Shown here: positions 1 to 64,000 of the stretch, piece by piece
Layout: every line of letters begins with the position of its first letter
How positions within the stretch are numbered: position 1 is the stretch's first letter
NCBI GenBank assembly: GCA_965285935.1
Contig: OZ260664.1
Span: 93,558,001-93,622,000 of the forward strand
DNA length: 64,000 nt
Direction: 5' to 3'
Origin: Ophelia neglecta
Taxonomy: Eukaryota
Notes under the pieces: model-generated
Seen by the model: the letters and a program-made list of their open reading frames with translations, nothing else
Told to the model about the DNA's origin: nothing
Databases searched by the model: none
Program-made: the position numbers and the translations under genes

Positions 1-215
1 TGCTCGGCGTGTACACCAGACGTATTTACACGAGGTGTACGCCAGACGTATTACCACGAGGTGTACGCCAGACGTATTACCACGAGGTGTACGCCAGGCT
101 TATTACCACGGCGTGTACACAAGGCTTATTACCATGGCGTGTACACCAGGCTTATTACCACGGGGTGTACACCAGGCCTATTACCAAGGGGTGTACACCA
201 GGCCTATTACCACAG
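1..215. repeat. 26-bp minisatellite (about 8 units)
   Basis: Consensus GTGTACACCAGGCTTATTACCACGGG, head-to-tail. Confidence 0.9.
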
Positions 216-732
216 ATTACTCTGCTGATGTTTTGTCAATTATCCAGTTTTTTTACCACGGCGTATCCCGAGAAATAACTATGATTGAGGCATAACATAC
301 ATCACATTTTAAAAGATTATTTTCACACCAATGGTTTTATAAATATGACAGCAAACTGAAGGGCTAGGACATGGTCCAGCAAGCAGCCCCCATGCATTCC
401 TTACACAAAGACATACACGAATGGGTTGTGTGCAGTACATTTTTTGGATAACTACCGGGTGCATTGATTCAAAAAGTAAAGATTAAAGGCTTATACCTAT
501 CACACTATTACCTGTTTTTAAAAATCAAAAAGCCTATTCTAAACAGCCGAACCTAGAACAAGTAAATTACATAAATTCCAATATGACATGACACTCGTAA
601 GAACCATATCAATATGTACGTGTTTGTATTAACCCGCTAGGTATAAGCTACACAGACATGCGGTCACATACATCTACATAGACAACACGTTGTAAAGACA
701 TTGATATTAGCTTGACAGTAACATTCACTAAC

Positions 733-805
733 CTGTCTGGCCAGTAACTCTTAGAATCAAAACGCCTGTAGTTATAAGTAAACTAACATAGACTTCACAA
801 ATCAT
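733..805 (-). CDS. Signal-peptide exon (exon 1) of a fifth receptor paralog whose other exons lie left of the window
   Basis: ATG at 805 reads MICEVYVSLLITTGVLILRVTGQT, then G|gttagt phase-1 donor. Near-identical 73-nt exons at 20727-20799, 34594-34666 and 50736-50808. Confidence 0.75.
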
Positions 806-1014
806 GTTCAGACCATAGCCACAGCTTGTAGATCAAGGTGTTATTGAGAAGTGAACTGAATCTATAGCACCAATATTATGATAGTTACGTGTACATCCTG
901 GTTTCTTATAAGTAAGCCCTCGTCTCTCAACAAATAAACGCGCCTATCCATGCGTTAAGAGGCGGCCCAAAAGCTCCGATGTCTAAAATGTTACGACGGA
1001 ACCAAATGTTGATG

Positions 1015-1195
1015 ACGGTGAACCATGTGTTAAAAGCATTTTGTAAGAAATTGGAGAAAAAATTCAAATATGTCAAGAACCTACATAATTTCACCAAAAT
1101 ATTAGTGGACCAATGTGGGGCCTTGTGTGACAAGGGGACCACTAATCCTTGCACACTTGTAGGGCCGGGGCGTGTACTGGTACCGGTAGGATAAG
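1015..1195. mobile_element. Left half of the same MITE (right arm deleted)
   Basis: Matches about 21008-21180, then jumps to sequence homologous to about 21585. Confidence 0.5.
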
Positions 1196-1509
1196 CAAAT
1201 GTGGCCATAGCAAGGACTAATATTTCTTCTTAAAACCGTGTAATTTTCGACGTTCGTGATTCCATAAACAATAAAAGATAAATTTAAATGCAACCAGGTA
1301 TTATTTGGTTCAAAGTTGAACCATGTTCCCAAAAACCAAACAAAATAAACGGCCAATGAGAAGTCACCAATTGATCACCGAAACAGTTAAAATTGTCGTG
1401 GACCAACTATTTGTGGTTTACATTATGTCTTACAATGACTTCCTGTGCTTTATCAACAAACCGGCCTTCACCTGAGCGATAATATAATGGACGAAGTCTA
1501 TTCCTATAG

Positions 1510-3796
1510 AAGGATGTCTTGTTCAGGGCCTAACGTCAATACTTTGTGTGCTTAATGGGCGTTCACAAAACGTTCAAAAAACGTTTAGTTGCTTCAACGC
1601 TTTGCACTATATGATAGGTACTATGTTAGTCATATTTAGTATTTCAGCATGTACGTAAAGAATAATAAACACTCTCCTCTTATCATTGGAGGGCTAGTTG
1701 GTCTCAGAGGTGTTATAAATTTAGACATTTCAGACAAGAGATGTTCATATATAAGTGCATTGTGAAAATCAACCATGAATATATTTATATTCTATGAGGT
1801 ATCTTTTGTAGAACTTATAAAATTTGTACATTAAATGGTTTGATCGTGATTTCGTAATTGTATAATTACCCGAGGTAAATCGGTTGTTGAATATATATAT
1901 TAGTTCCGCAAGACCCGTTGTATTACTGTTCTTAATTTAAACTCGGTTTATTCTTATCTTTAAAAGTTTGATGTGTGACCAGTACTTTCTATGTGATCTA
2001 AGCCACCAGATCACCCCATTTTATTCCTACAAGTTATTAACTGTTGTGATGCATTTGACAAAGGTAATCTGGAAACAGGGACTAGTGAAACTACTAGGGT
2101 TAAGTATGGTTCGCCAAAATGAAGCACTAACCCATAGGAGCAGTTACAATGTTAGAAACATCCCAGAATTGTATAAATAATGATGCCTAGATAACTGCTG
2201 TGATTAATATGAACATCCATGTTGAGATATGTAGCAAAAATCAGCACGAGATAAAACAGGATACCCTTGTTGTAAGTTTGTGTTCGGGGAAATAGATTCC
2301 TGCCTTGAATTAATAAATGGCTCTACTGGTCTCAGCCGGCAGCGATTCAAGCTCTTTTGGGATGATGAGTTGTCCGTAGATTCAGATTCAGATATATTTA
2401 TTCGACCATAGCAAAATGAACATGTACAATGATTGATGGTAAATTATAATTATGGCCATGGAGACCCTCACTAAGATTTAGGTAATCGCTAGCGTGAGAG
2501 CCACCATAATATAACACTGAATGTATATATGAGTACTGCAAATAAAAAAAACATATTTGTTTGATAGTAAGTCATGGAATATGAATTCGCATGCACACAT
2601 CACAACAATCTATTAAATAAAATTTGTAATGATATTCCGCACAAGTAGACATACGATTATCTCAACTATTACAGACCTCTTCCCTTTCGCCAGAGGAAGA
2701 ATACACCAGAGAAAGGATAAGCCGGTGGCACGATGCAAAATGATAATAAATAAATAATGCAACAAACAAATAATGCAGATAATTGAAAGACGCACGGACG
2801 CAGAAGTGATTAATGCAATATAATAACATTAACCATCCGTTTCAGAAGTGATTAGTAGACTAAAGTAACATTAGTGATCCGTAACCCAAGCTCCCCGTTG
2901 AGAATTACCGGAGAGACCAGAACCACAGACCACGTCACCAAATTTCCGACAAGGACTCAATTGTTTCTGCATACATAGCAGTTTTGCAAAAGACACCGAA
3001 CCTCATAGTTTCCCATTATGTAGTTCTTTACATACCTTGAATAGCCATTCATACTATGCGTGTAAACCTTGTCAAGTATAATGGGAGTAGTTTCATTTAG
3101 GGTCTGTATTATATTGTACCGGATACATTTTGTTGCAAACACATGGCTGCTGCAAGTGACATAAAATCTGTCTAGGTTACGAGTATTATATCCGTGCACA
3201 TCAGAATTCAGTTTAATAGGTAGATCCTTGAAATATAAAGGGAGGTCGCCTTTGTTTCAAATTATACAGATCCTTCACTTTCAGCAGTCCCAATTGTTTG
3301 AATATGGGTTCCGAATGCGCGTTATATTTACTTTTGACAATAATACGAACTGCTTTCTTTAGGATTTGTCCAATCCTTGATGCACAAACACCCCAGGCAA
3401 GAACACAGTAGTTAAGATGTGGTAGAATTAATGCGTTATTATGGACCATTCAAGACAAAGCTATATTTGAAACTTACAGATGTCTACGGCGGTGACAACA
3501 AAGTAGCTCAAATACCTTTGACCAACTACTACGGGACACGGAACGCTCATTTTGGCGCTCCCAGGTGATCGAATTTGAAACTCTGAATAATAGCAACCCT
3601 GTTGGAATCAATTTAAAAAAAGTTTCTCGCAAAGTTCTGGTATTCTAGTTAAGGTAGATATCGCGTACCCAGTGTTACCGTAAATAATATTCACTTAGTT
3701 CAAATTCAATTGGTGGCGGTAAAGTTGGTTTTTATATGGGCGTCAAAATATAAACGGGAAGGACTACCAATGGGGTTAACTAAGACGTGTAGTTAA
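1510..3796 (+). pseudogene. Decayed unidentified plus-strand gene, copy 1 (interrupted by a LINE fragment)
   Basis: Frame ..CKFVFGEIDSCLEL..FKLFWDDELSVLW..NTFDQLL..PVGI..KFWYSS..QLVAVK..FIWASK..MGLTKTCS*. Many synonymous third-position differences from the other copies and a shared terminal TAA; internal stops and frameshifts. Confidence 0.5.
2378..3436 (-). mobile_element. 5'-truncated LINE (L2/Crack-like): RT C-terminus and 3' UTR
   Basis: LILPHLNYCVLAWG..KKAVRII..YNAHSEPIFK and HGYNTRN..CYVC. Minus-strand tail AATAAA..(TCTGAA)n at about 2403-2378. Absent from the homologous site in the other three units. Confidence 0.8.
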
Positions 3797-5190
3797 TATC
3801 GTCTACAAAAAAGCAATTAGCTAAACACCCTCATAGGCAAGTTAAATACAATTATCGCCTATTATGTAACATAGTCGATAAATCACAATTACAGCAGATG
3901 GTCAAAAGATCTAGCAGATTCTCTTCTCCCCAATTTCGGAAAACATTATCACATTAGTCAGTGTATCAAAAATAAAAACATCTTTGATTAGGATAAGGGA
4001 ATTTAAATCTCGCTGTACTGATTTAAGCCGAACTTGCGTTTGATGTTTGTTGGGCTGCTGCTGACGGTTTCCGACTTATTCGGGCTGGCTTTATGTATCA
4101 TTCCTGATTAATGGATTCATTACATCTGACGGTTATCTTGATGAAGGCATTTTATATAAAGAGTGCTAATCTCTTTGAAGAAGCAGCTTGATTATAATCA
4201 AGACTGTATTGTATGTTATAAATAATACCAACATTCAATATTGAAGGAAAATTAAGTGTATCAGTTCAAGTACGTAGGTTTATTACCATGCAACAAACAA
4301 ACAAGTACAAACCAACAAACGACAGTGGTGTTATAGAAAACAAAAGAAACATATTATATTAACTTGTACTAGTGTAATTAACTGCTATTTGGCCTCATAA
4401 AACACGAGTATATATCATGTTGAACAAAAAAAATGCCACATTTTTTATACTCAGTCGGCTCACAATGTGGACACTCACTTCGGTGGGTATCCTTCCAGTA
4501 ATAACACTTATGGAATTATCAAATCTAGTATACACTTACGAAATAAAATACATTTAAAAAAACTTATATCAGAACAAATAATGGTAGAATTATTAATAAT
4601 AAGCTAAATATACTTTGCGTTTTTGTATAAGTAAAGGAGGTCGCATTTATAATGCACTGCTGAATAATAAAAAAAATTGAAACTTTATATGCGTTTGATA
4701 GTTAAACATTTCCTGTCCCTTGAAATTCTCGGAAAGAAGAAATGACAATGTAATTGAATTGATTCAAATTGTCAAGTATATTTGCAGATAGTCAAAAGTA
4801 AAGTCCAATATTGAAAAGGGTAACCGGTTTTATGTCAAGTTCCATGCTTGGCATGTTTACGAGTTAAAACAAAGGTCTGTCATAGGTGATCGCCGGTCAT
4901 TCAGTCTGGGCGCTGTCCTCGATACCAATTCGGCCAAAACGCCACATATAATATATAGGACCTTACGTTATCATAATATACTGACTTGAATCTTGTGATG
5001 CGATTTTAATCAATTAAATGGCTTAGATATCTATGACCCCATTATAGCAATACTAGCAAGCTGATGTTTATTCATGTTCCACAGGAAAAGGAAATAAAAA
5101 AACATTTTTTCATGTTGGAAAATGGTTACTTTAACGAAATTCCACAGGTGGCATTCATCACGTCCATTTACCTACTGCCAACTCTACTTG

Positions 5191-8100
5191 TTACATATCT
5201 CCGTTTGTATTCAACGCTTCGTACATCGGATCACCTATGGCAGTGGCATTTACTGAAAAGTACAGTCACAGTTTGGTTGAATTAGAAGATTTATCCCAAA
5301 TGCAACATTTATCTACACGTACGCAGGATGATATACAGTCATATTTGAATAACAATAATGATAATAATAATAGTTTATTGCCACTTCAACACATGTATAT
5401 TGAGGTTTATCATGCGGATATAATAGATTTGCAAACAAAATAACAAATGGTTTAGCAAAATAATTAATGACGTGTGAGACAAATGGAGTAATGAAGCATA
5501 ATGTTTATGGGCCAATGGCGTCTATTCTTACCATATGTGACTGGCTGGGGTAACGGTGTCTCGTACACGTGACTGTCTGTGACAGCTACTTCATGGGCTG
5601 AGGGAGGCTCATGGTCTGATTGATCATCTTGTCCTGGTTCTGTCCTGGGAAGCCTTTTGGCCCTACGTCTGTAATAAAGAGACCGAATACAACGCAAACA
5701 AAGGTGAATCATTACTCAAGAAGAGTTCATTAAGTCGGACCGAAATCATAAGGAACCTAAGTATATTCCGTGGGTGGACATATCATATTGCTTATGTCTT
5801 CCAATGTACAAGTACACGTGTCCATCTCGAATGTTGAAAAACACATTTGCTCGTTGACCCATACTTTACGATTTTTTTAAACAGGATTCCAACGCTTTGC
5901 GCGATAAGCCTATTCACATTTTACAAACCTGATAAGGACGACAATAGCTATTGTAACAAGAGCCACTATGATTAGGAAGCCAACGACTGATCCGGCAACA
6001 GGCGCCGCAAGTCCAAACTGGCCAGATGGGCCCTTTGCTGGGTCTGGAGAAGAAACCGGAAATATATGCATGATGATTAGTTGGTGAATAATCTGGCAAA
6101 TATATTTAGGAAGAAGCATTTGGTGACTGCTGAACACTGATGTTGAGGCGTAAACGATCTATAGCACTTTCAGTTGAATCAAAGTAAAAGTATCCATTAA
6201 GTTTATTTCATAAATCATGATTGATTACCTAGTCCCAGATCAGCCAAAGTAGTAGCTGAGACATTGTTTGCGTTCTGGGAGTATTCTGTCTTTCCACTGG
6301 GCAAGTGACGATACACGTTGATTAAAATCTGATACGTTATGTTGGCCAAAAGCCCAGGTAACCTTTGGCTGTATTTCATAAAAACAGTATCTTCACTTAT
6401 AGATCTTTCATATGATGTATTTTCTAATCTTGTATCCTCAAAAATGGTAATTCTGTAACCATATACTGCTGCACTGTTTAATGGCATGCCTTCAACATGT
6501 GACCACTCGACGGTAATACTAGCACTGGTCACATTGGTTACATAAACATGGTTGCTTTTGGGAAAGTCCACGTAACCTGTAAAAACATCCATAGCAGTAG
6601 ATTAGTGTCAATCATGTATATACACAGTTAATAGTGACTAATTGGCAATAAAATGTTAACAGAAAATCTAGTGACAAGAGAAAACCTACTGATAGATACG
6701 TTACAGTGTCTTCCTGTGTACCACGTGTCATACGGAATCAGTTGACAGCCACGACTACACACTCCACTGTCTCTCTCACAGGTCTGTGTGTTAGGTAATG
6801 TCTCACAGTGACCACTGCAGCTGTACTCACAAGTCTCACCGTAGTAGCCATACGGACACAGGGTACACTGTCCACTGTATCTTTCACACGCTGGGGTACC
6901 TTCATTAACAAAACAATTCGTACTACATGCTTTATTACAGTCGTCAGCAAAAAAACTGTTAACACAACCATGAATACAACTTCCATTTAATTGATTACAA
7001 GACCCAAATCCGTTTTCTGAAAGAGCTTTACAGTGGGTACTGCATCTTTGGTTGCAAAAATCGCGGTACCACCCATCCTGACAACCAGTATAGCACATTC
7101 CATTTGTTTTTGAACACACAGGCTTTCCATTAACTCTAGCACAGTGTGTACTGCAAGGACGTTCACACTTCTTGTCATAAAAACCATTGTTACAATCGTT
7201 GTTACAATCTCCTGTTTCTCTGTGACATGTGTTAGAGCCTGTGACAACAAGACACCCAGTGTTACAGGAGTCTTGACACTGTTCTCCGTAGAAAGGTTCC
7301 AAACATCCATTTACACATCGTCCGTTAGTGATAGAACATGACCTGGACCCCTGAACGCTAACGCAATTAGCACTACATTGCCCGCCACAATTGTCCCCGT
7401 ACTGTTTGTCACCACATTCTGCAAGATAAATTATTTACAAGTTTACGCCATTTACAAGCTTCGTCAACTACTACTGGTATACTGAAATATTAAATATGTG
7501 TTTTTATTTACTAAAGAGATAACGCTGATGACCGAGCGATACCACAGGAAGTTCTAGTGCACCTATGCTAAGTGCAATGGAATCCCATAGATGTTATGGC
7601 ACCTGTTGAAACATTGGGAATTACATTTATTAAAGCAACAAGACTAGCCTTCAAGGATGGCTTGTGTACACTATACTATCTTTTTTTCATCATCGCGTAT
7701 TCCTTAATATAAAGATAATTTTGCTATAAAATGTTTTACCACATTAGGTTAAAATCATTTTGTTACCATTATATTGAATGTTGATATTGGTGCGGTTGAC
7801 TCGTTAGCTTTGTGCTCTGAATCGCGTCATGGACAACTGTTAACTACTTCTCATTTTAACTGATATTAATGTTATTATTTGTTTTCTATTTTATTGTTTA
7901 CATTACAAACGTTTGGGGTTAGGACGAGGATAGCTACATTGTTGTATGTGGCCCTGTGCCTATTTTATAATGGATTATATTTGATTAGTTCTTCGTCTAC
8001 CGGGAGACCACTCCCGTTTTATTTTAGTCTGAACACTCTGTATATCGTTGAACTTATCTCTCGGCGTGACGTGAATGCATACGATTTCAATAATGAAACA

Positions 8101-11100
8101 CATTTAACTCTAAACAAAGGACTGAAATTAATTTTTCGATTAGACGTTAAAAAAAGATGGGTTACCTGTTTTACAATCTGGGTACTTAAATCCGTCAGTG
8201 CATTTTGAGCAGCCAGTTAAAGGGTTACATGACTCGCATTGGTCACAATCTAAAAAGAAAGAGCACCACCTAATAACGGGTGTAACTTGACAAGGCATAT
8301 TATAGCGACGAGTAATACTCGGAAGCCGATCATAAGATGCACTGTTTTTTATTTGGTCTTATCTATCTTTCTCAGGTGGTGAACTTGAACTGTAAATTTA
8401 CACTTCATCTGTCTCCAGTATATTAGGAACATAGATAAGACATAAATAAGGCAATTTAAATTAACATTAACAAGTATACAAAACCAAAACATTTAGATAA
8501 GTTTTTAGTGGCGTATTTTAAACGCAACTTTAACTAGCACACACCTCGATGCAAACACAATGTGGGAGACGGCTTCCAGGAGCTCCGAAGGTTGTTCTTA
8601 TTGGTATATATTTTTCTCCCAAGACAACGCAACCTTTTAACTTGTATTAATTCGATTTTCAAATAGTATACTTCTAGGCATGTAGCATTTTATACGTTTT
8701 GTGTTTTTTCAGTCTGATTTAAAGCCCATGGAGCCTGTTTACTAAACACGTGCTTCCAAGCTTGAATGAACCTGGATTGAAATAAGCTTCAACTTATACT
8801 TATACCTGTTTCATATAACCAAGGTCATCAAGGGATTGCGCGGTTATTGCTAAGCAATAAAAAATGGCTAGATTTGATTTTAAATGCTTTCTAATATTGC
8901 TTGGAAAAGCCATCTTAAAGTTACAAGAACTTACGTATAGCAGTAACGCTATGAGGTTTTGTCATATATGCATATTATTGTTAACAAATTGTTGAAAATC
9001 TCTAAAGCATAAATGTAGCTGGTGTGCAGATAAAGACTAGGATTGCCCTTTATGAAATCAAAATTCACACCCATAGTGCTCATTAATCGGAGAATCCGTC
9101 GGCAACCAGTGCTATATTTATGAAATGGCGCCCTGCACCCGGTCCCATAAAGCCATTTAGCTGGGTTTACCAGCGAAAGCCCGGACTAATTTGCTCGATA
9201 AGTGACGCTCTCGATTTCGTAACGGGAATCGGTGTCTAAGTATTTTGTTAACAAATTGACCAGACCAGAATTGATCTACTACTTCATTACTTCGATCTAC
9301 GAAACTATAGTACAATACAATATTAAAAGGATGTAGTGAATTCTTTATATGTGTGTTTAATAATAATCGGCCAAAAGTAGAAGTTCTGTGAGGAGTTTTG
9401 CGAAGCGCCAGTGGTACAATGGGCTGCCAGTATTACACTAAGGAGAGGCGCACGAGCTCTTCCCTTCGCCGGCAACTAGATAGCTTGTAGCTGGCATGGT
9501 AGTCTGCGCGACAGGTGATGGGGAAGAATATTTTTTACCCCTCCCTCGGAACGAAAGTAGATAGTCGGTGGTTGGCGTGGAAGTCAGCGCGGCAGCCGAT
9601 GGGGAAGGAGCACCGTCAGGCTCATCACGGCCAACTAAGTGAGGAAGCTATAATAAGCTATCATATTAGAAACTAAAAATGATACATCTTCTATATATTT
9701 GTTGCTTGGCTATAACAAAGGAAGGGTGGTTATATGTATATGCAGAAATTGAAGTTACAATGAAACAGGATTTACGGTTAAGCTGCATCTCACTTCATTC
9801 CTGGTCTGACCAAATCTAGCATGTGGCAAAACCAGGGGTATAAGCCGCCTGGTAGGGGCAATTTTTAATGACGTACAGAGAAACATACCGAATTTATCAA
9901 AATATAATATATTGCTTAAAAAAATAAGAGGTTCTCTGATAGTTCCCCCAGCGTAGAGAAGATCCAATTCATAAACGATGACTTATTTTAAAACAAATTC
10001 AGGTTCTAGTTTCATTGTTCATTGTTTCAACCATTCGTATTAATACAGTGCTTGAAATTGAAACTTTAGAGTGCTAGTTTTTACTGCTGTCATTCATATG
10101 TTGTACCTGATGCATAGATTTGAACACATTATCACACAAACTTTTATCAATACTCAAAGACATTTGATCGTATAGTCAAGTAGACGATACGAGTCCAACC
10201 AATTGTTTAATTTGCTTCAATAGAAAAGTATATACTTTGAATACGATAATTCGCTAGTGATCTCCTGCACTAAGCCCTTATTTTTTCTTGAGCATAAAAT
10301 GAGCCCTGTAGTTCTGGAGATGAGTGGATTACCATCCTTTATTTATGGCTGATATTATAAACCTGTTAAGTAATATTATTGGCAAAACAAAACAGAATGC
10401 TACAAGTTAGCGTGTGTAAATTTCGACAAATACGCCGGAATGACATTTTGCTGGTTAAATTTGGTTCAATCGTCAATGAAAATTGATTGCTTTTAAGTGA
10501 ATTAACGTTGTGATGCGTGCTATTTTCTGTTTGAAGAAACAATGCTTTACTTAATGTAATGGCGTGGTCCTCCTTTTGAAAATAAGCGTAGTATGGTCAG
10601 TTGTTAAATTTACCTATAGGTTTGTATCCATGAACCATCACCTCACACAGTCCAAGGAACTCAGGTTGTATTCCACCTGTCCTGATGATAGTTACATATC
10701 TACCAGTAACTGGTGTGTCACACATTATGGTGTCATGTCCTCCGTTGGGTACGACTCCTGTATAATCCTTACAAAGTCTTGTTTGGTCACCATCAGTAGT
10801 ATAACCCACGCCAAGACGGAAATTGCCAGTTCGTTCTATGAAAAGGACGTGTTGGTATAAGTGTAGATACCCAAAATTTGGATGGCAATTGTTTATAATT
10901 ATATCGAAATTGATAATGCCTGCGCTGAAAAGAAAGTTATTCCGTAAGCTTTGAAAAATCTATTAGTCCAGTCAATGAAAAAAAATCCATTGAGGTTGGA
11001 CAAAAATGTTAACAAAGGTTTTTCACCTGAAATAGGTTCAGTGGGGGTATGTTAGTCCACACAAAAAAAACCAACGCGAATCCACCCATGGCAAATCCTA

Positions 11101-14100
11101 ATTTTCAGCCCGAATCCAAGATGGCCGACTTTTTAATAGTAAAATGTACGAACACACTAAACTTTTTAACTTACTGTCATAGAAACACATTTAAAAGGTC
11201 ATTTCCCACTAAAATTAGGATACCGAATCACATGGTTATACTTCTGAGTCCATCAGAGGTCAGGTTAATGTAATATTGTCAAGGTCAAGGTCAAATATGA
11301 TCAAAATAAGCCAAAATCAGGAAAAATTGGCATTTATTTTAATTGATTACAATCAAGAGTACCCTACAGTCAACGCCCGCGGATAAGGGAGGGCCTCACC
11401 CTTCAACGTCCAGTTTCAGCCCTAACGTGAGCTACGTCTAGTATATGTCCTTTCATGGGATCGGCTTGTAGTTCGCTGACTTTAATTCGCTGCCTACTAT
11501 TTATCTTTATTATGTTTATAGGTTATTCACAGTTTAGATTTTGCCATCTTAATTTCCGTCTTAATATCAATACTTTTGTTTATGTTATCCGTATATTTCG
11601 CTGTCCTGCTTTTGAGAAATTTACTTACATGTCAAGCCATTTTGTCACCCTTCGTTTCACTCATGCTTCATTCTTCATTTCCACATCGCTTACATCAGCA
11701 ACTCGTGTTTGTATTATGCTTTCGTCCTACTCACACACAAGTTATCAAACTTGTGCTGTCAAGTCACCATTTGCGTCTTACGAATTTGTCTAACTATGTA
11801 CTCTCAGAAGCCCTTTTTTTTTTAAATCTGTCATGATTTGCATTGCCCAGTATAGAGCGACGATCGGTTTATTTTGCCTCAGCAAGTCTAAATTTGGGAG
11901 TGACGCCTTGTTCTGGTTCATAATATTTCCGTCCTTTCTTTTTAGCTTATTTGTGGCCCCAAACATTTTGCGTCAGTGCGGTGATGTCGTGACAAACCCC
12001 GGCCCTGCAGATAAGATTGGTATTTCCTTCTCTTACATGAATATACGTAGTATTTTAGCAGCCGCAGTTGTCAACGGCGCTCCGTGTCACGACAAATTTA
12101 CACACCTGTGCGCTTACGCCTGTCACTATAGGCACGACATTATTGCACTTGGCGAAACATGGCTAAATTCTAGTATTCTTGACTCCTCTGTTTCAATCCC
12201 TGGTTATCTACCGCCCTTCCGACGGGATCGCGAGGGTGTTGGAGGCCGTCTCGCTGTTTATCTATCTGAATCTTTTAAAGGCAAACGGATGAAAGCAGTA
12301 GAGTCTAATTTAATCACTAATGTTTGTATAAGTACCAAAATTCAAAATTCCCTGGTTTTGCTGTGCTTTTACTTTAGACCACCTTCTGAAGATTGTCTTC
12401 TTTTTCCTACTGGTATAGACGAAATCATAGACTCGGCCTCCGAAAGTCACGAAATTTTGGTCGTCAGATAGAACTAATGCTGACGGCCGTCTAATACATG
12501 CCAACGAGGTTTCTCACAAGTTATACACGAAGTAACCCGTAGTGACACTCACTCCGAGGCCTGCCTCGACCATGTATTTATCAACTCTACCGGTCCTTTG
12601 ATATCCAGCGGTAATCTACCACGTATGTTAGATAACTGTGACCATCTCCCAATTTTTGTTGAAATGTTCCATGCCGTCCGCAAACCTCGAGCATTTAAAC
12701 GGGAAATATGGGATTTCAAAAACGGCAATCACGAAATCTATCAGGATCTTTTGTTCTCGGCCCCGTGGGATTTGGTACTTTCTCTCTCTGACATCGACGA
12801 TATTACTGAAAACTTTACTATTACTTTGCTACAAATCGCAGAGCATTGCTTTCCTCACCGCGAGGTTGTTATAAGACCCTCGGATAAGCCCTGGATGAAC
12901 TCTGTTATTAGACGTGCCATGGCAAGGCGCGATCGCCTTCATAAATCCAGAAATATTAGTATTAATCATACTACCCGATACAACACTGCCCGTAACCATG
13001 TCACTGACCTTGTGCGCGAGGCTAAAGCTAATCTTGACGCCTCGACAGATGAAATAGCCAATTATAATAACATTTTATCTCCAAACTGGAGGCGACTTAT
13101 GAAGGCTATAATTAAGACTTCTTCCTCCCCCGTTCTTCCCCTGCTTTGCACCAGGGTGACAATATTATTTCTGACCCTAATCTAAAGGCCGATATTTTCA
13201 ACGATTTTTTTATAGAGCAGTCTACAATTGACGGAAGTAGTGATGAAGTTCCTAGTGAACCAATTCTAGTCTCTCCTGACAGCATCGATTCAAAAATAAT
13301 ATCAGCTCTTGAGGTATATAATGTTCTCAAAAACTTAAATACTTCTAAAGCGACTGGTGCTGATAAATTTGGCAACTATCTCCTTCGCGAGGCCGCTCTC
13401 CCTCTTTCTGAACCACTTTCATGTTTGTTTAATATATCTTTAGTCCAGTGTAAATTTCCCTCGTGCTGGAAGCAAGCAGATGTTATTCCCTTACATAAAA
13501 AAGGTGATATCCATGACTGTAATAATTACCGCCCAATTTCACTTTTGCCTTGCCTGTCTAAAGTCTTTGAACGTTTGATGTTCAATCACCTATACTCTCA
13601 CTTAAAAACCCAAAATATCCTTGTGCCTAATCAAGCGGGATTCATTCCTAATGATTCAACTATTAATCAACTTCTCGACATATGTGAGAATTTACACAGA
13701 ACATTGGATTTGGGCGATTCAATTATTGGAATCTTCATTGACTTTACAAAGGCATTCGATAAAGTATGGCACAAAGGCCTAATTTACAAGTTGAAGAGAT
13801 ACGGTATAACTAGCAGTACCCTTTCCTGGATATCTGACTATTTATGTGACTGTCGACAGCGCGTTGTTTTACCTGGCGGATCCTCGTCCTACAAATTGGT
13901 TCCTGCGGGGGTTCCCCAGGGGTATCCGTCCTGGGGCCCCTACTTTTTCTAGTATACATAAACGACATCGTCCTGGAGATATCAAATTGAGCTTACCTTT
14001 TTGCGGATGACACGTCGCTCTTTGCCAAAGTAAAACTTGACAATATTGCGCCTTCGCTTGTTCGTGTCAATGAGGATCTTGCTTATATTAATACCTGGTG

Positions 14101-17100
14101 CAACACTTGGAAGGTTTCCACCAGCACCAAAAAGACTACATACATCCTGTTTTCTCGTCACCGCCGCTCTGTTGACTATGAACTAAATCTTTTTCTTGGT
14201 TCTGACAAAATCACCAAGTCTTTTTCCCATTCCCACTTAGGTGTTTTATTAACCAGTAACTTGTCCTGGGATGAACACATCCTGCATATTGCCAAAAAAG
14301 CTTCTTCTAGGCTTAATATTATTAAATCTGTTAAATATGAAATGTCTCGCAAAGGCCGCGACATGGCTTACAAGTCATATGTTAGGCCCCTACTTGAATA
14401 CGGGTCAATACTTTTTGATAATGCTTCTGCTGAACTGCTCGATATCTTAGAAAACATAAATCTTAAAGCAGCCCGTATTGTCTGTGGTGCCCGTAAGGGC
14501 ACTTCTCATGATGCTCTTCTGCAGGAAGTGGGATGGGAATCTTTTCTTGCACGTCGTAAAGCGTCTCGCATTCTCAAGTTATTTGACATTTTTAACAACA
14601 ATACTCCTGCTCAGCTCCGGAACCACATCCCCCCACTTATTAGCCACTCCTATCCTACTAGGAGAACTTTTGAGGAATATGTGCCACTACCTTTCTTTCG
14701 CACTCAAAATTACAAACCTTTTTTCTTTCATAAAACCATCTGCGATTGGAACACGCTTTCATTGTCTACTCGTAATTTATGTCGGAAGTCCACGTTTAAA
14801 TCGTTGATACGGGAAAAATGTAAGAAGCCCCCGAAGTATTACTTTATGGGGTCACGCAAAACTCAGATTTTCCTATCCCAGTGCCGACTGTCATGCTCAT
14901 GCCTTAATTATCCCTGTGCGACGATTATGGGCTTCATCCTTGGTGCTGTCACCATGATACCCATCCATGTTAAACTTTGTTTGCCATGGATTTGCCATGG
15001 GTGGATTCGGGTGGTTTTTTTGTGTGGACTAACATACCCCCACTGAACCTTTTTCATGTGAGAAACCTTTGTTAACATTTTTGTCCAACCTAAACCATTT
15101 ACTGCTCGGACTATATCCCTGTTCTTCAGTAAGGGTGGTTTTTTAATTCAAGTAAGACCTAGGAACAATCTTAGTAGTGTTTTTGGTCCCGTGTACTGTA
15201 AGTATACATGCGTATTGCAGTAAGATAACCAATAGAACATGATATCTTAACAATGATGACGGTGTACACCAAAAAAGCAGTACCTTAAACACATTCAGTT
15301 TGCCAATAACAAAGCTGTATGTATATATATATAGCTGAGGTTTAGCCTATGCTGTTAAAAACTCATTGCAAATTAACTTTAGTTAGCAANNNNNNNNNNN
15401 NNNNNNNNNNNNNNNNNNNNNNNNNNNNNNNNNNNNNNNNNNNNNNNNNNNNNNNNNNNNNNNNNNNNNNNNNNNNNNNNNNNNNNNNNNNNNNNNNNNN
15501 NNNNNNNNNNNNNNNNNNNNNNNNNNNNNNNNNNNNNNNNNNNNNNNNNAGTATTTGTAATACTCAAGGCTGGGTTCATGGTAGACATTGTAAAGCCATT
15601 TATTATAATTCAAGAATGTTAGAACTATGTGATCAATAAATGTCACTAGTCATCTCCTTCATGTTATAATATACTAATACGTGTGCGAATTAAATGTAAA
15701 CAAATTATTAACTAACAGTCTACAATTTCAAATACAACAGCTCGATACGTCTGCTTTGGGGCAGGATGACGATCAATAAGTTTTATAGTGTATTATTCTG
15801 TTTTAATTTAACTGTCTGTAGACGACAACATTTTGATTGTTAAATGATATATATCGATTTATTTGTTTGGTTGTCCTATTTTTCAAACAGTTCAACAGAA
15901 GCAGGCAAATGCCAAACCTATGCCTTGACTGGTCGAATATAATCAGAAGTTTGAATAAAGTCCATAGGGTCAGCACAATAAGCTATACTGCAATTGACTT
16001 ACTGTGAGCATTGCCATTTCTATTGAAGATGGTGACACTGACAACTGTGTAGGCATCTTGTAGAGCGACGTACCACCAGGCTCTGTTCCCGTCCCCAGCG
16101 TCAGGATGGGCACAATACCGTTCTGCCGAGCCGATGATGCCGTCCACGGCTAGACCCGCGTGTAAACCATTATAAGTTCCTGTCTGAGAGGCCGGCTTTC
16201 CACGAGCTACATTACCTGTTAGAACAACAAGTTACGAATATGATATGATGTGCTTAATGGTGTAAGGTGTAAAGCCACTCGATCTCAAACTGACATGATT
16301 TAATCGAAAGCTGGTCAAGTTGACCTTATTTAATTCATTAGAGAGTTTTGGTAGGCGTTAGTAGATAAATAGTAGTGATTGGGTAGGGCTGAATTATCAG
16401 GGCTGGCTTGAAACGCCAACGACCATGTGTTACCTATTCTACAGCCAGTCCCAGTTCTCCGTATGCCGGCCGCCGGGGGATCATCCATCTGACACACTCC
16501 TTGGTACAAACATGCTCCTGTCTTCCTGTCACAGGCAGATGTACACAGACAAGGAAACACACACCCAGCATTGGTATCGCCAAACCTGCACAGATCTGGG
16601 GACAGATATGTAAACTAAATGAATTCATTTTGTTACGCATATTGATGGTGTCCTTTCAAAATATAACAGAAATAGCTATGTATTTTGTTTTATGATACCA
16701 AAAAAGGCCAAAACAACAACGACGTACTGCTCAAGGTAAATCTATAGCTCGGGGCGGAGATTAAGAATGTACCATACGTCAAAAAGCTTCGTAACTGATC
16801 ACCGACAGTCGGAGATCTGCCTTGCAAAAGTAGGCCCCTTGGTCAACCGTCATATTCGGAGTGTTAAAAAAAACTAGGTGTTGTCTGCATATTTGCGGGT
16901 GTTATCTCTAAAGGCACGATGATTTTGCCAGTGTGGCTATACCACGAGTCAGAACCAGACAAGGAAATGTTAGTGTATGCTAGCCCATCAGTAGCAGACA
17001 TATAGAGGTTACAAAGTAACCTGAAATTACATTTCCAAGGCTGCACAGCCTGGCCCGTCGTAGGTTTCAATAGGACGTTTGTCCCCTGGCTTTATTAAAG

Positions 17101-20100
17101 GTGCATCAACTGCCGTTAAACCATTGTCTCTCTACCCGTGATACGGACATACCAGTAACTTTAAGTCACTTCCTGTTCCTGAGGACTGTTCTTTTCTGCC
17201 CCTGTCTTGAAAACAAACAATTATTTTTCTCCTTCTGTATTCCACGCACGTTATTTATCCCAAATATTTTCTTAATACCTGTCTTTTCTACTCTGTCCAT
17301 TTTTTACTGAGATTAATTCCCTCTTATTGGACATTACAACCAACTCTTTCCTGGATTCCATGTTTTTCTCAATTAGTTCAATCTTATTTTATTCCAAATT
17401 ATTAAACAACCTCTCCTCGATTATATCAATCTGTTGTTGCATCTGTGTCTCGATTGCGATCAAAGTTTGCGATTTCATGTTATCAAGTGTTTTGTAAGAG
17501 CTGCCTCAATCGGTGTCAGCTGAAAGTCCATGTCTAACTTATCAAGTGAAATTCCTTCACTGAAGGCGTTTACCACTATACTGGGACAGTGTTTCCATGA
17601 CATAAGCAGCACGTTTAGCTTATGAATGTCAAGCCAGCGTATAATCGAATCCAGAACAAAAGAACAGGTCATGCAAGCTCTCACAACTTAGCCCAAAAGA
17701 TAGAGCCAACGGTATACATACAGGTATACTCTCCGGCATTGAACCAAAGCGTCCTACGTTATTGCTCATGCGATTATAGTTAAAATCTAAAATATAAGCC
17801 ACTACACTTACCCATGTACTGAGAAACGTTGGTATCATAATTATTGTATGCCATAAAAGAAAGCTTATTACTGTTCACGTGAAATTTTATGTGCTCCCAC
17901 GACGAATTTCTAATTTTTTACTTGAACTTTTTTTCAGGTTTTTTCAGCGGCGAAAGAGAAAACTGCGGCAGAAGCAGCTTGTCTTCTTACAATCATCTTA
18001 TATGAAAATAATGTCAACTATACACGAGCCTACTTACACCCAGTACAAATCTGATGTATGGGTAGGGTTGGGTTATACAATTACTGGTAGTGTAGATTTT
18101 GTTTCTACCAGAGCTGCTTTCGACACAGTTTTCCTTTTCGCTGTTTACACAAAGCCGCTTTTCACCCCGTGAACCATTTCTAAATAGCTGTGCAACTTGA
18201 TATATTATCATAAAGGAATGTAATTAATTCATATATTAATACAATCTATTGCATATCTCAGGATTTTACATGGGCTGTTAATATTTCCACACTGGAATAC
18301 TATAAAACAATGTAGGTCCTATATTATCCAGAAGTTTCTCCGAGGAAAATGCATAATAACTGTTTCGTGAACGCGACAGTCTTCCTAGCGGCCTAGATGT
18401 CACAACTACCAGTCTATCTATTTTTATAACGACTTTCTTAAACGTCTCACTCGGAATTTATTCACCAGAAATTGCCAGTGAGGCGTTTTTCAGGTAAGCT
18501 GTAACATGGAACCCCCCCCCCCCCTCGCCGACATACATAAATGCCCTCGTCCCTACACCCATAAAGTGTTGGTTCTATATTCCACTTCAGCAGACACTCT
18601 GTAATTCATGTAACTTTATAGAAAACGAATTTCCTGCACTAACTAATATTTAATATTTGCTTTTAAGTTGAGCTGTCCATTTACAATTATAACGCATTGT
18701 AACTGTTCTTTGGGTAACCATGTGTTCTGTGTTCTACATGTACCTGTATTGTGGCAACACATTCTACCTATACCTGTCTATAAGTTTGCTTGTCGACAGC
18801 ATGTATGTGGGTACACTGTGTAGCCTACCAACCAGTAGTGGTTTAAGGCGAATAAAGATGACATGCCTACATTTATACATGTATTTATGACTATTTTAAA
18901 TATCGTTTGCTTAGTATATACTGAGAAAAACGGTCGCAATCAATTATAACTTGCTGAGCATTACACGCTACTTTTTCACTATTGTTTTAACAGTTGCGCA
19001 GCCTGGATGGTAGTGTCTAGGTTGTTCGAAATTTTGCATTGCTTTCTTCAATCTCCCACTGAATGTCAGTCAATTTTATGTATATGTATTGTTTGTCATA
19101 TGCATGTAGTTTTGTCAGCTGGCCCAAGTGCCTCGAATCAACCATCAAGCACGAATGCCTTTCACGATAGTGTAGAAAATCGCCCGAGCGATACACATCG
19201 TATTGTACCGATCTATACAGCTACACATGTAATGGCTGCAGGGTTACCATACCCGCCTTTAATGTACACTTGTGGGATATAGTACGAGCTACCTTAAGTT
19301 AAGGAGAAAGGACGAGGAGGTGTGTATTAGTTAAATGAACTTTTAACGAATATTAAATGAATATTTAACTAATACACACCTCCGAGTCCTTTCACCGACT
19401 TAGAATCCAACCAGCCGTATCGTACATTCTTAAAACAAAGGCCAATCACACGTGCGAGGTCATGCTTGACTGGACACTGTCCAGTGCCGGCATACGTGTA
19501 TATACGGTAAAGTTTTGCAGTCCTCTTTGCTTGCTGTTGTTGTTGTTTTTTGGGGTTTTACGTGCTGCCGTAGACACCAGACAGGGAACCCCACCCAGTC
19601 ACATTATACTGAGACCGGGTTGACCAGTCCTGATACTTCCCCGAATTACAAGACTGAGTACAATATTCTATTGTTTTACAAAGGAAACTGCAGTCATAAG
19701 TTCCCTTTAATATAAGGCCAACTAGGAGTTTATTAACTCACCTGTTAATTAAAGAAATGCCTGTTGAGTAAGACAGTATAATATCAATGGTGTTATCTCT
19801 AGTTAGTAATTTATTAGAGTAGCTTTCATGGAAAATACGTGAATGTAGGACCTGTATATACTGTTGATTGAATCAGAGACATATATTTATAGTACAATAG
19901 CACTATAAGTCTCCGATTGAATTTTTCCAAAGCTACTACGGCTGTTCCTTTGTTTTGAGAATATCCTGTTCCTTTGTTCCTTTGTTTTAAGAATGTACTG
20001 TTCCTATGCTTTAAGAATGTACTTTGCTTCGTTTTAAGAATGTACGATACGATCCAGCGTAGTTCAATACTTCAGATAATGTACTGCTGAAACAATAGCA

Positions 20101-20799
20101 CTACGTCATAGAAGGATTTTAAGCATATTGAAGCGGGTGTACACCAGGCTTATTACCACGGGGTGTACATCAGGCTTATTACCAAGGGGTGTACACCATG
20201 CTTATTACCACGAGGTGAACACCAGGCTTATTTCCAGGGGCTGTACACTAGACTTATTACCAAGGTACTTATTACCCGAGAAATATCGATGATTGAGGCA
20301 TAACGTACATCACATTTTAAAAGATAATTTTCACATCAATGGTTTTACAAATATGACACGCAAACTGAAGGGCTAGGATATGCTTCAGCAAGCAGCCCCC
20401 ATGTATTCTTACACACAGACAATCACGAATGGGTTGTGTGCAGTACATTTTCCGGACAACTGCCAGGTACATTGATTCAAAAAATAAATATAAAAAAACT
20501 ATACATATCTCAATCTTACCTGTATTCAAAAATCACAAGGCCTATTCTGAACAACCGAAGTAAATTACATAAAGTCCAATATGACATGTCACGTTAGAAC
20601 CATATCAATAAGTGCGTGTTTTTACTAACCAGCTAGGAATGAGCTACACAGACATGCAGTCACAAACATCACTAGACAACACATTGTAACAATATATGTA
20701 TTAGCTTGACAGCAATATTCACTAACCTGTCTGGCCAGTTACTATGAGAATCAAAACGCCTGTAGTTATAAGCAAACTAACATAGACTTCACAAATCAT
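5191..20799 (-). CDS. Receptor paralog A: F-type lectin/multiple EGF/FN3 type-I membrane protein (MEGF10/SCARF-like), about 714 aa, apparently intact
   Basis: GT-AG, phase-compatible exons: 20799-20727 signal; 16595-16434 8-Cys EGF-like; 16215-16003 and 10835-10614 FTLD (NVARGKPASQ..AVDG..CAHP..WWYV..IFNR|KR..GRYV..LCEVMVHG); 8249-8166 EGF; 7418-6690 EGF repeats; 6576-6229 FN3; 6043-5929 TM; 5668-5532 and 5252-5191 tail (VYETP..TYVN..MYEALNTNGDM*). Total 2145 nt, no internal stop. An N-gap lies in intron 3. Confidence 0.85.
6229..6576 (-). CDS. Paralog A exon 7: fibronectin type III domain
   Basis: VTSASITVEW..YGYRI..LPGLLANITYQI; 348 nt, phase 1-1. Confidence 0.85.
6690..7418 (-). CDS. Paralog A exon 6: tandem 8-Cys EGF-like repeats
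   Basis: 729-nt phase 1-1 exon with repeated C..C..C.....G.C...C..G(F/W/Y)Y...C pattern; matches ORF 6628-7302. Confidence 0.9.
10614..10835 (-). CDS. Paralog A exon 4: C-terminal half of the F-type lectin domain
   Basis: tttcatag|AA CGA; RTGNFRLGVG..LC..C..VTGRYVTI..LGLCEVMVHG. Confidence 0.85.
10964..15113. mobile_element. Non-autonomous TIR DNA transposon (Academ-like) with a nested LINE
   Basis: Termini TAGTCC..GGACTA; about 105-bp near-perfect inverted repeats (10993-11098 and 14987-15091); 3-bp TSD TAT (10961-10963 and 15114-15116); empty site aacctatccctg in paralog C at about 44655. Superfamily inferred from TAG..CTA ends and TSD length. Confidence 0.75.
11360..14910 (+). mobile_element. 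Degenerate CR1/L2-group LINE ORF2 (APE endonuclease and reverse transcriptase), 3'-truncated
   Basis: NIRS, ETWL, LDH, DH endonuclease motifs; KATGAD, NYRPISLL, DFTKAFD, GVPQG, FADD RT motifs over frameshifted ORFs 11833-12471, 12598-13185, 13146-13952 and 14261 to about 14910. Boundaries approximate. Confidence 0.9.
15390..15549. other. Assembly gap (160 N) in intron 3 of paralog A
   Basis: Run of n. Flanks match about 145 bp of intron in paralog B (about 30205-30348). Confidence 0.98.
16003..16215 (-). CDS. Paralog A exon 3: N-terminal half of the F-type lectin domain
   Basis: GNVARGKPASQTGTYNGLHAGLAVDG..YCAHP..AWWYV..IFNRNGNAH. Absent from the ORF track; read directly from the sequence. 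Confidence 0.85.
16700..17720 (-). mobile_element. LINE ORF1 relic, paralog A copy (internally deleted)
   Basis: Homologous to 46400-47460; WYSHTGKIIV in ORF 16864-17070. Confidence 0.5.
19298..20122. mobile_element. Unit-A-specific non-autonomous insertion with internal inverted repeats (family uncertain, possibly Crypton-like)
   Basis: Absent at the homologous site in B and C. TTAAG at both junctions. Two perfect 21-bp IR pairs (19316-19336/19363-19383 and 19416-19436/20031-20051). Short tandem repeats at 19940-20045. Confidence 0.55.
19528..19640 (-). mobile_element. SINE fragment (molluscan MetaSINE-like core with CAA tail)
   Basis: Minus strand GGACTGGTCAACCCGGTCTCAGTATAATGTGACTGGGTGGGG..CGTAAAACCCC(A)n(CAA)n. 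Family recognised from memory, not from a search. Confidence 0.4.
20136..20275. repeat. 26-bp minisatellite (about 5 units), intron 1 of A
   Basis: Same consensus. Confidence 0.85.
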
Positions 20800-21007
20800 G
20801 TTCAGACCATAGCCACAGCTTGTAGATCAAGGTGTCATTAAGAAGTGAACTGAATCTATAGCATCAATGCTATGATATTTACATGTACTTCCTGGTTTCT
20901 AACTATTAAGCACTCCTCCCTCAACAAATAAACGCGCCTCTCCATGCGTTAAGGCGGCCCATAAGGTTCCGATGGGTAAAATGTTACGACGTGATCAAAT
21001 GTTGATG

Positions 21008-21350
21008 ACGGTAAACCATGTGTGAAGCATTTTGGAAGAAATTGGTGAGAAAAATTCTAATCCGTCAAAAACCTACACAATTTCACCTGAACTGTAGTGG
21101 AATATTCTACGGCACTTGTATGACAAGGCGACCACTATTCCATGTACACTTGTAGGGACAGAGCGTGTACAGGTACGGGTAGAATTATTACTCCACGCAA
21201 TGGCATCACTTGGTGTACCTAATATGCTGATACAAGTTACGCAGAATTGGGAATGTCCCGTACAGTTAAGGGAAATTGTGTAGGTTGTCTTGCTTTGCAA
21301 TTTATTTCTCTCTAATTTATCACAAAATGCTTCACACATGGTTCACCGGT
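21008..21350. mobile_element. MITE-like foldback element upstream of receptor A exon 1
   Basis: About 110-bp imperfect inverted arms, AACCATGTGTGAAGCATTTT..AAAATGCTTCACACATGGTT. Confidence 0.65.
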
Positions 21351-21859
21351 AGTGTTGTTCCTCCCTGTCTGCTCTCGGCGTAATAAGGAGATTCGTGTAC
21401 CTCTAAAATTATCAAATGTTATGTTTTATAGTTTTTTCCAGTTGGTTCACTGAAGTGTCCCGATTACACCATCAGGCTCGGAAGCCGACAATATAAGCAT
21501 ATTATGATAAAATACAGGGATTAAGACCTGTTTTTGTCAATGACACAGAAATTGTTTATTTTAAAATGAATAGTAATTTAAACACATGTGGTAATAGCAA
21601 TTACTAATATTTCTTCTTAAATTCTTTGTGTAATTTTCGACGTTCGTGATTGCATAACAAGATTGGATAAATTTAAATGCAGCCAGGTATATTATGGTAA
21701 AAAGTTGAACCGTGTTCCCTAAAACAAAACAAAATAAACGGCCAATGAGAAGTCACCAATTGATCACCGAAACAGTTAAAGTTGTCGTGGACAACTATTT
21801 GTGGTTTACATTACATCCAGCAATGACTTCCCTTGCTTTATCAACAAACCTGCCTTCAC

Positions 21860-23053
21860 CTGAGTGGTAATATAATGCTTTGTGTGCTTAATGGGCGTTC
21901 ACAAAACGTTCAAAAAACGTTTAGTTGCCTCAAGGCTTTGCATTGTATGATAGGTCCCATTTTAGTCATGTATAGTGTTTCAGCATGTACGTTAAGAATA
22001 ATAAACACTCTTCTCTGATCATTGTAGGGCTAGTAGGTCTCGGAGGGGGTTTACATTTAGACAATTCTTTATTTCTTTCCATGAAGGAGATGTTCATATA
22101 TAGAGCATATTGAAAATCAATCATGAATATATTTTTTATACTATGAGGTATCTTTTGTAGAATTTATAAAATTTTGTGCATTAAATGGTTTGAGTATCGT
22201 GATTTCCTATGTATAATTAACCGAGGTAATTCGGTTGTTGAATATATATTTGTATATATATATATAAAGTATGATATGTTACCGGTACTTTCTATGTGAT
22301 CTAAGCCACCAGATCACTCCATTTCATTACTACAAGTTATTTACTGTTGTGATGCATTTGACAAAGGTAATCTGGAAATAGGGTCTAGTGAAACTACTAG
22401 GGTTAAGTATGGTTCGCTAAAATGAAGCACTGACCCATAGGAGCAGTTACAATGTTAGAAACATCCCAGAATTGTATAAATAATGATACCCCGAGAACTG
22501 ATTTGATTAATATGAACACCCATGTTGAGATATGTTACAAAAATCAGCACGAGGTTATTGTTGGATGCCTTTGTTGTAAATTTGTGTTCGTGGAAATAGA
22601 TTCCTGCCTTGAATTGAAAAAAGGCTCTACTGGTCTCGAGCGACAGGGATTCAAGCCCTTTGTCCGTATTATGGAAGACCATTCAAGACAAAGCTTATAT
22701 ATTTAAAACTTCCAGATGTCCACGACCTTGACAACAATCTAAATTGCCAGAGATCAATTAGCTTAAGTATCTTTGACCACATGATACGGACCAAGGAACG
22801 CACATTTCGGCGCTCCTTGGTGATTGATTATTATCCTCTGAATGACAGCCACCCAGTTGGAATAACGTTAAGAAAAAAGGTCCTCGAAAAGTTCTGGTAT
22901 TCCAGTGAAGGTAGATATCGTGTTGCCAGTGTTTCGGTTAATATCAGTCACATAGTACAAACTCAATTGGTGGCGGTAAAGTCGTATTTTATTTGGGCGT
23001 CAAAACATAAACGGGTACGGGTACAAATGGGGCTAACGAAAATGTGTCATTAA
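21860..23053 (+). pseudogene. Decayed unidentified plus-strand gene, copy 2
   Basis: ORFs 22452-22706 and 22781-23053 are its frameshifted pieces. Confidence 0.5.
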
Positions 23054-24741
23054 TATCGTCTACAAACAAACAATTGGCTAAACAACCTCATTTACGCTTT
23101 CGTAACTAGGCAAGTTGAATACAATTATAGCCTATTATATATCATGATTGATATTACAGTGACTGCAGATGGTCATAAGATCTAGCAGATTCTCTACCCC
23201 CAATTTCGAGACAATAGTCAATGTAACAAAAAGAAACTAGGATAAGGGAATTTAAATCTCGCTGTACTGATTTGAGCCAAACTTGCGTTTGATGTTTGTT
23301 GGGCTGCTGCTGACGGTTCCTTCGGGCTGGTTCATTATCATTCCTGATTAATGTCTTTGAATTGTTTGCTGGACATTTGAAAAATGTACAGCTCATTATT
23401 TGATGACGTGCAAATGCTGGCTTTGCTTGCTTATTAAAATTGTAGTTGTAATTGTATTTTGTGATTATCCGTGTCTTCCGATAAATGTATGAGCATCATG
23501 AATAGGACTCATTGCACCTGTCGGTTATCTTGATGAAAAGCATTTTATATAAAGAGTGCTCTCTGAAGAAGCAGCTTGATTATAACCAAGAGTATCTTGT
23601 ATGTTATAAGTAATACCTACATTCAATATTGAAGGAAAATTAAGTATGTCAGTTCAAGTACGTAGGTTTATTACCATCCGACAAAGAAGCAAGTACAACC
23701 AACAAACAACAGTGGTGTTAAAGAAAACACAAAGAATCAAATTATAAAACATTATACTAGTGAAATTAACTGCAATTTGGCCTCATAAAACACGTGTATA
23801 TATTATGTATATATTATGTTGAACGATGAAAATGCCGCATTTTTCATACTAAGTCAGTTAATTTGGTGGACACGCTGTCGGTGGGAACCCTTCCAGAAAT
23901 AACACTTATGTTATTGACAAATATACACGTGTGAAATAAAATACCTTTAAAATAACTTTTTAAGAACAAACAATGGTAAACACAGGAATTATAAATAATA
24001 AGCTAAATATACTTTTTTGCTTAAGTAAACGAGGTTGCTTTTATAATGCACTGCTGCATTTTAAGACTTAAAATTTGAAAACAACTTTATATGCGTTTGA
24101 TATGTGAACATTTCCAGACCCTAAGAATTCTCGGAAAGGAGAAATGACAATGTGATTGAACTGATTTAAATTGTCAAGTATGTCTGCAGATCGTTAAAAG
24201 TACAGTCCAATATATAAAAGGGTAACCGGTTTTATGTCTTGTTCCAGGCTAGGCCTGTTCACAAGGAAAAACTAATTTCACCTGGTATATATACCTGCTG
24301 AATCATTTCTCTCCTAAGTCATCTTAACTCCTCAGGGAAAATACACAGAACAGTCGCCGCAGCGCCAGAAATCTAATTCATTTGGCAACCAGGTAACCAT
24401 TCGCCTCTTAGGTAGAGAGTGGTTCATTTTGTTTAAAGTCTTTGTCAGAGGTGATCGCCGGTCATTCAGTCTGGGAGCTGTCCTCAATACCAATTCGGCC
24501 AAAGCGCCACAAATAATATATAGGACTTTACGTCATCAAAATATTCTGACTTGAATCTTGGGAGGCGATTTAAAATCAATTAAATGGCTTAAATATTTAT
24601 GACCCCAGTAGAGCAATATTAACAAGCTGATTTTTTATTTTGTACGGGAAAATGAAACAAAAAGCACATTTGTTTCATGTTGGAAAATTGTGATTTTAAC
24701 GTAGGTACACAAGTGGCATTGTGCAATTAATTTGTACCTAC

Positions 24742-27700
24742 TCAAAACTCTTCATAAAAATCTTCGTTTTTATTCAACTCTTCGTACATCGGATCACCTG
24801 TGGCAGCCGCATTTACTGAAAAGTACAGTCACAGTTTGGTAGAATTGGAAGATTTATCCCAAATGCAACATTTATCTACATGTACACAGGATGATAAACA
24901 GCTAAGTCATATGTGAATGACAATAATAATAATAATGATAGTTTATTGCCACTTCAACACATGTATATTGAGGTTAATCGTATGCTAATAAAAGAACAAA
25001 TGGTTTAGCAAAATAATTAATGACGTGTGAGACAAATGAAGCATAATGTTTATGGGCCAATGGCGTCTATTCTTACCATAGGTGACTGGCTGAGGTAACG
25101 GTGTCTCGTACACGTGACTGTCTGTGACAGCTACTTCATGGGCTGAGGGAGGCTTATGGTCCGATTGATCATCATGTCCTGGTTCTGTCCTGGGAAGCCT
25201 TTTGGCCCTACGTCTGTAATAAAGAGACTGAATACAACGCAAATAAAGGAGAATCGTTAATCAAGACGAGTCCATTTAGTCGGTCTGAAATCAACAGGAA
25301 CCTAAGTATATTCCGTGGGTGTACATATCATATTGCTTAGGTCTTCCAATGTCCAAGTACACCTGTCCATCTCGAATGATGAAACACACATTTGCCCGTC
25401 GACCCATACTTTACGATTTCTTAAAACAGGATTCCAACGCTTTGCGCGATTAGCCTATTCACATATTACAAACCTGATAAGGACGACAATAACTATTGTA
25501 ACAAGAGCCGCTATGATTAGGAAGCCAACGACTGATCCGGCAACAGGCGCCGCAAGTCCAAACTGGCCAGATGGGGCCTTTGCTGGGTCTGGAGAAGCAA
25601 CCGGAAATATATGCATGATGATTAGTTGGTGAATAATCTGGCAAATATATTTAGGAAGAAGCATTTGGTGACTGCTGAACACTGATTTTGACGCGTAAAC
25701 GATCTATAGCAGTTTCAGTTGAATCAAAGTGAAAGTATCCTAAGAGTTTATTTTATTAATTATGATTGATTACCTAGTCCCAGATCGGCCATAGTAGTAG
25801 CTGAGACATTGTTTGCGTTCTGGGAGTATTCTGTCTTTCCACCGGGCAAGTGACGATACACGTTGACTAAAATCTGATATGTTCTGTTGGCCAAAAGCCC
25901 AGGTAACCTTTGGCTGTATTTAATATAAACAGTATCTTCACTTATAGATCTTTCATATGATGTTTTTTCTAATCTTGTATCCTCAAAAATGGTAATTCTG
26001 TAACCATATACTGCTGTACTGTTTAATGGCATGCCTTCAACATGTGACCACTCGACGGTAATACTAGCACTGGTCACATTGGTTACATAAACATGGTTGC
26101 TCTTTGGAAAGTTCTCGTAACCTGTTAAAATGTCAAGAGCAGTAGATTAGTGTCAATAATGCATATACACAGCCAATAGTGACTAATTGACAAGAAAATG
26201 TTAACAGAAAATCTAGTGACAAGGGAAAACCTACTGATAGATACGTTACAGTGCCTTCCTGCGTACCACGTGTTATACGGAATCAGTTGACAGCCATGAC
26301 TACACATTCCACTGTATCTCTCACAGATCTGCGAGTTAGGTAGTGTCTCACAGTGACCACTGCAGCTGTACTCACAAGTCTCACCGTAGTAGCCATACGG
26401 ACACAGGGTACACTGTCCACTATATCTTTCACACGTTGGGGTACCTTCATTAACAAAACACTTCATACTACATGCTTTACTACAGTCGTCAGCAAAAAAA
26501 CTGTTAACACAACCATGAATACAACTTCCATTTAATTGATTACAAGACCCAAATCCGTTTTCTGAAAGAGCTTTACAGTGGGTACTGCATCTTAGGTTGC
26601 AAAAGTCACGGTACCACCCATCCTGACAACCCGAGCATATTCCATTTTTTTTGGCACACACAGGCTTTCCATTGACACTAGCACAGTATGAACTACAAGG
26701 ACTGTCACACTTCTTGCCATATAAACCATTGTTACAATCGTTGTTACAATCTCCTGTTTCTCTCTGACATGTGTTAGAGCCTATGACAACAAGACACCCA
26801 CTGTTACAGGAGTTTTGACACTGGTCTCCGTAGAAAGGTTCCAAACATCCATTCACACATCGTCCGTTAGTGATAGAACATGACCTGGACCCCTGTACAC
26901 TAACGCAATTAGCACTACATTGCCCGCGACAATTGTCCCCGTACTGTTTGTCACCACATTCTGCAAGATAAATTATTTATAAACTTGCGTTTTTATTTAC
27001 TAAAGAGTTAACGCTGATGATCGAGCGATACCACCAAACGTTAAGTGCACCTATGCTAAGTGCAAGGGAATCCCATAGATGGTGTGACACCTGTCAAAAC
27101 ATTGGGAATTACATTTATTAAAGCCACAAGACTAGCATACAAGGATGGCTTGTGTCCACTATACTATCTTCCTGTTTTCATCGCGCATTCCTTTATATAG
27201 AGATAATTTTGCTATAAAATGAGTATAGCTTCCTTTGTGTATGTGGGCCTGTGCCTATTATTAAATGGACAATACTTGATTAGTTCTTTGTCTGCGGGTG
27301 TCCACTTCGGTTTTTAATTTAGCTGAACAGTCTGTATATAGTTGAGCTTAAGTCTCGGCGCGACTTGAATGCATACAATTTCACTAATGAAACACATTTA
27401 ACTCTTAACCAAGGATTAACATTAATTGTTCGATTAGACGTTAAAAAAGGATGAGTTACCTGTTTTACAATCTGGGTACTTATATCCCTCGATGCACCTT
27501 GAGCAGCCAGTTAAAGGGTTACATGACTGGCATTGGTGGCTGTCACAATCTGAAGAAAGAGCACCACCCAATAACGGGTGTAACGTGTCAAGAAATATTT
27601 TTCGTCCATAACAACACAACCTTTTAACTTAACCACAAAAGAGATTAACTCGATTTTCAAATAGTATACTTCTAGGGCTGTAGCATGTTTAAAGTTACGT

Positions 27701-30700
27701 GTTTTAAGTCTGATATAAACCCCATGGAGCCTGTTTAATAATCACGTGCTTCTTAGCCTGATGAAACCAGGATTGAAGTAAGCTTCAGCTTATATTTACT
27801 CCTGTTTCACATAACCAAGGTCATTAGGGGATTGTGCGATTATTGCTAAGCAATAAAAAAGCTAGATTTGATTTCAAAACTATCTAATATTGCTTGGAAA
27901 AGTTGTTATTGTTAAAAATTTGCTAAAAACCTTTAAATAATAAATTTAGCTGGTTTTATGAGATCGAAATATACACCAATTGAGTTCATTAATCGGAGAT
28001 CCGTCGGCAACCAAGGCTATAATTATGAAATGGCGCACTGGACCCCGGTCCATAAAACCATAAAGCTGGGCTTGCCGGCGAAATCCCGGATTAATTTGCT
28101 CCAATAGTGAGGATTTCAGTTACATAAATGGGAATCGGTGTGCATTAATTTCCACCATTTACATTGATCAGGCGTGTATATGTTATATGAGTATTTTGTA
28201 AACACATTGCCAAGACCAGCATTGGTCTACTACTACTTTATTACTAGATCTACGAAACTATTGTACAATACAATATTAAAAGGGTGTAGTGAGTGCATTA
28301 TGCATGCGTTTAATAAAAATCAGCCAAAAGTAGAAGTTTTGTGAGGAATTTTGTGAAGCGTCAAATTAAGTATGTGCTGCCAGTATCACATTTATTAGAG
28401 TTGAGTGAAGAGGCCCGCGAGCCCTTCCCTTCGCCGGAAACATATAGCCGGTTTGTGGCGTGGTAGTCCTCGCGGCAGCCGAAGAGGAAGGATCACCGTC
28501 AGGCTCATATTGCCCATCAATACCAAATAAGTGAGCTATAGTTATAATTTTAAAACCTTATAATGACATATCTGCTATATATTTGTTTCTTGGCTGTAAC
28601 AACGGAAGCGTATGCATATGCGGAAATTGTCGTTTGAATGAAAAAGGAATTTAGGCAAAGATGCAGCTCACTTCAATCCTGGTGTGACCGAATTTAGCAT
28701 GCGACACAACTAGGGGTATGAGCCCCTTGGTATGGGCAATTTTAAAGGCGCATAGAGAAACATACTCTCCGAGATTATCATAGTATACTATATGGCTTAA
28801 TTAAGTATGAGGTTCTCTGATAGGTCCCCCAGCTTAGAGAAGATCCAATGCATAATCCATGACTTATTAAAAAGAGGTTCTAGGTTCATTGTGCTTTGTT
28901 TTAACCACTTCTTAGTAATACAGTGCTTGGATTTGACTCTTAAGTGTGTTAGTTTTCAGCAATACTGCGGTCAGTTATGTTGTTTCTGATATATACATTC
29001 GAACATATAAGAACATTTATTAAAATCCAAAGCACTTGATCGTATAGTCAAGTAGACGATTTGAGACCAACCAATAGTTTAATTTGCTTCAATAGAAAAG
29101 TATAGAATTTGAAATCGATAACCTAGGGTTCTCTTGCACTCAACCCTTTATTGTTTTCCTTGATTATTAGGATTATAAAATGAGCTCTATTATTCTACAG
29201 ATGCGTGGATTACCACCCTTTTATTGCTGGCAAATATTATAAACCGGATAAGAACTATTATTGGCAAAACAAAACAAAATCTTACTGATTAGCATGTGTT
29301 AATTCCGACAAATACGGCGGAATGCCATATTGCAAATGACAAATTTGCTTTTAATCTTCAGTGAAAGTTGATTGTTTTTTTTAATTAAAGTTGTGATGCG
29401 TGCTATTTCTATTTGAAGAAACAAAGCTTTACTAAATATATGACGTGGTCCTCTTAATGGAAATAAGCGTAAAATAGTCAGTTGTTGAATTTACCTATAG
29501 GTTTGTATCCATGAACCATCACCTCACACAGTCCAAGGAACTCAGGTTGTATTCCCCCTGTCCTATTGATAGTGACATATCTACCAGTAACTGGTGAGTA
29601 ACACGGTATGGTGTCATGTCCTCCGTCGGGAACGACTCGTTTATAATCGTTACAAAGTGTTGTGTGATCACCATCAGTAGTATCACCCACGCCAAGACGG
29701 AAATTGCCAGTTCGTTCTATATAAAGGACGTGTTGGTATTTAGTGCAGATACCCGAAATTCGGAGGCCATTGTTTACAATTATATCGAAATGGATAATGC
29801 CTGCGATTGAAAAAAATCGAAAAAGCTATCACTGTTCTTCAGAGCTGCTATAAGGGTGGGCAAATGTTAATTAAACGGGAGAACTGTGTTTTTGTCTGAA
29901 GGTTATGGCTGTTATGTTTGGTGGATCCAACATTTTTTTTATTCAAGTAAGAACTAGGAATAATCTAAGTAGTGTTTTTGGTCCCGTGTGCGTTAAGTAT
30001 ACATGCGTACTGCAGTAAAATAACTAATATAACATGATATCATAACAATGATGACGTTGTACATTAACATTAACTGTACCTAAACTAGACAACTGTAGTG
30101 CATACCCTTTGCCAAGAACAAAGCTTTACATGTGTATATATGGACTCAGCTGAGGTTTAGCCTCCCCTGTTAATTCCCTCGTGGCAAATTATCTTTAGTT
30201 AGCAAACAAACCCCTATAATCATATATTCCAAGTTGTTTTGGTAAGGCATGAGTCTCATGTTGCAAACCTATGCTGGATTTTATTTTATGTTGGTAAAGA
30301 ATTTTATCCAAAATTTGTTTTCTTTTTTCCCTAACCTATGCTACACCAGTGTATATAATACTCCAGGCTGGGTTCATGGTAGACATTTGTAAAGCCATAT
30401 ATAATAATTCAGGAATTACAGAACAATTTGAACAATAAATGTCACTAGTCATCTCCTAAATGTTATAATATACTAATAGTGGTGCGAATAACATGTAAAT
30501 AAACTATTAACAAACGGTGTACAAGGTTTAAACACAACGTCTCGATACGTCTGCTTTGGGGCAGGATGACGATTCATAGGTTTTATTGTATATTATTCTG
30601 TTATAATTAAACTCTTATAATTTAACTGTCTGTAAACGACAACATTTGCATAGTTTTATGTAATATATCGACGTAAACCTATGTCTTGACTGGTCGAATA

Positions 30701-33700
30701 TAATCAGAATTTTTAGGAAAGTCCAGGGGTCAGCACAATAAGCTATACTGCGATTTACTTACGGTGAGCATAGTCATTTTTTCGATTGAAGATGGTGACA
30801 CTGACAACTGTGTAGGCATCTAGTAGATCGACGTACCACCAGGCTCTGTTCCCGCCCCCAGCGACAGGTAGGGCACAATACCGTTCTGCTGAGCCAATGA
30901 TGCCGTCCACGGCTAGACCCGCGTGTAAATTAAGATACATTCCTCCCTGAAAGGCCGGCTTTCCACGAGCTACATTACCTGTTAGAATAACAAGTGACGA
31001 ATATGATATGATGTGCTTAATAATGTATTGTATAAAGCCACTCGATCTCAAACTGGCATGATTTAATCGAAAGCTGGTCAAGTTGAATTTGTCTAATTCA
31101 TTAGAGAGTCGAGCTTCGATTTTGGTAGGCGTTAGTAGGTGAATAGTAGGGATTGCGGAGGGCTGAATTGTCAGGCCAGGCTTGAAACGCCAACGACCAT
31201 GTGTTACCTATTCTACAGCCAGTCCCAGTTCTCCGTATGCCGGCCGCCGAGGGATCATCAAACTGACACACTCCTTGGTTCAAACATAGTCCTGTCTTCC
31301 TGTCACAGCCAGATGTACACAGACAGGTAAACACACACCCATCATTGGTATCGCCGAACCTGCACAGATCTGTGACAGAGATGTAAGCTAAATGAATTCA
31401 TTTGGTTACGCATATTGATTGTGTCCTTTCATAATATAACGGTAATAGCTATGCATTTTGTTTTATTATACCAAAGAAGGCCAAAACAACAAGGACGTAC
31501 TGCTCAAGGTAAATTTATAGCTCGGGGCGAAGATTAAGAATGTGCCATAAGTCAAAAAGCTTCGCAACTGATCACCGACAGTCGAAGAGCTGACTTGCAC
31601 AAGCAGGCCCCTTGGTCAACCGTCTTGTTCGAAGTGTAATGGAACACATAAAACTAGGTATTGTCTACATATTTGCGGGTGTGATCTCTATAAGCACGGT
31701 GATTTTGTCAGTGTGGCTATACCACGAGTCAGAACCAGACAAGGAAATGTTAGTATATGCTAGCCCATCAGTAGCAGACGTATAGAGGTTACAATAGTAA
31801 CCTGACATCGCATCTCCAAGGTAAAACAGCCTTGCCCGTCGTTGGTTTCAATAGAACGTTTGTCCCTTGGCTTTATTAAAGGTGCATCAACTGCCGTTAA
31901 TCCATTGTCTCTCTACCCGTGATACGGACATACCAGCATCTTTAAGTCACTTCCTGTTCCTGAGGACAGGTTCTTTACTGCCCCTGTCTTGAAAACAAAC
32001 GATTATCTTTCTCCTCCTGTATTCCACGCACGTTATTTATCCCAGATGTTTTCTTAATACCTGTCTTTTCTACTCTGCCCATTTTTTTCTGAGATTAAGT
32101 ATCTCTTATTGGACATTACAACCAACTCTTTCCTGGATTCCATGTTTTTCTCAATTAGTTCAATCTTACTTTATTCCAAATTACTAAACAACCTCTCCTC
32201 GATTATATCAATCTGTTGTTGCATCTGTGTCTCGATTGCGATCAAAGTTTGCGATTTCGTGTTATCGAGTGTTTTGTAAGAGCTGCCTCTATCGGTGTCA
32301 GCTGAAAGTCCATGTCTAACTTATCAAGTGATATTCCTTCACTTCACGCGTTTACCACTACACTGGTACAGTGTTTTCATGACATAAGCAGCACATTTAG
32401 CTTATGAATGACAGCGTACAATCGAATCCAGAACAATTGAAGAGGTCGTGCAAACTGTGACAAGGATGAAGCTATCGGTATATATCCAGGTATACTCTCC
32501 GGCATTGGAACGAAGCGTCCTCCGTTATTGCTCATGCGATTATAGTTAAAATCGAAAATATAAGCCACTACACTTCCCCATGTTCTGTAAAACGTTGGTA
32601 TCATAATTATTGTATGTCATAAGGGCAAGCTTATTGCTGTTCACTTGAAATTTTGTGTATTCCCACGAGGAATTTCTAATTTTCTACTTGAACATTTTTT
32701 TCAGGTTTTTGTTAATGGCGAAAGAGAAAGCTGCGGCAGAAGCAGCTTGTCTTCTTAAAATCATCTTATATGAAAATAATGTCTACTATACACGAACCTA
32801 CTTGCACCCAGTACAAATCTGAGGTATTGATAGGCTTGAGTTATACAATGACTGATAGTGCAGAGTTTATTTTATACCAACGCCGCTTTCGCCACAGTGA
32901 ACTGCAATATTTAGCCCCCCCCCCCCCGCTGCCACCACCCTCATTGCTACCTATACTAACTACTTGCCCAAAATGTGAAGACGTTAGAATTAAATATTTG
33001 CTTTCAAGTTGAACTTTCCATTTACAATTATGACACATTGTAATTGTGCTTTGCTTGTGTAGCCTACAAACCAATAGTTGTTTAAAGCGAATAAAACAGA
33101 CATACAAACATTCACACATGTATTGCTGACAATTTTACACATGGTTAGTTTATACTGAGAAAAACGGTCGTTATTAATAATACCTTTGTGCGCCTCACAG
33201 GCCCTTCACCTATTGTTTTAAAAGTTGCGCAGACTGGATGTAAACTTGTAGGTTGTTCGAAGTTTTGCATTGCTTTCTTCAATCTCCAACTGAATGTAAG
33301 TCAACTTTATGTATATATTGTTTGTCATATGTATGTTGTTTTGTCAGCTTGCCCAAGTGTCTCGAATCAATCAAGAACGAATGCATTTCACAATAATGTA
33401 GAAAATCGGCCGAGCGATACACCCCGTATTGTACCGATATATACAGCTGCACATGTAATGGCTGCAGGGTGACCATACCCGCCTTTTATGTACACTTGCA
33501 GGATATATTACGACTAACCTTAGGCATATTGAAGCGCCCTAAGACTTATTACCACGGCGTGTGAACCAGGCTTAGTATCAAGGGGTGTACACTGGCTTAT
33601 TTCCACGGGGTGTACACTAGACTTATTACGACGTGGTGTACACCAGTCTTATTTCCACGGGGTGTACACTAGACTTATTACCACGTGGTGTACACCAGTC

Positions 33701-34666
33701 TTATTTCCAGGGGGGTACACCAGTCTTATATCCACGGGGTGTACACCAGGCTTATTACCAGGGGGTGTACACAAGGCTTATTTCCACGGGGTGTACACTA
33801 GACTTATTACCAAGTGGTGTACACCAGTCTTATTTCCACGGGTTGTACACTAGACTTATTACCACGTGCTGTACACCAGTCTTATTTCCACGGGTTGTAC
33901 ACTAGACTTATTACCACGTGGTGTACACCAGTCTTATTTCCAGGGGGTGTACACCAGTCTCATTTCCACGGGGTGTACACCAAGCTTATTACCACGGAGT
34001 GTACACAAGGCTTATTTCAACGGGGTGTACACCAGGCTTATTACCACGGGGTGTACACCAGACTTATTTCCACGGGGTGTACACCAGGCTTAATTCCAGG
34101 GGGAGTACACTAAACTTATTACCACGGTACTAATTACCCGAGAAATATCGATCATTGCGGCATAATGTACATCACATTTTAAAAGAATATTTTCACACCA
34201 ATGGTTTTACAAATATGACCGCACCCTGAAGGGCTAGGATATGCTCCAGCAGGCAGCCCCCACGTATTGCTTACACACAGACATACACAAATGGGTTGTG
34301 TGCAGTACATTTTCCGGAAGACTACTGGACACATTGATTCAAGAAGTAAATATAAAAAAAACCTACACATATCTCACTTTTACCTGTATTAAAAAATGAC
34401 AAGGCTTATTCTGAACAGTCGAAGTAAATTACATAAAGTCCAATATGGCATGTCACGGTAGAACCATATCAATATGTACGTGTTTTTTACTAACCAGCTT
34501 GGAATATGCTACACAGACATGCAGTCACATACATCTACATAGACCATACGTTGTAAAAACATTGATATTAGATTGACGGCAACATTCACTAACCTGTCTG
34601 GCCAGTAACTATGAGAATCAAAACGCCTGTAGTTATTAACGAACTAACATAGACTTCACAAATCAT
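24742..34666 (-). CDS. Receptor paralog B: F-type lectin/EGF/FN3/TM protein with ITAM-like tail, about 720 aa, apparently intact
   Basis: Exons 34666-34594, 31369-31208, 30978-30763, 29716-29495, 27549-27460, 26960-26235, 26121-25774, 25588-25474, 25213-25077, 24815-24742. Total 2163 nt, open. Tail ends GDPMYEELNKNEDFYEEF*. Confidence 0.85.
25774..26121 (-). CDS. Paralog B exon 7: FN3 domain
   Basis: 348 nt, homologous to 6229-6576. Confidence 0.85.
26235..26960 (-). CDS. Paralog B exon 6: EGF-like repeats
   Basis: 726-nt open phase 1-1 exon; matches ORF 26125-26856. Confidence 0.9.
29495..29716 (-). CDS. Paralog B exon 4: F-type lectin C-terminal half
   Basis: 222 nt; GRYVTI..LCEVMVHG. 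Confidence 0.85.
30763..30978 (-). CDS. Paralog B exon 3: F-type lectin N-terminal half
   Basis: 216 nt; NVARGKPAFQ..AVDG..CALP..WWYVDL..FNRKNDYAH. Confidence 0.85.
31480..32450 (-). mobile_element. LINE ORF1 relic, paralog B copy (same internal deletion as A)
   Basis: Homologous to 16700-17720. Confidence 0.5.
33541..34135. repeat. 26-bp minisatellite (about 23 units), intron 1 of B
   Basis: Same consensus, partly alternating ACTAGAC/ACCAGTC variants. Confidence 0.9.
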
Positions 34667-34874
34667 GTTTAGACCCTAGCCACAGCTTGTAGATCAAGGT
34701 ATTATTAAGAAGTGAACTGAATCTATAGCACCCATGTTATGATATTTACATGTACTTCCTGGTTTCTTATAAATAAGCACTCGTCTTTAAACAAACAAAC
34801 GCGCCTCTCCATGCGTTAAGGCGGCCCATAAGGTTTAGATGGGTAACATAGTACGACGTGACCAGATGTTTATG

Positions 34875-35210
34875 ACGGTAAACCATGTGTGAAGCATTTT
34901 GGGAGAAATTGGAGAGAAAATTCTAATAGTCAAAACCTACACAATTTCACCTACATTTTAGTGGACAAATCTGCGGCACTTGTATGACAAGGAGACCACT
35001 ATTCCTTGTACACATGTAGGGTCGGAGCTAGTACTGGTACGGGTAGGATAGATACTCCACGCACATCACTTTGTGTACCTCACATGCTGATACAAGTTAC
35101 GCAGATTCGGGAATGTCCAGTACAATTTAAATGAAATTGTGCAGCTTGATTTACTTCTCAATTTTTTCTCTCTAATTTCTCACAAAACGCTTCACACGTG
35201 GTTCATCCGT
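34875..35210. mobile_element. MITE-like foldback element upstream of receptor B
   Basis: Homologous to 21008-21350. Confidence 0.6.
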
Positions 35211-35744
35211 AGTGTTGTCCATCCCTGTCTGTTCTCAGCGTAAGGGGATTCGTGCAGCTCTTAAATTATAAAATGTGATGTTTTATAGTTTTTGGTCAGT
35301 TGGCTCCCTGAAGTGTCCCGAGTACACCATCAGCCTCGGAAGCCGACGATATAAGCATAATACAACGCAGGGATTTAGACCTGTTTGTGTCAATGAAACA
35401 GAAATTGTTTATTTTAAAATGAATAGTGATTTAAACACATGTGGTTATAGCAATGACTAATATTTCTTCTTAAATTCTTCGTGTAATTTTCGACGTTCGT
35501 GATTGCATAACAAGATTGGATAAATTTAAATGCAGCCAGGTTTATTATGGTAAAAAGTTGAACCGTGTTCCCTAAAACAAAACAAAATAAAAAACCAATC
35601 AGAAGTCACCAATAGATCACAGAAACAGTAAAAATTGTCGTGGACCAACTAATTGTGGTTTACATTGCATCCAGCAATGACTTCCCTTGCTTTATCAAGA
35701 AACCTGCCTTCACCTGAGTGGTAATATAATAGGCGAAGTATAGA

Positions 35745-36988
35745 ATTATGGCTTGTTCATGGCCCTATGTCAGTGCTTTGTGTGCTTAATGTGCGTTCAC
35801 AAAACGTTCAAAAAGCGTTTAGTTGCCTCAAGGCTTTGCATTGTGTAATAAGTCCCATGTTAGTCATGTTTAGTATTCCAGCATGTACGTAAAGAATAAT
35901 AAACACTATTCTATTATCACTGTAGGGCTAGTAGGTCTCGGAGGGGGCTACATTTAGACATTTCTTTATTGCTTCCCATTGAAGGAGATGTTCATATATA
36001 AGTGCATATTGAAAATCAATCATGAATATATTTTATACTATGAGGTATCTTTTGTAGAATTTATAAATTGTGTACATTAAATGGTTTGAGGATCGGGATT
36101 TCATATGTATAATCACCCGAGGTAAATCGGTTTTGAATATATATTGGTTCCGCAGGACACGTTGTATTACTGTAGTTAATTTAAACTCGGTTTATTCTTA
36201 TCTTAAAATTTGATGTGTGACCAGTACTTTCTATGTGATCTAAGCCACCAGATCACTCCATTTTATTCCTACAAGTTTTTTTTACTGTTGTGATGCATTT
36301 GACGTAGGTAATCTGGAAACAAGTTCTAGTGAAACTAGTAGGGTTAAGTATGGTTCGCTAAAATGAAGCACTAATTCATGGGAGCAGTTACAGTGTTAGA
36401 AACATCCCAGAACTGTATAAATAATGATACCCCGAGAACTGCTTTGATTAATATGAACACCCATGTTGAGATATGTTACAAAAATCAGCACGAGGTTAAT
36501 GTTGGATGCCTTTGTTGTAAATGTGTGTTCGTGGCAATAGATTCCTGCCTTGAATTGAAAAAAAGCTCTACTGGTCTCGAGCGACAGCGATTCAAGCCCT
36601 TTGTCCGTATGATGGAAGACCATTCAAGACAAAGCTTATATATTTGAAACTTCCAGATGTCCACGGCCTTGACAACAATCTAAATTGCCAGAGATTAATC
36701 AACTTAAGTACCTCTGACCAAATGATATGGACCAAGGAACGCACATTTCGGCGCTCCTTGGTGATTGATTTTTATACTCTTAATGACAGCCACCCAGTTG
36801 GAATAAGGTAAAGAAAAAGGTCCTCGTTCTGGTATACCAGTGAAGGTAGATATCGCTTCGCCAGTGTTTCGGTTAATACCAGTCACAAAGTACAAACTCC
36901 CTTGGTGGCGGTAAAGTCGTATTTTATTTGGGCGTCAAAACATAAAAGGGTACGGGTACAAATGGGGCTAACCAAGATGTTTATTTAA
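35745..36988 (+). pseudogene. Decayed unidentified plus-strand gene, copy 3
   Basis: ORF 36378-36647 plus homologous downstream sequence with indels. Confidence 0.45.
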
Positions 36989-39900
36989 TATCGTCTACAA
37001 ACAAACAATTCGCTAAACACCCTCATTTACGCTTGTGTAACTAGGCAAGTTAAATACAATTGTCGCCTGTTATGTATCATAGTTGATAAATCACAATTAC
37101 GGCAGATGGTAATAAGATCTAGCAGATTCTTTTCCCCTCAATTTCGGAAAACATTATCACATTAGTCAGTGTATCAAGAATAAAAACATCTTTGATTAGG
37201 ATAAGGGAATTTAAATCTCGCTGTACTGATTTGAGTTTGATGTTTGTTGGGTTGCAGCTGACGGTTTCAGACTAATTTCGGCTACTTTAATGTATCATTC
37301 CTGATTAATGTCTTTGAATGGTCTGCTGGATTTCCTCAAATTCATTAAAAATGTATTTTGCAATTATCCGTGTCTTTCGATAAATGTATGAGCTTCATGA
37401 ATAGGATTCATTAATTCTGACGGTTATCTTGACGGAAATAATTTTATATAAAGAGTGCTCTCTGAAGAAGCAGCTTGATTATAAGCAAGACTATATCGTA
37501 TTTTATAAAAAATATAAACGTTCAATAGTGAAGGAAAATTAAGTGTGTCAGTTCAAGTAGGTAGGTTTATTACCATCCGACAAAGAAATAAGTACAAACC
37601 AACAAATAACAATGGTATTAAGGAAATTACAAAGAAACATATTATATATAATTATACTAGTGAAATTAACTGCAATTTGGCCTTATAAAACACAATTGTA
37701 TATATTATGTTAAACGATGAAAAGGCCACATTTTTCATACTAAGTCAGCTAACAATGTGGACACTCACGTCGGTGGGTCCCAGAAATAACACTTGTGCGA
37801 TTGTCAAATATACATGTGTGAAATAAAATACCTTGAAAATAACTTGTATCAGAACAAACAATGGTAAACACAGGAATTATTAATAATAAGCTAAATATAC
37901 GAGGTTGCTTTTATAAAGCACTGCTGCATTTTAAGACTGAAATTTGAAAACAACTTTATATGCGTTTAATATCTAAGAATTCTCGGAAAGAAGAAATGAC
38001 AATGTAATTGAATTGATTTAAATTGTCAAGTATGTCTGAAGATAGTCAAAAGTAAAGTCCAATATTGAAAAGGGTAACCGGTTTTATGTCTTGTTCCAGG
38101 CTAGGCTTGTTCACAAGTAAAAACAAATTTCACCTGGTATATGAACCTGCTGAATCATTTCTCTCCTGAGTCATCTTAACTCCTCAGGGAAAATACACAA
38201 AATAGTCGCCGCAGCACCAGAAATCTAATTCATTTGGTAACCAGGTAACCATTCCCCCCTTAGGTAGAGAGTGGCTCATTTGGTTTAAGGTCTTTGTCAG
38301 AGGCGATTGCCGGTCATTCAGTCTGGGAGCTGACCAATTCGGCCAAAGCGCAACAAATAATATATTGGACCTTACGTTATCAAAATATTCTGACTTGAAT
38401 GTTGAGGCTATTTTAATCAATTAAATGGCTTAGATATTTATGACCCCAGTATAGCAATACTAACAAGCGGATGTTTATTCATGTTGTACAGGAAAAGGAA
38501 ACAAAAAAACACACTTGTTTCATGTTGGAAAATGGTGATTTTAACGAAAGTACACAAGTGGCATTGTGCAATTAATTTGTACCTACTCCAAACTCTTCAT
38601 AAAAATCTTCGTTTTTATTCAACTCTTCGTACATCGGATCACCTATGGCAGCCGCATTTACTGAAAACATGTACGCAGGATGATATACAGTCATATTTGA
38701 ATAACAATAATAATAATAATAATTGTTTATTGCCACTTCAACACATGTATATTGAGGTTAATCGTATGCTAACAAAAGAACAAATGGTTTAGCAAAATAA
38801 ATAATGACGTGTCAGACAAATGGAGTAATGAAGCATAATGGATATGGGCCAATGGCGTCTATTCTTACCATAGGTGACTGGCTGGGGTAACGGTGTCTCG
38901 TACACGTGACTGTCTGTGACAGCTACTTCATGGGCTGAGGGAGGCTCATGGTCCGATTGATCATCTTGTCCTGGTTCTGTCCTGGGAAGCCTTTTGGCCC
39001 TACGTCTGTAATAAAGAGACAGAGACTGAGTACAACGCAAACAAAGGTGAATTATTAATCAATACGAGTTCATTAAGTCGGTCTGAAATAAGGAACCTAA
39101 GTATATTCCGTAGGTGAACATATCATATTGCTAAGGTCTTGCAATGGCCAAGTACAGCAGTCAATCTCGAATGTTGAAACACACATTTGCACGTCGATAT
39201 ATACTTTACGATTTTCTAAACAGGGTTCCAACGCTTTGGTGCTCAGCGCGTTTAACCTATTCACTTTTACACACCTGATAAGAACGACAATAACAATTGT
39301 AACAAGAGCCGCTATGATTAGGAAGCCAGCGACTGATCCGGCAACAGGCGCCGCAAGTCCTAACTGGCCTGATGGGCCCTTCGCCGGGTCTGGAGAAGAT
39401 ACTGGAAACGTATGCATGATGATTAGTTGGTGAATAATCTGACAAATATATTTAGGAAGTCCAGTCTGACCATAATGGTTAAATGAAGACTCTGGAGAGA
39501 AAAAAAGGCAATGAATGAATGGAATATGGCGCAAAAGTGTTAAAGAGAACCTAACAACTAATGGCGCCCGCTTTCTATCACACACGATTACAATCCGTCG
39601 AATATTTTAGCTCAGGGAATTAGTCCATTGAGATTAGTTCATGAAAAGTAATCGATTAGTAAGTTCCTGACCGCCCAAAGTAGTAGCTGAGACGGTGTTG
39701 GCATTCTGCGAGTCTTCCGTCTTTCCACCGGGCAGTTGACGATATACATTTATACCAATCCGATACGTTGAGTTAGTCAAAAGCCCAGTCAGAGTTTGGC
39801 TGTATTTTGTAGAAACTGTATTGTCATTGATCTCTCTCCGGTAAGATATATGGGTTCCTGTTTCTTCGACAGTGGTAATTCTGTAGCCAAATATTGCCAT

Positions 39901-42900
39901 TGTTTCTAATGGCATGTCGGCTACATGGGACCATTCCACGGTAATGGAGTCACTGGTTACAATGGTTATATTAACAAGGTTGCTTTTGGGAAAGTCCACG
40001 TAACCTGTTAAAACATCCAGAGCAGTACATTAGTGTCAATGATATATAACTGGCAAGAAAATGTTAACAGATACTCTAGTGACAAGGGAAAACTTACTGA
40101 TAGATAAGTTGCAGTGCATTCCTGTGTACCACGTGTCATACGGAATCAGTTGACAGCCGTGACTACACACTCCACTGACACTCTCACAGGTCTGCGTGTT
40201 AGGTATTGTCTCACAGTGACCACTGCAGCTGTACTTACAACTCTCACCGTAGTAGCCATACGGACACAGGGTACACTGTCCACTGTATCTTTCACACGTT
40301 GGAGTACCTTCATTAACAAAACACTTGATACTACATGCTTTATTACAGTCGTCAGCAAAAAAACCCGTTAATACAAGCATGAAAACAACTTCCTTTTAAT
40401 TGATTACAAGACCCAAATCCGTTTTCTGGATGAGCTTTACAATGGGTACTGAATCTTTGGTTGAAAAATTCGCGGGACCACCCATCCTGGCAACCCGTAT
40501 AGCATACCATTGACACTAGCACAGTCTGTACTGCAAGGACGTTCACACTTCTTGCCATATAAACCATTGTTACAATCGTTGTTACAATCTCCTGTTTCTC
40601 TGTGACATGTGTTAGAGCCCGTGACAACAAGACAGCCACTGTTACAGGAGTTTTGACACTGTTCTCCGTAGAAAGGTTCCAAACATCCATTTACGCATCG
40701 TCCGTTAGTGATAGAGCATGACCTGGACCCGTGTACGCCAACGCAATTAGCACTACATTGCCCGCCACAATTGTCCCCGTACTGTTTGTCACCACATTCT
40801 GCAAGATAAATTATTTACAAGCTTACACCAATTTTCAAGCTTCATCAACTACTACTGAAGTATTTAATATGCGTTTTTACGTACTAAAGAGTTAACGCTG
40901 ATGACGAGCGATAAAACAGGACGTTCTAGTGCACCTATGCTAAGTGCAAGGGAATCTCATAGATGTTGCGACACCTGTCGAAACATTGGGAATTACATTT
41001 ATTGAAGCAACAAGGCAAGCATACAAGGATGGCTTGTGTACACTATACTATATTCTCTTTTTGCATCGCGTATTCCTTAATATAAAGATAATTTTGCTAT
41101 AAAATTTTTTACCACATAAGGTTAAATTATTTTTGTAACTATAAATTTGAATGTTGATATTGATATGGTTGACTCGTTTTCTTCGTGCTCTGAATCGCAT
41201 CATGAAAAACTGTTAACTACGTCTCATTTCAACTGATATCAATGTTATTGTTCTATTGTTTTCTTTTAGGTTGTTAACATTAGAAGCTTGTTTACTGGTT
41301 GGGGGGGGGGGGGGGTAGGGTGAGGATAGCTGCATTGGTGCTTGGGGGTTAGGGACAGGAACACTTCATTGGTGTATGTGGGCCTGTGCCTATTTTATAA
41401 TGGACTATTCTTGATTTGTTCTTTTCCTGCTGGGTATTCACTCCCGTTTTATTTTAGTCTGAACACTCTTTATATCGTTATCGTTGAATTTATGTCTCGG
41501 TGTGACGTGAATGCATACGATTTCACTAATGAAACACATTTAACTCTAAACCAAAGGCTAATATTAATTGTACGATTAGACGTTGAAAAAGATGGGTAAC
41601 CTGTTTTACAATCGGGATACCGATATCCCTCAGTGCACCTTGAGCAGCCAGTTAAAGGGTTACATGACTGGCATCGGTGGCTGTCACAATCTGAAAGAAA
41701 GAGCACCACCTAATAACGGGTGTAACTTGACAAGGCATATTATAGCGACGAGTACCACTCGGAAACCGATCATAAGAAGCACTGTATTTTGTTTCGTCAT
41801 ATCTATCTTCCCTAGGTGGTAAACTGCTAATTTACACTCCATCTGTATCCAGTACATTAGCAACATGGATAAGACATAAATTAGGCACTTCAAATTAACA
41901 TAAAAATGTAAACAAAACAAAAACATTTTGATACATTTATAATACAGTATTTAAAACGCGACTTTAGCTGGCACACACCTCGATGCAAACAGAATGTTGG
42001 AGACGGGTTCTTGGAGCTCCGAGGGTTGTTCTTTTTGAAATATGTTTTTCTTCCAAGACAACGCAACCTTTTCAGTAATATTAATTCGATTTTCAAATAG
42101 TATACTTCTAGGCATGTAGCATTTTAATTGTTTTGTGTTTTCAGTCTGATTTAAAGCTCATGGAGCCTGTTTAATAAACACCGTGCTTCTAAGCTTGGTG
42201 GAACCTGGATTGAAATAAGATTTAACTTAAACTATTCCTGTTTCATATAACCAGGGGATTGCGCGGTTATTGCTCAGCAATAAAAAATGGCAAGATTTGG
42301 CTTCAAAATCTTTCTAATATTGCTTGGGAAAGTCATCTTAAAGTTCCCAGAACTTATGTAGATGTTTTGCGGATAAAGACTGGGATGCCCTTCATGAAAT
42401 AGAAATATACACCAATCGAGCTCATTAATCGGAGATTCCGCCGAGAACCAAGGCTATATTTATGAAATGGCGCCCTGGACCCCGTTCCATAAAGGCATTA
42501 AGCTGGGCTTGCCGGCGAAATCCCGGACTAATTTGCTCGAGTAATGAGGATTTCAGTTTCATATACGGGAATCGGTGTCTATGATAAAACAGTACAATGT
42601 AACAGTATAATTACAATTAACTGTGCATTAATTTCCACCATTTAAATTCATTAGGCGTGTATATGTTATATGAGTATTCTGTAAACACATTGGCAAGACC
42701 AGCATTGGGCTACTTCTACTTTATTATTAGATCTACGAAACTACTGTACAATACAATATAAAAAGATACCAAAAGTAGAAGTTTTGTGAGGACTATTGCG
42801 AAGCGTCAACGTTAGAATGTGCTGCCAGTATCACATGTTTAGTGTTGAGTGAAAAGGCGCGCGAGCCCTTCCCTTCGCCGAAAACAAGATAGCCGTTGGG

Positions 42901-43229
42901 TGGCGTGGCAGTCCTCGCGGCAGCCGAAAGGAAGCGTCACCGTCAGGCTCATATTGTCTATCGATTCCAACTTAGTGAGCTATAGTTATCATTTTAGAAA
43001 CTTAAAATGACACATCTGCTATATATTGTTTCTTGGCTGTAACAACGGAAGCGTGTTTATATGCATATGCGGAAATACTCGTTTTAATGAAACAGGAATT
43101 AAGGCTAAGCTGCATCTCACTTCATTGCTGGTCTGACCAAATCTAGCATGTGGCAAACTAGGGGTATAAGCCGCCTGGTAGGGGCAATTTTTAAAGGCGT
43201 ATAGAGAAACATACTCTCCGAGATCATCA

Positions 43230-44090
43230 GAGTATACTGTACGCGTTAAGAAAGTATGCGGTTATCTGATAGGTCCACCAGCTTAGAGAAGATCCAATAA
43301 ATAATCGATGACTTATTTTAAGACAAATTCATGTTCTAGTTTCATTGTTCATTGTTTTTACCGATTCGTATTAATACAGTGCTTGGATTTGAACCTTTAG
43401 AGTGTTAGTTTTTACTGCTGTCATTCATATGCTGTACCTGATAAATAGATTTGAACACACTGGAACTTTCATCAATACTCAAAGGCCCTTGATCGTATAG
43501 TCAAGTAGACGATTTGAGTCCAACCAATTTTTTAATTTGCTTCAATAGAAAAATAAAGACTTTTAATACGATAATTCGCTAGGGTTCTCCTGCACTAAAC
43601 CCTTATTTATTCTTGAATATTAGGATTAAAAAATGAGCCCTTTTGTTCTGTAGATGCGTGGATTACCATCCTTTATTGCTGGCTGATATTATAAACCGGA
43701 TAAAAATCCGACTTTATTAGAGTATACCCTTCGCGTTGAGAAAGTATGATGTTCTCTAATGGTCAATGACTTATTTTTAAACAAATTCGTATACATGTTC
43801 TACTTTCATGGTTCATTGTTTTAACCCGCTCGTGGTAATACAGTGCTTAGATTTGAATCTTTTGAGTGCTAGTTTTTAGCAATACTGCTCTCCGTCATAC
43901 GCTGTAACTGATGTATACTTTGGAACACATTAGAACATCCACCAATAGCCAAAGATTCTCGCTCGTATAGTCAGGTAGAGGACCTTTTTGAACACCAGGG
44001 ATTATAAAATTAGCCCTAATGTTCTGTAGATGCGAGGAATACCACCCTTTCATTACTGGCCGATATAAAAACCGGATAAGTACTATTATT
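43230..44090. repeat. Diverged local tandem duplication (about 0.4 kb) in intron 4 of paralog C
   Basis: The block agagtatac..gacttattt..tagtca(a/g)gtag..aaaccggataa occurs twice (about 43230-43702 and 43719-44080) but once in the other paralogs. Confidence 0.65.
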
Positions 44091-44306
44091 GGCAAAACAA
44101 AACAGAATGTTACAGGTTAGCATGACAAATACGGCAGAATGGCATATTGCAAATTTGGTTTCAATCTTCAGTGAAAGTTGATTGTTTTTAATGAATTAAC
44201 GTTGTGATGCGTGCTATTTCTATTTGATGAAACAATGCTTTACTAAATGTAATGACCCGGTCCTCTTTATGGAAATAAATGTAGTATGGTCAGTTGTTGA
44301 ATTTAC

Positions 44307-45395
44307 CTATAGGTTTGTATCCATGAACCATCACCTCACACAGCCCAAGGAACCGAGGTTCTAGTCCACTTGTCCTGATGATAGTTACATATCTACCAGT
44401 AGCTGGTGTGTCACACATTATGGTGTCATGTCCTCCAACGGGTACGACTCCTGTATAATCCTTACAAAGTCTTGTTTGGTCACCATGAGTAGTGTCACCC
44501 ACGCCAAGACGAAAATTGCCGGTTCGTTCTATGGAAATGACGTGTTGGTATTTAGTGCAGATACTCAAATTTCGGAGGTCAATTGTTTTTAATTATATCG
44601 AAATTGATAATGCCTGCGATGGAAAAAGTAAGTTAATCCGTAAGCATCGAAAAACCTATCCCTGTTCTTCAATGCTGCTTTAAAAGTGGGTAAATATTAG
44701 TTAAACCGGAGGCATGTGTTTTTGTCCGCAGTTTATGATTGTTATGATTGGTATATTAAACTTTTTTATTCAAGTAAGACCTTCGTACTGAAGTAAGATA
44801 ACTAGTAGAACATGATAGCATAACAATGATGACGTTGTTATAATATACTAATGTGGGTGCGAATATAATGTAAACAAATTATTAATAAACGGTCCACAAG
44901 ATTTATACACAACAGTTCGATACCGCTGCTTTGAGGCAGGATGACGATCAATAAGTTTTGTTTTGTAACATTCTGTTGTAATTTAACTGTCTCTAGACGG
45001 CAACATTTGGATTGTTAAATGATATATATTGACTTATTTGTTTGGTTGTCCTAATCAATTTTCAATTCTCAACCGAAGCAGGCAAATGCTAAACCTATGC
45101 CTTGACTGGTCGAATATGATCAGAATTTCGAATAAAGTCCACAGGGTCAGCACAATAAGCTATAGTGTGATTGACTTACTGTGATAATGGGTAGCTTTTC
45201 GATTGAAGATGGTGACACTAACAACTGTGTAGGCATCTAGTAGATCGACGTACCACCAGGCTCTGTTCCCGACCTCAGCGTCAGGATGGGCACAAGACCA
45301 TACTGCTGAGCCGATAATGCCGTCCACGGCAAGACCCGCGTGTAAACCAGCATACGTTCCATTCTGAGAGGCCGGCTTTCCACGAGCCACATTAC
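44307..45395 (-). CDS. Paralog C F-type lectin exons 3 and 4 (45395-45180, 44528-44307), both open
   Basis: Same motifs and splice phases as paralogs A and B. Confidence 0.8.
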
Positions 45396-46399
45396 CTGTT
45401 AGAATAACAAGTGACGAATATGATATGATGTGCTTAATAATGTATGGTATAAAGCCACTTGATCTCAAACTGACATAATCTAATCGAAATCGAGTCAAGT
45501 TGAACTTGTCTAATTCATTAGATAGTTGAGCTCCGATTTTGGTAGGCGTTAGTAGGTAAATAGTAGTGATTGGGTAGGGCTGAATTGTCAGGACAGGCTT
45601 GAAACGCCATCGACCATGTGTTACCTATTCTACAGCCAGTCCCAGTTCTCCGTATGCCGGCCGCCGGGGGATCATCAAACTGACACACTCCTTGGTACAA
45701 ACATGCTCCTGTCTTCCTGTCACAGGCAGATGTACACAGACACGGAAACACACACCCATCATTGGTATCGCCAAATCTGCACAGATCTAGAGACAGAAAT
45801 GTAAGCTAAATGAATTAATTTGGTTACGCATACAGATTGTGTCCTTTCATAATATAACAGTAATAGCTATGTATTTTGTTTTATGATACCGAGGAACGAA
45901 AAATCCGCTTTCTTTCAGCATTCAATGATGAACAGACCTTAATCAGTAACATTCTTCAGCTCTGCCCCCCTAAACCTTTTGACTCTGAGAACTATTGTAA
46001 CATGAAGTTCAGATCAACATTTACCAAGGCTGAGTTTTGGTTATGCGCAGATTGCTAGAATGTGCGCTTCCCAACCACTTCCCATGACACATGGGTGAAG
46101 CATAAGAAAGTAAAACCGGAATATAATGGAAAGCGGAAAAAAAGTAGGGAACCACCACTGACATCAGATAACCAGACAAAAAGTGGCGACGCCTCGCTAG
46201 AGTTACATCTTCTAGAAAGTCAGATACCCTATAAGGAGAGTGCAACTACGGCACTACGGACATAACATACTTAACCAGATATTAAATTTGACAAAGGTAT
46301 CAAGGCGACTATAAAACAGGACTGAAGCGCGCCATTGCCAAATGCCAAAACAACAACGACGAAATGATCAAGGTAAATTTAAGGCTCGTGGCGGAGATA

Positions 46400-47460
46400 A
46401 AGAAAGTGCTCGCATGTGCCGTAAGTCAAAAAGCTCTGCAACTGATCACCGACAGTCGAAGATCTGACTTGCAAAAGCAGGCCCCTTGGTCAACCGTCAT
46501 GTTCGAAGTGTAATGGAACACATAAAACTAGCTATTGTCTACATATTTGAGGGTGTTATCTCAAAAAGCACGATGATTTTGCCAGTATGGCTATAACACG
46601 AGTCAGAACCAGACAAGGAAATGTTAGTGTATGCCAGCCCATCAGTAGCAGACGTATAGAGGTTACAATAGTAACCTGTAATTGCATCTCCAAGGTAAAA
46701 CAGCCTTGCCTGTCGTTGTTTTCAATAGAACGTTTGTCCTCTGGCTTTATTTAAGGTGTATGAACTGCCGTTAATGCATCGTCTCTATACCCTTCATACG
46801 GACTTACCAGTATCTTTAAGTCACTTCCTGTTCCTGAGGACATGTTCTGTACTGCCCCTGTCTTGAAAACAAACAATTATGGCCCGTGGCTTATTTGAGC
46901 GCTTTCCAACCATATGTGAATCTTTCACCATGTGCGCAGGATCGATCTTCCATTTGACACGTATTATGTCATCAACTTTTGTGCTACATGCCTCATCTTT
47001 CTTCTCCTGTTTTCCACGCACGTTATTTATCCCAGATATTTTCTTAATACCTGTCTTTTCTACTCTACAATTTTTTTGGAGATTAAGTCCTTCATATTGG
47101 ACATTACAACCTACTCTTTCCTGGATTCCATGTTCTTTCCATTAGTTCAACCTTATTTCATTCCAAATTATTAAACAACCTCTCCTCGATTATATCAATC
47201 TGTTCTTCCATCTGTCTCTTGATTGCGATCAAAATTTGCGATTTCATGTTATCGTGTTCTTTTTAAGAGCTGCCTCTATCGGTGTCAGCTGAACGTCCAT
47301 GTCTGACTTATCAAATGATATTCCTTCCCGGTAATATTCCTTCAAGTGGTATTCCTTCACTGAAGGCGTTTTACCACTATACTGGGACAGTGTTTTCATG
47401 ACATAGGCAGCACGTTTGCCTTAAGAATGCCAAGCCAGCGTACAATCGAATCCAGAACAA
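46400..47460 (-). mobile_element. Ancient LINE ORF1 relic (L2/CR1-type RRM) in intron 1 of paralog C
   Basis: KVDDII..DSHMVGKRSNKPRAIIVCF..VLRNRK*LK and downstream YSHTGKIIV resemble non-LTR ORF1p motifs (HRVG..PRPIIV.F; W...GKI.V). Confidence 0.55.
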
Positions 47461-50145
47461 CAATGCTTTCGACACAGTTTTTGGTTTTGCTGTTTACACA
47501 AACCCTGTAAACCATTTTTGAATAGCCGTGCAACTTGATATTATCATAAAGGAATGTAAATAACTCATATATTAATACAATATACTGCATGTCTCAGGAA
47601 TTTACATGGGCTGTTACTATTTTCACACTATAAAACAATGTAGGTCCTATATTATCCAGAAGTTTCTCCGAGGAAAATGCTTAATAACTATTCCGTGAAC
47701 GCGAAAATAATAGAGCGACACTCTTCCTAGCGTCCTAGATTTCATACGTAGTAATTGTCAGTGAGGCTAGACGTTTTTCAGGTTAGCTGTAACATGGAGC
47801 CCCCCCCCCCATCCCCCACCCCGCCATACATAAATGCCATCATCGCTACACCCATAAAGTGTTGGTTCTATATTCCACGTGTGCAGACACTCGGTAATTC
47901 ATGTAACTTTATAGAAATTTCCTATAATAATATTTAATATTTGCTTTTATGTTGAGCCCGTCCATTTACCATCATGACGCATTGTAACTGTTCTTTGTGT
48001 AACTGTGTGTTCAACATGTACCTGTATTGTGTCAACACTTTCTATCTACATCTTTCTATAAGTTTGCTTGTCGACTGCATGCATGTGGGTACACTGTGTA
48101 GCCTACAAACCAGTTGTGGTTTATGGCGAATAAAGATGACATGCCTACATTCATTCATGTATTTATGACAATTTTACACATGGTTAGCCTAGTATATACG
48201 GAGAAAAACGGTCGCAATCATTTATAACTTGGGGAGCCTTACACGCTTTTTTTCACTATTGTTTTAAAAGTGGGGCAGACTGGATGGTAGCGTCTAGGTT
48301 GTTCGACTTTTTGCATTGCTTTCTTCAATCTCCCATTTAATGTCAGTCAATTTTATGTAAATGTTTTGTTTGTCATATGTATATAGTTTTGTCAGCTGTC
48401 AAGTGTCTCGAATCAATCATCAAGCACGAAAGCCTTTCACGATAGTGTAGAAAATCGGCCAAGCGATACACATCGAATTGTACCGATATATACAGCTACA
48501 CACGTAATGGCTGCAGGGTTACCATACCCGCCCTTTTTTACACTTGCAGGATATATTACGCGCAACCTTAGGTATATTGAAGCGCCCTAAGCTCATACCT
48601 ATATACATAGTTCCAGGTACAAGAACCATTACAAGTACAAAATTTTGGAAGCAGATTTGCCAGTTCTTATAAAAAGCTTTAAAACTAAAAATAAAGCATA
48701 GAAATATATAATAATGTCGAGCTCCTGAAACACACTACATCCGACAGGTGGCACTGGGGGAAAGTCTAGTGAGGCTGCTCTGTTACTCGCGTCGTTTAGA
48801 TCTATTCCAGGTAAGAGAAAATCTGGCATTTTAGTACGATGAATTCTTCCCCTTGCCTCCCTCTTGAAACAAAAATTATTTTGCTACTTTTATCAGGGTG
48901 CCCTACACCAGAAAAGTATTTCTTTTTTACAATAAAAATTTCTTTACGACGCAAATGCGTATTTTGCAACGTTAACCACAAACCAAAATGATTTTTATTC
49001 TAGCCAAACTCATATTGTCTGGATACAATTTAAGCGATCTAAGTATTTAGAAAAATAGGGATCGCCCGGTAAAAATTTAGGTTCTTATAAAAGTCTATGG
49101 GCCTATTTTTGGTGAAATGATTCTGAATTTTACAATTCCGAAGTGCCCTCAGACTGACAATACAGTTTTCGCCATAACTAGATAATATATCTTGACATTT
49201 TGAAGGGCTGTAATATAGATTTCAGACATCAGGAGCAAATGTAGGTTGTCCAGTTCTCATTGGGAGAGACCCTTATTTTCATAAAATCAATTTGGAACTT
49301 TTGCTTTGACCTACAATCAATTTAGTTTAGAATTCACACATAAGATAGAATATTGCTCCTATTTCATAAAACTGAGCAATGTCTTGGCATCTAAACCTTT
49401 AAACAAGCCTCCAATCGTACCATTATCTAAGTGGTACTCCATTTAAACTACTGAGATTCAACCGATTTTATTATACCGTGCAGCTAAAACAGGTTTATAT
49501 TCTATTTCATCAGTTCTAAGTTCTAGTTCTAATTGGGTGAATTCATTGAATAAATTCAAAATGGCCGCTATTTTGCGAATCAGGCGGCTTTCTGTTTTAA
49601 CCTATAATCAACTTGACCTTAATTTCACCCTTAAGATATAATCTGATGCAAACAATTGACCTAATCATAAAAGCAATGCATCGAGACCGATTTGAGCCTT
49701 CATCCACGCTTATAGGTCTCATTTGGGTTGAATGATACATAATACACCATCACGTAGCACAGTCGATATTATAATACCGTAAGCAGATTTTCGTCGCATT
49801 TCAGTCGCTTGATTAGATATCAAAACTCTTCAAATGCTATAACAAGTTTCAAGCATTGCGAAACCCGACAAAATGAGTCATTCTCACTAAACAAGACCAT
49901 ATTTGCATCAATTCAACATGGCTATCATTTTATTGTTGAAAATTTACTTAAAGTTGTGTTCAACCAAACACAAAATAAACTTAAGCAGGCGCCTTAATAA
50001 AGAAAGAAACATCTTACTGAACATCATTAAAAGTAGCAAGCCTTTTTTGTTTGCATAACTGACGAATTGCCGTCAATAGTCTCTTTAATTACCATGTTAT
50101 GATTTATTGATTAATATACAGGTTACCATCCAGAGGTCATTACAA

Positions 50146-50235
50146 CGGCGTGTATCCCAGGCTTAGTACCAGAGTGTGTACACCGGGCTTATCACCACGG
50201 CGTGTACACCAGGTTTATTACCACAGATTACTGAG
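50146..50235. repeat. 26-bp minisatellite (about 3 units), intron 1 of C
   Basis: Same consensus. Confidence 0.8.
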
Positions 50236-51016
50236 CTGACTTTTGTCCGTTTCATATTATCCAGTTTATTACGGCGTATCCCGTGAAATAAGGATAATTG
50301 AGGCATAACGTATCTCACATTTTAAAAAATCATTTTCACACCAATGGTTTTACAAATATGACCGCACCCTAAAGGGCTAGGATATGCATGAGCAAGCAGC
50401 CCCCCCCTTACACACAGACAAGCACAAATGGGTTGTGTGCAGTACATTTTCTGGATAACTACCGGGTGCATTGAATCAAAAAGTAAAGATAAAAGGCATA
50501 TACATATCTCCCTATTACATGTATTTTAAAATTACAAAGCCTATTCTGAACAGCCGAACTTAGAACAAGTAAATTACATAAATTCAAATAATACATGACG
50601 TAAGAACCATATCCATATGTACGTGTTTGTATTAACCGGCGAGGAATAAGCTACACAGACATGCAGTGACATACATCTAGTTAGACAACACGTTGTAACA
50701 ATATTTGTAATAGCTTGACAGCAACATTCACTAACCTGTCTGGCCAGTAACTCTTAGGATCAAAACGCCTGTAGTTATTAGCAAACTAACATAGACTTCA
50801 CAAATCATGTTCAGACCATAGGCACAGCTTGTAGATCAAGGTGCTGTTACGAAGTGAACTGAATCTATAGCATCAATGTCACGATATTTACACATACTTT
50901 CCGGTTTCTTATTAGTAAGCACTCGTCTCTAAACAAATAAACGCGCCTCTCCATGCGTTAAGGCGGTCTCTAACGTTCCGATGGGTAAAATAGTACGACG
51001 TTATCAAATGTTGATG

Positions 51017-51356
51017 ACGGGGGACCATGTGTAAAGTATTTTTTGGAAAAATTGGAGAAAAAAATTTCGTAATGTCAAAACCTACACTATTTCACCTACA
51101 TTGTAGTGGACAAATCTGCGCCACTTGTACGCCAGGGGAACCACTATTCCTTGTACACTTGTAGGGCCGGAGCGTGTTCTGATACGGGTAGGATAGATAC
51201 TTTACGCACACCACTTTGCGCACCTCTCATGCTGATACAAGTTACGCAGATTCGGGAATGTCCAGTACAATTTAAGTGTAAACTTGCAGCTTGTTTTGCT
51301 TTGCAATTTATTTCTCTCTAATTTCTCACAAAACACTTCACACATGGTTCGCCCGT
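51017..51356. mobile_element. MITE-like foldback element upstream of receptor C
   Basis: Homologous to 21008-21350. Confidence 0.6.
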
Positions 51357-51884
51357 AGTGTTGTTCCTCCCTGTGTGTTCTCAGCGTAAAGGGATTCGAC
51401 CACCTCTAAAATCATAAAATGTGATGGTTTATAGTTTTTGCCAGTTGGTTCACAGAAGTGTCCCGATTACACCATCAGGCTCGGAAGCCGACAATATAAG
51501 CATGTTATGATAAATTACAGGGATTAAGACCTGTTTTTGTCAATGTAACAGATTTTGTTTATTTAAAATGAATAGTGATTAAAAAACATGAAAAAAGCAA
51601 TGAATAATGTTTCTTCTTAATTTTCGACGTTCGTGATTGCATAACTAGATTGGATGAATTTAAATGCAGCCAGGTATATTATGGTAAAAAGTTGAACCGT
51701 GTTCCCTAAAACAAAACAAAATATAAAAAGCCAATCAGAAGTCACCAATAAATCACCGAAACAGTTAAAATTGTCGTGGACCAACTATTTGTGGTTTACA
51801 TTGCATCCAGCAATGACTTCCCTTGCTTTATCAAGAAACCTGCCTTCACCTGAGAGGTAACATAATAGGCGAAGTATAGAATAA

Positions 51885-53032
51885 TGACTTGTTCATGGCC
51901 CTATGTCAATGCTTTGTGTGCTTAATGGGCGTTCACAAAACGTTCAAAAAACGTTTAGTTGCCTCAAGGCTTTGCATTGTATGATAGGACCTATGTTAGT
52001 AATGTTTAATATTTCAGCATGTACGTAAAGAATGATAAACACTCATCTCTTATCATTGCAGGGCTAGTAGGTCTCGGACGTGGTCTACATTTAGATATTT
52101 CTTTATTTCTTCCCAGGAGATGTTCATATATAAGTGCATATTGAAAATCAATCATGAATATATTTTTATGAGGTATCTTTTGTAGAATTTATAAATTTTG
52201 TACATTAAATGGTTTGAGGATCGTGATTTCATATGTATAGTCACCCGAGGTAAATCGGTTTTGAATATATATTAGTTCCGCAGGACACGTTGTATTACTG
52301 TAGTTAATTTAAACTCGGTTTATTCTTATCTTAAAAAGTTTAATGTGTGACCAGTAATTTCTATGTAATTTAAGCCACCAGATCACTCCATTTTATTACT
52401 ACAAGTTATTTTCTGTTGTGATGCATTGGACAAAGGTAATCTGGAAACAGGGTCTAGTGAAACTACTAGGGTTAAGTATGGTTCGCTAAAATGAAGCACT
52501 AACTCTGCAGTGTTAGAAACATCCCGGAATTGTATAAATAATGATACCCCGAGAACTGATTTGATTAATATGAACACCCATGTTGATTTGAATTGAAAAA
52601 AATGTCTACTGGTCTCGAGCGACAGGGATTCAAGCCCTTTGTCCGTATTATGGAAGACCATTCAAGACAAAGCTTATATATTTGAAACTTCCAGATGTCC
52701 ACGGCCTTGACAACAATCTAAATTGCCAGAGATTAATTAGCTTAAATACCTTTGACCAAATGATATGGACCAAGGAACGCACATTTCGGCGCTCCTTGGT
52801 GATTGATTTTTATAATCTTAATGACAGCCACCCAGTTGGAATAACGTCAAGAAAAAATATCCTCGAAAAGTTCTGGTATTCCAGTGAAGGTAGATATCGC
52901 GTCGCCAGTGTTTCGGTTAATACCAGTTACATAGTACAAACTCAATTGGTGGCGGTAAAGTCGTATTTTATTTGGGCGTCAAAACATAAACGGGTACGGG
53001 TACAAATGGGGCTAACGAAAATGTGTCATTAA
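51885..53032 (+). pseudogene. Decayed unidentified plus-strand gene, copy 4 (internal deletion)
   Basis: ORF 52682-53032; deletion near 52586 removes the CYKN..DSC segment. Confidence 0.45.
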
Positions 53033-56000
53033 TATCGTCTACAAACAAACAATTGGCTAAACAACCTCATTTACGCTTTCGTAACTAGGCAAGTTGAATA
53101 CAATTATAGCCTATTATATATCATGATTGATATTACAGTGACTGCAGATGGTCATCAGATCTAGCAGATTCTCTACCCCCAATTTCGAGACATTAGTCAG
53201 TGTAACAAAAAAAAACTAGGATAAGGGAATTTAAATCTCGCTGTACTGATTTGAGCCAAACTTGCGTATGATGTTTTTTGCGCTGCTGCTGACGGTTCCT
53301 TCGGGCTGGTTTATTGTATCATTCCTGATTAATGTCTTTGAATTGTTTGCTGGACATTTGAAAAATGTATAGCTCATTATTTGATGCTTTGCTTGCTTAT
53401 TAAAATTGTAGTTGTAATTGTATTTTGTGATTATCCGTGCCTTCCGAGGACTCATTACACCTGTCGGTTATCTAGAGGAAAAGCATTTTTAATAAAGAGT
53501 GCTCTCTGAAGAAGCAGCTTGATTATAAACAAGACTATATTGTATGTTATAAGTAATACCTACATTCAATATTGAAGGAAAATTAAGTATGTCAGTTCAA
53601 GTACGTAGGTTTATTACCATCCGACAAAGAAATAAGTACAAACCAACAAATAACAATGGTATTAAGGAAATTACAAAGAAACATATTATATATAATCATA
53701 CTAGTGAAATTGACTGCAATTTGGCCGCATAAAACACAATTGTATATATTATGTTGAACGATGAAAAGGCCACATTTTTCATACTAAGTCAGCTAACTAT
53801 GTGGACACTCACGTCGGTGGGTACCAGAAATAACACTTGTGCGATTGTCAAATATACATGTGTGAAATAAAATACCTTTAAAATAACTTTTTAAGAACAA
53901 ACAATGGTAAACACAGGAATTATTAATAATAAGCTCAACATACTTGTTTGCTTAAGTATACGAGGTTGCTTTTATAATGCACTGCTGCATTTTAAGACTT
54001 AAAATTTGAAAACAACTTTATATGCGTTTGATATGTGAACATTTCCAGGCCCTAAGAATTCTCGGAAAGAAGAAATGACAATGTTATTGAACTGATTTAA
54101 ATTGTCAAGTATGTCTGCAGATAGTTAAAAGTACAGTCCAATATAGAAAAGGGTAACCAGTTTTATGTCTTGTTCCAGGCAAGGCCTGTTCACAAGTAAA
54201 AACTAATTTCACCTGGTATATATACCTGCTGAATCATTTCTCTCCTAAGTCATCTTAACTCCTCAGGGAAAATACACAGAACAGTCGCCGCAGCGCGAGA
54301 AATCTAATTCATTTGGCAACCAGGTAACCATTCGCCTCTTAGGTAGAGAGTGGTTCATTTGGTTTAAAGTCTTTGTCAGAGGTGATCGCCGGTCATTCAG
54401 TCTGGGAGCTGTGCTCGATACCAATTCGGCCACAGCGCCACAAATAATATAAAGGACCTTACGTTATCAAAATATTCTGAATTGCAAATTGTGGTGCGAT
54501 TTAAAATCAATTAAATGGCTTAGATATTTATGACCCCAGTAGAGCAATACTAACAAGCTGATGTTTATTCATGTTGCACAGGAAAAGGAAATAAAACATT
54601 TTTTTCATGTTGGAAAATGGTTACTTTAACGAAATTCCACAGGTGGCATTCATCACGTCCATTTACGTACTGCCAACTCTACTTGTTACATATCTCCGTT
54701 TGTATTCAACGCTTCGTACATCGGATCACCTATGGCAGTGGCATTTACTGAAAAGTACAATCACAGTTTGGTTGAATTAGAAGTTTTATCCCAAATGCAA
54801 CATTTATTTACATGTACGCAGGATGATATACAGTCATATTTGAATAACAATAATAATAATAATAATAGTTTATTGCCACTTCAACACATGTATATTGAGG
54901 TTAATCGTATGGAAACAAAATAAAAGATTTGCTAACAAAAGAACAAATGGTTTAGCAAAATAATTAATGACGTGTGAGACAAATGGAGTAATGAAGCATA
55001 ATGTTTATGGGCCAATGGCGTCTATTTTTACCATAGGTGACTGGCTGGGGTAACGGTGTCTCGTACACGTGACTGTCTGTGACAGCTACTTCATGGGCTG
55101 AGGGAGGCTCATGGTCCGATTGATCATCTTGTCCTGGTTCTGTCCTGGGAAGCCTTTTGGCCCTACGTCTGTAATAAAGAGACTGAATACAACGCAAACG
55201 AAGGTGAATCATTAATCAAGATGAGTCGGACTGAAATGATCAGGAACCTAAGTATATTCCGTGGGTGGACATATCATATTGCTAAGGTCTTGCAATGGCC
55301 AATTACAGCAGTCAATCTCGAATGTTGAAACACACATTTGCCCGTCGACTTATACTTTACGATTTTCTTAACAGGATTCCAACGCTTTGGTGTAAAGCGC
55401 GATTAACATATTCACTTTTACACACCTGATAAGAACGACAATAACAATTGTAACAAGAGCCGCTATGATTAGGAAGCCAACGACTGATCCGGCAACAGGA
55501 GCCGCAAGTCGAAACTGGCCAGATGGGCCCTTCGCCGGGTCTGGAGAGGCTACTGAAAACGTTTATATGATGATTAGTTGGTGAATAAACTGGCATACAT
55601 TTATAGCAGTTACAGTTGAATCAAAGTAAAAGTATCCATTGAGTTTATTTTATTGATCATGATTGATTACCTCGTCCCAGATCGGCCAATGTATTAGCTG
55701 AGACATTGTTTGCGTCCTGGGATTCTTCTGTCTTTCCACCGGGCAAGTGACGATACACGTTGACTCAAATCTGATACGTTGTGTTGGACAAAAGCCCAGG
55801 TAGCCTTTGGCTGTATTTCATAAAAACAGTATCTTCACTTATAGATCTTTCATATGATGTATTTTTTAATCTTGTATCCTCAAAAATGGTAATTCTGTAA
55901 CCATATACTGCTGTACTGTTTAATGGCATGTCTTCAACATGTGACCACTCGACGGTAATACTAGCACTGGTCACATTAGTTACATAAACATGGTTACTCT

Positions 56001-56130
56001 TTGGAAAGTCCACGTAACCTGTTAAAATATCAAAACAGTAAATAAGTGTCTATAGTGCATATACACAGACAATAGTGACTAATTGGCAAGAAAATGTGAA
56101 CAGAAACTCTAGTGACAAGGGAAAACCTAC

Positions 56131-56844
56131 TGATAGATACGTTACAGTGACTTCCTGCGTACCACGTGTCATAGGGAATCAGTTGACAGCCATGACTACA
56201 CACTCCACTGTATCTCTCACAGGTCTGTGTGTTAGGTAATGTCTCACAGTGACCACTGCAGCTGTACTCACAAGTCTCCCCGTCGTAGCCATACGAACAC
56301 AGGGTACACTGTCCACTATACCTTTCACACGTTGGAGTACCTTCATTAACAAAACACTTCGTACTACATGCTTTATTACAGTCGTCAGCAAAAAAAACGT
56401 TAATACAACCATGAATACAACTTCCATTTAATTGATTACAAGACGCAAATCCGTTTACTGGAAGAGCTTTACAATGGGTACTGCATCTTTGGTTGCAAAA
56501 ATCGTTGTACCACCCATCCTGACAACCCAAGCATATTCCATTTGTTTTGGCACACACAGGCTTTCCATTGACACTAGCACAGTATGAACTACAAGGACTT
56601 TCACACTTCTTGCCATAGAAACCATTGTTACAATCGTTGTTACAATCTCCTGTTTCTCTGCCACATGTGTTAGAGCCTGTGACAACACGACAACCACTGT
56701 TACAGGAGTTTTGACACTGTTCTCCGTAAAAAGGTTCCAAACATCCATTGACGCATCGTCCGTTAGAGATAGAACATGACCTGGACCCCAGAACGCTAAC
56801 GCAATTAGCACCACAATTGTGCCCGTACTGTTTGTCACCACATT
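56131..56844 (-). CDS. Paralog D exon 6: EGF-like repeats
   Basis: 714-nt open exon; matches ORF 56030-56740. Confidence 0.85.
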
Positions 56845-59800
56845 CTGCAAGATAAATTATTTATAAGTTTACACCATTTACAAGCTTTGTCAACTACTAC
56901 TGGTATACTGACGTATAAAATATGTTTTTATTTTCTAAAGAGTTAAAGCTGATGACCGAGCGATACCACAGGACGTTCTAGCGCACCTATGGTAAGTGCA
57001 AGGGAATCCCTTGTTGTGACACCTGTCGAAACATTGGTAATTACATTTGTTAAAGCAACAAGACTAGCATACAAGAATGGCTTGTGTACACTATACTATC
57101 TTCTTTTTTTTCATCGCGTATTCCTTAATATAAAGATAATTTTGCTATAAAATGTTTTACCACATTAGGTTAAAATCATTTTCTTACTACTATATTGAAA
57201 GTTGATATTGGTGCGGTTGACTCGTTAGCTTTGTGTTCTGAATCGCATCATGAAAAACTGTTAACTACTTCTCATTTCAACTGATATCAATGTTATTGTT
57301 CTATTGTTTTATTTTATGTTGTTAACATTAGAAGCTTGTTTACTGGTTTGGGGGGGGGGGGGTAGGGTGAGGATAGCTGCATTGGTGTATGTGGGCCTGT
57401 GCCTATTTTATAATGGACTATTCTTGATTAGTTCTTTGTCTGCTGGGTGTCCACTCCCGTTTTATTTTAGTCTGAACACCCTGTATATCGTTGAACTTAT
57501 GTCTCGGCGTGACGTGAATACGATTTCAAAAAAGTAACACATTTAACGCTAAACAAAGAACTAACATTAATTGTTTGATTAGACGTTAGAAAAAGATGGG
57601 TTACCTGTTTTACAATCTGGGTACTTAAATCCCGCAGTACACCTTGAGCAGCCAGTTAAAGGGTTACATGAATGGCATTGGTGGCTGTCACAATCTGAAA
57701 GAAAGAGCACCACCTTATAACGGGTGTAACTTGACAAGGCATATTATAGCGATGAGTACCACTCGGAAACCGATCATAAGAAGCACTGTATTTTACTTGG
57801 TCATATCTATCTTCCATAGGTCTTGAACTTAAACTGCTAATTTACACTTCATCTGTCCAAGTACATTAGGAACATGGATAAGACATTAATTAGGCACTTC
57901 AAATTAACCTCAACAAGTATACGAAACAAAAGCATTTAGATACGTTTTTAGAGGCGTCTTTAAACGCAGCATTAACTGGCACACACCTCGATGCATGCAC
58001 AATGTGGGAGACGGCTCCCCGGAGCTCCGAGGGTTGTTCTCATTGAGATATATTTTTCTTCCAAGACAACGCAACCTTTTAACTTATATTAATTCGATTT
58101 TCAAACAGTATACTTCTAGGATGTAGCATTTCAAATGTTTTGTGTTTTTTCAGTCTGATTAAAATCCCATGGAGCCTGTTTAATAATCACCTGATTCTAA
58201 GCTTGGTGGAACCTGGATTGAAATTAGCTTTAACTTAAACTTTTTCCTGTATCATATAACCACAGTCATAAGGGGATTGCGCGGTTATTGCTCAGCAATA
58301 AAAATCGGCTAAATTTGATTTCAAAAACTTTCTAATACTTGGAAAAGGCATCTTAAAGTTCCAAGAACTAACGTAGCTAGTTTGCGGATAAAGACTGGGA
58401 TTGCCCTTTATGAAATCAAAATGTACACCAATCGGATCATTAATCGGAGATTCCGCCGGCAACCAAGGCTTTATGTATGAAATGGCGCCCTGGAAAAAGC
58501 CATCAAGCTGGGCTTGCCGGCGAAATCCCGGCCTAATTTGCTCGACAAATGTGGATTTCGATTTCATAAACGGGAATCGGAGTCTATGATACAATAGTAT
58601 AATGTAACAGACAAAGTTCTCTGCATTAATTCCCACTATTTAAATTCAATATGCGTGAATACATTATATGCGTGTTTATTAAGAATCGGCCGAAAATATA
58701 AGTTCTGTGTCGAGTTTTTCGAAGCGCCAATGGTAGAATGGGCTGCCACTACTACATTTAAGAGAGGCGCGCGAGCCCTTCCTTCACCGGAAACTAGATA
58801 GCCTGTAGCTGGCTTGGTAGTCTGCGCGACAGGTGAGGGGCAAGCATATTTCTTGCATATACGTCGGTGGCTGGCGTGGAAGTCAGCGCGGCAGCCGATG
58901 GGGAGGAAGCACCGTCAGGCTCATATTGTCCATCAGTGCCAACTAAGTGAGTGAGCTATAGTGAGCTATCACATTAGAAACTCTAAATAAAACATCTTCT
59001 ATATATTTGTTGCTTGGTTATAACAACGGAAGGGCGGTTATATGTATATGCAGAAATCCTCTTTACAATGAAAGAGTAATTAAGTTTCGGCTAACATCAA
59101 TCCAGGTCTGGCCAAATATAGCATGTGGCAAAACTAGAGGTATAAGCCGTCTGGTAGGGGCAGTTTTTACTGGCGTACAGAGAAACATACTCTCCGAATT
59201 TATTAGAGTATACTAGAAGCGTTAAGAAAGGTTCTCTGATAGGTCCCCCAGCTTAGAGAAGATACACCTAATAATCGATGACTTATTTTAAAACAAATTT
59301 AGGTTCTAATTTCATTGTTCATTGTTTTTACCCATTCGTATTTATACAGTGCTAGGATGATTTGAATAATTAGAGTGTTAGTTATTACTGCGGTCATTTA
59401 TATGCTGTACGTGATGTATACATTTGAACACATAAGAACATATATCAATACTCAAAGGCGCTTGATCGTGTAGTCAAGTAGACGATATGTGGCCAACCAA
59501 TTGTTTAATTTGCTTCAATAGAAAAGTATAGACTTTGAATACGATAATTCGCTAGGGATCTCCTGCACTAAACCCTTATTTTTTCTTGAACATTAGGAAA
59601 ATGAAATGAGCCCTGTAGTTCTGGAGATGTGTGGATTACCATTCCTTTTTTGCTGGCTGATATTATAAACCGGATAAGTACTATTATTGGCAAAACAAAA
59701 TAGAATGTTGAAGGTTAATTAGCATGTGTAAATTCCGACAAACACGGCGGACTGACATATTGCAAATTTGGTTTCAATCTTCAGTGAAAGTTGATTGTTT

Positions 59801-59920
59801 TTAATGGATTAACGTAGTGATGCGTGCTATTTCTATTTGAAGAAGCAATACTTTTACTTAATGTTATGACGAGGTCCTCTTTATGGAAATAAGATTAAAA
59901 TGGTCAGTTGTTGAATTTAC

Positions 59921-60997
59921 CTATAGGTTGGTATCCATGAACCATCACCTCACACAGTCCAAGGAACTCAGGTTGTAGTCCACCTTTCCTGATAATAGTT
60001 ACATATCTACCAGTAACCTGTGAGTCACATATTATGGTGTCATGTCCTCCGTTGGGCACGGCTCGTGTATAATCCTTACAAAGGCTTGTTTGGTCACCAT
60101 CAGTAGTATAACCCATGCCAAGACGAAAGTTGCCGGTTCGTTCTATGAAAAGGACGTATTGGTATTAAGTGTAGATACCCAAAATTCGGAGGGCAATTAT
60201 TTATTATTATATCGAAATTGATAATGCCTGCGATGGAAAAAGTAAGCTATTCCGTAAGCATCGAAAAACCTATCATTGTTCTTCAATATAAAAGTGGGTA
60301 AATATTATTTAAACCGGAGACATGTGTTTTTATCCGCTGGTTATGATTGTTATGCTTGGTATATTGAACATTTTTATTCAAGTAAGAACTAGGAGCAGTC
60401 TTACTGCAGTAAGATAAAGAACATGATATCATAACAATGATTACGTTGTTGTAATAAACTAATGTGGGTGCGAATATAATCTAAACAAACGGTCCACAAG
60501 ATTTATACACAACAGCTCGATACGTCTGCTTTGGGGCAGCATGATGACTAATAAGTTTTGTTGTGTATTATTCTGTTTTAAATTAACTGTCTGTAGACGA
60601 CAACATTTGGATTGTTATATTAAATATATATCGTCGTATTTGTGTTTGGTTGTCCTAATCTATTTTCAATGTTCACAGAAGCAGGCAAATGCTAAACCTA
60701 TGCCTTGAATGGCGAATATAATCAGAACTTTGAATAAAGTCCATAGCGACAGTTCAATAATCTATACTTCGATTGACTTACTGTAAACATGAACATTTTT
60801 TCGATTGAAGATGGTGACACTGACAACTGTGTAGGCATCTTGTAGATCGACGTACCACCAGGCTCTGTTCCCGCCCCCAGCGTCAGGATGGGCACAATAC
60901 CGTTCTGCTGAGCCGATGGTGCCGTCTACGGCTAGACCCGCGTGTAAACCACCAAACGTTCCATTCTGAGAGGCCGGCTTTCCACGAGCTACATTAC
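59921..60997 (-). CDS. Paralog D F-type lectin exons 3 and 4 (60997-60782, 60142-59921), both open
   Basis: Same motifs and splice phases as paralogs A and B. Confidence 0.8.
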
Positions 60998-63869
60998 CTG
61001 TTAGAATAACAAGTGACGAATATGATATGATGTGCTTAATAATGTATGGTTTTAAGCCAATCGCTCTCAAAACTGCCATAATGTAATCGAAAGCTGGTCA
61101 AGTTGAACTTGTCTAATTCATTAGAGAGTTGAGCTCCGATTTTGGTAGGCGTTAGTAGGTAAATAGTAGTGATTGTGGAGGGCTGAATTGTCAGGGCAGG
61201 CTTGAAACGCCAACGACCATGTGTTACCTATTCTACAGCCAGTCCCAGTTCTCCGTATGCCGGCCGCCGAGGGATCATCAAACTGACACACTCCTGGGAA
61301 CAAACATGCTCCTGTCTTCCTGTCACAGCCAGATGTACACAGACAACATAACACACACCCAGCATTGGTATCGCCAAACCTGCACAGATCTGGGGACAGA
61401 GATGTAAGCTAAATAAATTCATTTGGTTCGCACATGCCTTGTGTCCTTTCATAATATACAAGTACTAGCTATGTATTTTGTTTCATGATACTGAGGGAAA
61501 AAAATTGTTAACGTCTCGATCACAAATTCGCTTTCTTTCATAATTTAATAATGAACACTACCTTAATCAGTAACATTACAACTCGGTCCCCTTAAACATA
61601 TTTTACAACTTCCACCCCATCCCACGCCGCGCGGAACGGAGGCCTTTCAAGCCCCTTAAGGTACGGCGCACGGTGTATGGCCAAGAAAATAGATCTATTG
61701 GACCAAATTACGATTGATCATCAAAAAATATCGTTCCACAACCTAGCGCAACGTTCGACTTGCTACCTTGCATCCACTAACCGTCCCACTTCAGCCCGCC
61801 CCCTGCCCCCCCCCCCCCCCCAACCTCTCTCTCGTTTCTACCCGCCCTACCCTCTTTTCCGAAAGAGCTGAAAGTCCATGTCTAACTTATCAAGTGATAT
61901 TCCTTCACTAAAGGCGTTTACCACTATACTGGGACAGTGTTTTCATCACATAGGCAGCACGTTTAGCTTATGAATGTCAAGCCAGCGTACAATCGAATCC
62001 ACAACAACAATGCTTTCGACACAGTTTTTGGTTTTGCTGTTTACACAAAGCCGCTTTTCACCATGTGAACCATTTTTGAATAGCTGTGCAACTTGATATT
62101 ATCATAAAGGAATGTAAATAACTCATATATTAATACAATATACTGCATATCTCAGGAATTTATATGGGCTGTTACTATTTTCACACTATAAAACAATGTA
62201 GGTCCTATATTATCCAGAAGTTTCTCCGAGGAAAATGTTTAATAACTGTTCCGTGAACGCAAAAATAATAGAGCGACACTCTTCCTAGCGGCCTAGTAAT
62301 CACACCTAGAAATTGTCAGTGAGGCTAGACGTTTTTCAGGTTAGCTGCAACATTGAGCCCCCCCCCCCCCCCCACACCCCCTACGCCGCCATACATAAGT
62401 GCCCTCATCACTACACCCATTAAGTGTTGGTTCTATATTCCACGTGTGCAGACACTCTGTAATTTATGTAACTTTATAGAATATAATTTAATATTTGCTT
62501 TTATGTTGAGCCATCCATTTACAATCATGACGCATTGTAACAGTTCTTTGTGTAACTGTGTGTTCTACATGTACCTGTATTGCGTCAACACTTTCTACCT
62601 ACATCTTTCTAAAAGTTTGCTTGTCGACAGCATGCATGTGGGTACACTGTGGAACCTACAACTAGTAGTGGTTTAAGGCAAATAAAGATAACATGCCTAC
62701 ATTTATACATGTATTCAGGACAATTTTACATATGGTTGCTTAGTATATACTGAGAAAAACGGTCGCAATCAATTATAACTTGGTGAGCCTTACACGCTTT
62801 TTTTTCACTATTGTTTTAAAACTTGCGCAGACTGTATGGAAGCGTCTAGGTTGTTTGAAATTTTGCATTGCTTTCTTCAATCTCCCACTGAATGTAAGTC
62901 AATTTTATGTGTATATATTGTTTGTCATGTGCATGTATTTTTGTCAGCTGACTCGAGTGTCTCGAATGAATCATCAAGCACGGATGCCTTTCACGATAGT
63001 GTAGAAAATCTGCCGAGCGATACACATCGTATTGTACCGATAAATACAGCCACACATGTAATGACTGCAGGATTACCATACCCGCTTTTTATGTTCACTT
63101 GAAGGTAAATGAACTTGCAACCTTTAGCAATAATGAAGCACCCCAAGCTCGTGCCTATACAAATACTTTCAGGTACAAGAACCAGTAACAGGACAAAATG
63201 TTGGAAGCAAACCAGCCAGTTCTTAAGAAAAGCGATAGCTTTTAAACAGACATTCGGCACAATTAGGTTGTACGAAGTCCAACTTGATTATGTTAAGACA
63301 TATTGGGCTAGTTCCCAGGAACCTTCTTACCGGCTGTCTTACAACCACTCTCGGAAATTGCGGTTTATCAATAAATGATATGTTTTTACCAATAAATGTG
63401 TATTATATATGTGACCCGGTACGACGCGCCAACTCAACTACGTTTAGGCCAGGTGCGTGCCGTTACAGTTTCGGAGCAGCCCGTTCTGGGCATTCGGAAA
63501 TACACAAGTGTCTTATCAATTGCCGGGCACACCGGAGAAAAAGCCTTTAATCGGCATCGTAATCCCACAAGGCGGTTCCATAAGCACACGTACCCCCCTA
63601 GTTAGACGAAATTTTAGTATTATACGATGAGAAAGTGTGATTCCATCTCGTGCACAAAGTCAAGGCAGTAATATTTAGTACATGTTTTTAGCCATTACAA
63701 AATTAAACATAATGAAATTGGCGCGGTAATGTATAAGGAAGCATCTTGCTGAACACATTTAATAGTAGAAAGCCTGTTTTGTTTGAATAATTTCAAATTG
63801 CCGACAATAATCGCTTTCATTACCATGTTATGATTTATTGATTTAATATACAGGTTACCATCCTGAAGT

Positions 63870-64000
63870 CATTACAACCTCGTGGTTTCCAGGCCTATTA
63901 CCACAGGTTATACAACAGACTTATTACCACAGGTTGTTCTCCCTGTTTATTTGCTCGGCGTGTACACCAGACGTATTTACACGAGGTGTACACCAGACGT
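63870..64000. repeat. 26-bp minisatellite, intron 1 of D (runs off the window)
   Basis: Same consensus; the last 49 bp match window positions 1-49 at 48/49. Confidence 0.85.

What the first reader, a model, noticed from the sequence alone, without database searches (positions are those of the whole stretch)
733..64000. Tandem cluster of diversified F-type-lectin/EGF/FN3 signalling receptors (at least 5 copies)
Seen: at least five head-to-tail copies of a 10-exon gene (signal, EGF-like, FTLD, EGF stalk, FN3, TM, Tyr-motif tail) with no kinase or phosphatase domain; exon-1 spacings are 19994, 13867 and 16142 bp. Known: F-type lectins bind fucosylated glycans in immunity and gamete recognition, and Draper/MEGF10-type EGF receptors signal through Tyr motifs. 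Inference: a birth-and-death family of glycan-recognition receptors (innate immune, allo- or gamete recognition), organised like vertebrate paired-receptor clusters. I do not recognise this architecture as a named family.
Basis: partly seen in the sequence, partly recalled or inferred. Interest (0 to 1): 0.88.

Follow-up and report, generated by a model that had tools for sequence, protein, structure and literature searches.

The report
Lectin receptors paired with a phosphatase twin
A mollusc-like genome carries a tandem row of surface-receptor genes (sugar-binding head, EGF stalk, FN3, membrane anchor, short tyrosine-motif tail) next to a sister gene with nearly the same outside part but a tandem tyrosine phosphatase inside, which resembles the paired activating and inhibitory receptors of vertebrate immunity.

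Summary
On the minus strand lies a tandem array with units of 14-20 kb. Each unit is a 10-exon gene: signal peptide, Cys-rich exon, F-type lectin domain in two exons, small Cys exon, EGF-like stalk, FN3, TM, and two tail exons with Tyr motifs.

Only genes A (714 aa) and B (720 aa) are intact.
- C has a 26-nt deletion, a 1-nt insertion and a lost donor site.
- D has an in-frame TGA.
- A sixth copy, right of the window, is a fragment.

The gene whose exon 1 sits at 733 is not phosphatase-free. Just left of the window it runs into tandem PTP domains.

That receptor PTP and the tail genes share about 86% identical ectodomains. Homology stops about 18 nt after the TM exon. A second cluster 6 Mb away holds two more such PTP/tail pairs with the same breakpoint and homologous, motif-conserved tails. 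More than 100 lectin/EGF exons of this family lie in the genome, many followed by PTP exons.

The best reading is a paired-receptor-like system. No RNA data exist, so expression is untested. First-stage notes of this scan proposed the same idea on other DNA of this genome.

The parts
733..805 (-). Exon 1 (signal peptide) of gene 0, the receptor-PTP partner; its other exons lie left of the window
   Evidence: E1-E8 open, then tandem PTP exons at window -9.0k to -16.5k
5191..20799 (-). Gene A, 10 exons, intact 714-codon frame. E1 20799-20727, E2 16595-16434, E3 16215-16003, E4 10835-10614, E5 8249-8166, E6 7418-6690, E7 6576-6229, E8 6043-5929, E9 5668-5532, E10 5252-5191
10935..15138 (+). Retroelement insertion (RVT_1 reverse transcriptase) in intron 3 of gene A; accounts for the longer unit
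15390..15549 (.). Assembly gap, inside intron 3 of gene A
   Evidence: flanks colinear with B intron 3; not filled
24742..34666 (-). Gene B, 10 exons, intact 720-codon frame. E1 34666-34594, E2 31369-31208, E3 30978-30763, E4 29716-29495, E5 27549-27460, E6 26960-26235, E7 26121-25774, E8 25588-25474, E9 25213-25077, E10 24815-24742
   Evidence: lectin His replaced
38572..50808 (-). Gene C, broken copy. E1 50808-50736, E2 45786-45625, E3 45395-45180, E4 44528-44307, E5 41690-41601, E6 40798-40098, E7 40004-39672, E8 39389-39275, E9 39005-38869, E10 38660-38572
40098..40798 (-). E6 of gene C with a 26-nt deletion near 40502 and a 1-nt insertion near 40366 (two frameshifts)
   Evidence: short-read unitigs of one sample show no indel against the assembly here
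39660..39675 (-). Lost canonical E7 donor in gene C; the whole FN3 exon of C is a divergent tract (about 64% aa identity to all other copies)
54686..61389 (-). Gene D without its exon 1 (E1 lies at window 65709-65637). E2 61389-61228, E3 60997-60782, E4 60142-59921, E5 57694-57605, E6 56844-56131, E7 56018-55671, E8 55540-55426, E9 55168-55032, E10 54747-54686
55765..55767 (-). In-frame TGA in the FN3 exon of gene D (other copies have a Leu codon)
24634..24639 (-). AATAAA-type signal about 100 nt after the stop of gene B; equivalents at 5072-5067 (A), 38479-38474 (C), 54569-54564 (D)
   Evidence: use not shown
33545..34127 (.). 26-nt minisatellite in intron 1 (22.5 units in B; 4.9 at 20135-20262 in A; 8 at 5-213 in gene 0)

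Best explanation
The window holds the tail-type half of a paired-receptor-like locus.

Shown: each intact gene (A, B) encodes a type I membrane protein with these parts:
- a signal peptide;
- a Cys-rich module;
- a divergent F-type lectin domain;
- a rod of SCARF/MEGF-type EGF-like modules;
- one FN3 domain;
- an uncharged TM helix;
- a cytoplasmic tail of about 66-72 residues with three or four tyrosines in SH2-type contexts (YETP, YVN, YE.L, YEEF).

Shown: directly downstream lies gene 0. It has the same ectodomain and TM (about 86% identical) but carries tandem PTP domains instead of the tail.

Inferred: the lectin tip binds a fucosylated or related glycan on a microbe, another cell or a gamete. 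Clustering then lets Src-type kinases phosphorylate the tail, which recruits SH2 adaptors. The phosphatase twin sees the same ligand and sets or reverses that phosphorylation.

Shown: tail and PTP versions of three ectodomain subtypes stay matched up to a fixed breakpoint just after the TM exon.

Inferred: this matching is maintained by gene conversion or unequal crossing-over, with ongoing gene birth and death.
For: - Gene models and open frames of A and B.
- Lectin identity: the best PDB hits of E3 and E4 are FBP32, Sm-hPAF and eel agglutinin.
- EGF fold. FN3.
- PTP partner: a PF00102 hit at C7:93545117. Its D1 has a WPD loop and a Cys-x5-Arg site; its D2 also has Cys-x5-Arg. E1-E8 of gene 0 are open.
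- Homology of gene 0 with B ends about 18 nt after E8.
- A second cluster at C7:87.2 Mb holds two more PTP/tail pairs. E6 identity is 85-87% within a pair and 51-64% between subtypes. Homology there ends 8 nt after E8.
- The ectodomain tree groups by subtype with 100/100 support. One clade of all PTP forms is rejected, p-AU 2.7e-78.
- The tail exon occurs 9 times in the genome and only in these two clusters. Its Tyr motifs are conserved while the rest of the tail diverges.
- dN/dS: exon 2 at or above 1, lectin 0.55-1.18, EGF about 0.5, TM about 0.25, tail exon 0-0.6.
- Public bivalve relatives show both wirings. Eight of 22 EGF-stalk PTPs also carry the lectin-type domain, and a Saccostrea 'draper-like' protein has lectin, EGF, TM and a Tyr tail.
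- Oyster agranular hemocytes co-express many draper-like genes and more than 40 receptor PTPs (PMC13070813).
Against: - There is no RNA evidence at all: splicing, the 3' end and expression are inferred.
- Two of the four tail genes in the window, plus the neighbouring fragment, are broken, so the tail type may be decaying.
- dN/dS near 1 at the tip fits relaxed constraint as well as diversifying selection, and the pairwise counts are small.
- The sugar-binding triad is incomplete in intact gene B (His and Lys lost) and spaced one residue short in A.
- No charged TM residue and no strict ITAM or ITIM is present.
- Opposite signalling by the two forms is an analogy, not a result.
- I named the grouping tested after seeing the identity matrix.
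Confidence: 0.58

Rival explanations
1. The tail-type copies are by-products of tandem duplication that lost the phosphatase part and are drifting towards pseudogenes. Only the receptor PTPs of the family function.
For: C, D and the fragment beyond D are broken. dN/dS is about 1 in the lectin and exon 2. Binding-site His and Lys are lost in B. The tail exon is rare in the genome, with 9 copies against many PTP-linked copies.
Against: The tail exons are homologous between subtypes whose ectodomains are only 51-64% identical, and they keep all Tyr motifs while other tail residues change. The tail exon has 0-2 replacements among A-D. A and B keep ten exons, all splice sites and open frames. Three separate PTP/tail pairs persist.
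Confidence: 0.2
2. The tail-type proteins do not signal on their own. They act as co-receptors, decoys or built-in substrates that associate with the phosphatase twin through the near-identical ectodomain and TM helix and tune its activity.
For: TM and ectodomain are nearly the same in the two forms. The genes are adjacent. The tail is short and rich in phosphorylatable Tyr.
Against: Nothing here shows association. Conserved YVN and YE.L contexts look like docking sites for SH2 adaptors rather than mere substrate sites. That is inference from known SH2 preferences, not tested.
Confidence: 0.17
3. The copies are an assembly artefact: collapsed or duplicated haplotypes, or a false join at the gap.
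For: One scaffold gap lies inside gene A (15390-15549). The DNA runs that hold the stretch come from a single sample.
Against: Copies differ by 6-20% and by indels, a retroelement, two tail variants and a divergent FN3 tract. B, C and D lie on gap-free sequence. Short-read unitigs at 97% likeness or more cover all 30 bins of the C region in two of the three runs (27 in the third) without indels. The gap flanks are colinear with another copy's intron.
Confidence: 0.03

Closest known systems
Vertebrate paired immune receptors (KIR, LILR/PIR, SIRP alpha/beta, Siglec-5/14, CEACAM1/3)
   Same: Clustered genes with near-identical ligand-binding ectodomains but different cytoplasmic wiring. Ectodomains are kept matched between partners while signalling parts differ. 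There is birth-and-death turnover with pseudogenes.
   Different: The ectodomain here is lectin/EGF/FN3, not Ig or C-type lectin. One arm carries its own tandem phosphatase instead of an ITIM that recruits SHP-1/2. The other arm has Tyr motifs in its own tail and no charged TM residue for a DAP12-type adaptor. Opposite function is not shown.
Draper / CED-1 / MEGF10 and SCARF1 (SREC-I) engulfment and scavenger receptors
   Same: A rod of the same type of EGF-like modules (best fold match SCARF1), a single TM and a short Tyr-motif tail. Public relatives are auto-named draper-like or MEGF10/11-like.
   Different: No EMI domain, no NPxY motif and no canonical ITAM. An F-type lectin head and an FN3 domain are added.
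Classical receptor-type protein tyrosine phosphatases with tandem D1-D2 domains (such as CD45 or RPTP alpha)
   Same: Gene 0 and many family members have a TM followed by D1 (WPD loop, Cys-x5-Arg) and D2. EGF-stalk PTPs with the lectin-type domain exist in public bivalve proteomes.
   Different: Genes A-D have no PTP exon. I found no paper describing a lectin/EGF/FN3 ectodomain as a named PTP subtype.
F-type lectins (eel agglutinin, striped bass FBP32, Streptococcus Sm-hPAF, oyster bindin)
   Same: Sequence match over both halves of the domain. The His ... Arg ... Lys/Arg positions are recognisable in most copies.
   Different: The Asp of the Arg-x-Asp motif and the vicinal Cys pair are absent. 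B lacks the His and the Lys. The domain is membrane-anchored as the tip of a receptor instead of a soluble lectin. Sugar binding is untested.

Membership tests
F-type lectin domain (FTLD) | Sequence or fold similarity to solved F-type lectins | tested here: met
   E3: FBP32 7.5e-07, Sm-hPAF 1e-06, eel agglutinin 3.3e-05. E4: FBP32 1.1e-09. The two exons hit positions 2-42 and 57-91 of PF22633. The joined domain was not searched because it has no reference.
F-type lectin domain (FTLD) | Fucose-binding triad His ... Arg-x-Asp-x4-Arg/Lys | tested here: inconclusive
   His, Arg and Lys are present in gene 0, C and D. In A the Lys is one residue closer. In B His is replaced by Leu and Lys by Gln. 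The Asp is Asn, Ala or Gly in all copies.
F-type lectin domain (FTLD) | Binds fucose-containing glycans | not testable with these tools
   Needs recombinant domain and a glycan array.
Draper/CED-1/MEGF10 | N-terminal EMI domain followed by EGF-like repeats | tested here: not met
   No EMI hit. The N-terminus is a Cys-rich exon plus the lectin. EGF-like repeats are present.
Draper/CED-1/MEGF10 | NPxY and YxxL/ITAM motifs in the tail | tested here: not met
   No NPxY. Tyr contexts are YETP, YVN, YEAL/YEEL and YEEF. The pair YEEL-x6-YEEF in B and C is only ITAM-like.
Receptor-type protein tyrosine phosphatase | Cytoplasmic PTP domain(s) | tested here: not met
   Genes A-D: tblastn with 25 PTP-bearing relatives finds nothing in the window, and homology to gene 0 ends after E8. 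The feature is met for gene 0 outside the window.
Paired receptors | Very similar ectodomains joined to different signalling modules, encoded side by side | tested here: met
   Three pairs have 85-87% identity in E6 against 51-64% between subtypes. The breakpoint lies 8-18 nt after the TM exon.
Paired receptors | Charged TM residue that recruits an ITAM adaptor in the activating member | tested here: not met
   The TM helix has no Lys, Arg, Asp or Glu.
Paired receptors | Opposite signalling outcomes on the same ligand | not testable with these tools
   Needs cell assays.

The most novel reading that the evidence does not exclude
This would be an invertebrate paired-receptor system in which the counter-acting arm is a receptor tyrosine phosphatase. 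A glycan-reading F-type-lectin/EGF/FN3 ectodomain is kept matched, by conversion up to a fixed point after the TM exon, between a tandem-PTP form and a Tyr-motif form. It is repeated over several subtypes inside a family of more than 100 genes. That would be a convergent solution to the KIR, SIRP and Siglec logic.
Probability: 0.42. Interest if true: 0.8.

Novelty: new variant of a known kind. Interest (0 to 1): 0.62.

Why it matters
Paired activating and inhibitory receptors are seen as a hallmark of vertebrate immune recognition, driven by pathogen pressure. A lectin-based family in a mollusc-like genome appears to do something similar. The same sugar-reading head is wired either to a built-in phosphatase or to a docking tail, and the two versions are kept alike by recombination.

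If this holds, the same logic would have arisen independently with different parts. It would also give a concrete, testable entry into how invertebrates tune recognition without antibodies. And it would explain why draper-like genes and receptor phosphatases expand, and are expressed, together in bivalve blood cells.

Tried and rejected
- RNA evidence: the one run search found no RNA run. The three holders are short-read DNA unitigs of one sample, so junctions and expression stay untested.
- Close public homologues: the exhaustive protein search with the stalk exon gave nothing above 49% identity. No transcript-derived protein of this species could be used.
- Organism: a TRIM-NHL neighbour gave only 25-36% hits. 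Hsp70 gave 77-79% to oysters and clams. The best I can say is probably a bivalve-like mollusc without close relatives in the collection.
- Exon 2 as EGF-like: no Pfam hit, and the model had pLDDT 48.8, too poor to search.
- Stalk exon: no Pfam EGF model and no PDB sequence hit. This was settled only by fold.
- Kinase wiring: some public relatives carry Tyr kinase domains, but none lies near this cluster.
- Literature: four searches found no description of lectin-headed receptor PTPs or of PTP-based paired receptors.
- Joined (spliced) proteins were not sent to any search or fold tool. Exons were searched one by one by reference. Joining was done only inside scripts, to count stops, lengths and substitutions.
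- The gap was not filled or looked up.
Full report
**What is in the window.** Direct-repeat analysis shows four copies of almost every 200-300 nt block, 60-97% identical. Spacings are about 19.5-20.0, 13.8-13.9 and 16.0-16.1 kb. All long protein-like frames of these units lie on the minus strand.

I aligned the copies exon by exon and read the boundaries. This gave a 10-exon model with GT-AG at every intron.
- E1 holds an ATG, a hydrophobic leader and a donor.
- E2 to E7 are all phase 1-1, E8 ends in phase 2 and E9 in phase 1.
- E10 carries the stop, with an AATAAA-type signal 92-118 nt further on.

Joined inside a script only, gene A (20799-5191) gives 714 codons and gene B (34666-24742) gives 720 codons without stops.

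**Broken copies.**
- Gene C has a 26-nt deletion and a 1-nt insertion in E6, and has lost the canonical E7 donor.
- Its FN3 exon is a foreign tract, about 64% identical to every other copy.
- Gene D has an in-frame TGA at 55767-55765. Its exon 1 lies 1.6 kb beyond the window.
- Further right is a fragment with E5-E10 only, whose E6 is split by 6.5 kb.
- Short-read unitigs of one sample cover the C region and show no indel against the assembly.

**The gap.** N 15390-15549 lies in intron 3 of gene A, next to a 4.2 kb insertion that encodes a reverse transcriptase. The flanks are colinear with intron 3 of gene B, where the matching interval is about 142 nt. No reading frame crosses the gap. I did not fill it or read its counterpart.

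**Domains, searched exon by exon by reference.**
- FN3 passes Pfam's cut-off (26.4 bits).
- E3 and E4 hit the first and second halves of PF22633. Their best solved relatives are F-type lectins: FBP32, Sm-hPAF and eel agglutinin, with E from 1e-9 to 3e-5.
- The stalk exon hits no Pfam EGF model and no PDB sequence. A model built on 16 aligned sequences (pLDDT 85.5) matches the EGF-like fragment of human SCARF1 best (E 2.6e-8), then Notch ligands, Tie2 and laminin LE modules.
- Exon 2 (eight Cys) stays unassigned.
- The tail has no NPxY. Its tyrosines sit in YETP, YVN (across the E9/E10 junction) and YEAL or YEEL contexts; B and C add YEEF.

**The phosphatase twin.** The stalk's nearest public relatives are bivalve proteins at 36-43% identity. 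Several end in PTP or Tyr-kinase domains. No such exon lies in the window.

A PF00102 match lies at C7:93545117, just left of the window. I fetched that DNA. The gene whose exon 1 is at 805-733 has open E1-E8. It then has juxtamembrane exons, a D1 domain with a WPD loop and a Cys-x5-Arg site, and a D2 domain. Its homology with gene B runs from exon 1 to about 18 nt past the E8 donor and then stops. It has no E9/E10.

**Pairs elsewhere.** The E9 tail occurs nine times in the genome: five times here and four times at C7:87.18-87.26 Mb. In that second cluster, PTP genes and tail genes again alternate.

E6 identities define three subtypes, each with a PTP form and one or more tail forms. Identity is 85-88% within a subtype and 51-64% between subtypes. 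PTP-versus-tail homology there ends 8 nt after E8.

A maximum-likelihood tree of E6+E7 groups by subtype with 100/100 support. It rejects one clade of all PTP forms (lnL difference 866, p-AU 2.7e-78). I named that grouping after seeing the identity matrix.

The tails of the subtypes are homologous (47-56%) and keep every Tyr motif while the membrane-proximal part changes. A single origin of the tail, together with ectodomains that match within pairs, calls for conversion or repeated exchange bounded by intron 8.

**Selection.** Pairwise Nei-Gojobori estimates are as follows:

| Region | dN/dS |
|---|---|
| Exon 2 | at or above 1 (8-10 replacements against 0-2 silent changes) |
| Lectin | 0.55-1.18 |
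| EGF | about 0.5 |
| FN3 | 0.3-0.9 |
| TM | about 0.25 |
| E9 | 0-0.6, with 0-2 replacements |

Replacements in the lectin cluster around the His loop, the Arg/Lys stretch and two later loops. Intact B has lost the His and the Lys. The counts are small and include broken copies.

**Size of the family.** The stalk exon has 126 matches at E of 1e-20 or better. Most lie on C7 (87-92 Mb) and C16, with some on C5. At least 20 stalk exons have a PTP exon 4-7 kb downstream on the same strand. In public bivalve proteomes, 8 of 22 EGF-stalk PTPs also carry the lectin-type domain. A Saccostrea 'draper-like' protein has lectin, EGF, TM and a Tyr tail.

**Context.** The organism is probably a bivalve-like mollusc without close relatives in the protein collection. 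In the eastern oyster, agranular hemocytes co-express dozens of draper-like genes and more than 40 receptor PTPs (PMC13070813). This concerns relatives only.

First-stage notes of this scan proposed the same paired reading on other pieces of this genome. Those notes are unchecked. I reached and tested the idea here on this locus and on the 87.2 Mb cluster.

**Verdict.** The array and the gene model are real, and the architecture claim holds for A-D. The 'no phosphatase' claim fails for the first copy and for the wider family.

The best-supported reading is a paired-receptor-like system of a glycan-reading ectodomain with two wirings, kept matched by recombination. It comes with high gene turnover. 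Expression, ligand and signalling are all untested.

Noticed in passing
window 5-213, 20135-20262, 33545-34127 (also about 63871-64000): A 26-nt minisatellite sits in intron 1 of every copy, with very different unit numbers (8, 4.9 and 22.5). It could be a hotspot for unequal exchange.
   Followed up: partly
window 11833-15046 (+): A non-LTR-type retroelement with an RVT_1 reverse transcriptase, antisense inside intron 3 of gene A and adjacent to the assembly gap.
   Followed up: partly
L006:7119-9100 (-), about 21 kb left of the window: An intron-poor TRIM-like gene (RING-like Cys/His start, B-box, coiled coil, NHL repeats) lies just downstream of the receptor PTP. Its public relatives are only 25-36% identical.
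   Followed up: partly
window 39672-40004 (-): The FN3 exon of broken gene C is about 64% identical to all other copies of both clusters. It therefore came from an unsampled subtype, a sign of exon-scale exchange between distant family members.
   Followed up: partly
G000:C7:89.12-89.96 Mb: A dense sub-cluster where only the last third of the stalk exon matches (positions 145-234). Many lectin exons there show a single in-frame TAA or TGA. This may be a shorter-stalk subfamily or a field of pseudogenes.
   Followed up: no
window 5191-5252 and 54686-54747 versus 24742-24815 and 38572-38660: There are two tail-end variants. A and D stop after one YEAL motif. B and C go on to a second YEEF motif. 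The variants do not follow the order of the genes.
   Followed up: partly

What the first reader, a model, noticed from the sequence alone, without database searches (positions are those of the whole stretch)
5191..54747. Two cytoplasmic tail types: ITAM-like versus a stop exactly at the second tyrosine
Seen: B ends DPMYEELNKNEDFYEEF* and C ends ..YEEFGVGTN* (DxxYxxL-x6-YxxF). A and D end DPMYEALNTNGDM*, where TAA aligns codon-for-codon with the TAT of the second Tyr, and sequence past the stop still aligns. All copies also carry VYETP and TYVN (YxN). Known: ITAM consensus is YxxL/I-x6-8-YxxL/I and binds tandem-SH2 kinases (Syk/Shark); single YxxL hemITAMs exist; YxN binds Grb2. Inference: paralogs pair different lectin heads with full versus half ITAM outputs. 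The Phe in the second half-site is non-canonical.
Basis: partly seen in the sequence, partly recalled or inferred. Interest (0 to 1): 0.75.

Follow-up and report, generated by a model that had tools for sequence, protein, structure and literature searches.

The report
Two tail variants in lectin-receptor cluster
Neighbouring invertebrate surface-receptor genes really do end in either a double-tyrosine or a cut-short single-tyrosine signalling tail, but both are local departures from a motif kept by most of a very large gene family, and several of the copies are broken.

Summary
On the minus strand, copies A and D end ..GDPMYEALNTNGDM*, B ends ..YEELNKNEDFYEEF* and C ..YEEFGVGTN*. All carry VYETP and a splice-made TYVN.

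The genes are ten-exon type I receptors: signal peptide, Cys-rich exon, F-type-lectin-like domain, EGF-like repeats, FN3, membrane span and a roughly 70-residue tail. A and B are open throughout. C, D and a fifth copy E, just outside the window, are broken.

I read 95 terminal exons of this family in the genome. Of these, 83 keep YEQL-x5-Y[DE][DEN][IV], where the spacer varies in sequence but is always five residues, one short of a canonical ITAM.

Against those relatives both local types are derived:
- A/D/E have Met at the second Tyr and a stop one codon later (TAT GAA to ATG TAA).
- B/C gained a Phe codon (spacer 6) and end in YEEF.

The lectin heads are one domain type, 80-86% identical.

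A Shark-type kinase (SH2-ankyrin-SH2-kinase) exists in the genome, and the upstream neighbour has the same ectodomain on a tandem phosphatase.

No RNA data exist, so terminal-exon use and any signalling difference are untested. Earlier notes of this scan had already flagged this family on other DNA.

The parts
5191..20799 (-). Gene A, truncated tail, all ten exons open. Exon 1 (signal peptide) 20799-20727; Cys-rich 16595-16434; lectin 16215-16003 and 10835-10614; EGF-like 8249-8166 and 7418-6690; FN3 6576-6229; TM 6043-5929; cytoplasmic 5668-5532; terminal 5252-5191.
   Evidence: Exon mapping, GT-AG sites and open frames come.
24742..34666 (-). Gene B, double-tyrosine tail, all ten exons open. 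Exon 1 34666-34594; Cys-rich 31369-31208; lectin 30978-30763 and 29716-29495; EGF-like 27549-27460 and 26960-26235; FN3 26121-25774; TM 25588-25474; cytoplasmic 25213-25077; terminal 24815-24742.
   Evidence: Pfam gives fn3 over its cut-off and F5_F8_type_C_2 below its cut-off for each lectin half.
38572..50808 (-). Gene C, tail ..YEEFGVGTN*, broken. The long EGF-like exon 40798-40098 is a net 25 bases short (frameshift), and the FN3 exon 40004-39660 has CT where the donor GT should be. Cytoplasmic exon 39005-38869; terminal exon 38660-38572; exon 1 50808-50736.
54686..64000 (-). Gene D, truncated tail, broken by TGA at 55767-55765 inside the FN3 exon, where A and B have TTA. Cytoplasmic exon 55168-55032; terminal exon 54747-54686. 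Its exon 1 lies beyond the window end, at window-equivalent 65709-65637.
5191..5252 (-). Terminal exon of A: (V)NATAIGDPMYEALNTNGDM, stop TAA at 5193-5191.
   Evidence: An AATAAA lies 119 bases after the stop.
24742..24815 (-). Terminal exon of B: (V)NAAATGDPMYEELNKNEDFYEEF, stop TGA at 24744-24742.
   Evidence: An AATAAA lies 103 bases after the stop. The contig reads GGA at the stop codon.
25077..25213 (-). Cytoplasmic exon of B (phase 2 to 1): RRAKRLPRTEPGHDDQSDHKPPSAHEVAVTDSHVYETPLPQPVTY. Homologues are A 5668-5532, C 39005-38869 and D 55168-55032.
   Evidence: The copies differ at 0-5 of 137 bases, against 24-33 of about 250 in the upstream intron. The family alignment is A2.
15390..15549 (.). 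Assembly gap, inside the intron between the two lectin exons of gene A.
   Evidence: The flanks are collinear with B's intron. The gap was not filled.
733..805 (-). Exon 1 (signal peptide MICEVYVSLLITTGVLILRVTGQT) of the upstream neighbour Z. Z has the same ectodomain exons and two tyrosine-phosphatase domains. The rest of it lies outside the window, in loci L033 and L030.

Best explanation
The window holds four members (A-D) of a tandem sub-cluster. A fifth member, E, lies just beyond its end, and Z, with the same ectodomain on a tandem phosphatase, lies just before its start. All belong to a very large lineage-specific family of type I receptors: signal peptide, Cys-rich module, F-type-lectin-like domain, EGF-like repeats, FN3, one membrane span and a tail of about 70 residues without any enzyme domain.

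The family tail is a four-tyrosine docking module. It has YE.P, a splice-made Y[VA]N, and a double motif YEQL-x5-Y[DE][DEN][IV]. The spacer of that double motif changes in sequence but almost never in length.

Both tail types in the window are derived from that ancestral form. In the common ancestor of A, D and E, the codons TAT GAA became ATG TAA. This removed the second tyrosine and ended the protein. The allele then spread by duplication or gene conversion. In B and C a Phe codon was gained before the second Tyr and two codons were lost after YEE, giving spacer 6 and YEEF.

Shown: the sequences, the gene models by splice-site and frame conservation, the family census, the lesions in C, D and E, and the presence of a Shark-type kinase gene.

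Inferred:
- After phosphorylation by a Src-type kinase, the single sites dock single-SH2 adaptors (YxN a Grb2/Drk type, YxxP a Crk/Nck type).
- The fixed-length double motif is read as one unit by a tandem-SH2 protein, most plausibly the Shark-like kinase.
- The A/D/E tail keeps the single sites but can no longer be read as a double motif.
- B's altered spacing and Phe may weaken or change that reading.

The half tail is thus most likely a partial loss of signalling output in a sub-cluster under relaxed constraint, not a purpose-built hemITAM.
For: - Tail sequences and splice junctions.
- Census of 95 terminal exons: 83 have both Tyr with spacer 5; 2 have spacer 6 (B, C); 1 has spacer 4; 5 have the first Tyr only (A, D, E, L094, L095); 3 have the second only; 1 was unparsed (L014, no second Tyr).
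- Among the 83 there are 22 different spacer sequences, all five residues long. The second site always has I or V at +3. The stop falls 1, 2 or 8 residues after it.
- Gap-free codon line-up of A/D/E with L011-L013. E still reads Q-I-E-L-G-V-G-T-N after its stop, matching C's coding GVGTN.
- The cytoplasmic exon is much more conserved than the upstream intron: 1-3 of 137 against 28-30 of about 250, Fisher p = 2e-5 to 1.5e-3. Its dN/dS is 0-0.6, against 1.3-1.6 for the Cys-rich and first lectin exons in comparisons with B.
- Splice phases of the two tail exons are conserved in the 16 of 18 other loci examined where the pattern search found the cytoplasmic exon.
- AATAAA lies 93-119 bases after the stop in A-D.
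- Lesions in C, D and E.
- No phosphatase exons lie behind A-E. Z is a tandem phosphatase.
- Shark-like ORF with SH2-Ank-SH2-kinase, whose best collinear solved relatives are ZAP-70 and SYK.
- Draper precedent: the tandem SH2 of Shark binds a double-tyrosine motif, and other tail tyrosines also contribute (PMC6219719, passages read).
Against: - There is no RNA for this species in the run index, and the three runs that hold the stretch are DNA, with introns covered and no splice joints. Expression and use of the terminal exons are therefore unproven.
- A is open in all ten exons. The 62 coding bases of the truncated exon differ at only 0-1 positions among A, D and E, which could mean the short tail is maintained by selection. 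This is not significantly below the adjacent intron, however (12-16 of 279; p = 0.08-0.48).
- Spacer 5 lies outside the canonical ITAM range, and no binding data exist for it.
- A profile of the cytoplasmic exon found no relative in 1.84 billion representative proteins. The 3 hits were all bacterial repeat proteins. Conservation beyond this genome is therefore unknown.
- The lesions in C, D and E rest on one assembly.
Confidence: 0.55

Rival explanations
1. Functional split. A (half tail) and B (full tail) are both working receptors, kept because they give different outputs. The single YEAL would act like a hemITAM that needs receptor dimers. The double motif would recruit a Syk/Shark kinase directly.
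For: A and B are open in all ten exons with canonical splice sites. The truncated coding exon is unchanged in protein among A, D and E. The cytoplasmic exon is under constraint. A Shark-type kinase is present. B has Leu where A, C and D have His in the lectin exon, so ligand binding may differ.
Against: Only 3 of 95 family tails carry this truncation, and 2 of those 3 sit in broken genes. B's motif is itself atypical, with spacer 6 and Phe at +3. The residues before YEAL (GDPM) lack the acidic run of known hemITAMs (for the DEDG definition). The heads are 80-86% identical. There are no expression data.
Confidence: 0.2
2. The whole sub-cluster is dying. A and B are also silent or on the way to loss, and both tail types are neutral debris of a formerly standard x5 tail.
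For: Three of five copies are broken. Both tail types depart from a motif kept in 83 of 95 copies. dN/dS is near or above 1 in the N-terminal exons. Gene A's lectin intron carries an insertion of about 4 kb.
Against: The cytoplasmic exon is far better conserved than its upstream intron, even in the broken copies. A and B have no lesion in any exon. A poly(A) signal is conserved behind A-D.
Confidence: 0.15
3. The stop in A/D/E is bypassed. The change that made TAA also made TAT|GTAACA, which could serve as a splice donor to a further exon, so the true C-terminus differs.
For: The GT at 5194 matches 5 of 9 positions of the donor consensus, the same score as the weakest accepted donor of gene B.
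Against: No conserved downstream coding exon or phosphatase relic was found. AATAAA lies 117-119 bases after the stop in A and D. Across the family this exon always ends the reading frame.
Confidence: 0.05

Closest known systems
ITAM (YxxL/I-x6-8-YxxL/I) of vertebrate immunoreceptor chains. The consensus is as quoted in the finding; my own recall agrees.
   Same: Two acidic YxxΦ half-sites lie close together in the cytoplasmic tail of a kinase-less receptor. B and C have spacer 6. A Syk-family (Shark-type) kinase gene is present in the genome.
   Different: The family norm is spacer 5 (83 of 95). B and C end in YxxF. A, D and E have one half-site only. The motif sits on the ligand-binding chain itself, together with YxxP and YxN sites. 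No binding data exist.
Draper / CED-1 / MEGF10 engulfment receptors, with Shark and Src42A
   Same: A type I receptor with many Cys-rich EGF-like repeats. Its tail combines a double-tyrosine motif read by the tandem SH2 of Shark with further functional tyrosines (PMC6219719, passages read).
   Different: The tyrosines of Draper's motif are 15 residues apart (Y934, Y949), against 9-10 here. I saw no NPxY in these tails. Here there is a lectin-like head and an FN3 domain. Pfam reported no family for the EGF-like exons at E up to 0.01. Homology is not shown.
hemITAM of Dectin-1 / CLEC-2 / CLEC9A
   Same: A lectin-type receptor with a single YxxL, as in the A/D/E tail.
   Different: Known hemITAMs follow a tri-acidic DEDG and sit in the N-terminal tail of type II C-type lectins (PMC11624271, passages read). 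Here the context is GDPM-YEAL at the C-terminus of a type I protein, and it arose by truncation of a double motif.
Paired activating/inhibitory receptor clusters of vertebrates (KIR, Ly49 and the like; recalled, not read here)
   Same: Tandem genes with near-identical ectodomains and opposite kinds of cytoplasmic part. Z has two phosphatase domains, while A-E have tyrosine docking tails.
   Different: The inhibitory arm is a built-in phosphatase rather than an ITIM. The ectodomain is lectin/EGF/FN3 rather than Ig or C-type lectin. Function is untested. Earlier notes of this scan already made this comparison on other DNA of the genome.

Membership tests
ITAM | Two half-sites YxxL/I | tested here: not met
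   B and C have YEEL plus YEEF, with Phe at +3. A, D and E have YEAL only. The family norm, YEQL plus Y[DE][DEN][IV], would meet this feature.
ITAM | Spacer of 6-8 residues between the half-sites | tested here: inconclusive
   B and C have 6, which meets it. 83 of 95 family tails have 5, which does not. A, D and E have no second site.
ITAM | Phosphorylated motif binds the tandem SH2 of a Syk-family kinase | not testable with these tools
   Only the presence of a Shark-like gene was shown.
ITAM | Located in the cytoplasmic part of a membrane protein | tested here: met
   The hydrophobic stretch AAPVAGSVVGFLIIAALVTIVIVVLI is followed by RRRAKR, then the tail. This was read directly; no predictor was run.
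hemITAM | Single YxxL preceded by a tri-acidic stretch (DEDG) in a type II C-type lectin tail | tested here: not met
   A, D and E read IGDPMYEAL, at the C-terminal end of a type I protein. The definition comes from PMC11624271.
F-type lectin domain | Fucose motif H-x24-R-x-D-x4-(R/K), as given in PMC5712786 | tested here: not met
   In A, C and D the His of YCAHP is followed by 28 residues before the Arg of FNR. The next segment reads R-x-x-D or R-N-G-N, not R-x-D. B has Leu for the His. This was read by eye and is split over two exons.
F-type lectin domain | Cation motif h2DGx and overall domain match | tested here: inconclusive
   LAVDG is present in all copies. Pfam F5_F8_type_C_2 scores 22.6-24.5 bits for the first half. 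For the second half it scores 18.6 bits in A's exon and reports nothing in B's corrected exon. All are below the 27.8-bit cut-off. The exons were not joined.
Draper/CED-1/MEGF10 | EMI domain, Nimrod-type EGF repeats, NPxY plus ITAM in the tail | tested here: not met
   Pfam reported no family at E up to 0.01 for the Cys-rich and EGF-like exons. I saw no NPxY in the tail. The head is lectin-like.
Receptor tyrosine phosphatase | Cytoplasmic Y_phosphatase domain(s) | tested here: not met
   A-E: tblastn with Z's phosphatase pieces found only Z itself in 114 kb. Z itself meets it, with five exon pieces over the Pfam cut-off in two domains.
Shark kinase (for locus L114, the proposed reader) | SH2 - ankyrin repeats - SH2 - tyrosine kinase in one protein | tested here: met
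   A 685-aa ORF carries two SH2 stretches, Ank repeats at 91-183 and a kinase at 408-663. ZAP-70 and SYK are the best collinear solved relatives.

The most novel reading that the evidence does not exclude
The strictly five-residue-spaced YEQL-x5-YEEI is a lineage-specific 'short ITAM', read as one unit by the Shark-type tandem-SH2 kinase. It sits on roughly a hundred lectin receptors that lie beside phosphatase-tailed twins. This sub-cluster then supplies natural x5-derived alleles (x6/Phe in B, half-site in A) that are kept because they tune or uncouple that reading. That would be an invertebrate activating/inhibitory/decoy receptor system built independently of the vertebrate one.
Probability: 0.2. 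Interest if true: 0.75.

Novelty: new variant of a known kind. Interest (0 to 1): 0.45.

Why it matters
If the fixed-length double-tyrosine motif is read by a Shark/Syk-type kinase, this family would be a large, independently evolved set of glycan-sensing receptors that signal the way vertebrate immunoreceptors do. It would also have built-in phosphatase counterparts next door.

The window's two tail variants would then be ready-made natural mutants, with changed spacing or a removed half-site, for testing how strict such motif reading is outside vertebrates.

If not, the finding is an ordinary case of truncation and drift in a partly decayed gene cluster. Either way, the family census shows that the 'ITAM' label used so far for these tails is loose, because the conserved spacing is 5, not 6-8.

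Tried and rejected
1. RNA evidence. The run index lists no RNA run. The three runs that hold the stretch, all from one sample, are DNA contigs covering the introns, with no joints at splice sites.

2. Cross-species relatives of the tail. A 43-position profile of the cytoplasmic exon against 1.84 billion representatives gave 3 hits at E up to 0.001. All were bacterial repeat proteins (FN3-like and NHL-like repeats) matched in several short stretches, so I rejected them. The profile is short, so a blank is weak evidence. I did not run the search for homologous proteins because its length window excludes full-length relatives of single exons.

3. First model of the second lectin exon (306 bases). 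It made C, D and Z look frameshifted. The indels sit in its first 84 bases, and a conserved in-phase acceptor (..TCATAG|AA) follows them. The 222-base exon is open in all five copies, so I dropped the 'lectin frameshift' lesions.

4. First candidate for exon 1 (MFLCNFLNTIVICWFVLISLSD, 37640-37574). I rejected it because copies differ by 1-base indels and A has TTG for ATG. It was replaced by MICEVYVS.LITTGVLIL.VTGQT, which has ATG, an open frame, phase 1 and GT in all five copies.

5. Phosphatase exon relics behind A-E, which would suggest alternative long isoforms. None were found.

6. Selection on the truncated exon. It has 0-1 differences in 62 bases among A, D and E, which is not significantly below the adjacent intron. 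The strong contrast with the post-stop 60 bases holds only for pairs with E, whose 3' flank is C-like, so it may mark a recombination boundary rather than selection.

7. Literature. Three searches returned no listed paper on a lectin/EGF/FN3 receptor family with such tails in annelids or molluscs. I read only the listings. Supplements were not opened.

All searches were done exon by exon, so no whole-protein domain score or structure prediction was made.

Full report
WHAT IS THERE

The window (38% G+C) is G000:C7:93558001-93622000. It is a tandem array of units about 14-20 kb long, 80-90% identical in DNA, all in one orientation.

- A (5252-5191) and D (54747-54686): ..GDPMYEALNTNGDM*
- B (24815-24742): ..GDPMYEELNKNEDFYEEF*
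- C (38660-38572): ..YEEFGVGTN*

In the four-copy alignment TAA lies under TAT, and the sequences go on aligning after the stop, with a 4-base indel.

GENE MODELS

I worked out B's exons from open frames, GT-AG sites and phase continuity, then carried them to the other copies by alignment.

All ectodomain exons are phase 1-1. The membrane-span exon ends in phase 2. The cytoplasmic exon runs from phase 2 to phase 1, and the terminal exon starts in phase 1.

The donor TAT G|GTAAGA joined to the acceptor TTTTCAG|TA AAT makes the codon GTA.

Two of my first guesses were wrong, and I corrected them:
- The second lectin exon is 222 bases long, not 306, and is open in all copies.
- The first coding exon is MICEVYVS.LITTGVLIL.VTGQT, with ATG, an open frame, a phase 1 end and a GT donor in Z, A, B, C and D.

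Pfam finds fn3 over its cut-off. For the two lectin half-domains it gives sub-threshold F5_F8_type_C_2 matches to complementary halves of the model. The cation motif LAVDG is present. The F-type fucose motif, as defined in PMC5712786, is not met exactly, and B has Leu where the others have His.

WHICH COPIES ARE WHOLE

A and B are open in all ten exons. The other three are broken:
- C has a net 25-base loss in the long EGF-like exon and CT in place of the FN3 donor.
- D has TGA at 55767-55765 in FN3, where A and B have TTA.
- E lies 5.8 kb beyond the window and has the A/D tail. Its long EGF-like exon is split by about 6.5 kb. No lectin, Cys-rich or first exon was found in the 30 kb fetched.

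The assembly gap 15390-15549 lies in A's intron between the lectin exons. Its flanks are collinear with B's intron. It affects no exon, and I did not fill it.

THE NEIGHBOUR

Just before the window start lies gene Z. It has the same ectodomain exons, a membrane span and two tyrosine-phosphatase domains. No phosphatase relics lie behind A-E, and AATAAA follows the stops of A-D at 93-119 bases. The short exon therefore does look terminal.

THE FAMILY

The cytoplasmic exon and the terminal exon recur across the genome:
- C7 at 87.2, 89.1-89.95, 90.5-91.07, 91.4-91.75, 93.56-93.63 and 103.95-104.06 Mb
- C16
- C2

The tool says its counts are lower bounds.

I read 95 terminal exons. These were all 87 places, plus L012, L014, L022 and A-E. 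They sort as follows:

| Class | Count | Copies |
|---|---|---|
| Both tyrosines, spacer 5 | 83 | |
| Both tyrosines, spacer 6 | 2 | B, C |
| Both tyrosines, spacer 4 | 1 | L100 |
| First tyrosine only | 5 | A, D, E, L094, L095 |
| Second tyrosine only | 3 | L083, L097, L101 |
| Unparsed | 1 | L014 (no second Tyr) |

Among the 83:
- The first site is YEQL in 73.
- There are 22 different spacer sequences, all five residues long.
- The second site is Y[DE][DEN][IV], never with Phe.
- The stop falls 1, 2 or 8 residues later.

Length is therefore conserved while sequence is free. That is what one expects if the two tyrosines are read together. Y-to-Y is 9 residues, one short of the canonical ITAM minimum.

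The splice phases of the two tail exons are the same in the 16 of 18 other loci where my pattern search found the cytoplasmic exon.

ORIGIN OF THE TWO LOCAL TYPES

A/D/E read GAT ATG TAA CAA [AG]TA GA. TTG. The nearest outside paralogues read GAT TAT GAA GAA [AG]T[AG] ... TTG GGA. No gap is needed to align them.

Met therefore stands at the Tyr position and the stop at the following Glu. The old I/V, L and G codons are still visible after the stop. E even keeps ..GVGTN in frame, as in C's coding end.

Both local types are derived.

CONSTRAINT

- The cytoplasmic exon differs at 0-5 of 137 bases between copies, against 24-33 of about 250 in the upstream intron.
- Its dN/dS is 0-0.6. The Cys-rich and first lectin exons run at 1.3-1.6 in comparisons with B, on small counts.
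- The truncated coding exon has 0-1 differences in 62 bases among A, D and E. This is not significantly fewer than the adjacent intron (p = 0.08-0.48).
- Different segments give different copy relationships, so recombination or gene conversion is common here.

A POSSIBLE READER

The genome has at least 86 SH2 matches. One 695-codon open frame on C8 holds two SH2 domains and a tyrosine kinase.

Its 685-aa ORF has the Shark architecture SH2-ankyrin-SH2-kinase. ZAP-70 and SYK are its best collinear solved relatives.

In Drosophila the tandem SH2 of Shark binds Draper's double-tyrosine motif (Y934/Y949), and other tail tyrosines add to signalling (PMC6219719, passages read).

WHAT COULD NOT BE SHOWN

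No RNA run exists in the index. The three holders, all from one sample, are DNA contigs.

There, the only contig over 24744 reads GGA instead of B's TGA. Its depth is about twice that of the single-copy intron contigs. It may be C's contig, or B may end like C in that sample.

A profile of the cytoplasmic exon found no true relative in 1.84 billion representative proteins.

VERDICT

There are two tail types and one lacks the second half-site. But the 'full' type is itself an outlier of a family whose conserved motif is not a canonical ITAM. The heads are not different lectins. Most copies of the sub-cluster are broken.

Earlier notes of this scan (s1-750692, s1-747419, s1-750689) had already described this family, with phosphatase or tyrosine tails, on other pieces of the genome. 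What this window adds is the natural x6 and half-site variants and, from my census, the strict x5 rule.

Noticed in passing
window 733-805 (exon 1); the rest is in L033 and L030 (window-equivalent -3500 to -16530): Upstream neighbour Z has the same Cys-rich, lectin, EGF-like, FN3 and TM exons as A-E but carries two tyrosine-phosphatase domains. The phosphatase-tailed and tyrosine-tailed forms therefore sit side by side in this cluster too.
   Followed up: partly
window 24742-24744: B's stop codon TGA is not seen in the DNA contigs of the three public runs (one sample). The only contig there reads GGA, as in copy C, at about twice single-copy depth.
   Followed up: partly
window 10963-15139: Gene A's intron between the lectin exons holds about 4 kb absent from B, C and D. 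Its ends carry inverted similarity (10902-11051 against 15033-15143 on opposite strands), like a transposon with terminal inverted repeats. The assembly gap lies just beside it.
   Followed up: no
window 33542-34127 and 5-216: These are arrays of short tandem repeats, related to each other at about 80-84%. They lie in the first introns of B and Z.
   Followed up: no
L029/L031 (window-equivalent 71846-78393): Copy E's long EGF-like exon is split by about 6.5 kb of inserted DNA. E also lacks detectable lectin, Cys-rich and first exons in the 30 kb fetched.
   Followed up: partly
G000:C2:96.40-96.66 Mb: A dense run of about 20 SH2-domain matches, many in pairs 2-2.5 kb apart on one strand. None of the 137 kinase matches listed falls there. 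It may be a tandemly expanded family of SH2 adaptor genes.
   Followed up: no
window 29500-29699: Summed contig depth over the second lectin exon is about 30 times that of the single-copy intron contigs in the same run, with a likeness floor of 90%. This fits many near-identical copies of the exon in the genome. The tool warns that depth is not a copy number.
   Followed up: no
L030 (window-equivalent -18467 to -19998): Long open frames behind gene Z look like a retroelement. I judged this by eye and made no family search.
   Followed up: no

What the first reader, a model, noticed from the sequence alone, without database searches (positions are those of the whole stretch)
10614..60997. Lectin-domain variation concentrates in the predicted sugar-binding loops
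Seen (A/B/C/D): loop 1 SQTGTYNG/FQGGMYLN/SQNGTYAG/SQNGTFGG; loop 2 AERYC/AERYC/AVWSC/AERYC; loop 3 HPDAGDG/LPVAGGG/HPDAEVG/HPDAGGG; loop between the two Arg NGNAHK/KNDYAHQ/KATHYHK/KNVHVYK; last loop TGGIQPE/TGGIQPE/TSGLEPR/KGGLQPE. Framework strands (NVARGKPA, DAYTVVSVTIFNR, GRYVTI, LGLCEVMVHGY) are invariant. Known: these positions correspond to the CDR1-5 loops around the fucose pocket of eel agglutinin-type FTLDs. Inference: diversifying selection on ligand specificity.
Basis: partly seen in the sequence, partly recalled or inferred. Interest (0 to 1): 0.82.

Follow-up and report, generated by a model that had tools for sequence, protein, structure and literature searches.

The report
Fast-evolving loops in lectin receptor genes
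Four tandemly duplicated membrane-receptor genes (a fifth lies just outside the window) carry a fucose-lectin-type head whose ligand-facing loops have changed amino acids two to three times faster than neutral DNA while the rest of the protein is conserved, a pattern already known from oyster sperm bindin and eel lectins.

Summary
All quoted loop and framework strings are on the minus strand at the stated places. Each lectin domain is split into two phase-1 exons with canonical AG/GT sites, and the 'loop between the two Arg' spans the splice junction. The N gap lies inside the intron of copy A and its flanks are collinear with copy B.

The four copies are separate genes of about 7-11 kb. Each encodes a Cys-rich exon, an F-type lectin domain (FTLD), MEGF-type EGF repeats, an FN3, a TM and a tail with Tyr motifs and its own stop codon. 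A fifth close copy lies 4 kb below the window. The genome holds at least 150 related FTLD exons.

With loops defined beforehand from an AlphaFold model of a homologue, dN/dS is about 2.1-2.8 in CDR1-5 (p 0.005-0.011 against 1). It is about 1.0 in bottom loops, 0.3-0.4 in the core and 0.2-0.5 in most other domains. M1a/M2a rejects neutrality: p 5e-4 to 5e-5 for five copies and 1e-10 for 18 paralogues. Twelve of 14 candidate sites fall in CDR1-5.

Diversifying selection is supported. Ligand specificity is untested. This is a new member of a known kind.

The parts
60782..60997 (-). Copy D, FTLD exon 1 (strand beta2 to CDR4; CDR1-4)
   Evidence: Pfam PF22633 28.8 bits; PDB sequence hits 3CQO, 3LE0, 1K12
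59921..60142 (-). Copy D, FTLD exon 2 (second Arg of the triad, beta7-beta11, CDR5)
   Evidence: hit to 3CQO E 1.1e-9
45180..45395 (-). Copy C, FTLD exon 1
44307..44528 (-). Copy C, FTLD exon 2
30763..30978 (-). Copy B, FTLD exon 1; the triad His is replaced by Leu
29495..29716 (-). Copy B, FTLD exon 2
16003..16215 (-). Copy A, FTLD exon 1 (one codon shorter in CDR4)
10614..10835 (-). Copy A, FTLD exon 2
   Evidence: Pfam
15390..15549 (.). Assembly gap inside the intron of copy A; flanks collinear with the intron of copy B; not filled
61229..61390 (-). Copy D, Cys-rich exon just upstream of the FTLD (phase 1-1)
   Evidence: conserved in a 70%-identical distant paralogue; splice sites
57603..57698 (-). 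Copy D, second small Cys-rich exon block
56105..56851 (-). Copy D, block of about six MEGF/laminin-type EGF repeats
   Evidence: Atlas feature hits EGF_laminin / EGF_PEAR1L
55768..56037 (-). Copy D, fibronectin type III block
   Evidence: Pfam fn3 E 3e-5
55371..55562 (-). Copy D, open frame holding the transmembrane helix
   Evidence: hydrophobic stretch of about 25 residues followed by basic residues; weak EphA2_TM hit in copy C
55030..55170 (-). Copy D, cytoplasmic block with a Tyr motif (YETP); nearly invariant in A-D
   Evidence: dN/dS 0.20
54686..54754 (-). Copy D, last coding block (D-P-M-Y-E-A-L motif) and stop codon
38572..45787 (-). Copy C, known extent from the Cys-rich exon to the stop; the EGF exon carries a 26-nt deletion and a 1-nt insertion (frameshifts) near 40395-40505
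24742..31370 (-). Copy B, known extent from the Cys-rich exon to the stop
5191..16596 (-). Copy A, known extent from the Cys-rich exon to the stop

Best explanation
The window holds four members (A-D) of a five-gene tandem array. Each gene encodes a type I membrane protein with these parts in order: an undetermined leader, a small Cys-rich module, one divergent F-type lectin domain, a second Cys-rich module, about six MEGF-type EGF repeats, an FN3, a TM helix, and a short tail with conserved tyrosine motifs.

After duplication, the lectin heads diverged by repeated amino-acid replacement in the loops on the ligand face of the beta-barrel. These are mainly CDR1, CDR2 and CDR4, with CDR5 showing a signal at family level. 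Replacement ran at a rate above the neutral rate. The barrel core, the disulfides, the Ca-site motif and the rest of the receptor stayed under purifying selection.

What is shown: exon structure, homology to FTLDs, the distribution of variation, and dN/dS above 1 at loop sites.

What is inferred: that the selected property is glycan specificity, and that the proteins act as cell-surface recognition receptors in immunity or self/non-self recognition.
For: Homology and structure:
- Both exon halves hit solved FTLDs (3CQO, 3LE0/4GWI, 1K12) and the matching halves of Pfam PF22633.
- The model of a 39%-identical homologue has pLDDT 92.5 and superposes on 3CQO and 1K12 with TM 0.88 and 0.83.
- The four Cys of the two FTLD disulfides and the hhDGx Ca motif are kept. 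His-Arg-Arg is kept in A, C, D and Z.

Selection within the five copies:
- 48 sites vary in amino acid, against 17 with synonymous change only. M0 omega is 0.92.
- With a-priori classes, CDR1-5 has omega 2.1-2.8 (p 0.005-0.011 against 1), bottom loops about 1.0 and the core 0.31-0.39.
- M1a against M2a gives 2dlnL 15-20 on the three best topologies, with about 10% of sites at omega 6-7.
- Twenty data sets simulated under M1a gave a largest LRT of 6.8.
- The test stays significant without the possibly broken copy C (p 0.002-0.005).
- Exon 1 alone gives p 5e-5.

Selection across 18 paralogues:
- 2dlnL is 46 (p 1e-10), with 14% of sites at omega 3.6.
- Twelve of the 14 sites with posterior above 0.8 lie in CDR1-5, which cover 28% of positions (binomial p 1e-5).

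Neutral yardsticks:
- dS matches intron divergence: 0.06-0.18 against 0.09-0.16 for the same pairs.
- Loop dS (0.10) is not raised.
- Other domains of the same genes have omega 0.20-0.50.

Gene models:
- Each unit has its own TM, tail and stop codon.
Against: - There are only five close sequences. Loop partitions hold 7-9 codons each, so single-loop values are noisy. CDR2 as a whole is 0.76 and CDR3 has no synonymous changes.
- Exon 2, which holds CDR5, is not significant within the cluster.
- Top and bottom loops do not differ in the fraction of variable sites (p 0.59).
- The codon likelihood code is my own. It gives NEB rather than BEB posteriors and has had only a 20-replicate null check.
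- Paralogues in tandem arrays exchange sequence. The FN3 of copy C is clearly mosaic. Recombination can inflate site-model LRTs.
- Alignment inside CDR4 and CDR5 is uncertain where lengths differ.
- The top/bottom assignment rests on a homologue's secondary structure and strand parity, not on distances in a model of this protein.
- Copy B lacks the triad His and copy C has a frameshifted EGF exon, so not every copy need be a working fucose lectin.
Confidence: 0.68

Rival explanations
1. Relaxed constraint only. Surface loops of a beta-sandwich tolerate almost any residue, so they drift at the neutral rate (omega about 1) while the core is conserved. No selection for new specificities is involved.
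For: Bottom loops, which do not face the ligand, have omega about 1.0 and vary at 9 of 19 positions, nearly as often as the top loops. CDR2 as a whole is 0.76. Exon 2 alone does not reject M1a.
Against: M1a already contains a neutral class and is rejected, with p 5e-4 to 5e-5 for five copies and 1e-10 for 18 copies. The a-priori CDR1-5 partition rejects omega = 1 (p 0.005-0.011). Loop dN (0.22; CDR4 0.44) exceeds both dS (0.12) and intron divergence (0.06-0.18).
Confidence: 0.15
2. The result is an artefact of sequence exchange and alignment. Short conversion tracts import whole loop segments from divergent family members. Together with misaligned indel-bearing loops, this mimics an excess of replacements on a single assumed tree.
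For: The array is mosaic. The FN3 exon of copy C has dS 0.5-0.7 to the others against 0.1 elsewhere, and the Cys-rich exon has an unusually low dS of 0.04. The Z-D intron is the closest pair (K 0.058), yet the coding tree pairs Z with C. CDR4 and CDR5 carry indels.
Against: Tracts from paralogues 30-35% divergent would bring synonymous differences too, but loop dS (0.10) equals the domain mean. Exons 1 and 2 analysed apart prefer the same topology, and exon 1 alone gives p 5e-5. The strongest sites (11, 15, 32) lie in loops without indels.
Confidence: 0.1
3. The array is decaying. The copies are pseudogenes or are becoming so, and the loop changes are early decay rather than adaptation.
For: The EGF exon of copy C has a 26-nt deletion and a 1-nt insertion that break the frame. 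Four of the 18 other family members whose two FTLD exons were joined have in-frame stops. Copy B has lost the triad His. There is no expression evidence.
Against: All ten FTLD exons of the five copies are open with intact splice sites. The FTLD core (0.31), EGF (0.50), FN3 (0.45) and tail (0.20) are under purifying selection. Decay gives omega near 1 everywhere, not above 1 in the loops and 0.3 in the core. The signal persists without copy C.
Confidence: 0.05

Closest known systems
Oyster (Crassostrea gigas) sperm bindin F-lectin repeats
   Same: These are FTLD copies that diversified by positive selection at a handful of sites clustered round the fucose pocket. Some copies keep the His-Arg-Arg triad and others have lost it. 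The FTLD coding sequence is split by an intron in which recombination adds diversity (PMC5712786).
   Different: Bindin is a secreted acrosomal protein with 1-5 tandem FTLDs inside one gene, and its diversity is largely allelic and by splicing. Here each gene has one FTLD on a transmembrane EGF/FN3 stalk, and the diversity lies between tandem paralogues. A role in fertilisation is not indicated by anything seen here.
Eel fucolectins (Anguilla anguilla agglutinin, 1K12; A. japonica eFL-1 to 7)
   Same: The fold, the basic triad, the Ca motif and the two disulfides are shared. The isoforms differ mainly in CDR1 and CDR2 (PMC5712786; alignment).
   Different: The eel isoforms strictly conserve His52 and the CDR4 sequence. 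Here CDR4 is the most variable loop (dN 0.44), differs in length, and lacks the Asp of RXD and the Cys-Cys pair. CDR1 is about 5 residues shorter and CDR2 about 2 residues shorter, while the loop after His is 2 residues longer. The eel lectins are soluble serum proteins.
Striped bass MsaFBP32 (3CQO), binary tandem FTLD
   Same: It is the best solved-structure match for both exon halves. Its C-terminal domain also lacks the vicinal Cys pair in CDR4.
   Different: In MsaFBP32 the introns lie at the bottom of the barrel (PMC5712786). Here the intron cuts CDR4 one codon before the second Arg, on the ligand face.
MEGF10 / PEAR1 / Draper / CED-1-type EGF-repeat receptors
   Same: The stalk of closely spaced Cys-rich EGF repeats resembles EGF_laminin / EGF_PEAR1L clusters in the feature search. 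The proteins also share a single TM and a short tail with tyrosine motifs.
   Different: No Pfam EGF model reached threshold. No EMI domain or NPxY motif was seen. Membership was not established. This is a resemblance in architecture only.

Membership tests
F-type lectin domain (FTLD) | F-type jelly-roll fold | tested here: met
   This is indirect. Exon halves match 3CQO, 3LE0/4GWI and 1K12 by sequence. A 39%-identical homologue folds with pLDDT 92.5 and matches 3CQO at TM 0.88 and 1K12 at TM 0.83. The joined window domain itself was not folded, by rule.
F-type lectin domain (FTLD) | Fucose motif H-X24-R-X-D-X4-(R/K) as defined in PMC5712786 | tested here: not met
   His, first Arg and last Arg are present in A, C, D and Z. 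The His-to-Arg spacing is two residues longer than in eel agglutinin. The Asp two residues after the first Arg is absent in all five. The Arg-to-Arg spacing is 7 residues (6 in A). Copy B has Leu for His. This is a divergent subfamily, not the canonical motif.
F-type lectin domain (FTLD) | Cation motif h-h-D-G-x after the 3-10 helix | tested here: inconclusive
   A-V-D-G is invariant, but the last position is Ile or Thr, not the small hydrophilic residue of the motif (PMC5712786).
F-type lectin domain (FTLD) | Two structural disulfides (Cys50-Cys146 and Cys108-Cys124 of eel agglutinin) | tested here: met
   Four invariant Cys at domain positions 34, 93, 110 and 135 align with them.
F-type lectin domain (FTLD) | Vicinal Cys82-Cys83 in CDR4 that packs on the fucose ring | tested here: not met
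   No Cys occurs in CDR4 of any of the 18 paralogues. The same loss is known in one domain of tandem FTLs (PMC5712786).
F-type lectin domain (FTLD) | Binds L-fucose or fucosylated glycans | not testable with these tools
   This needs recombinant protein and glycan arrays.
Lectin repertoire under diversifying selection (bindin-like) | A site class with dN/dS above 1, located on the ligand face | tested here: met
   Twelve of 14 candidate sites lie in CDR1-5. The ligand-face assignment of CDR3, CDR5 and the beta8-beta9 turn is by topology only.
MEGF10 / Draper / CED-1 receptor family | EMI domain, MEGF-type EGF repeats, and NPxY or YxxL signalling motifs in the tail | tested here: inconclusive
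   EGF-like repeats were found only by a language-model feature search (score 0.90), and Pfam was silent. A Y-E-A-L / Y-E-E-L motif and a Y-E-T-P motif are present. No EMI domain and no NPxY were seen. The gene is not filed as a member.

The most novel reading that the evidence does not exclude
The five genes are one corner of a very large germline-encoded repertoire. It comprises at least 150 and perhaps over 400 FTLD exons, mostly in two blocks of the genome. The products would be lectin-headed signalling receptors whose primary binding loop (CDR4) as well as the peripheral loops are being diversified. The animal would then carry hundreds of surface receptors with different glycan (not only fucose) specificities. 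Functionally this would be a lectin-based counterpart of the expanded TLR, FREP or NLR repertoires used for immune or allorecognition in invertebrates.
Probability: 0.3. Interest if true: 0.7.

Novelty: new member of a known kind. Interest (0 to 1): 0.5.

Why it matters
The array is a compact natural experiment. Five receptors have nearly identical scaffolds, and a dozen loop positions carry almost all of the adaptive change. That makes the rules linking FTLD loop sequence to glycan specificity directly testable by swapping loops between A, B, D and Z on glycan arrays.

The array differs from the textbook eel and bass lectins in three ways. The primary-site loop is itself variable. The intron cuts that loop. 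The domain sits on a transmembrane stalk with conserved tyrosine motifs. These differences point to a signalling receptor rather than a soluble agglutinin.

The phenomenon itself is already described. Positive selection round the F-lectin pocket, and the expansion of FTLDs in some invertebrate lineages, are both in the literature (PMC5712786).

Tried and rejected
Splicing and expression remain unconfirmed.
2. Joined domain. Exons were searched apart by reference. The joined CDS was built only inside scripts from window.fa, for alignment, codon analysis and a local BLAST against proteins already fetched. The fold was taken from a homologue instead.
3. Published residue ranges of CDR1-5. The bass-lectin structure paper (PMC2935320) is not held, and no held paper names CDR3 or CDR5 residues. 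Those two loops were assigned by topology.
4. Leader exon. A candidate ATG at 62710 was rejected because indels break its frame in the other copies.
5. Global MAFFT alignment of introns that differ by insertions gave absurd distances (A and some B pairs). Only the four cleanly aligned pairs were used.
6. The first bootstrap run timed out. A smaller one gave 20 replicates.
7. The word search with the EGF ORF found a single 33%-identical protein, and its contig was uninformative about function or organism.
8. A single giant multi-FTLD gene was considered and rejected, because each unit has its own TM, tail and stop codon.
9. The organism was not identified.
Full report
**Where and what.** The window is G000:C7:93558001-93622000. 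It has 38% G+C and one N run at 15390-15549. Self-comparison shows a tandem unit of about 14.7 kb repeated four times at 80-92% DNA identity.

Each lectin domain is coded by two exons.
- Exon 1: A 16003-16215, B 30763-30978, C 45180-45395, D 60782-60997.
- Exon 2: A 10614-10835, B 29495-29716, C 44307-44528, D 59921-60142.

All exons have AG acceptors and GTAAGT or GTAAAT donors, and all are in phase 1. Its last codon is split by the intron, which therefore cuts the loop one residue before the second Arg.

**The gap.** The N run lies in the intron of copy A. That intron is 5.2 kb long, against 0.5-1.0 kb in the other copies, because it carries a retroelement fragment with a reverse-transcriptase ORF at 13146-13952 on the plus strand. 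The two flanks of the gap align collinearly with the intron of copy B, which has 142 bases where A has 160 N. The gap touches no coding frame. It was not filled.

**Rule on spliced models.** The joined domain was never sent to any database or fold tool. Exons were searched one at a time by reference. The joined coding sequence was assembled only inside scripts, from window.fa and the fetched loci.

**What the domain is.**
- Exon 1 matches the first half and exon 2 the second half of Pfam PF22633/PF00754.
- Both exons match solved F-type lectin domains. Exon 1 hits 3CQO at E 7.5e-7, 4GWI/3LE0 at E 1e-6 and 1K12 at E 3e-5. Exon 2 hits 3CQO at E 1.1e-9.
- A search of 1.8 billion representative proteins with exon 1 found 1136 relatives. 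Most are multi-FTLD proteins, and none is more than 39% identical over the whole domain.
- The AlphaFold model of the closest complete homologue (P0120:144-295, 40-row alignment) has pLDDT 92.5. It superposes on 3CQO (TM 0.88) and 1K12 (TM 0.83).

Measured against the features listed in PMC5712786:
- The four Cys of the two structural disulfides are invariant.
- A-V-D-G of the cation motif is invariant.
- The His-Arg-Arg triad is present in A, C, D and Z.
- The Asp of R-X-D and the vicinal Cys pair of CDR4 are absent in every copy.
- The spacing differs from the canonical motif.
- Copy B has Leu in place of the His.

The domain is therefore a divergent FTLD subfamily.

**The genes.** Comparing unit D with a paralogue only about 70% identical (C7:89.57 Mb) picks out the conserved exons. 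In order they are:
- a Cys-rich exon
- the two FTLD exons
- a second small Cys-rich exon
- a block of about six EGF-like repeats that resemble EGF_laminin / EGF_PEAR1L clusters in the Atlas search
- an FN3 (Pfam E 3e-5)
- an exon with a TM helix
- two tail exons with Y-E-T-P and D-P-M-Y-E-(A/E)-L motifs

Each unit ends in its own stop codon, so these are four separate genes and not one multi-lectin gene. The first exon was not found. A fifth close copy, Z, has its FTLD 4 kb below the window. Genome-wide, 150 exon-1 matches were scored out of 443 candidates. Most lie on C7 at 87-93.6 Mb and on C16.

**Distribution of variation.** Among Z, A, B, C and D, 48 of 145 positions vary in amino acid and 17 carry synonymous change only. 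I defined structural classes beforehand from the homologue's DSSP string and strand parity.
- Top loops: CDR1 11-18, CDR2 26-33, CDR3 37-45, CDR4 66-72, the beta8-beta9 turn 100-104, and CDR5 124-132.
- Bottom loops: 51-55, 83-92 and 111-114.
- Everything else is core.

CDR1, CDR2 and CDR4 are anchored to eel-agglutinin residues named in the literature (Leu23, Glu26, His27; Phe45, Tyr46; Arg79 to Arg86) through the alignments. CDR3 and CDR5 rest on order and topology only. Variable positions number 26 of 46 in top loops, 9 of 19 in bottom loops and 13 of 80 in the core. Top against the rest gives p 1e-4, and top against bottom gives p 0.59. It omits the variable block at 83-114.

**Selection within the five copies.**

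| Partition | NG86 omega | ML omega | Test against 1 |
|---|---|---|---|
| A-priori CDR1-5 | 2.1 | 2.6-2.8 | p 0.005-0.011 |
| Bottom loops | 1.0 | 0.84-1.10 | not significant |
| Core | 0.31 | 0.37-0.39 | p 0.007-0.010 |
| Whole domain | 0.78 | 0.92 | not tested |

Single-loop NG86 values are CDR1 2.6, CDR4 3.4 and CDR5 2.1. CDR2 is 0.76. CDR3 has no synonymous change.

As a neutral yardstick, dS (0.09-0.16) agrees with intron divergence for the four pairs whose introns align cleanly (0.06-0.18). Loop dS is not raised.

Most other domains of the same genes have omega between 0.20 and 0.50: EGF 0.50, FN3 0.45, second Cys exon 0.33, TM 0.43 and the first tail block 0.20. Two short blocks exceed 1. 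The 54-codon Cys-rich exon upstream of the FTLD has dS 0.04 and omega 1.75. The 21-codon last coding block has omega 1.26.

**Site models.** I wrote a GY94/F3x4 likelihood for M0, M1a and M2a.
- On the three best of the 15 topologies, M2a beats M1a by 2dlnL 15.0-19.7 (p 5e-4 to 5e-5). About 10% of sites have omega 5.7-7.0. Sites 15, 32, 68 and 102 have posterior above 0.9.
- Twenty data sets simulated under the fitted M1a gave LRTs from 0 to 6.8.
- By exon, exon 1 gives 2dlnL 19.9 (sites 11, 15, 32, 68, 70). Exon 2 gives 1.6 and is not significant. Both exons prefer the same topology.
- Without copy C the test still gives p 0.002-0.005.

**Family-level replicate.** I assembled 13 further intact FTLDs from other clusters. 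Four other paralogues had in-frame stops. For the 18 sequences, on an IQ-TREE topology in which the window cluster is monophyletic at 100% support, M2a beats M1a by 2dlnL 46 (p 1e-10). In that fit 14% of sites have omega 3.6. Sites with posterior above 0.8 are:
- 11, 15, 16 (CDR1)
- 26, 28, 32, 33 (CDR2)
- 41 (CDR3)
- 70, 72 (CDR4)
- 102 (beta8-beta9 turn)
- 109 (strand beta9)
- 127, 130 (CDR5)

Twelve of the 14 lie in loops that cover 28% of the domain (binomial p 1e-5). Indels in the family are confined to CDR4 and CDR5. The triad His is Leu in three further paralogues and Asn in one. The second Arg is Ile in another.

**Reading.** The best explanation is diversifying selection on the ligand face of a divergent FTLD carried by a membrane receptor. 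Purifying selection acts on the scaffold and the rest of the protein. That the selected trait is glycan specificity, and that the receptors serve immune or self/non-self recognition, is inference from what FTLDs do elsewhere (PMC5712786).

Three rivals remain possible but are each contradicted by specific results given in their entries:
- relaxed constraint alone
- import of loop segments by conversion, plus alignment error
- decay of a dying array

**Caveats.**
- The sample is small.
- The likelihood code is home-made and uses NEB posteriors.
- Recombination among tandem paralogues is possible. The FN3 of copy C is clearly mosaic, with dS 0.5-0.7.
- There is no 3-D model of the actual domain.

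**Comparison with the known.** Positive selection at about eight sites round the fucose pocket of oyster bindin F-lectin repeats is described. So are triad loss in some bindin repeats, recombination in the intron that splits the repeat, CDR1/CDR2 variability among eel isoforms, and large FTLD expansions in molluscs, hemichordates and cephalochordates (PMC5712786).

What differs here:
- There is one FTLD per gene, on an EGF/FN3/TM stalk with conserved tyrosine motifs.
- The diversity lies between tandem paralogues.
- CDR4, which is strictly conserved in eels, is the most variable loop and is cut by the intron.
- The scale of the family is very large.

I file the finding as a new member of a known kind. 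Interest is 0.5.

An earlier first-stage note of this scan (s1-733624) had already described the same stretch as a tandem cluster of F-type-lectin/EGF/FN3 receptors with at least five copies. My gene models agree with it.

Noticed in passing
window 10963-15139 (RT ORF at 13146-13952, plus strand): The FTLD intron of copy A is about 4.2 kb longer than in the other copies. It carries a retroelement fragment antisense to the gene (Pfam RVT_1, E 6.5e-20). The assembly gap lies just beyond this insertion's upper edge, in the same intron.
   Followed up: partly
window 40363-40505 (copy C, EGF exon): Relative to copy D there is a 26-nt deletion and a 1-nt insertion in a T run, so the frame breaks twice and several Cys are lost. 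Copy C is either a pseudogene or encodes a truncated, possibly secreted, head. Its FTLD exons are intact.
   Followed up: partly
window 39757-40023 (copy C, FN3 exon): This exon has dS 0.5-0.7 to the other four copies, while neighbouring exons have about 0.12. This looks like a mosaic origin by exchange with a more distant paralogue.
   Followed up: no
window 5-213, 20135-20262, 33545-34127: A 26-bp minisatellite (5 to 22 copies) recurs downstream of each gene, near the unit boundaries. It could have served as a substrate for unequal crossing-over.
   Followed up: no
L033, window-equivalent 69862-71855 (outside the window): A further gene upstream of copy D has the same EGF, FN3 and tail exons. 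No close FTLD exon was among the scored genome hits there.
   Followed up: no
window 61229-61390 and equivalents (Cys-rich exon upstream of the FTLD): dS is unusually low (0.04) and dN/dS is 1.75 over 54 codons. This could be recent homogenisation or a second fast-evolving module. The counts are too small to tell.
   Followed up: no
window 55030-55170 and 54692-54754, and equivalents in A-C: The cytoplasmic blocks are nearly invariant in A-D (dN/dS 0.20 in the first block). They carry Y-E-T-P and D-P-M-Y-E-(A/E)-L, which are possible phosphotyrosine docking sites. Copy Z showed no match to these two exons in the 20 kb fetched below the window.
   Followed up: no
G000 contigs C7 (87.2-93.6 Mb), C16 (0-0.94 Mb), C5, C2: At least 150 FTLD exon-1 matches were scored out of 443 candidates. 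They are arranged in dense tandem blocks. Four of the 18 sampled paralogues whose two FTLD exons could be joined carry in-frame stops.
   Followed up: partly
intron between FTLD exons 1 and 2 in all copies: The intron interrupts CDR4 on the ligand face. In the bass lectin gene the introns lie at the bottom of the barrel. The position would allow exon 1 (CDR1-4) and exon 2 (CDR5) to be reshuffled by intronic recombination.
   Followed up: no
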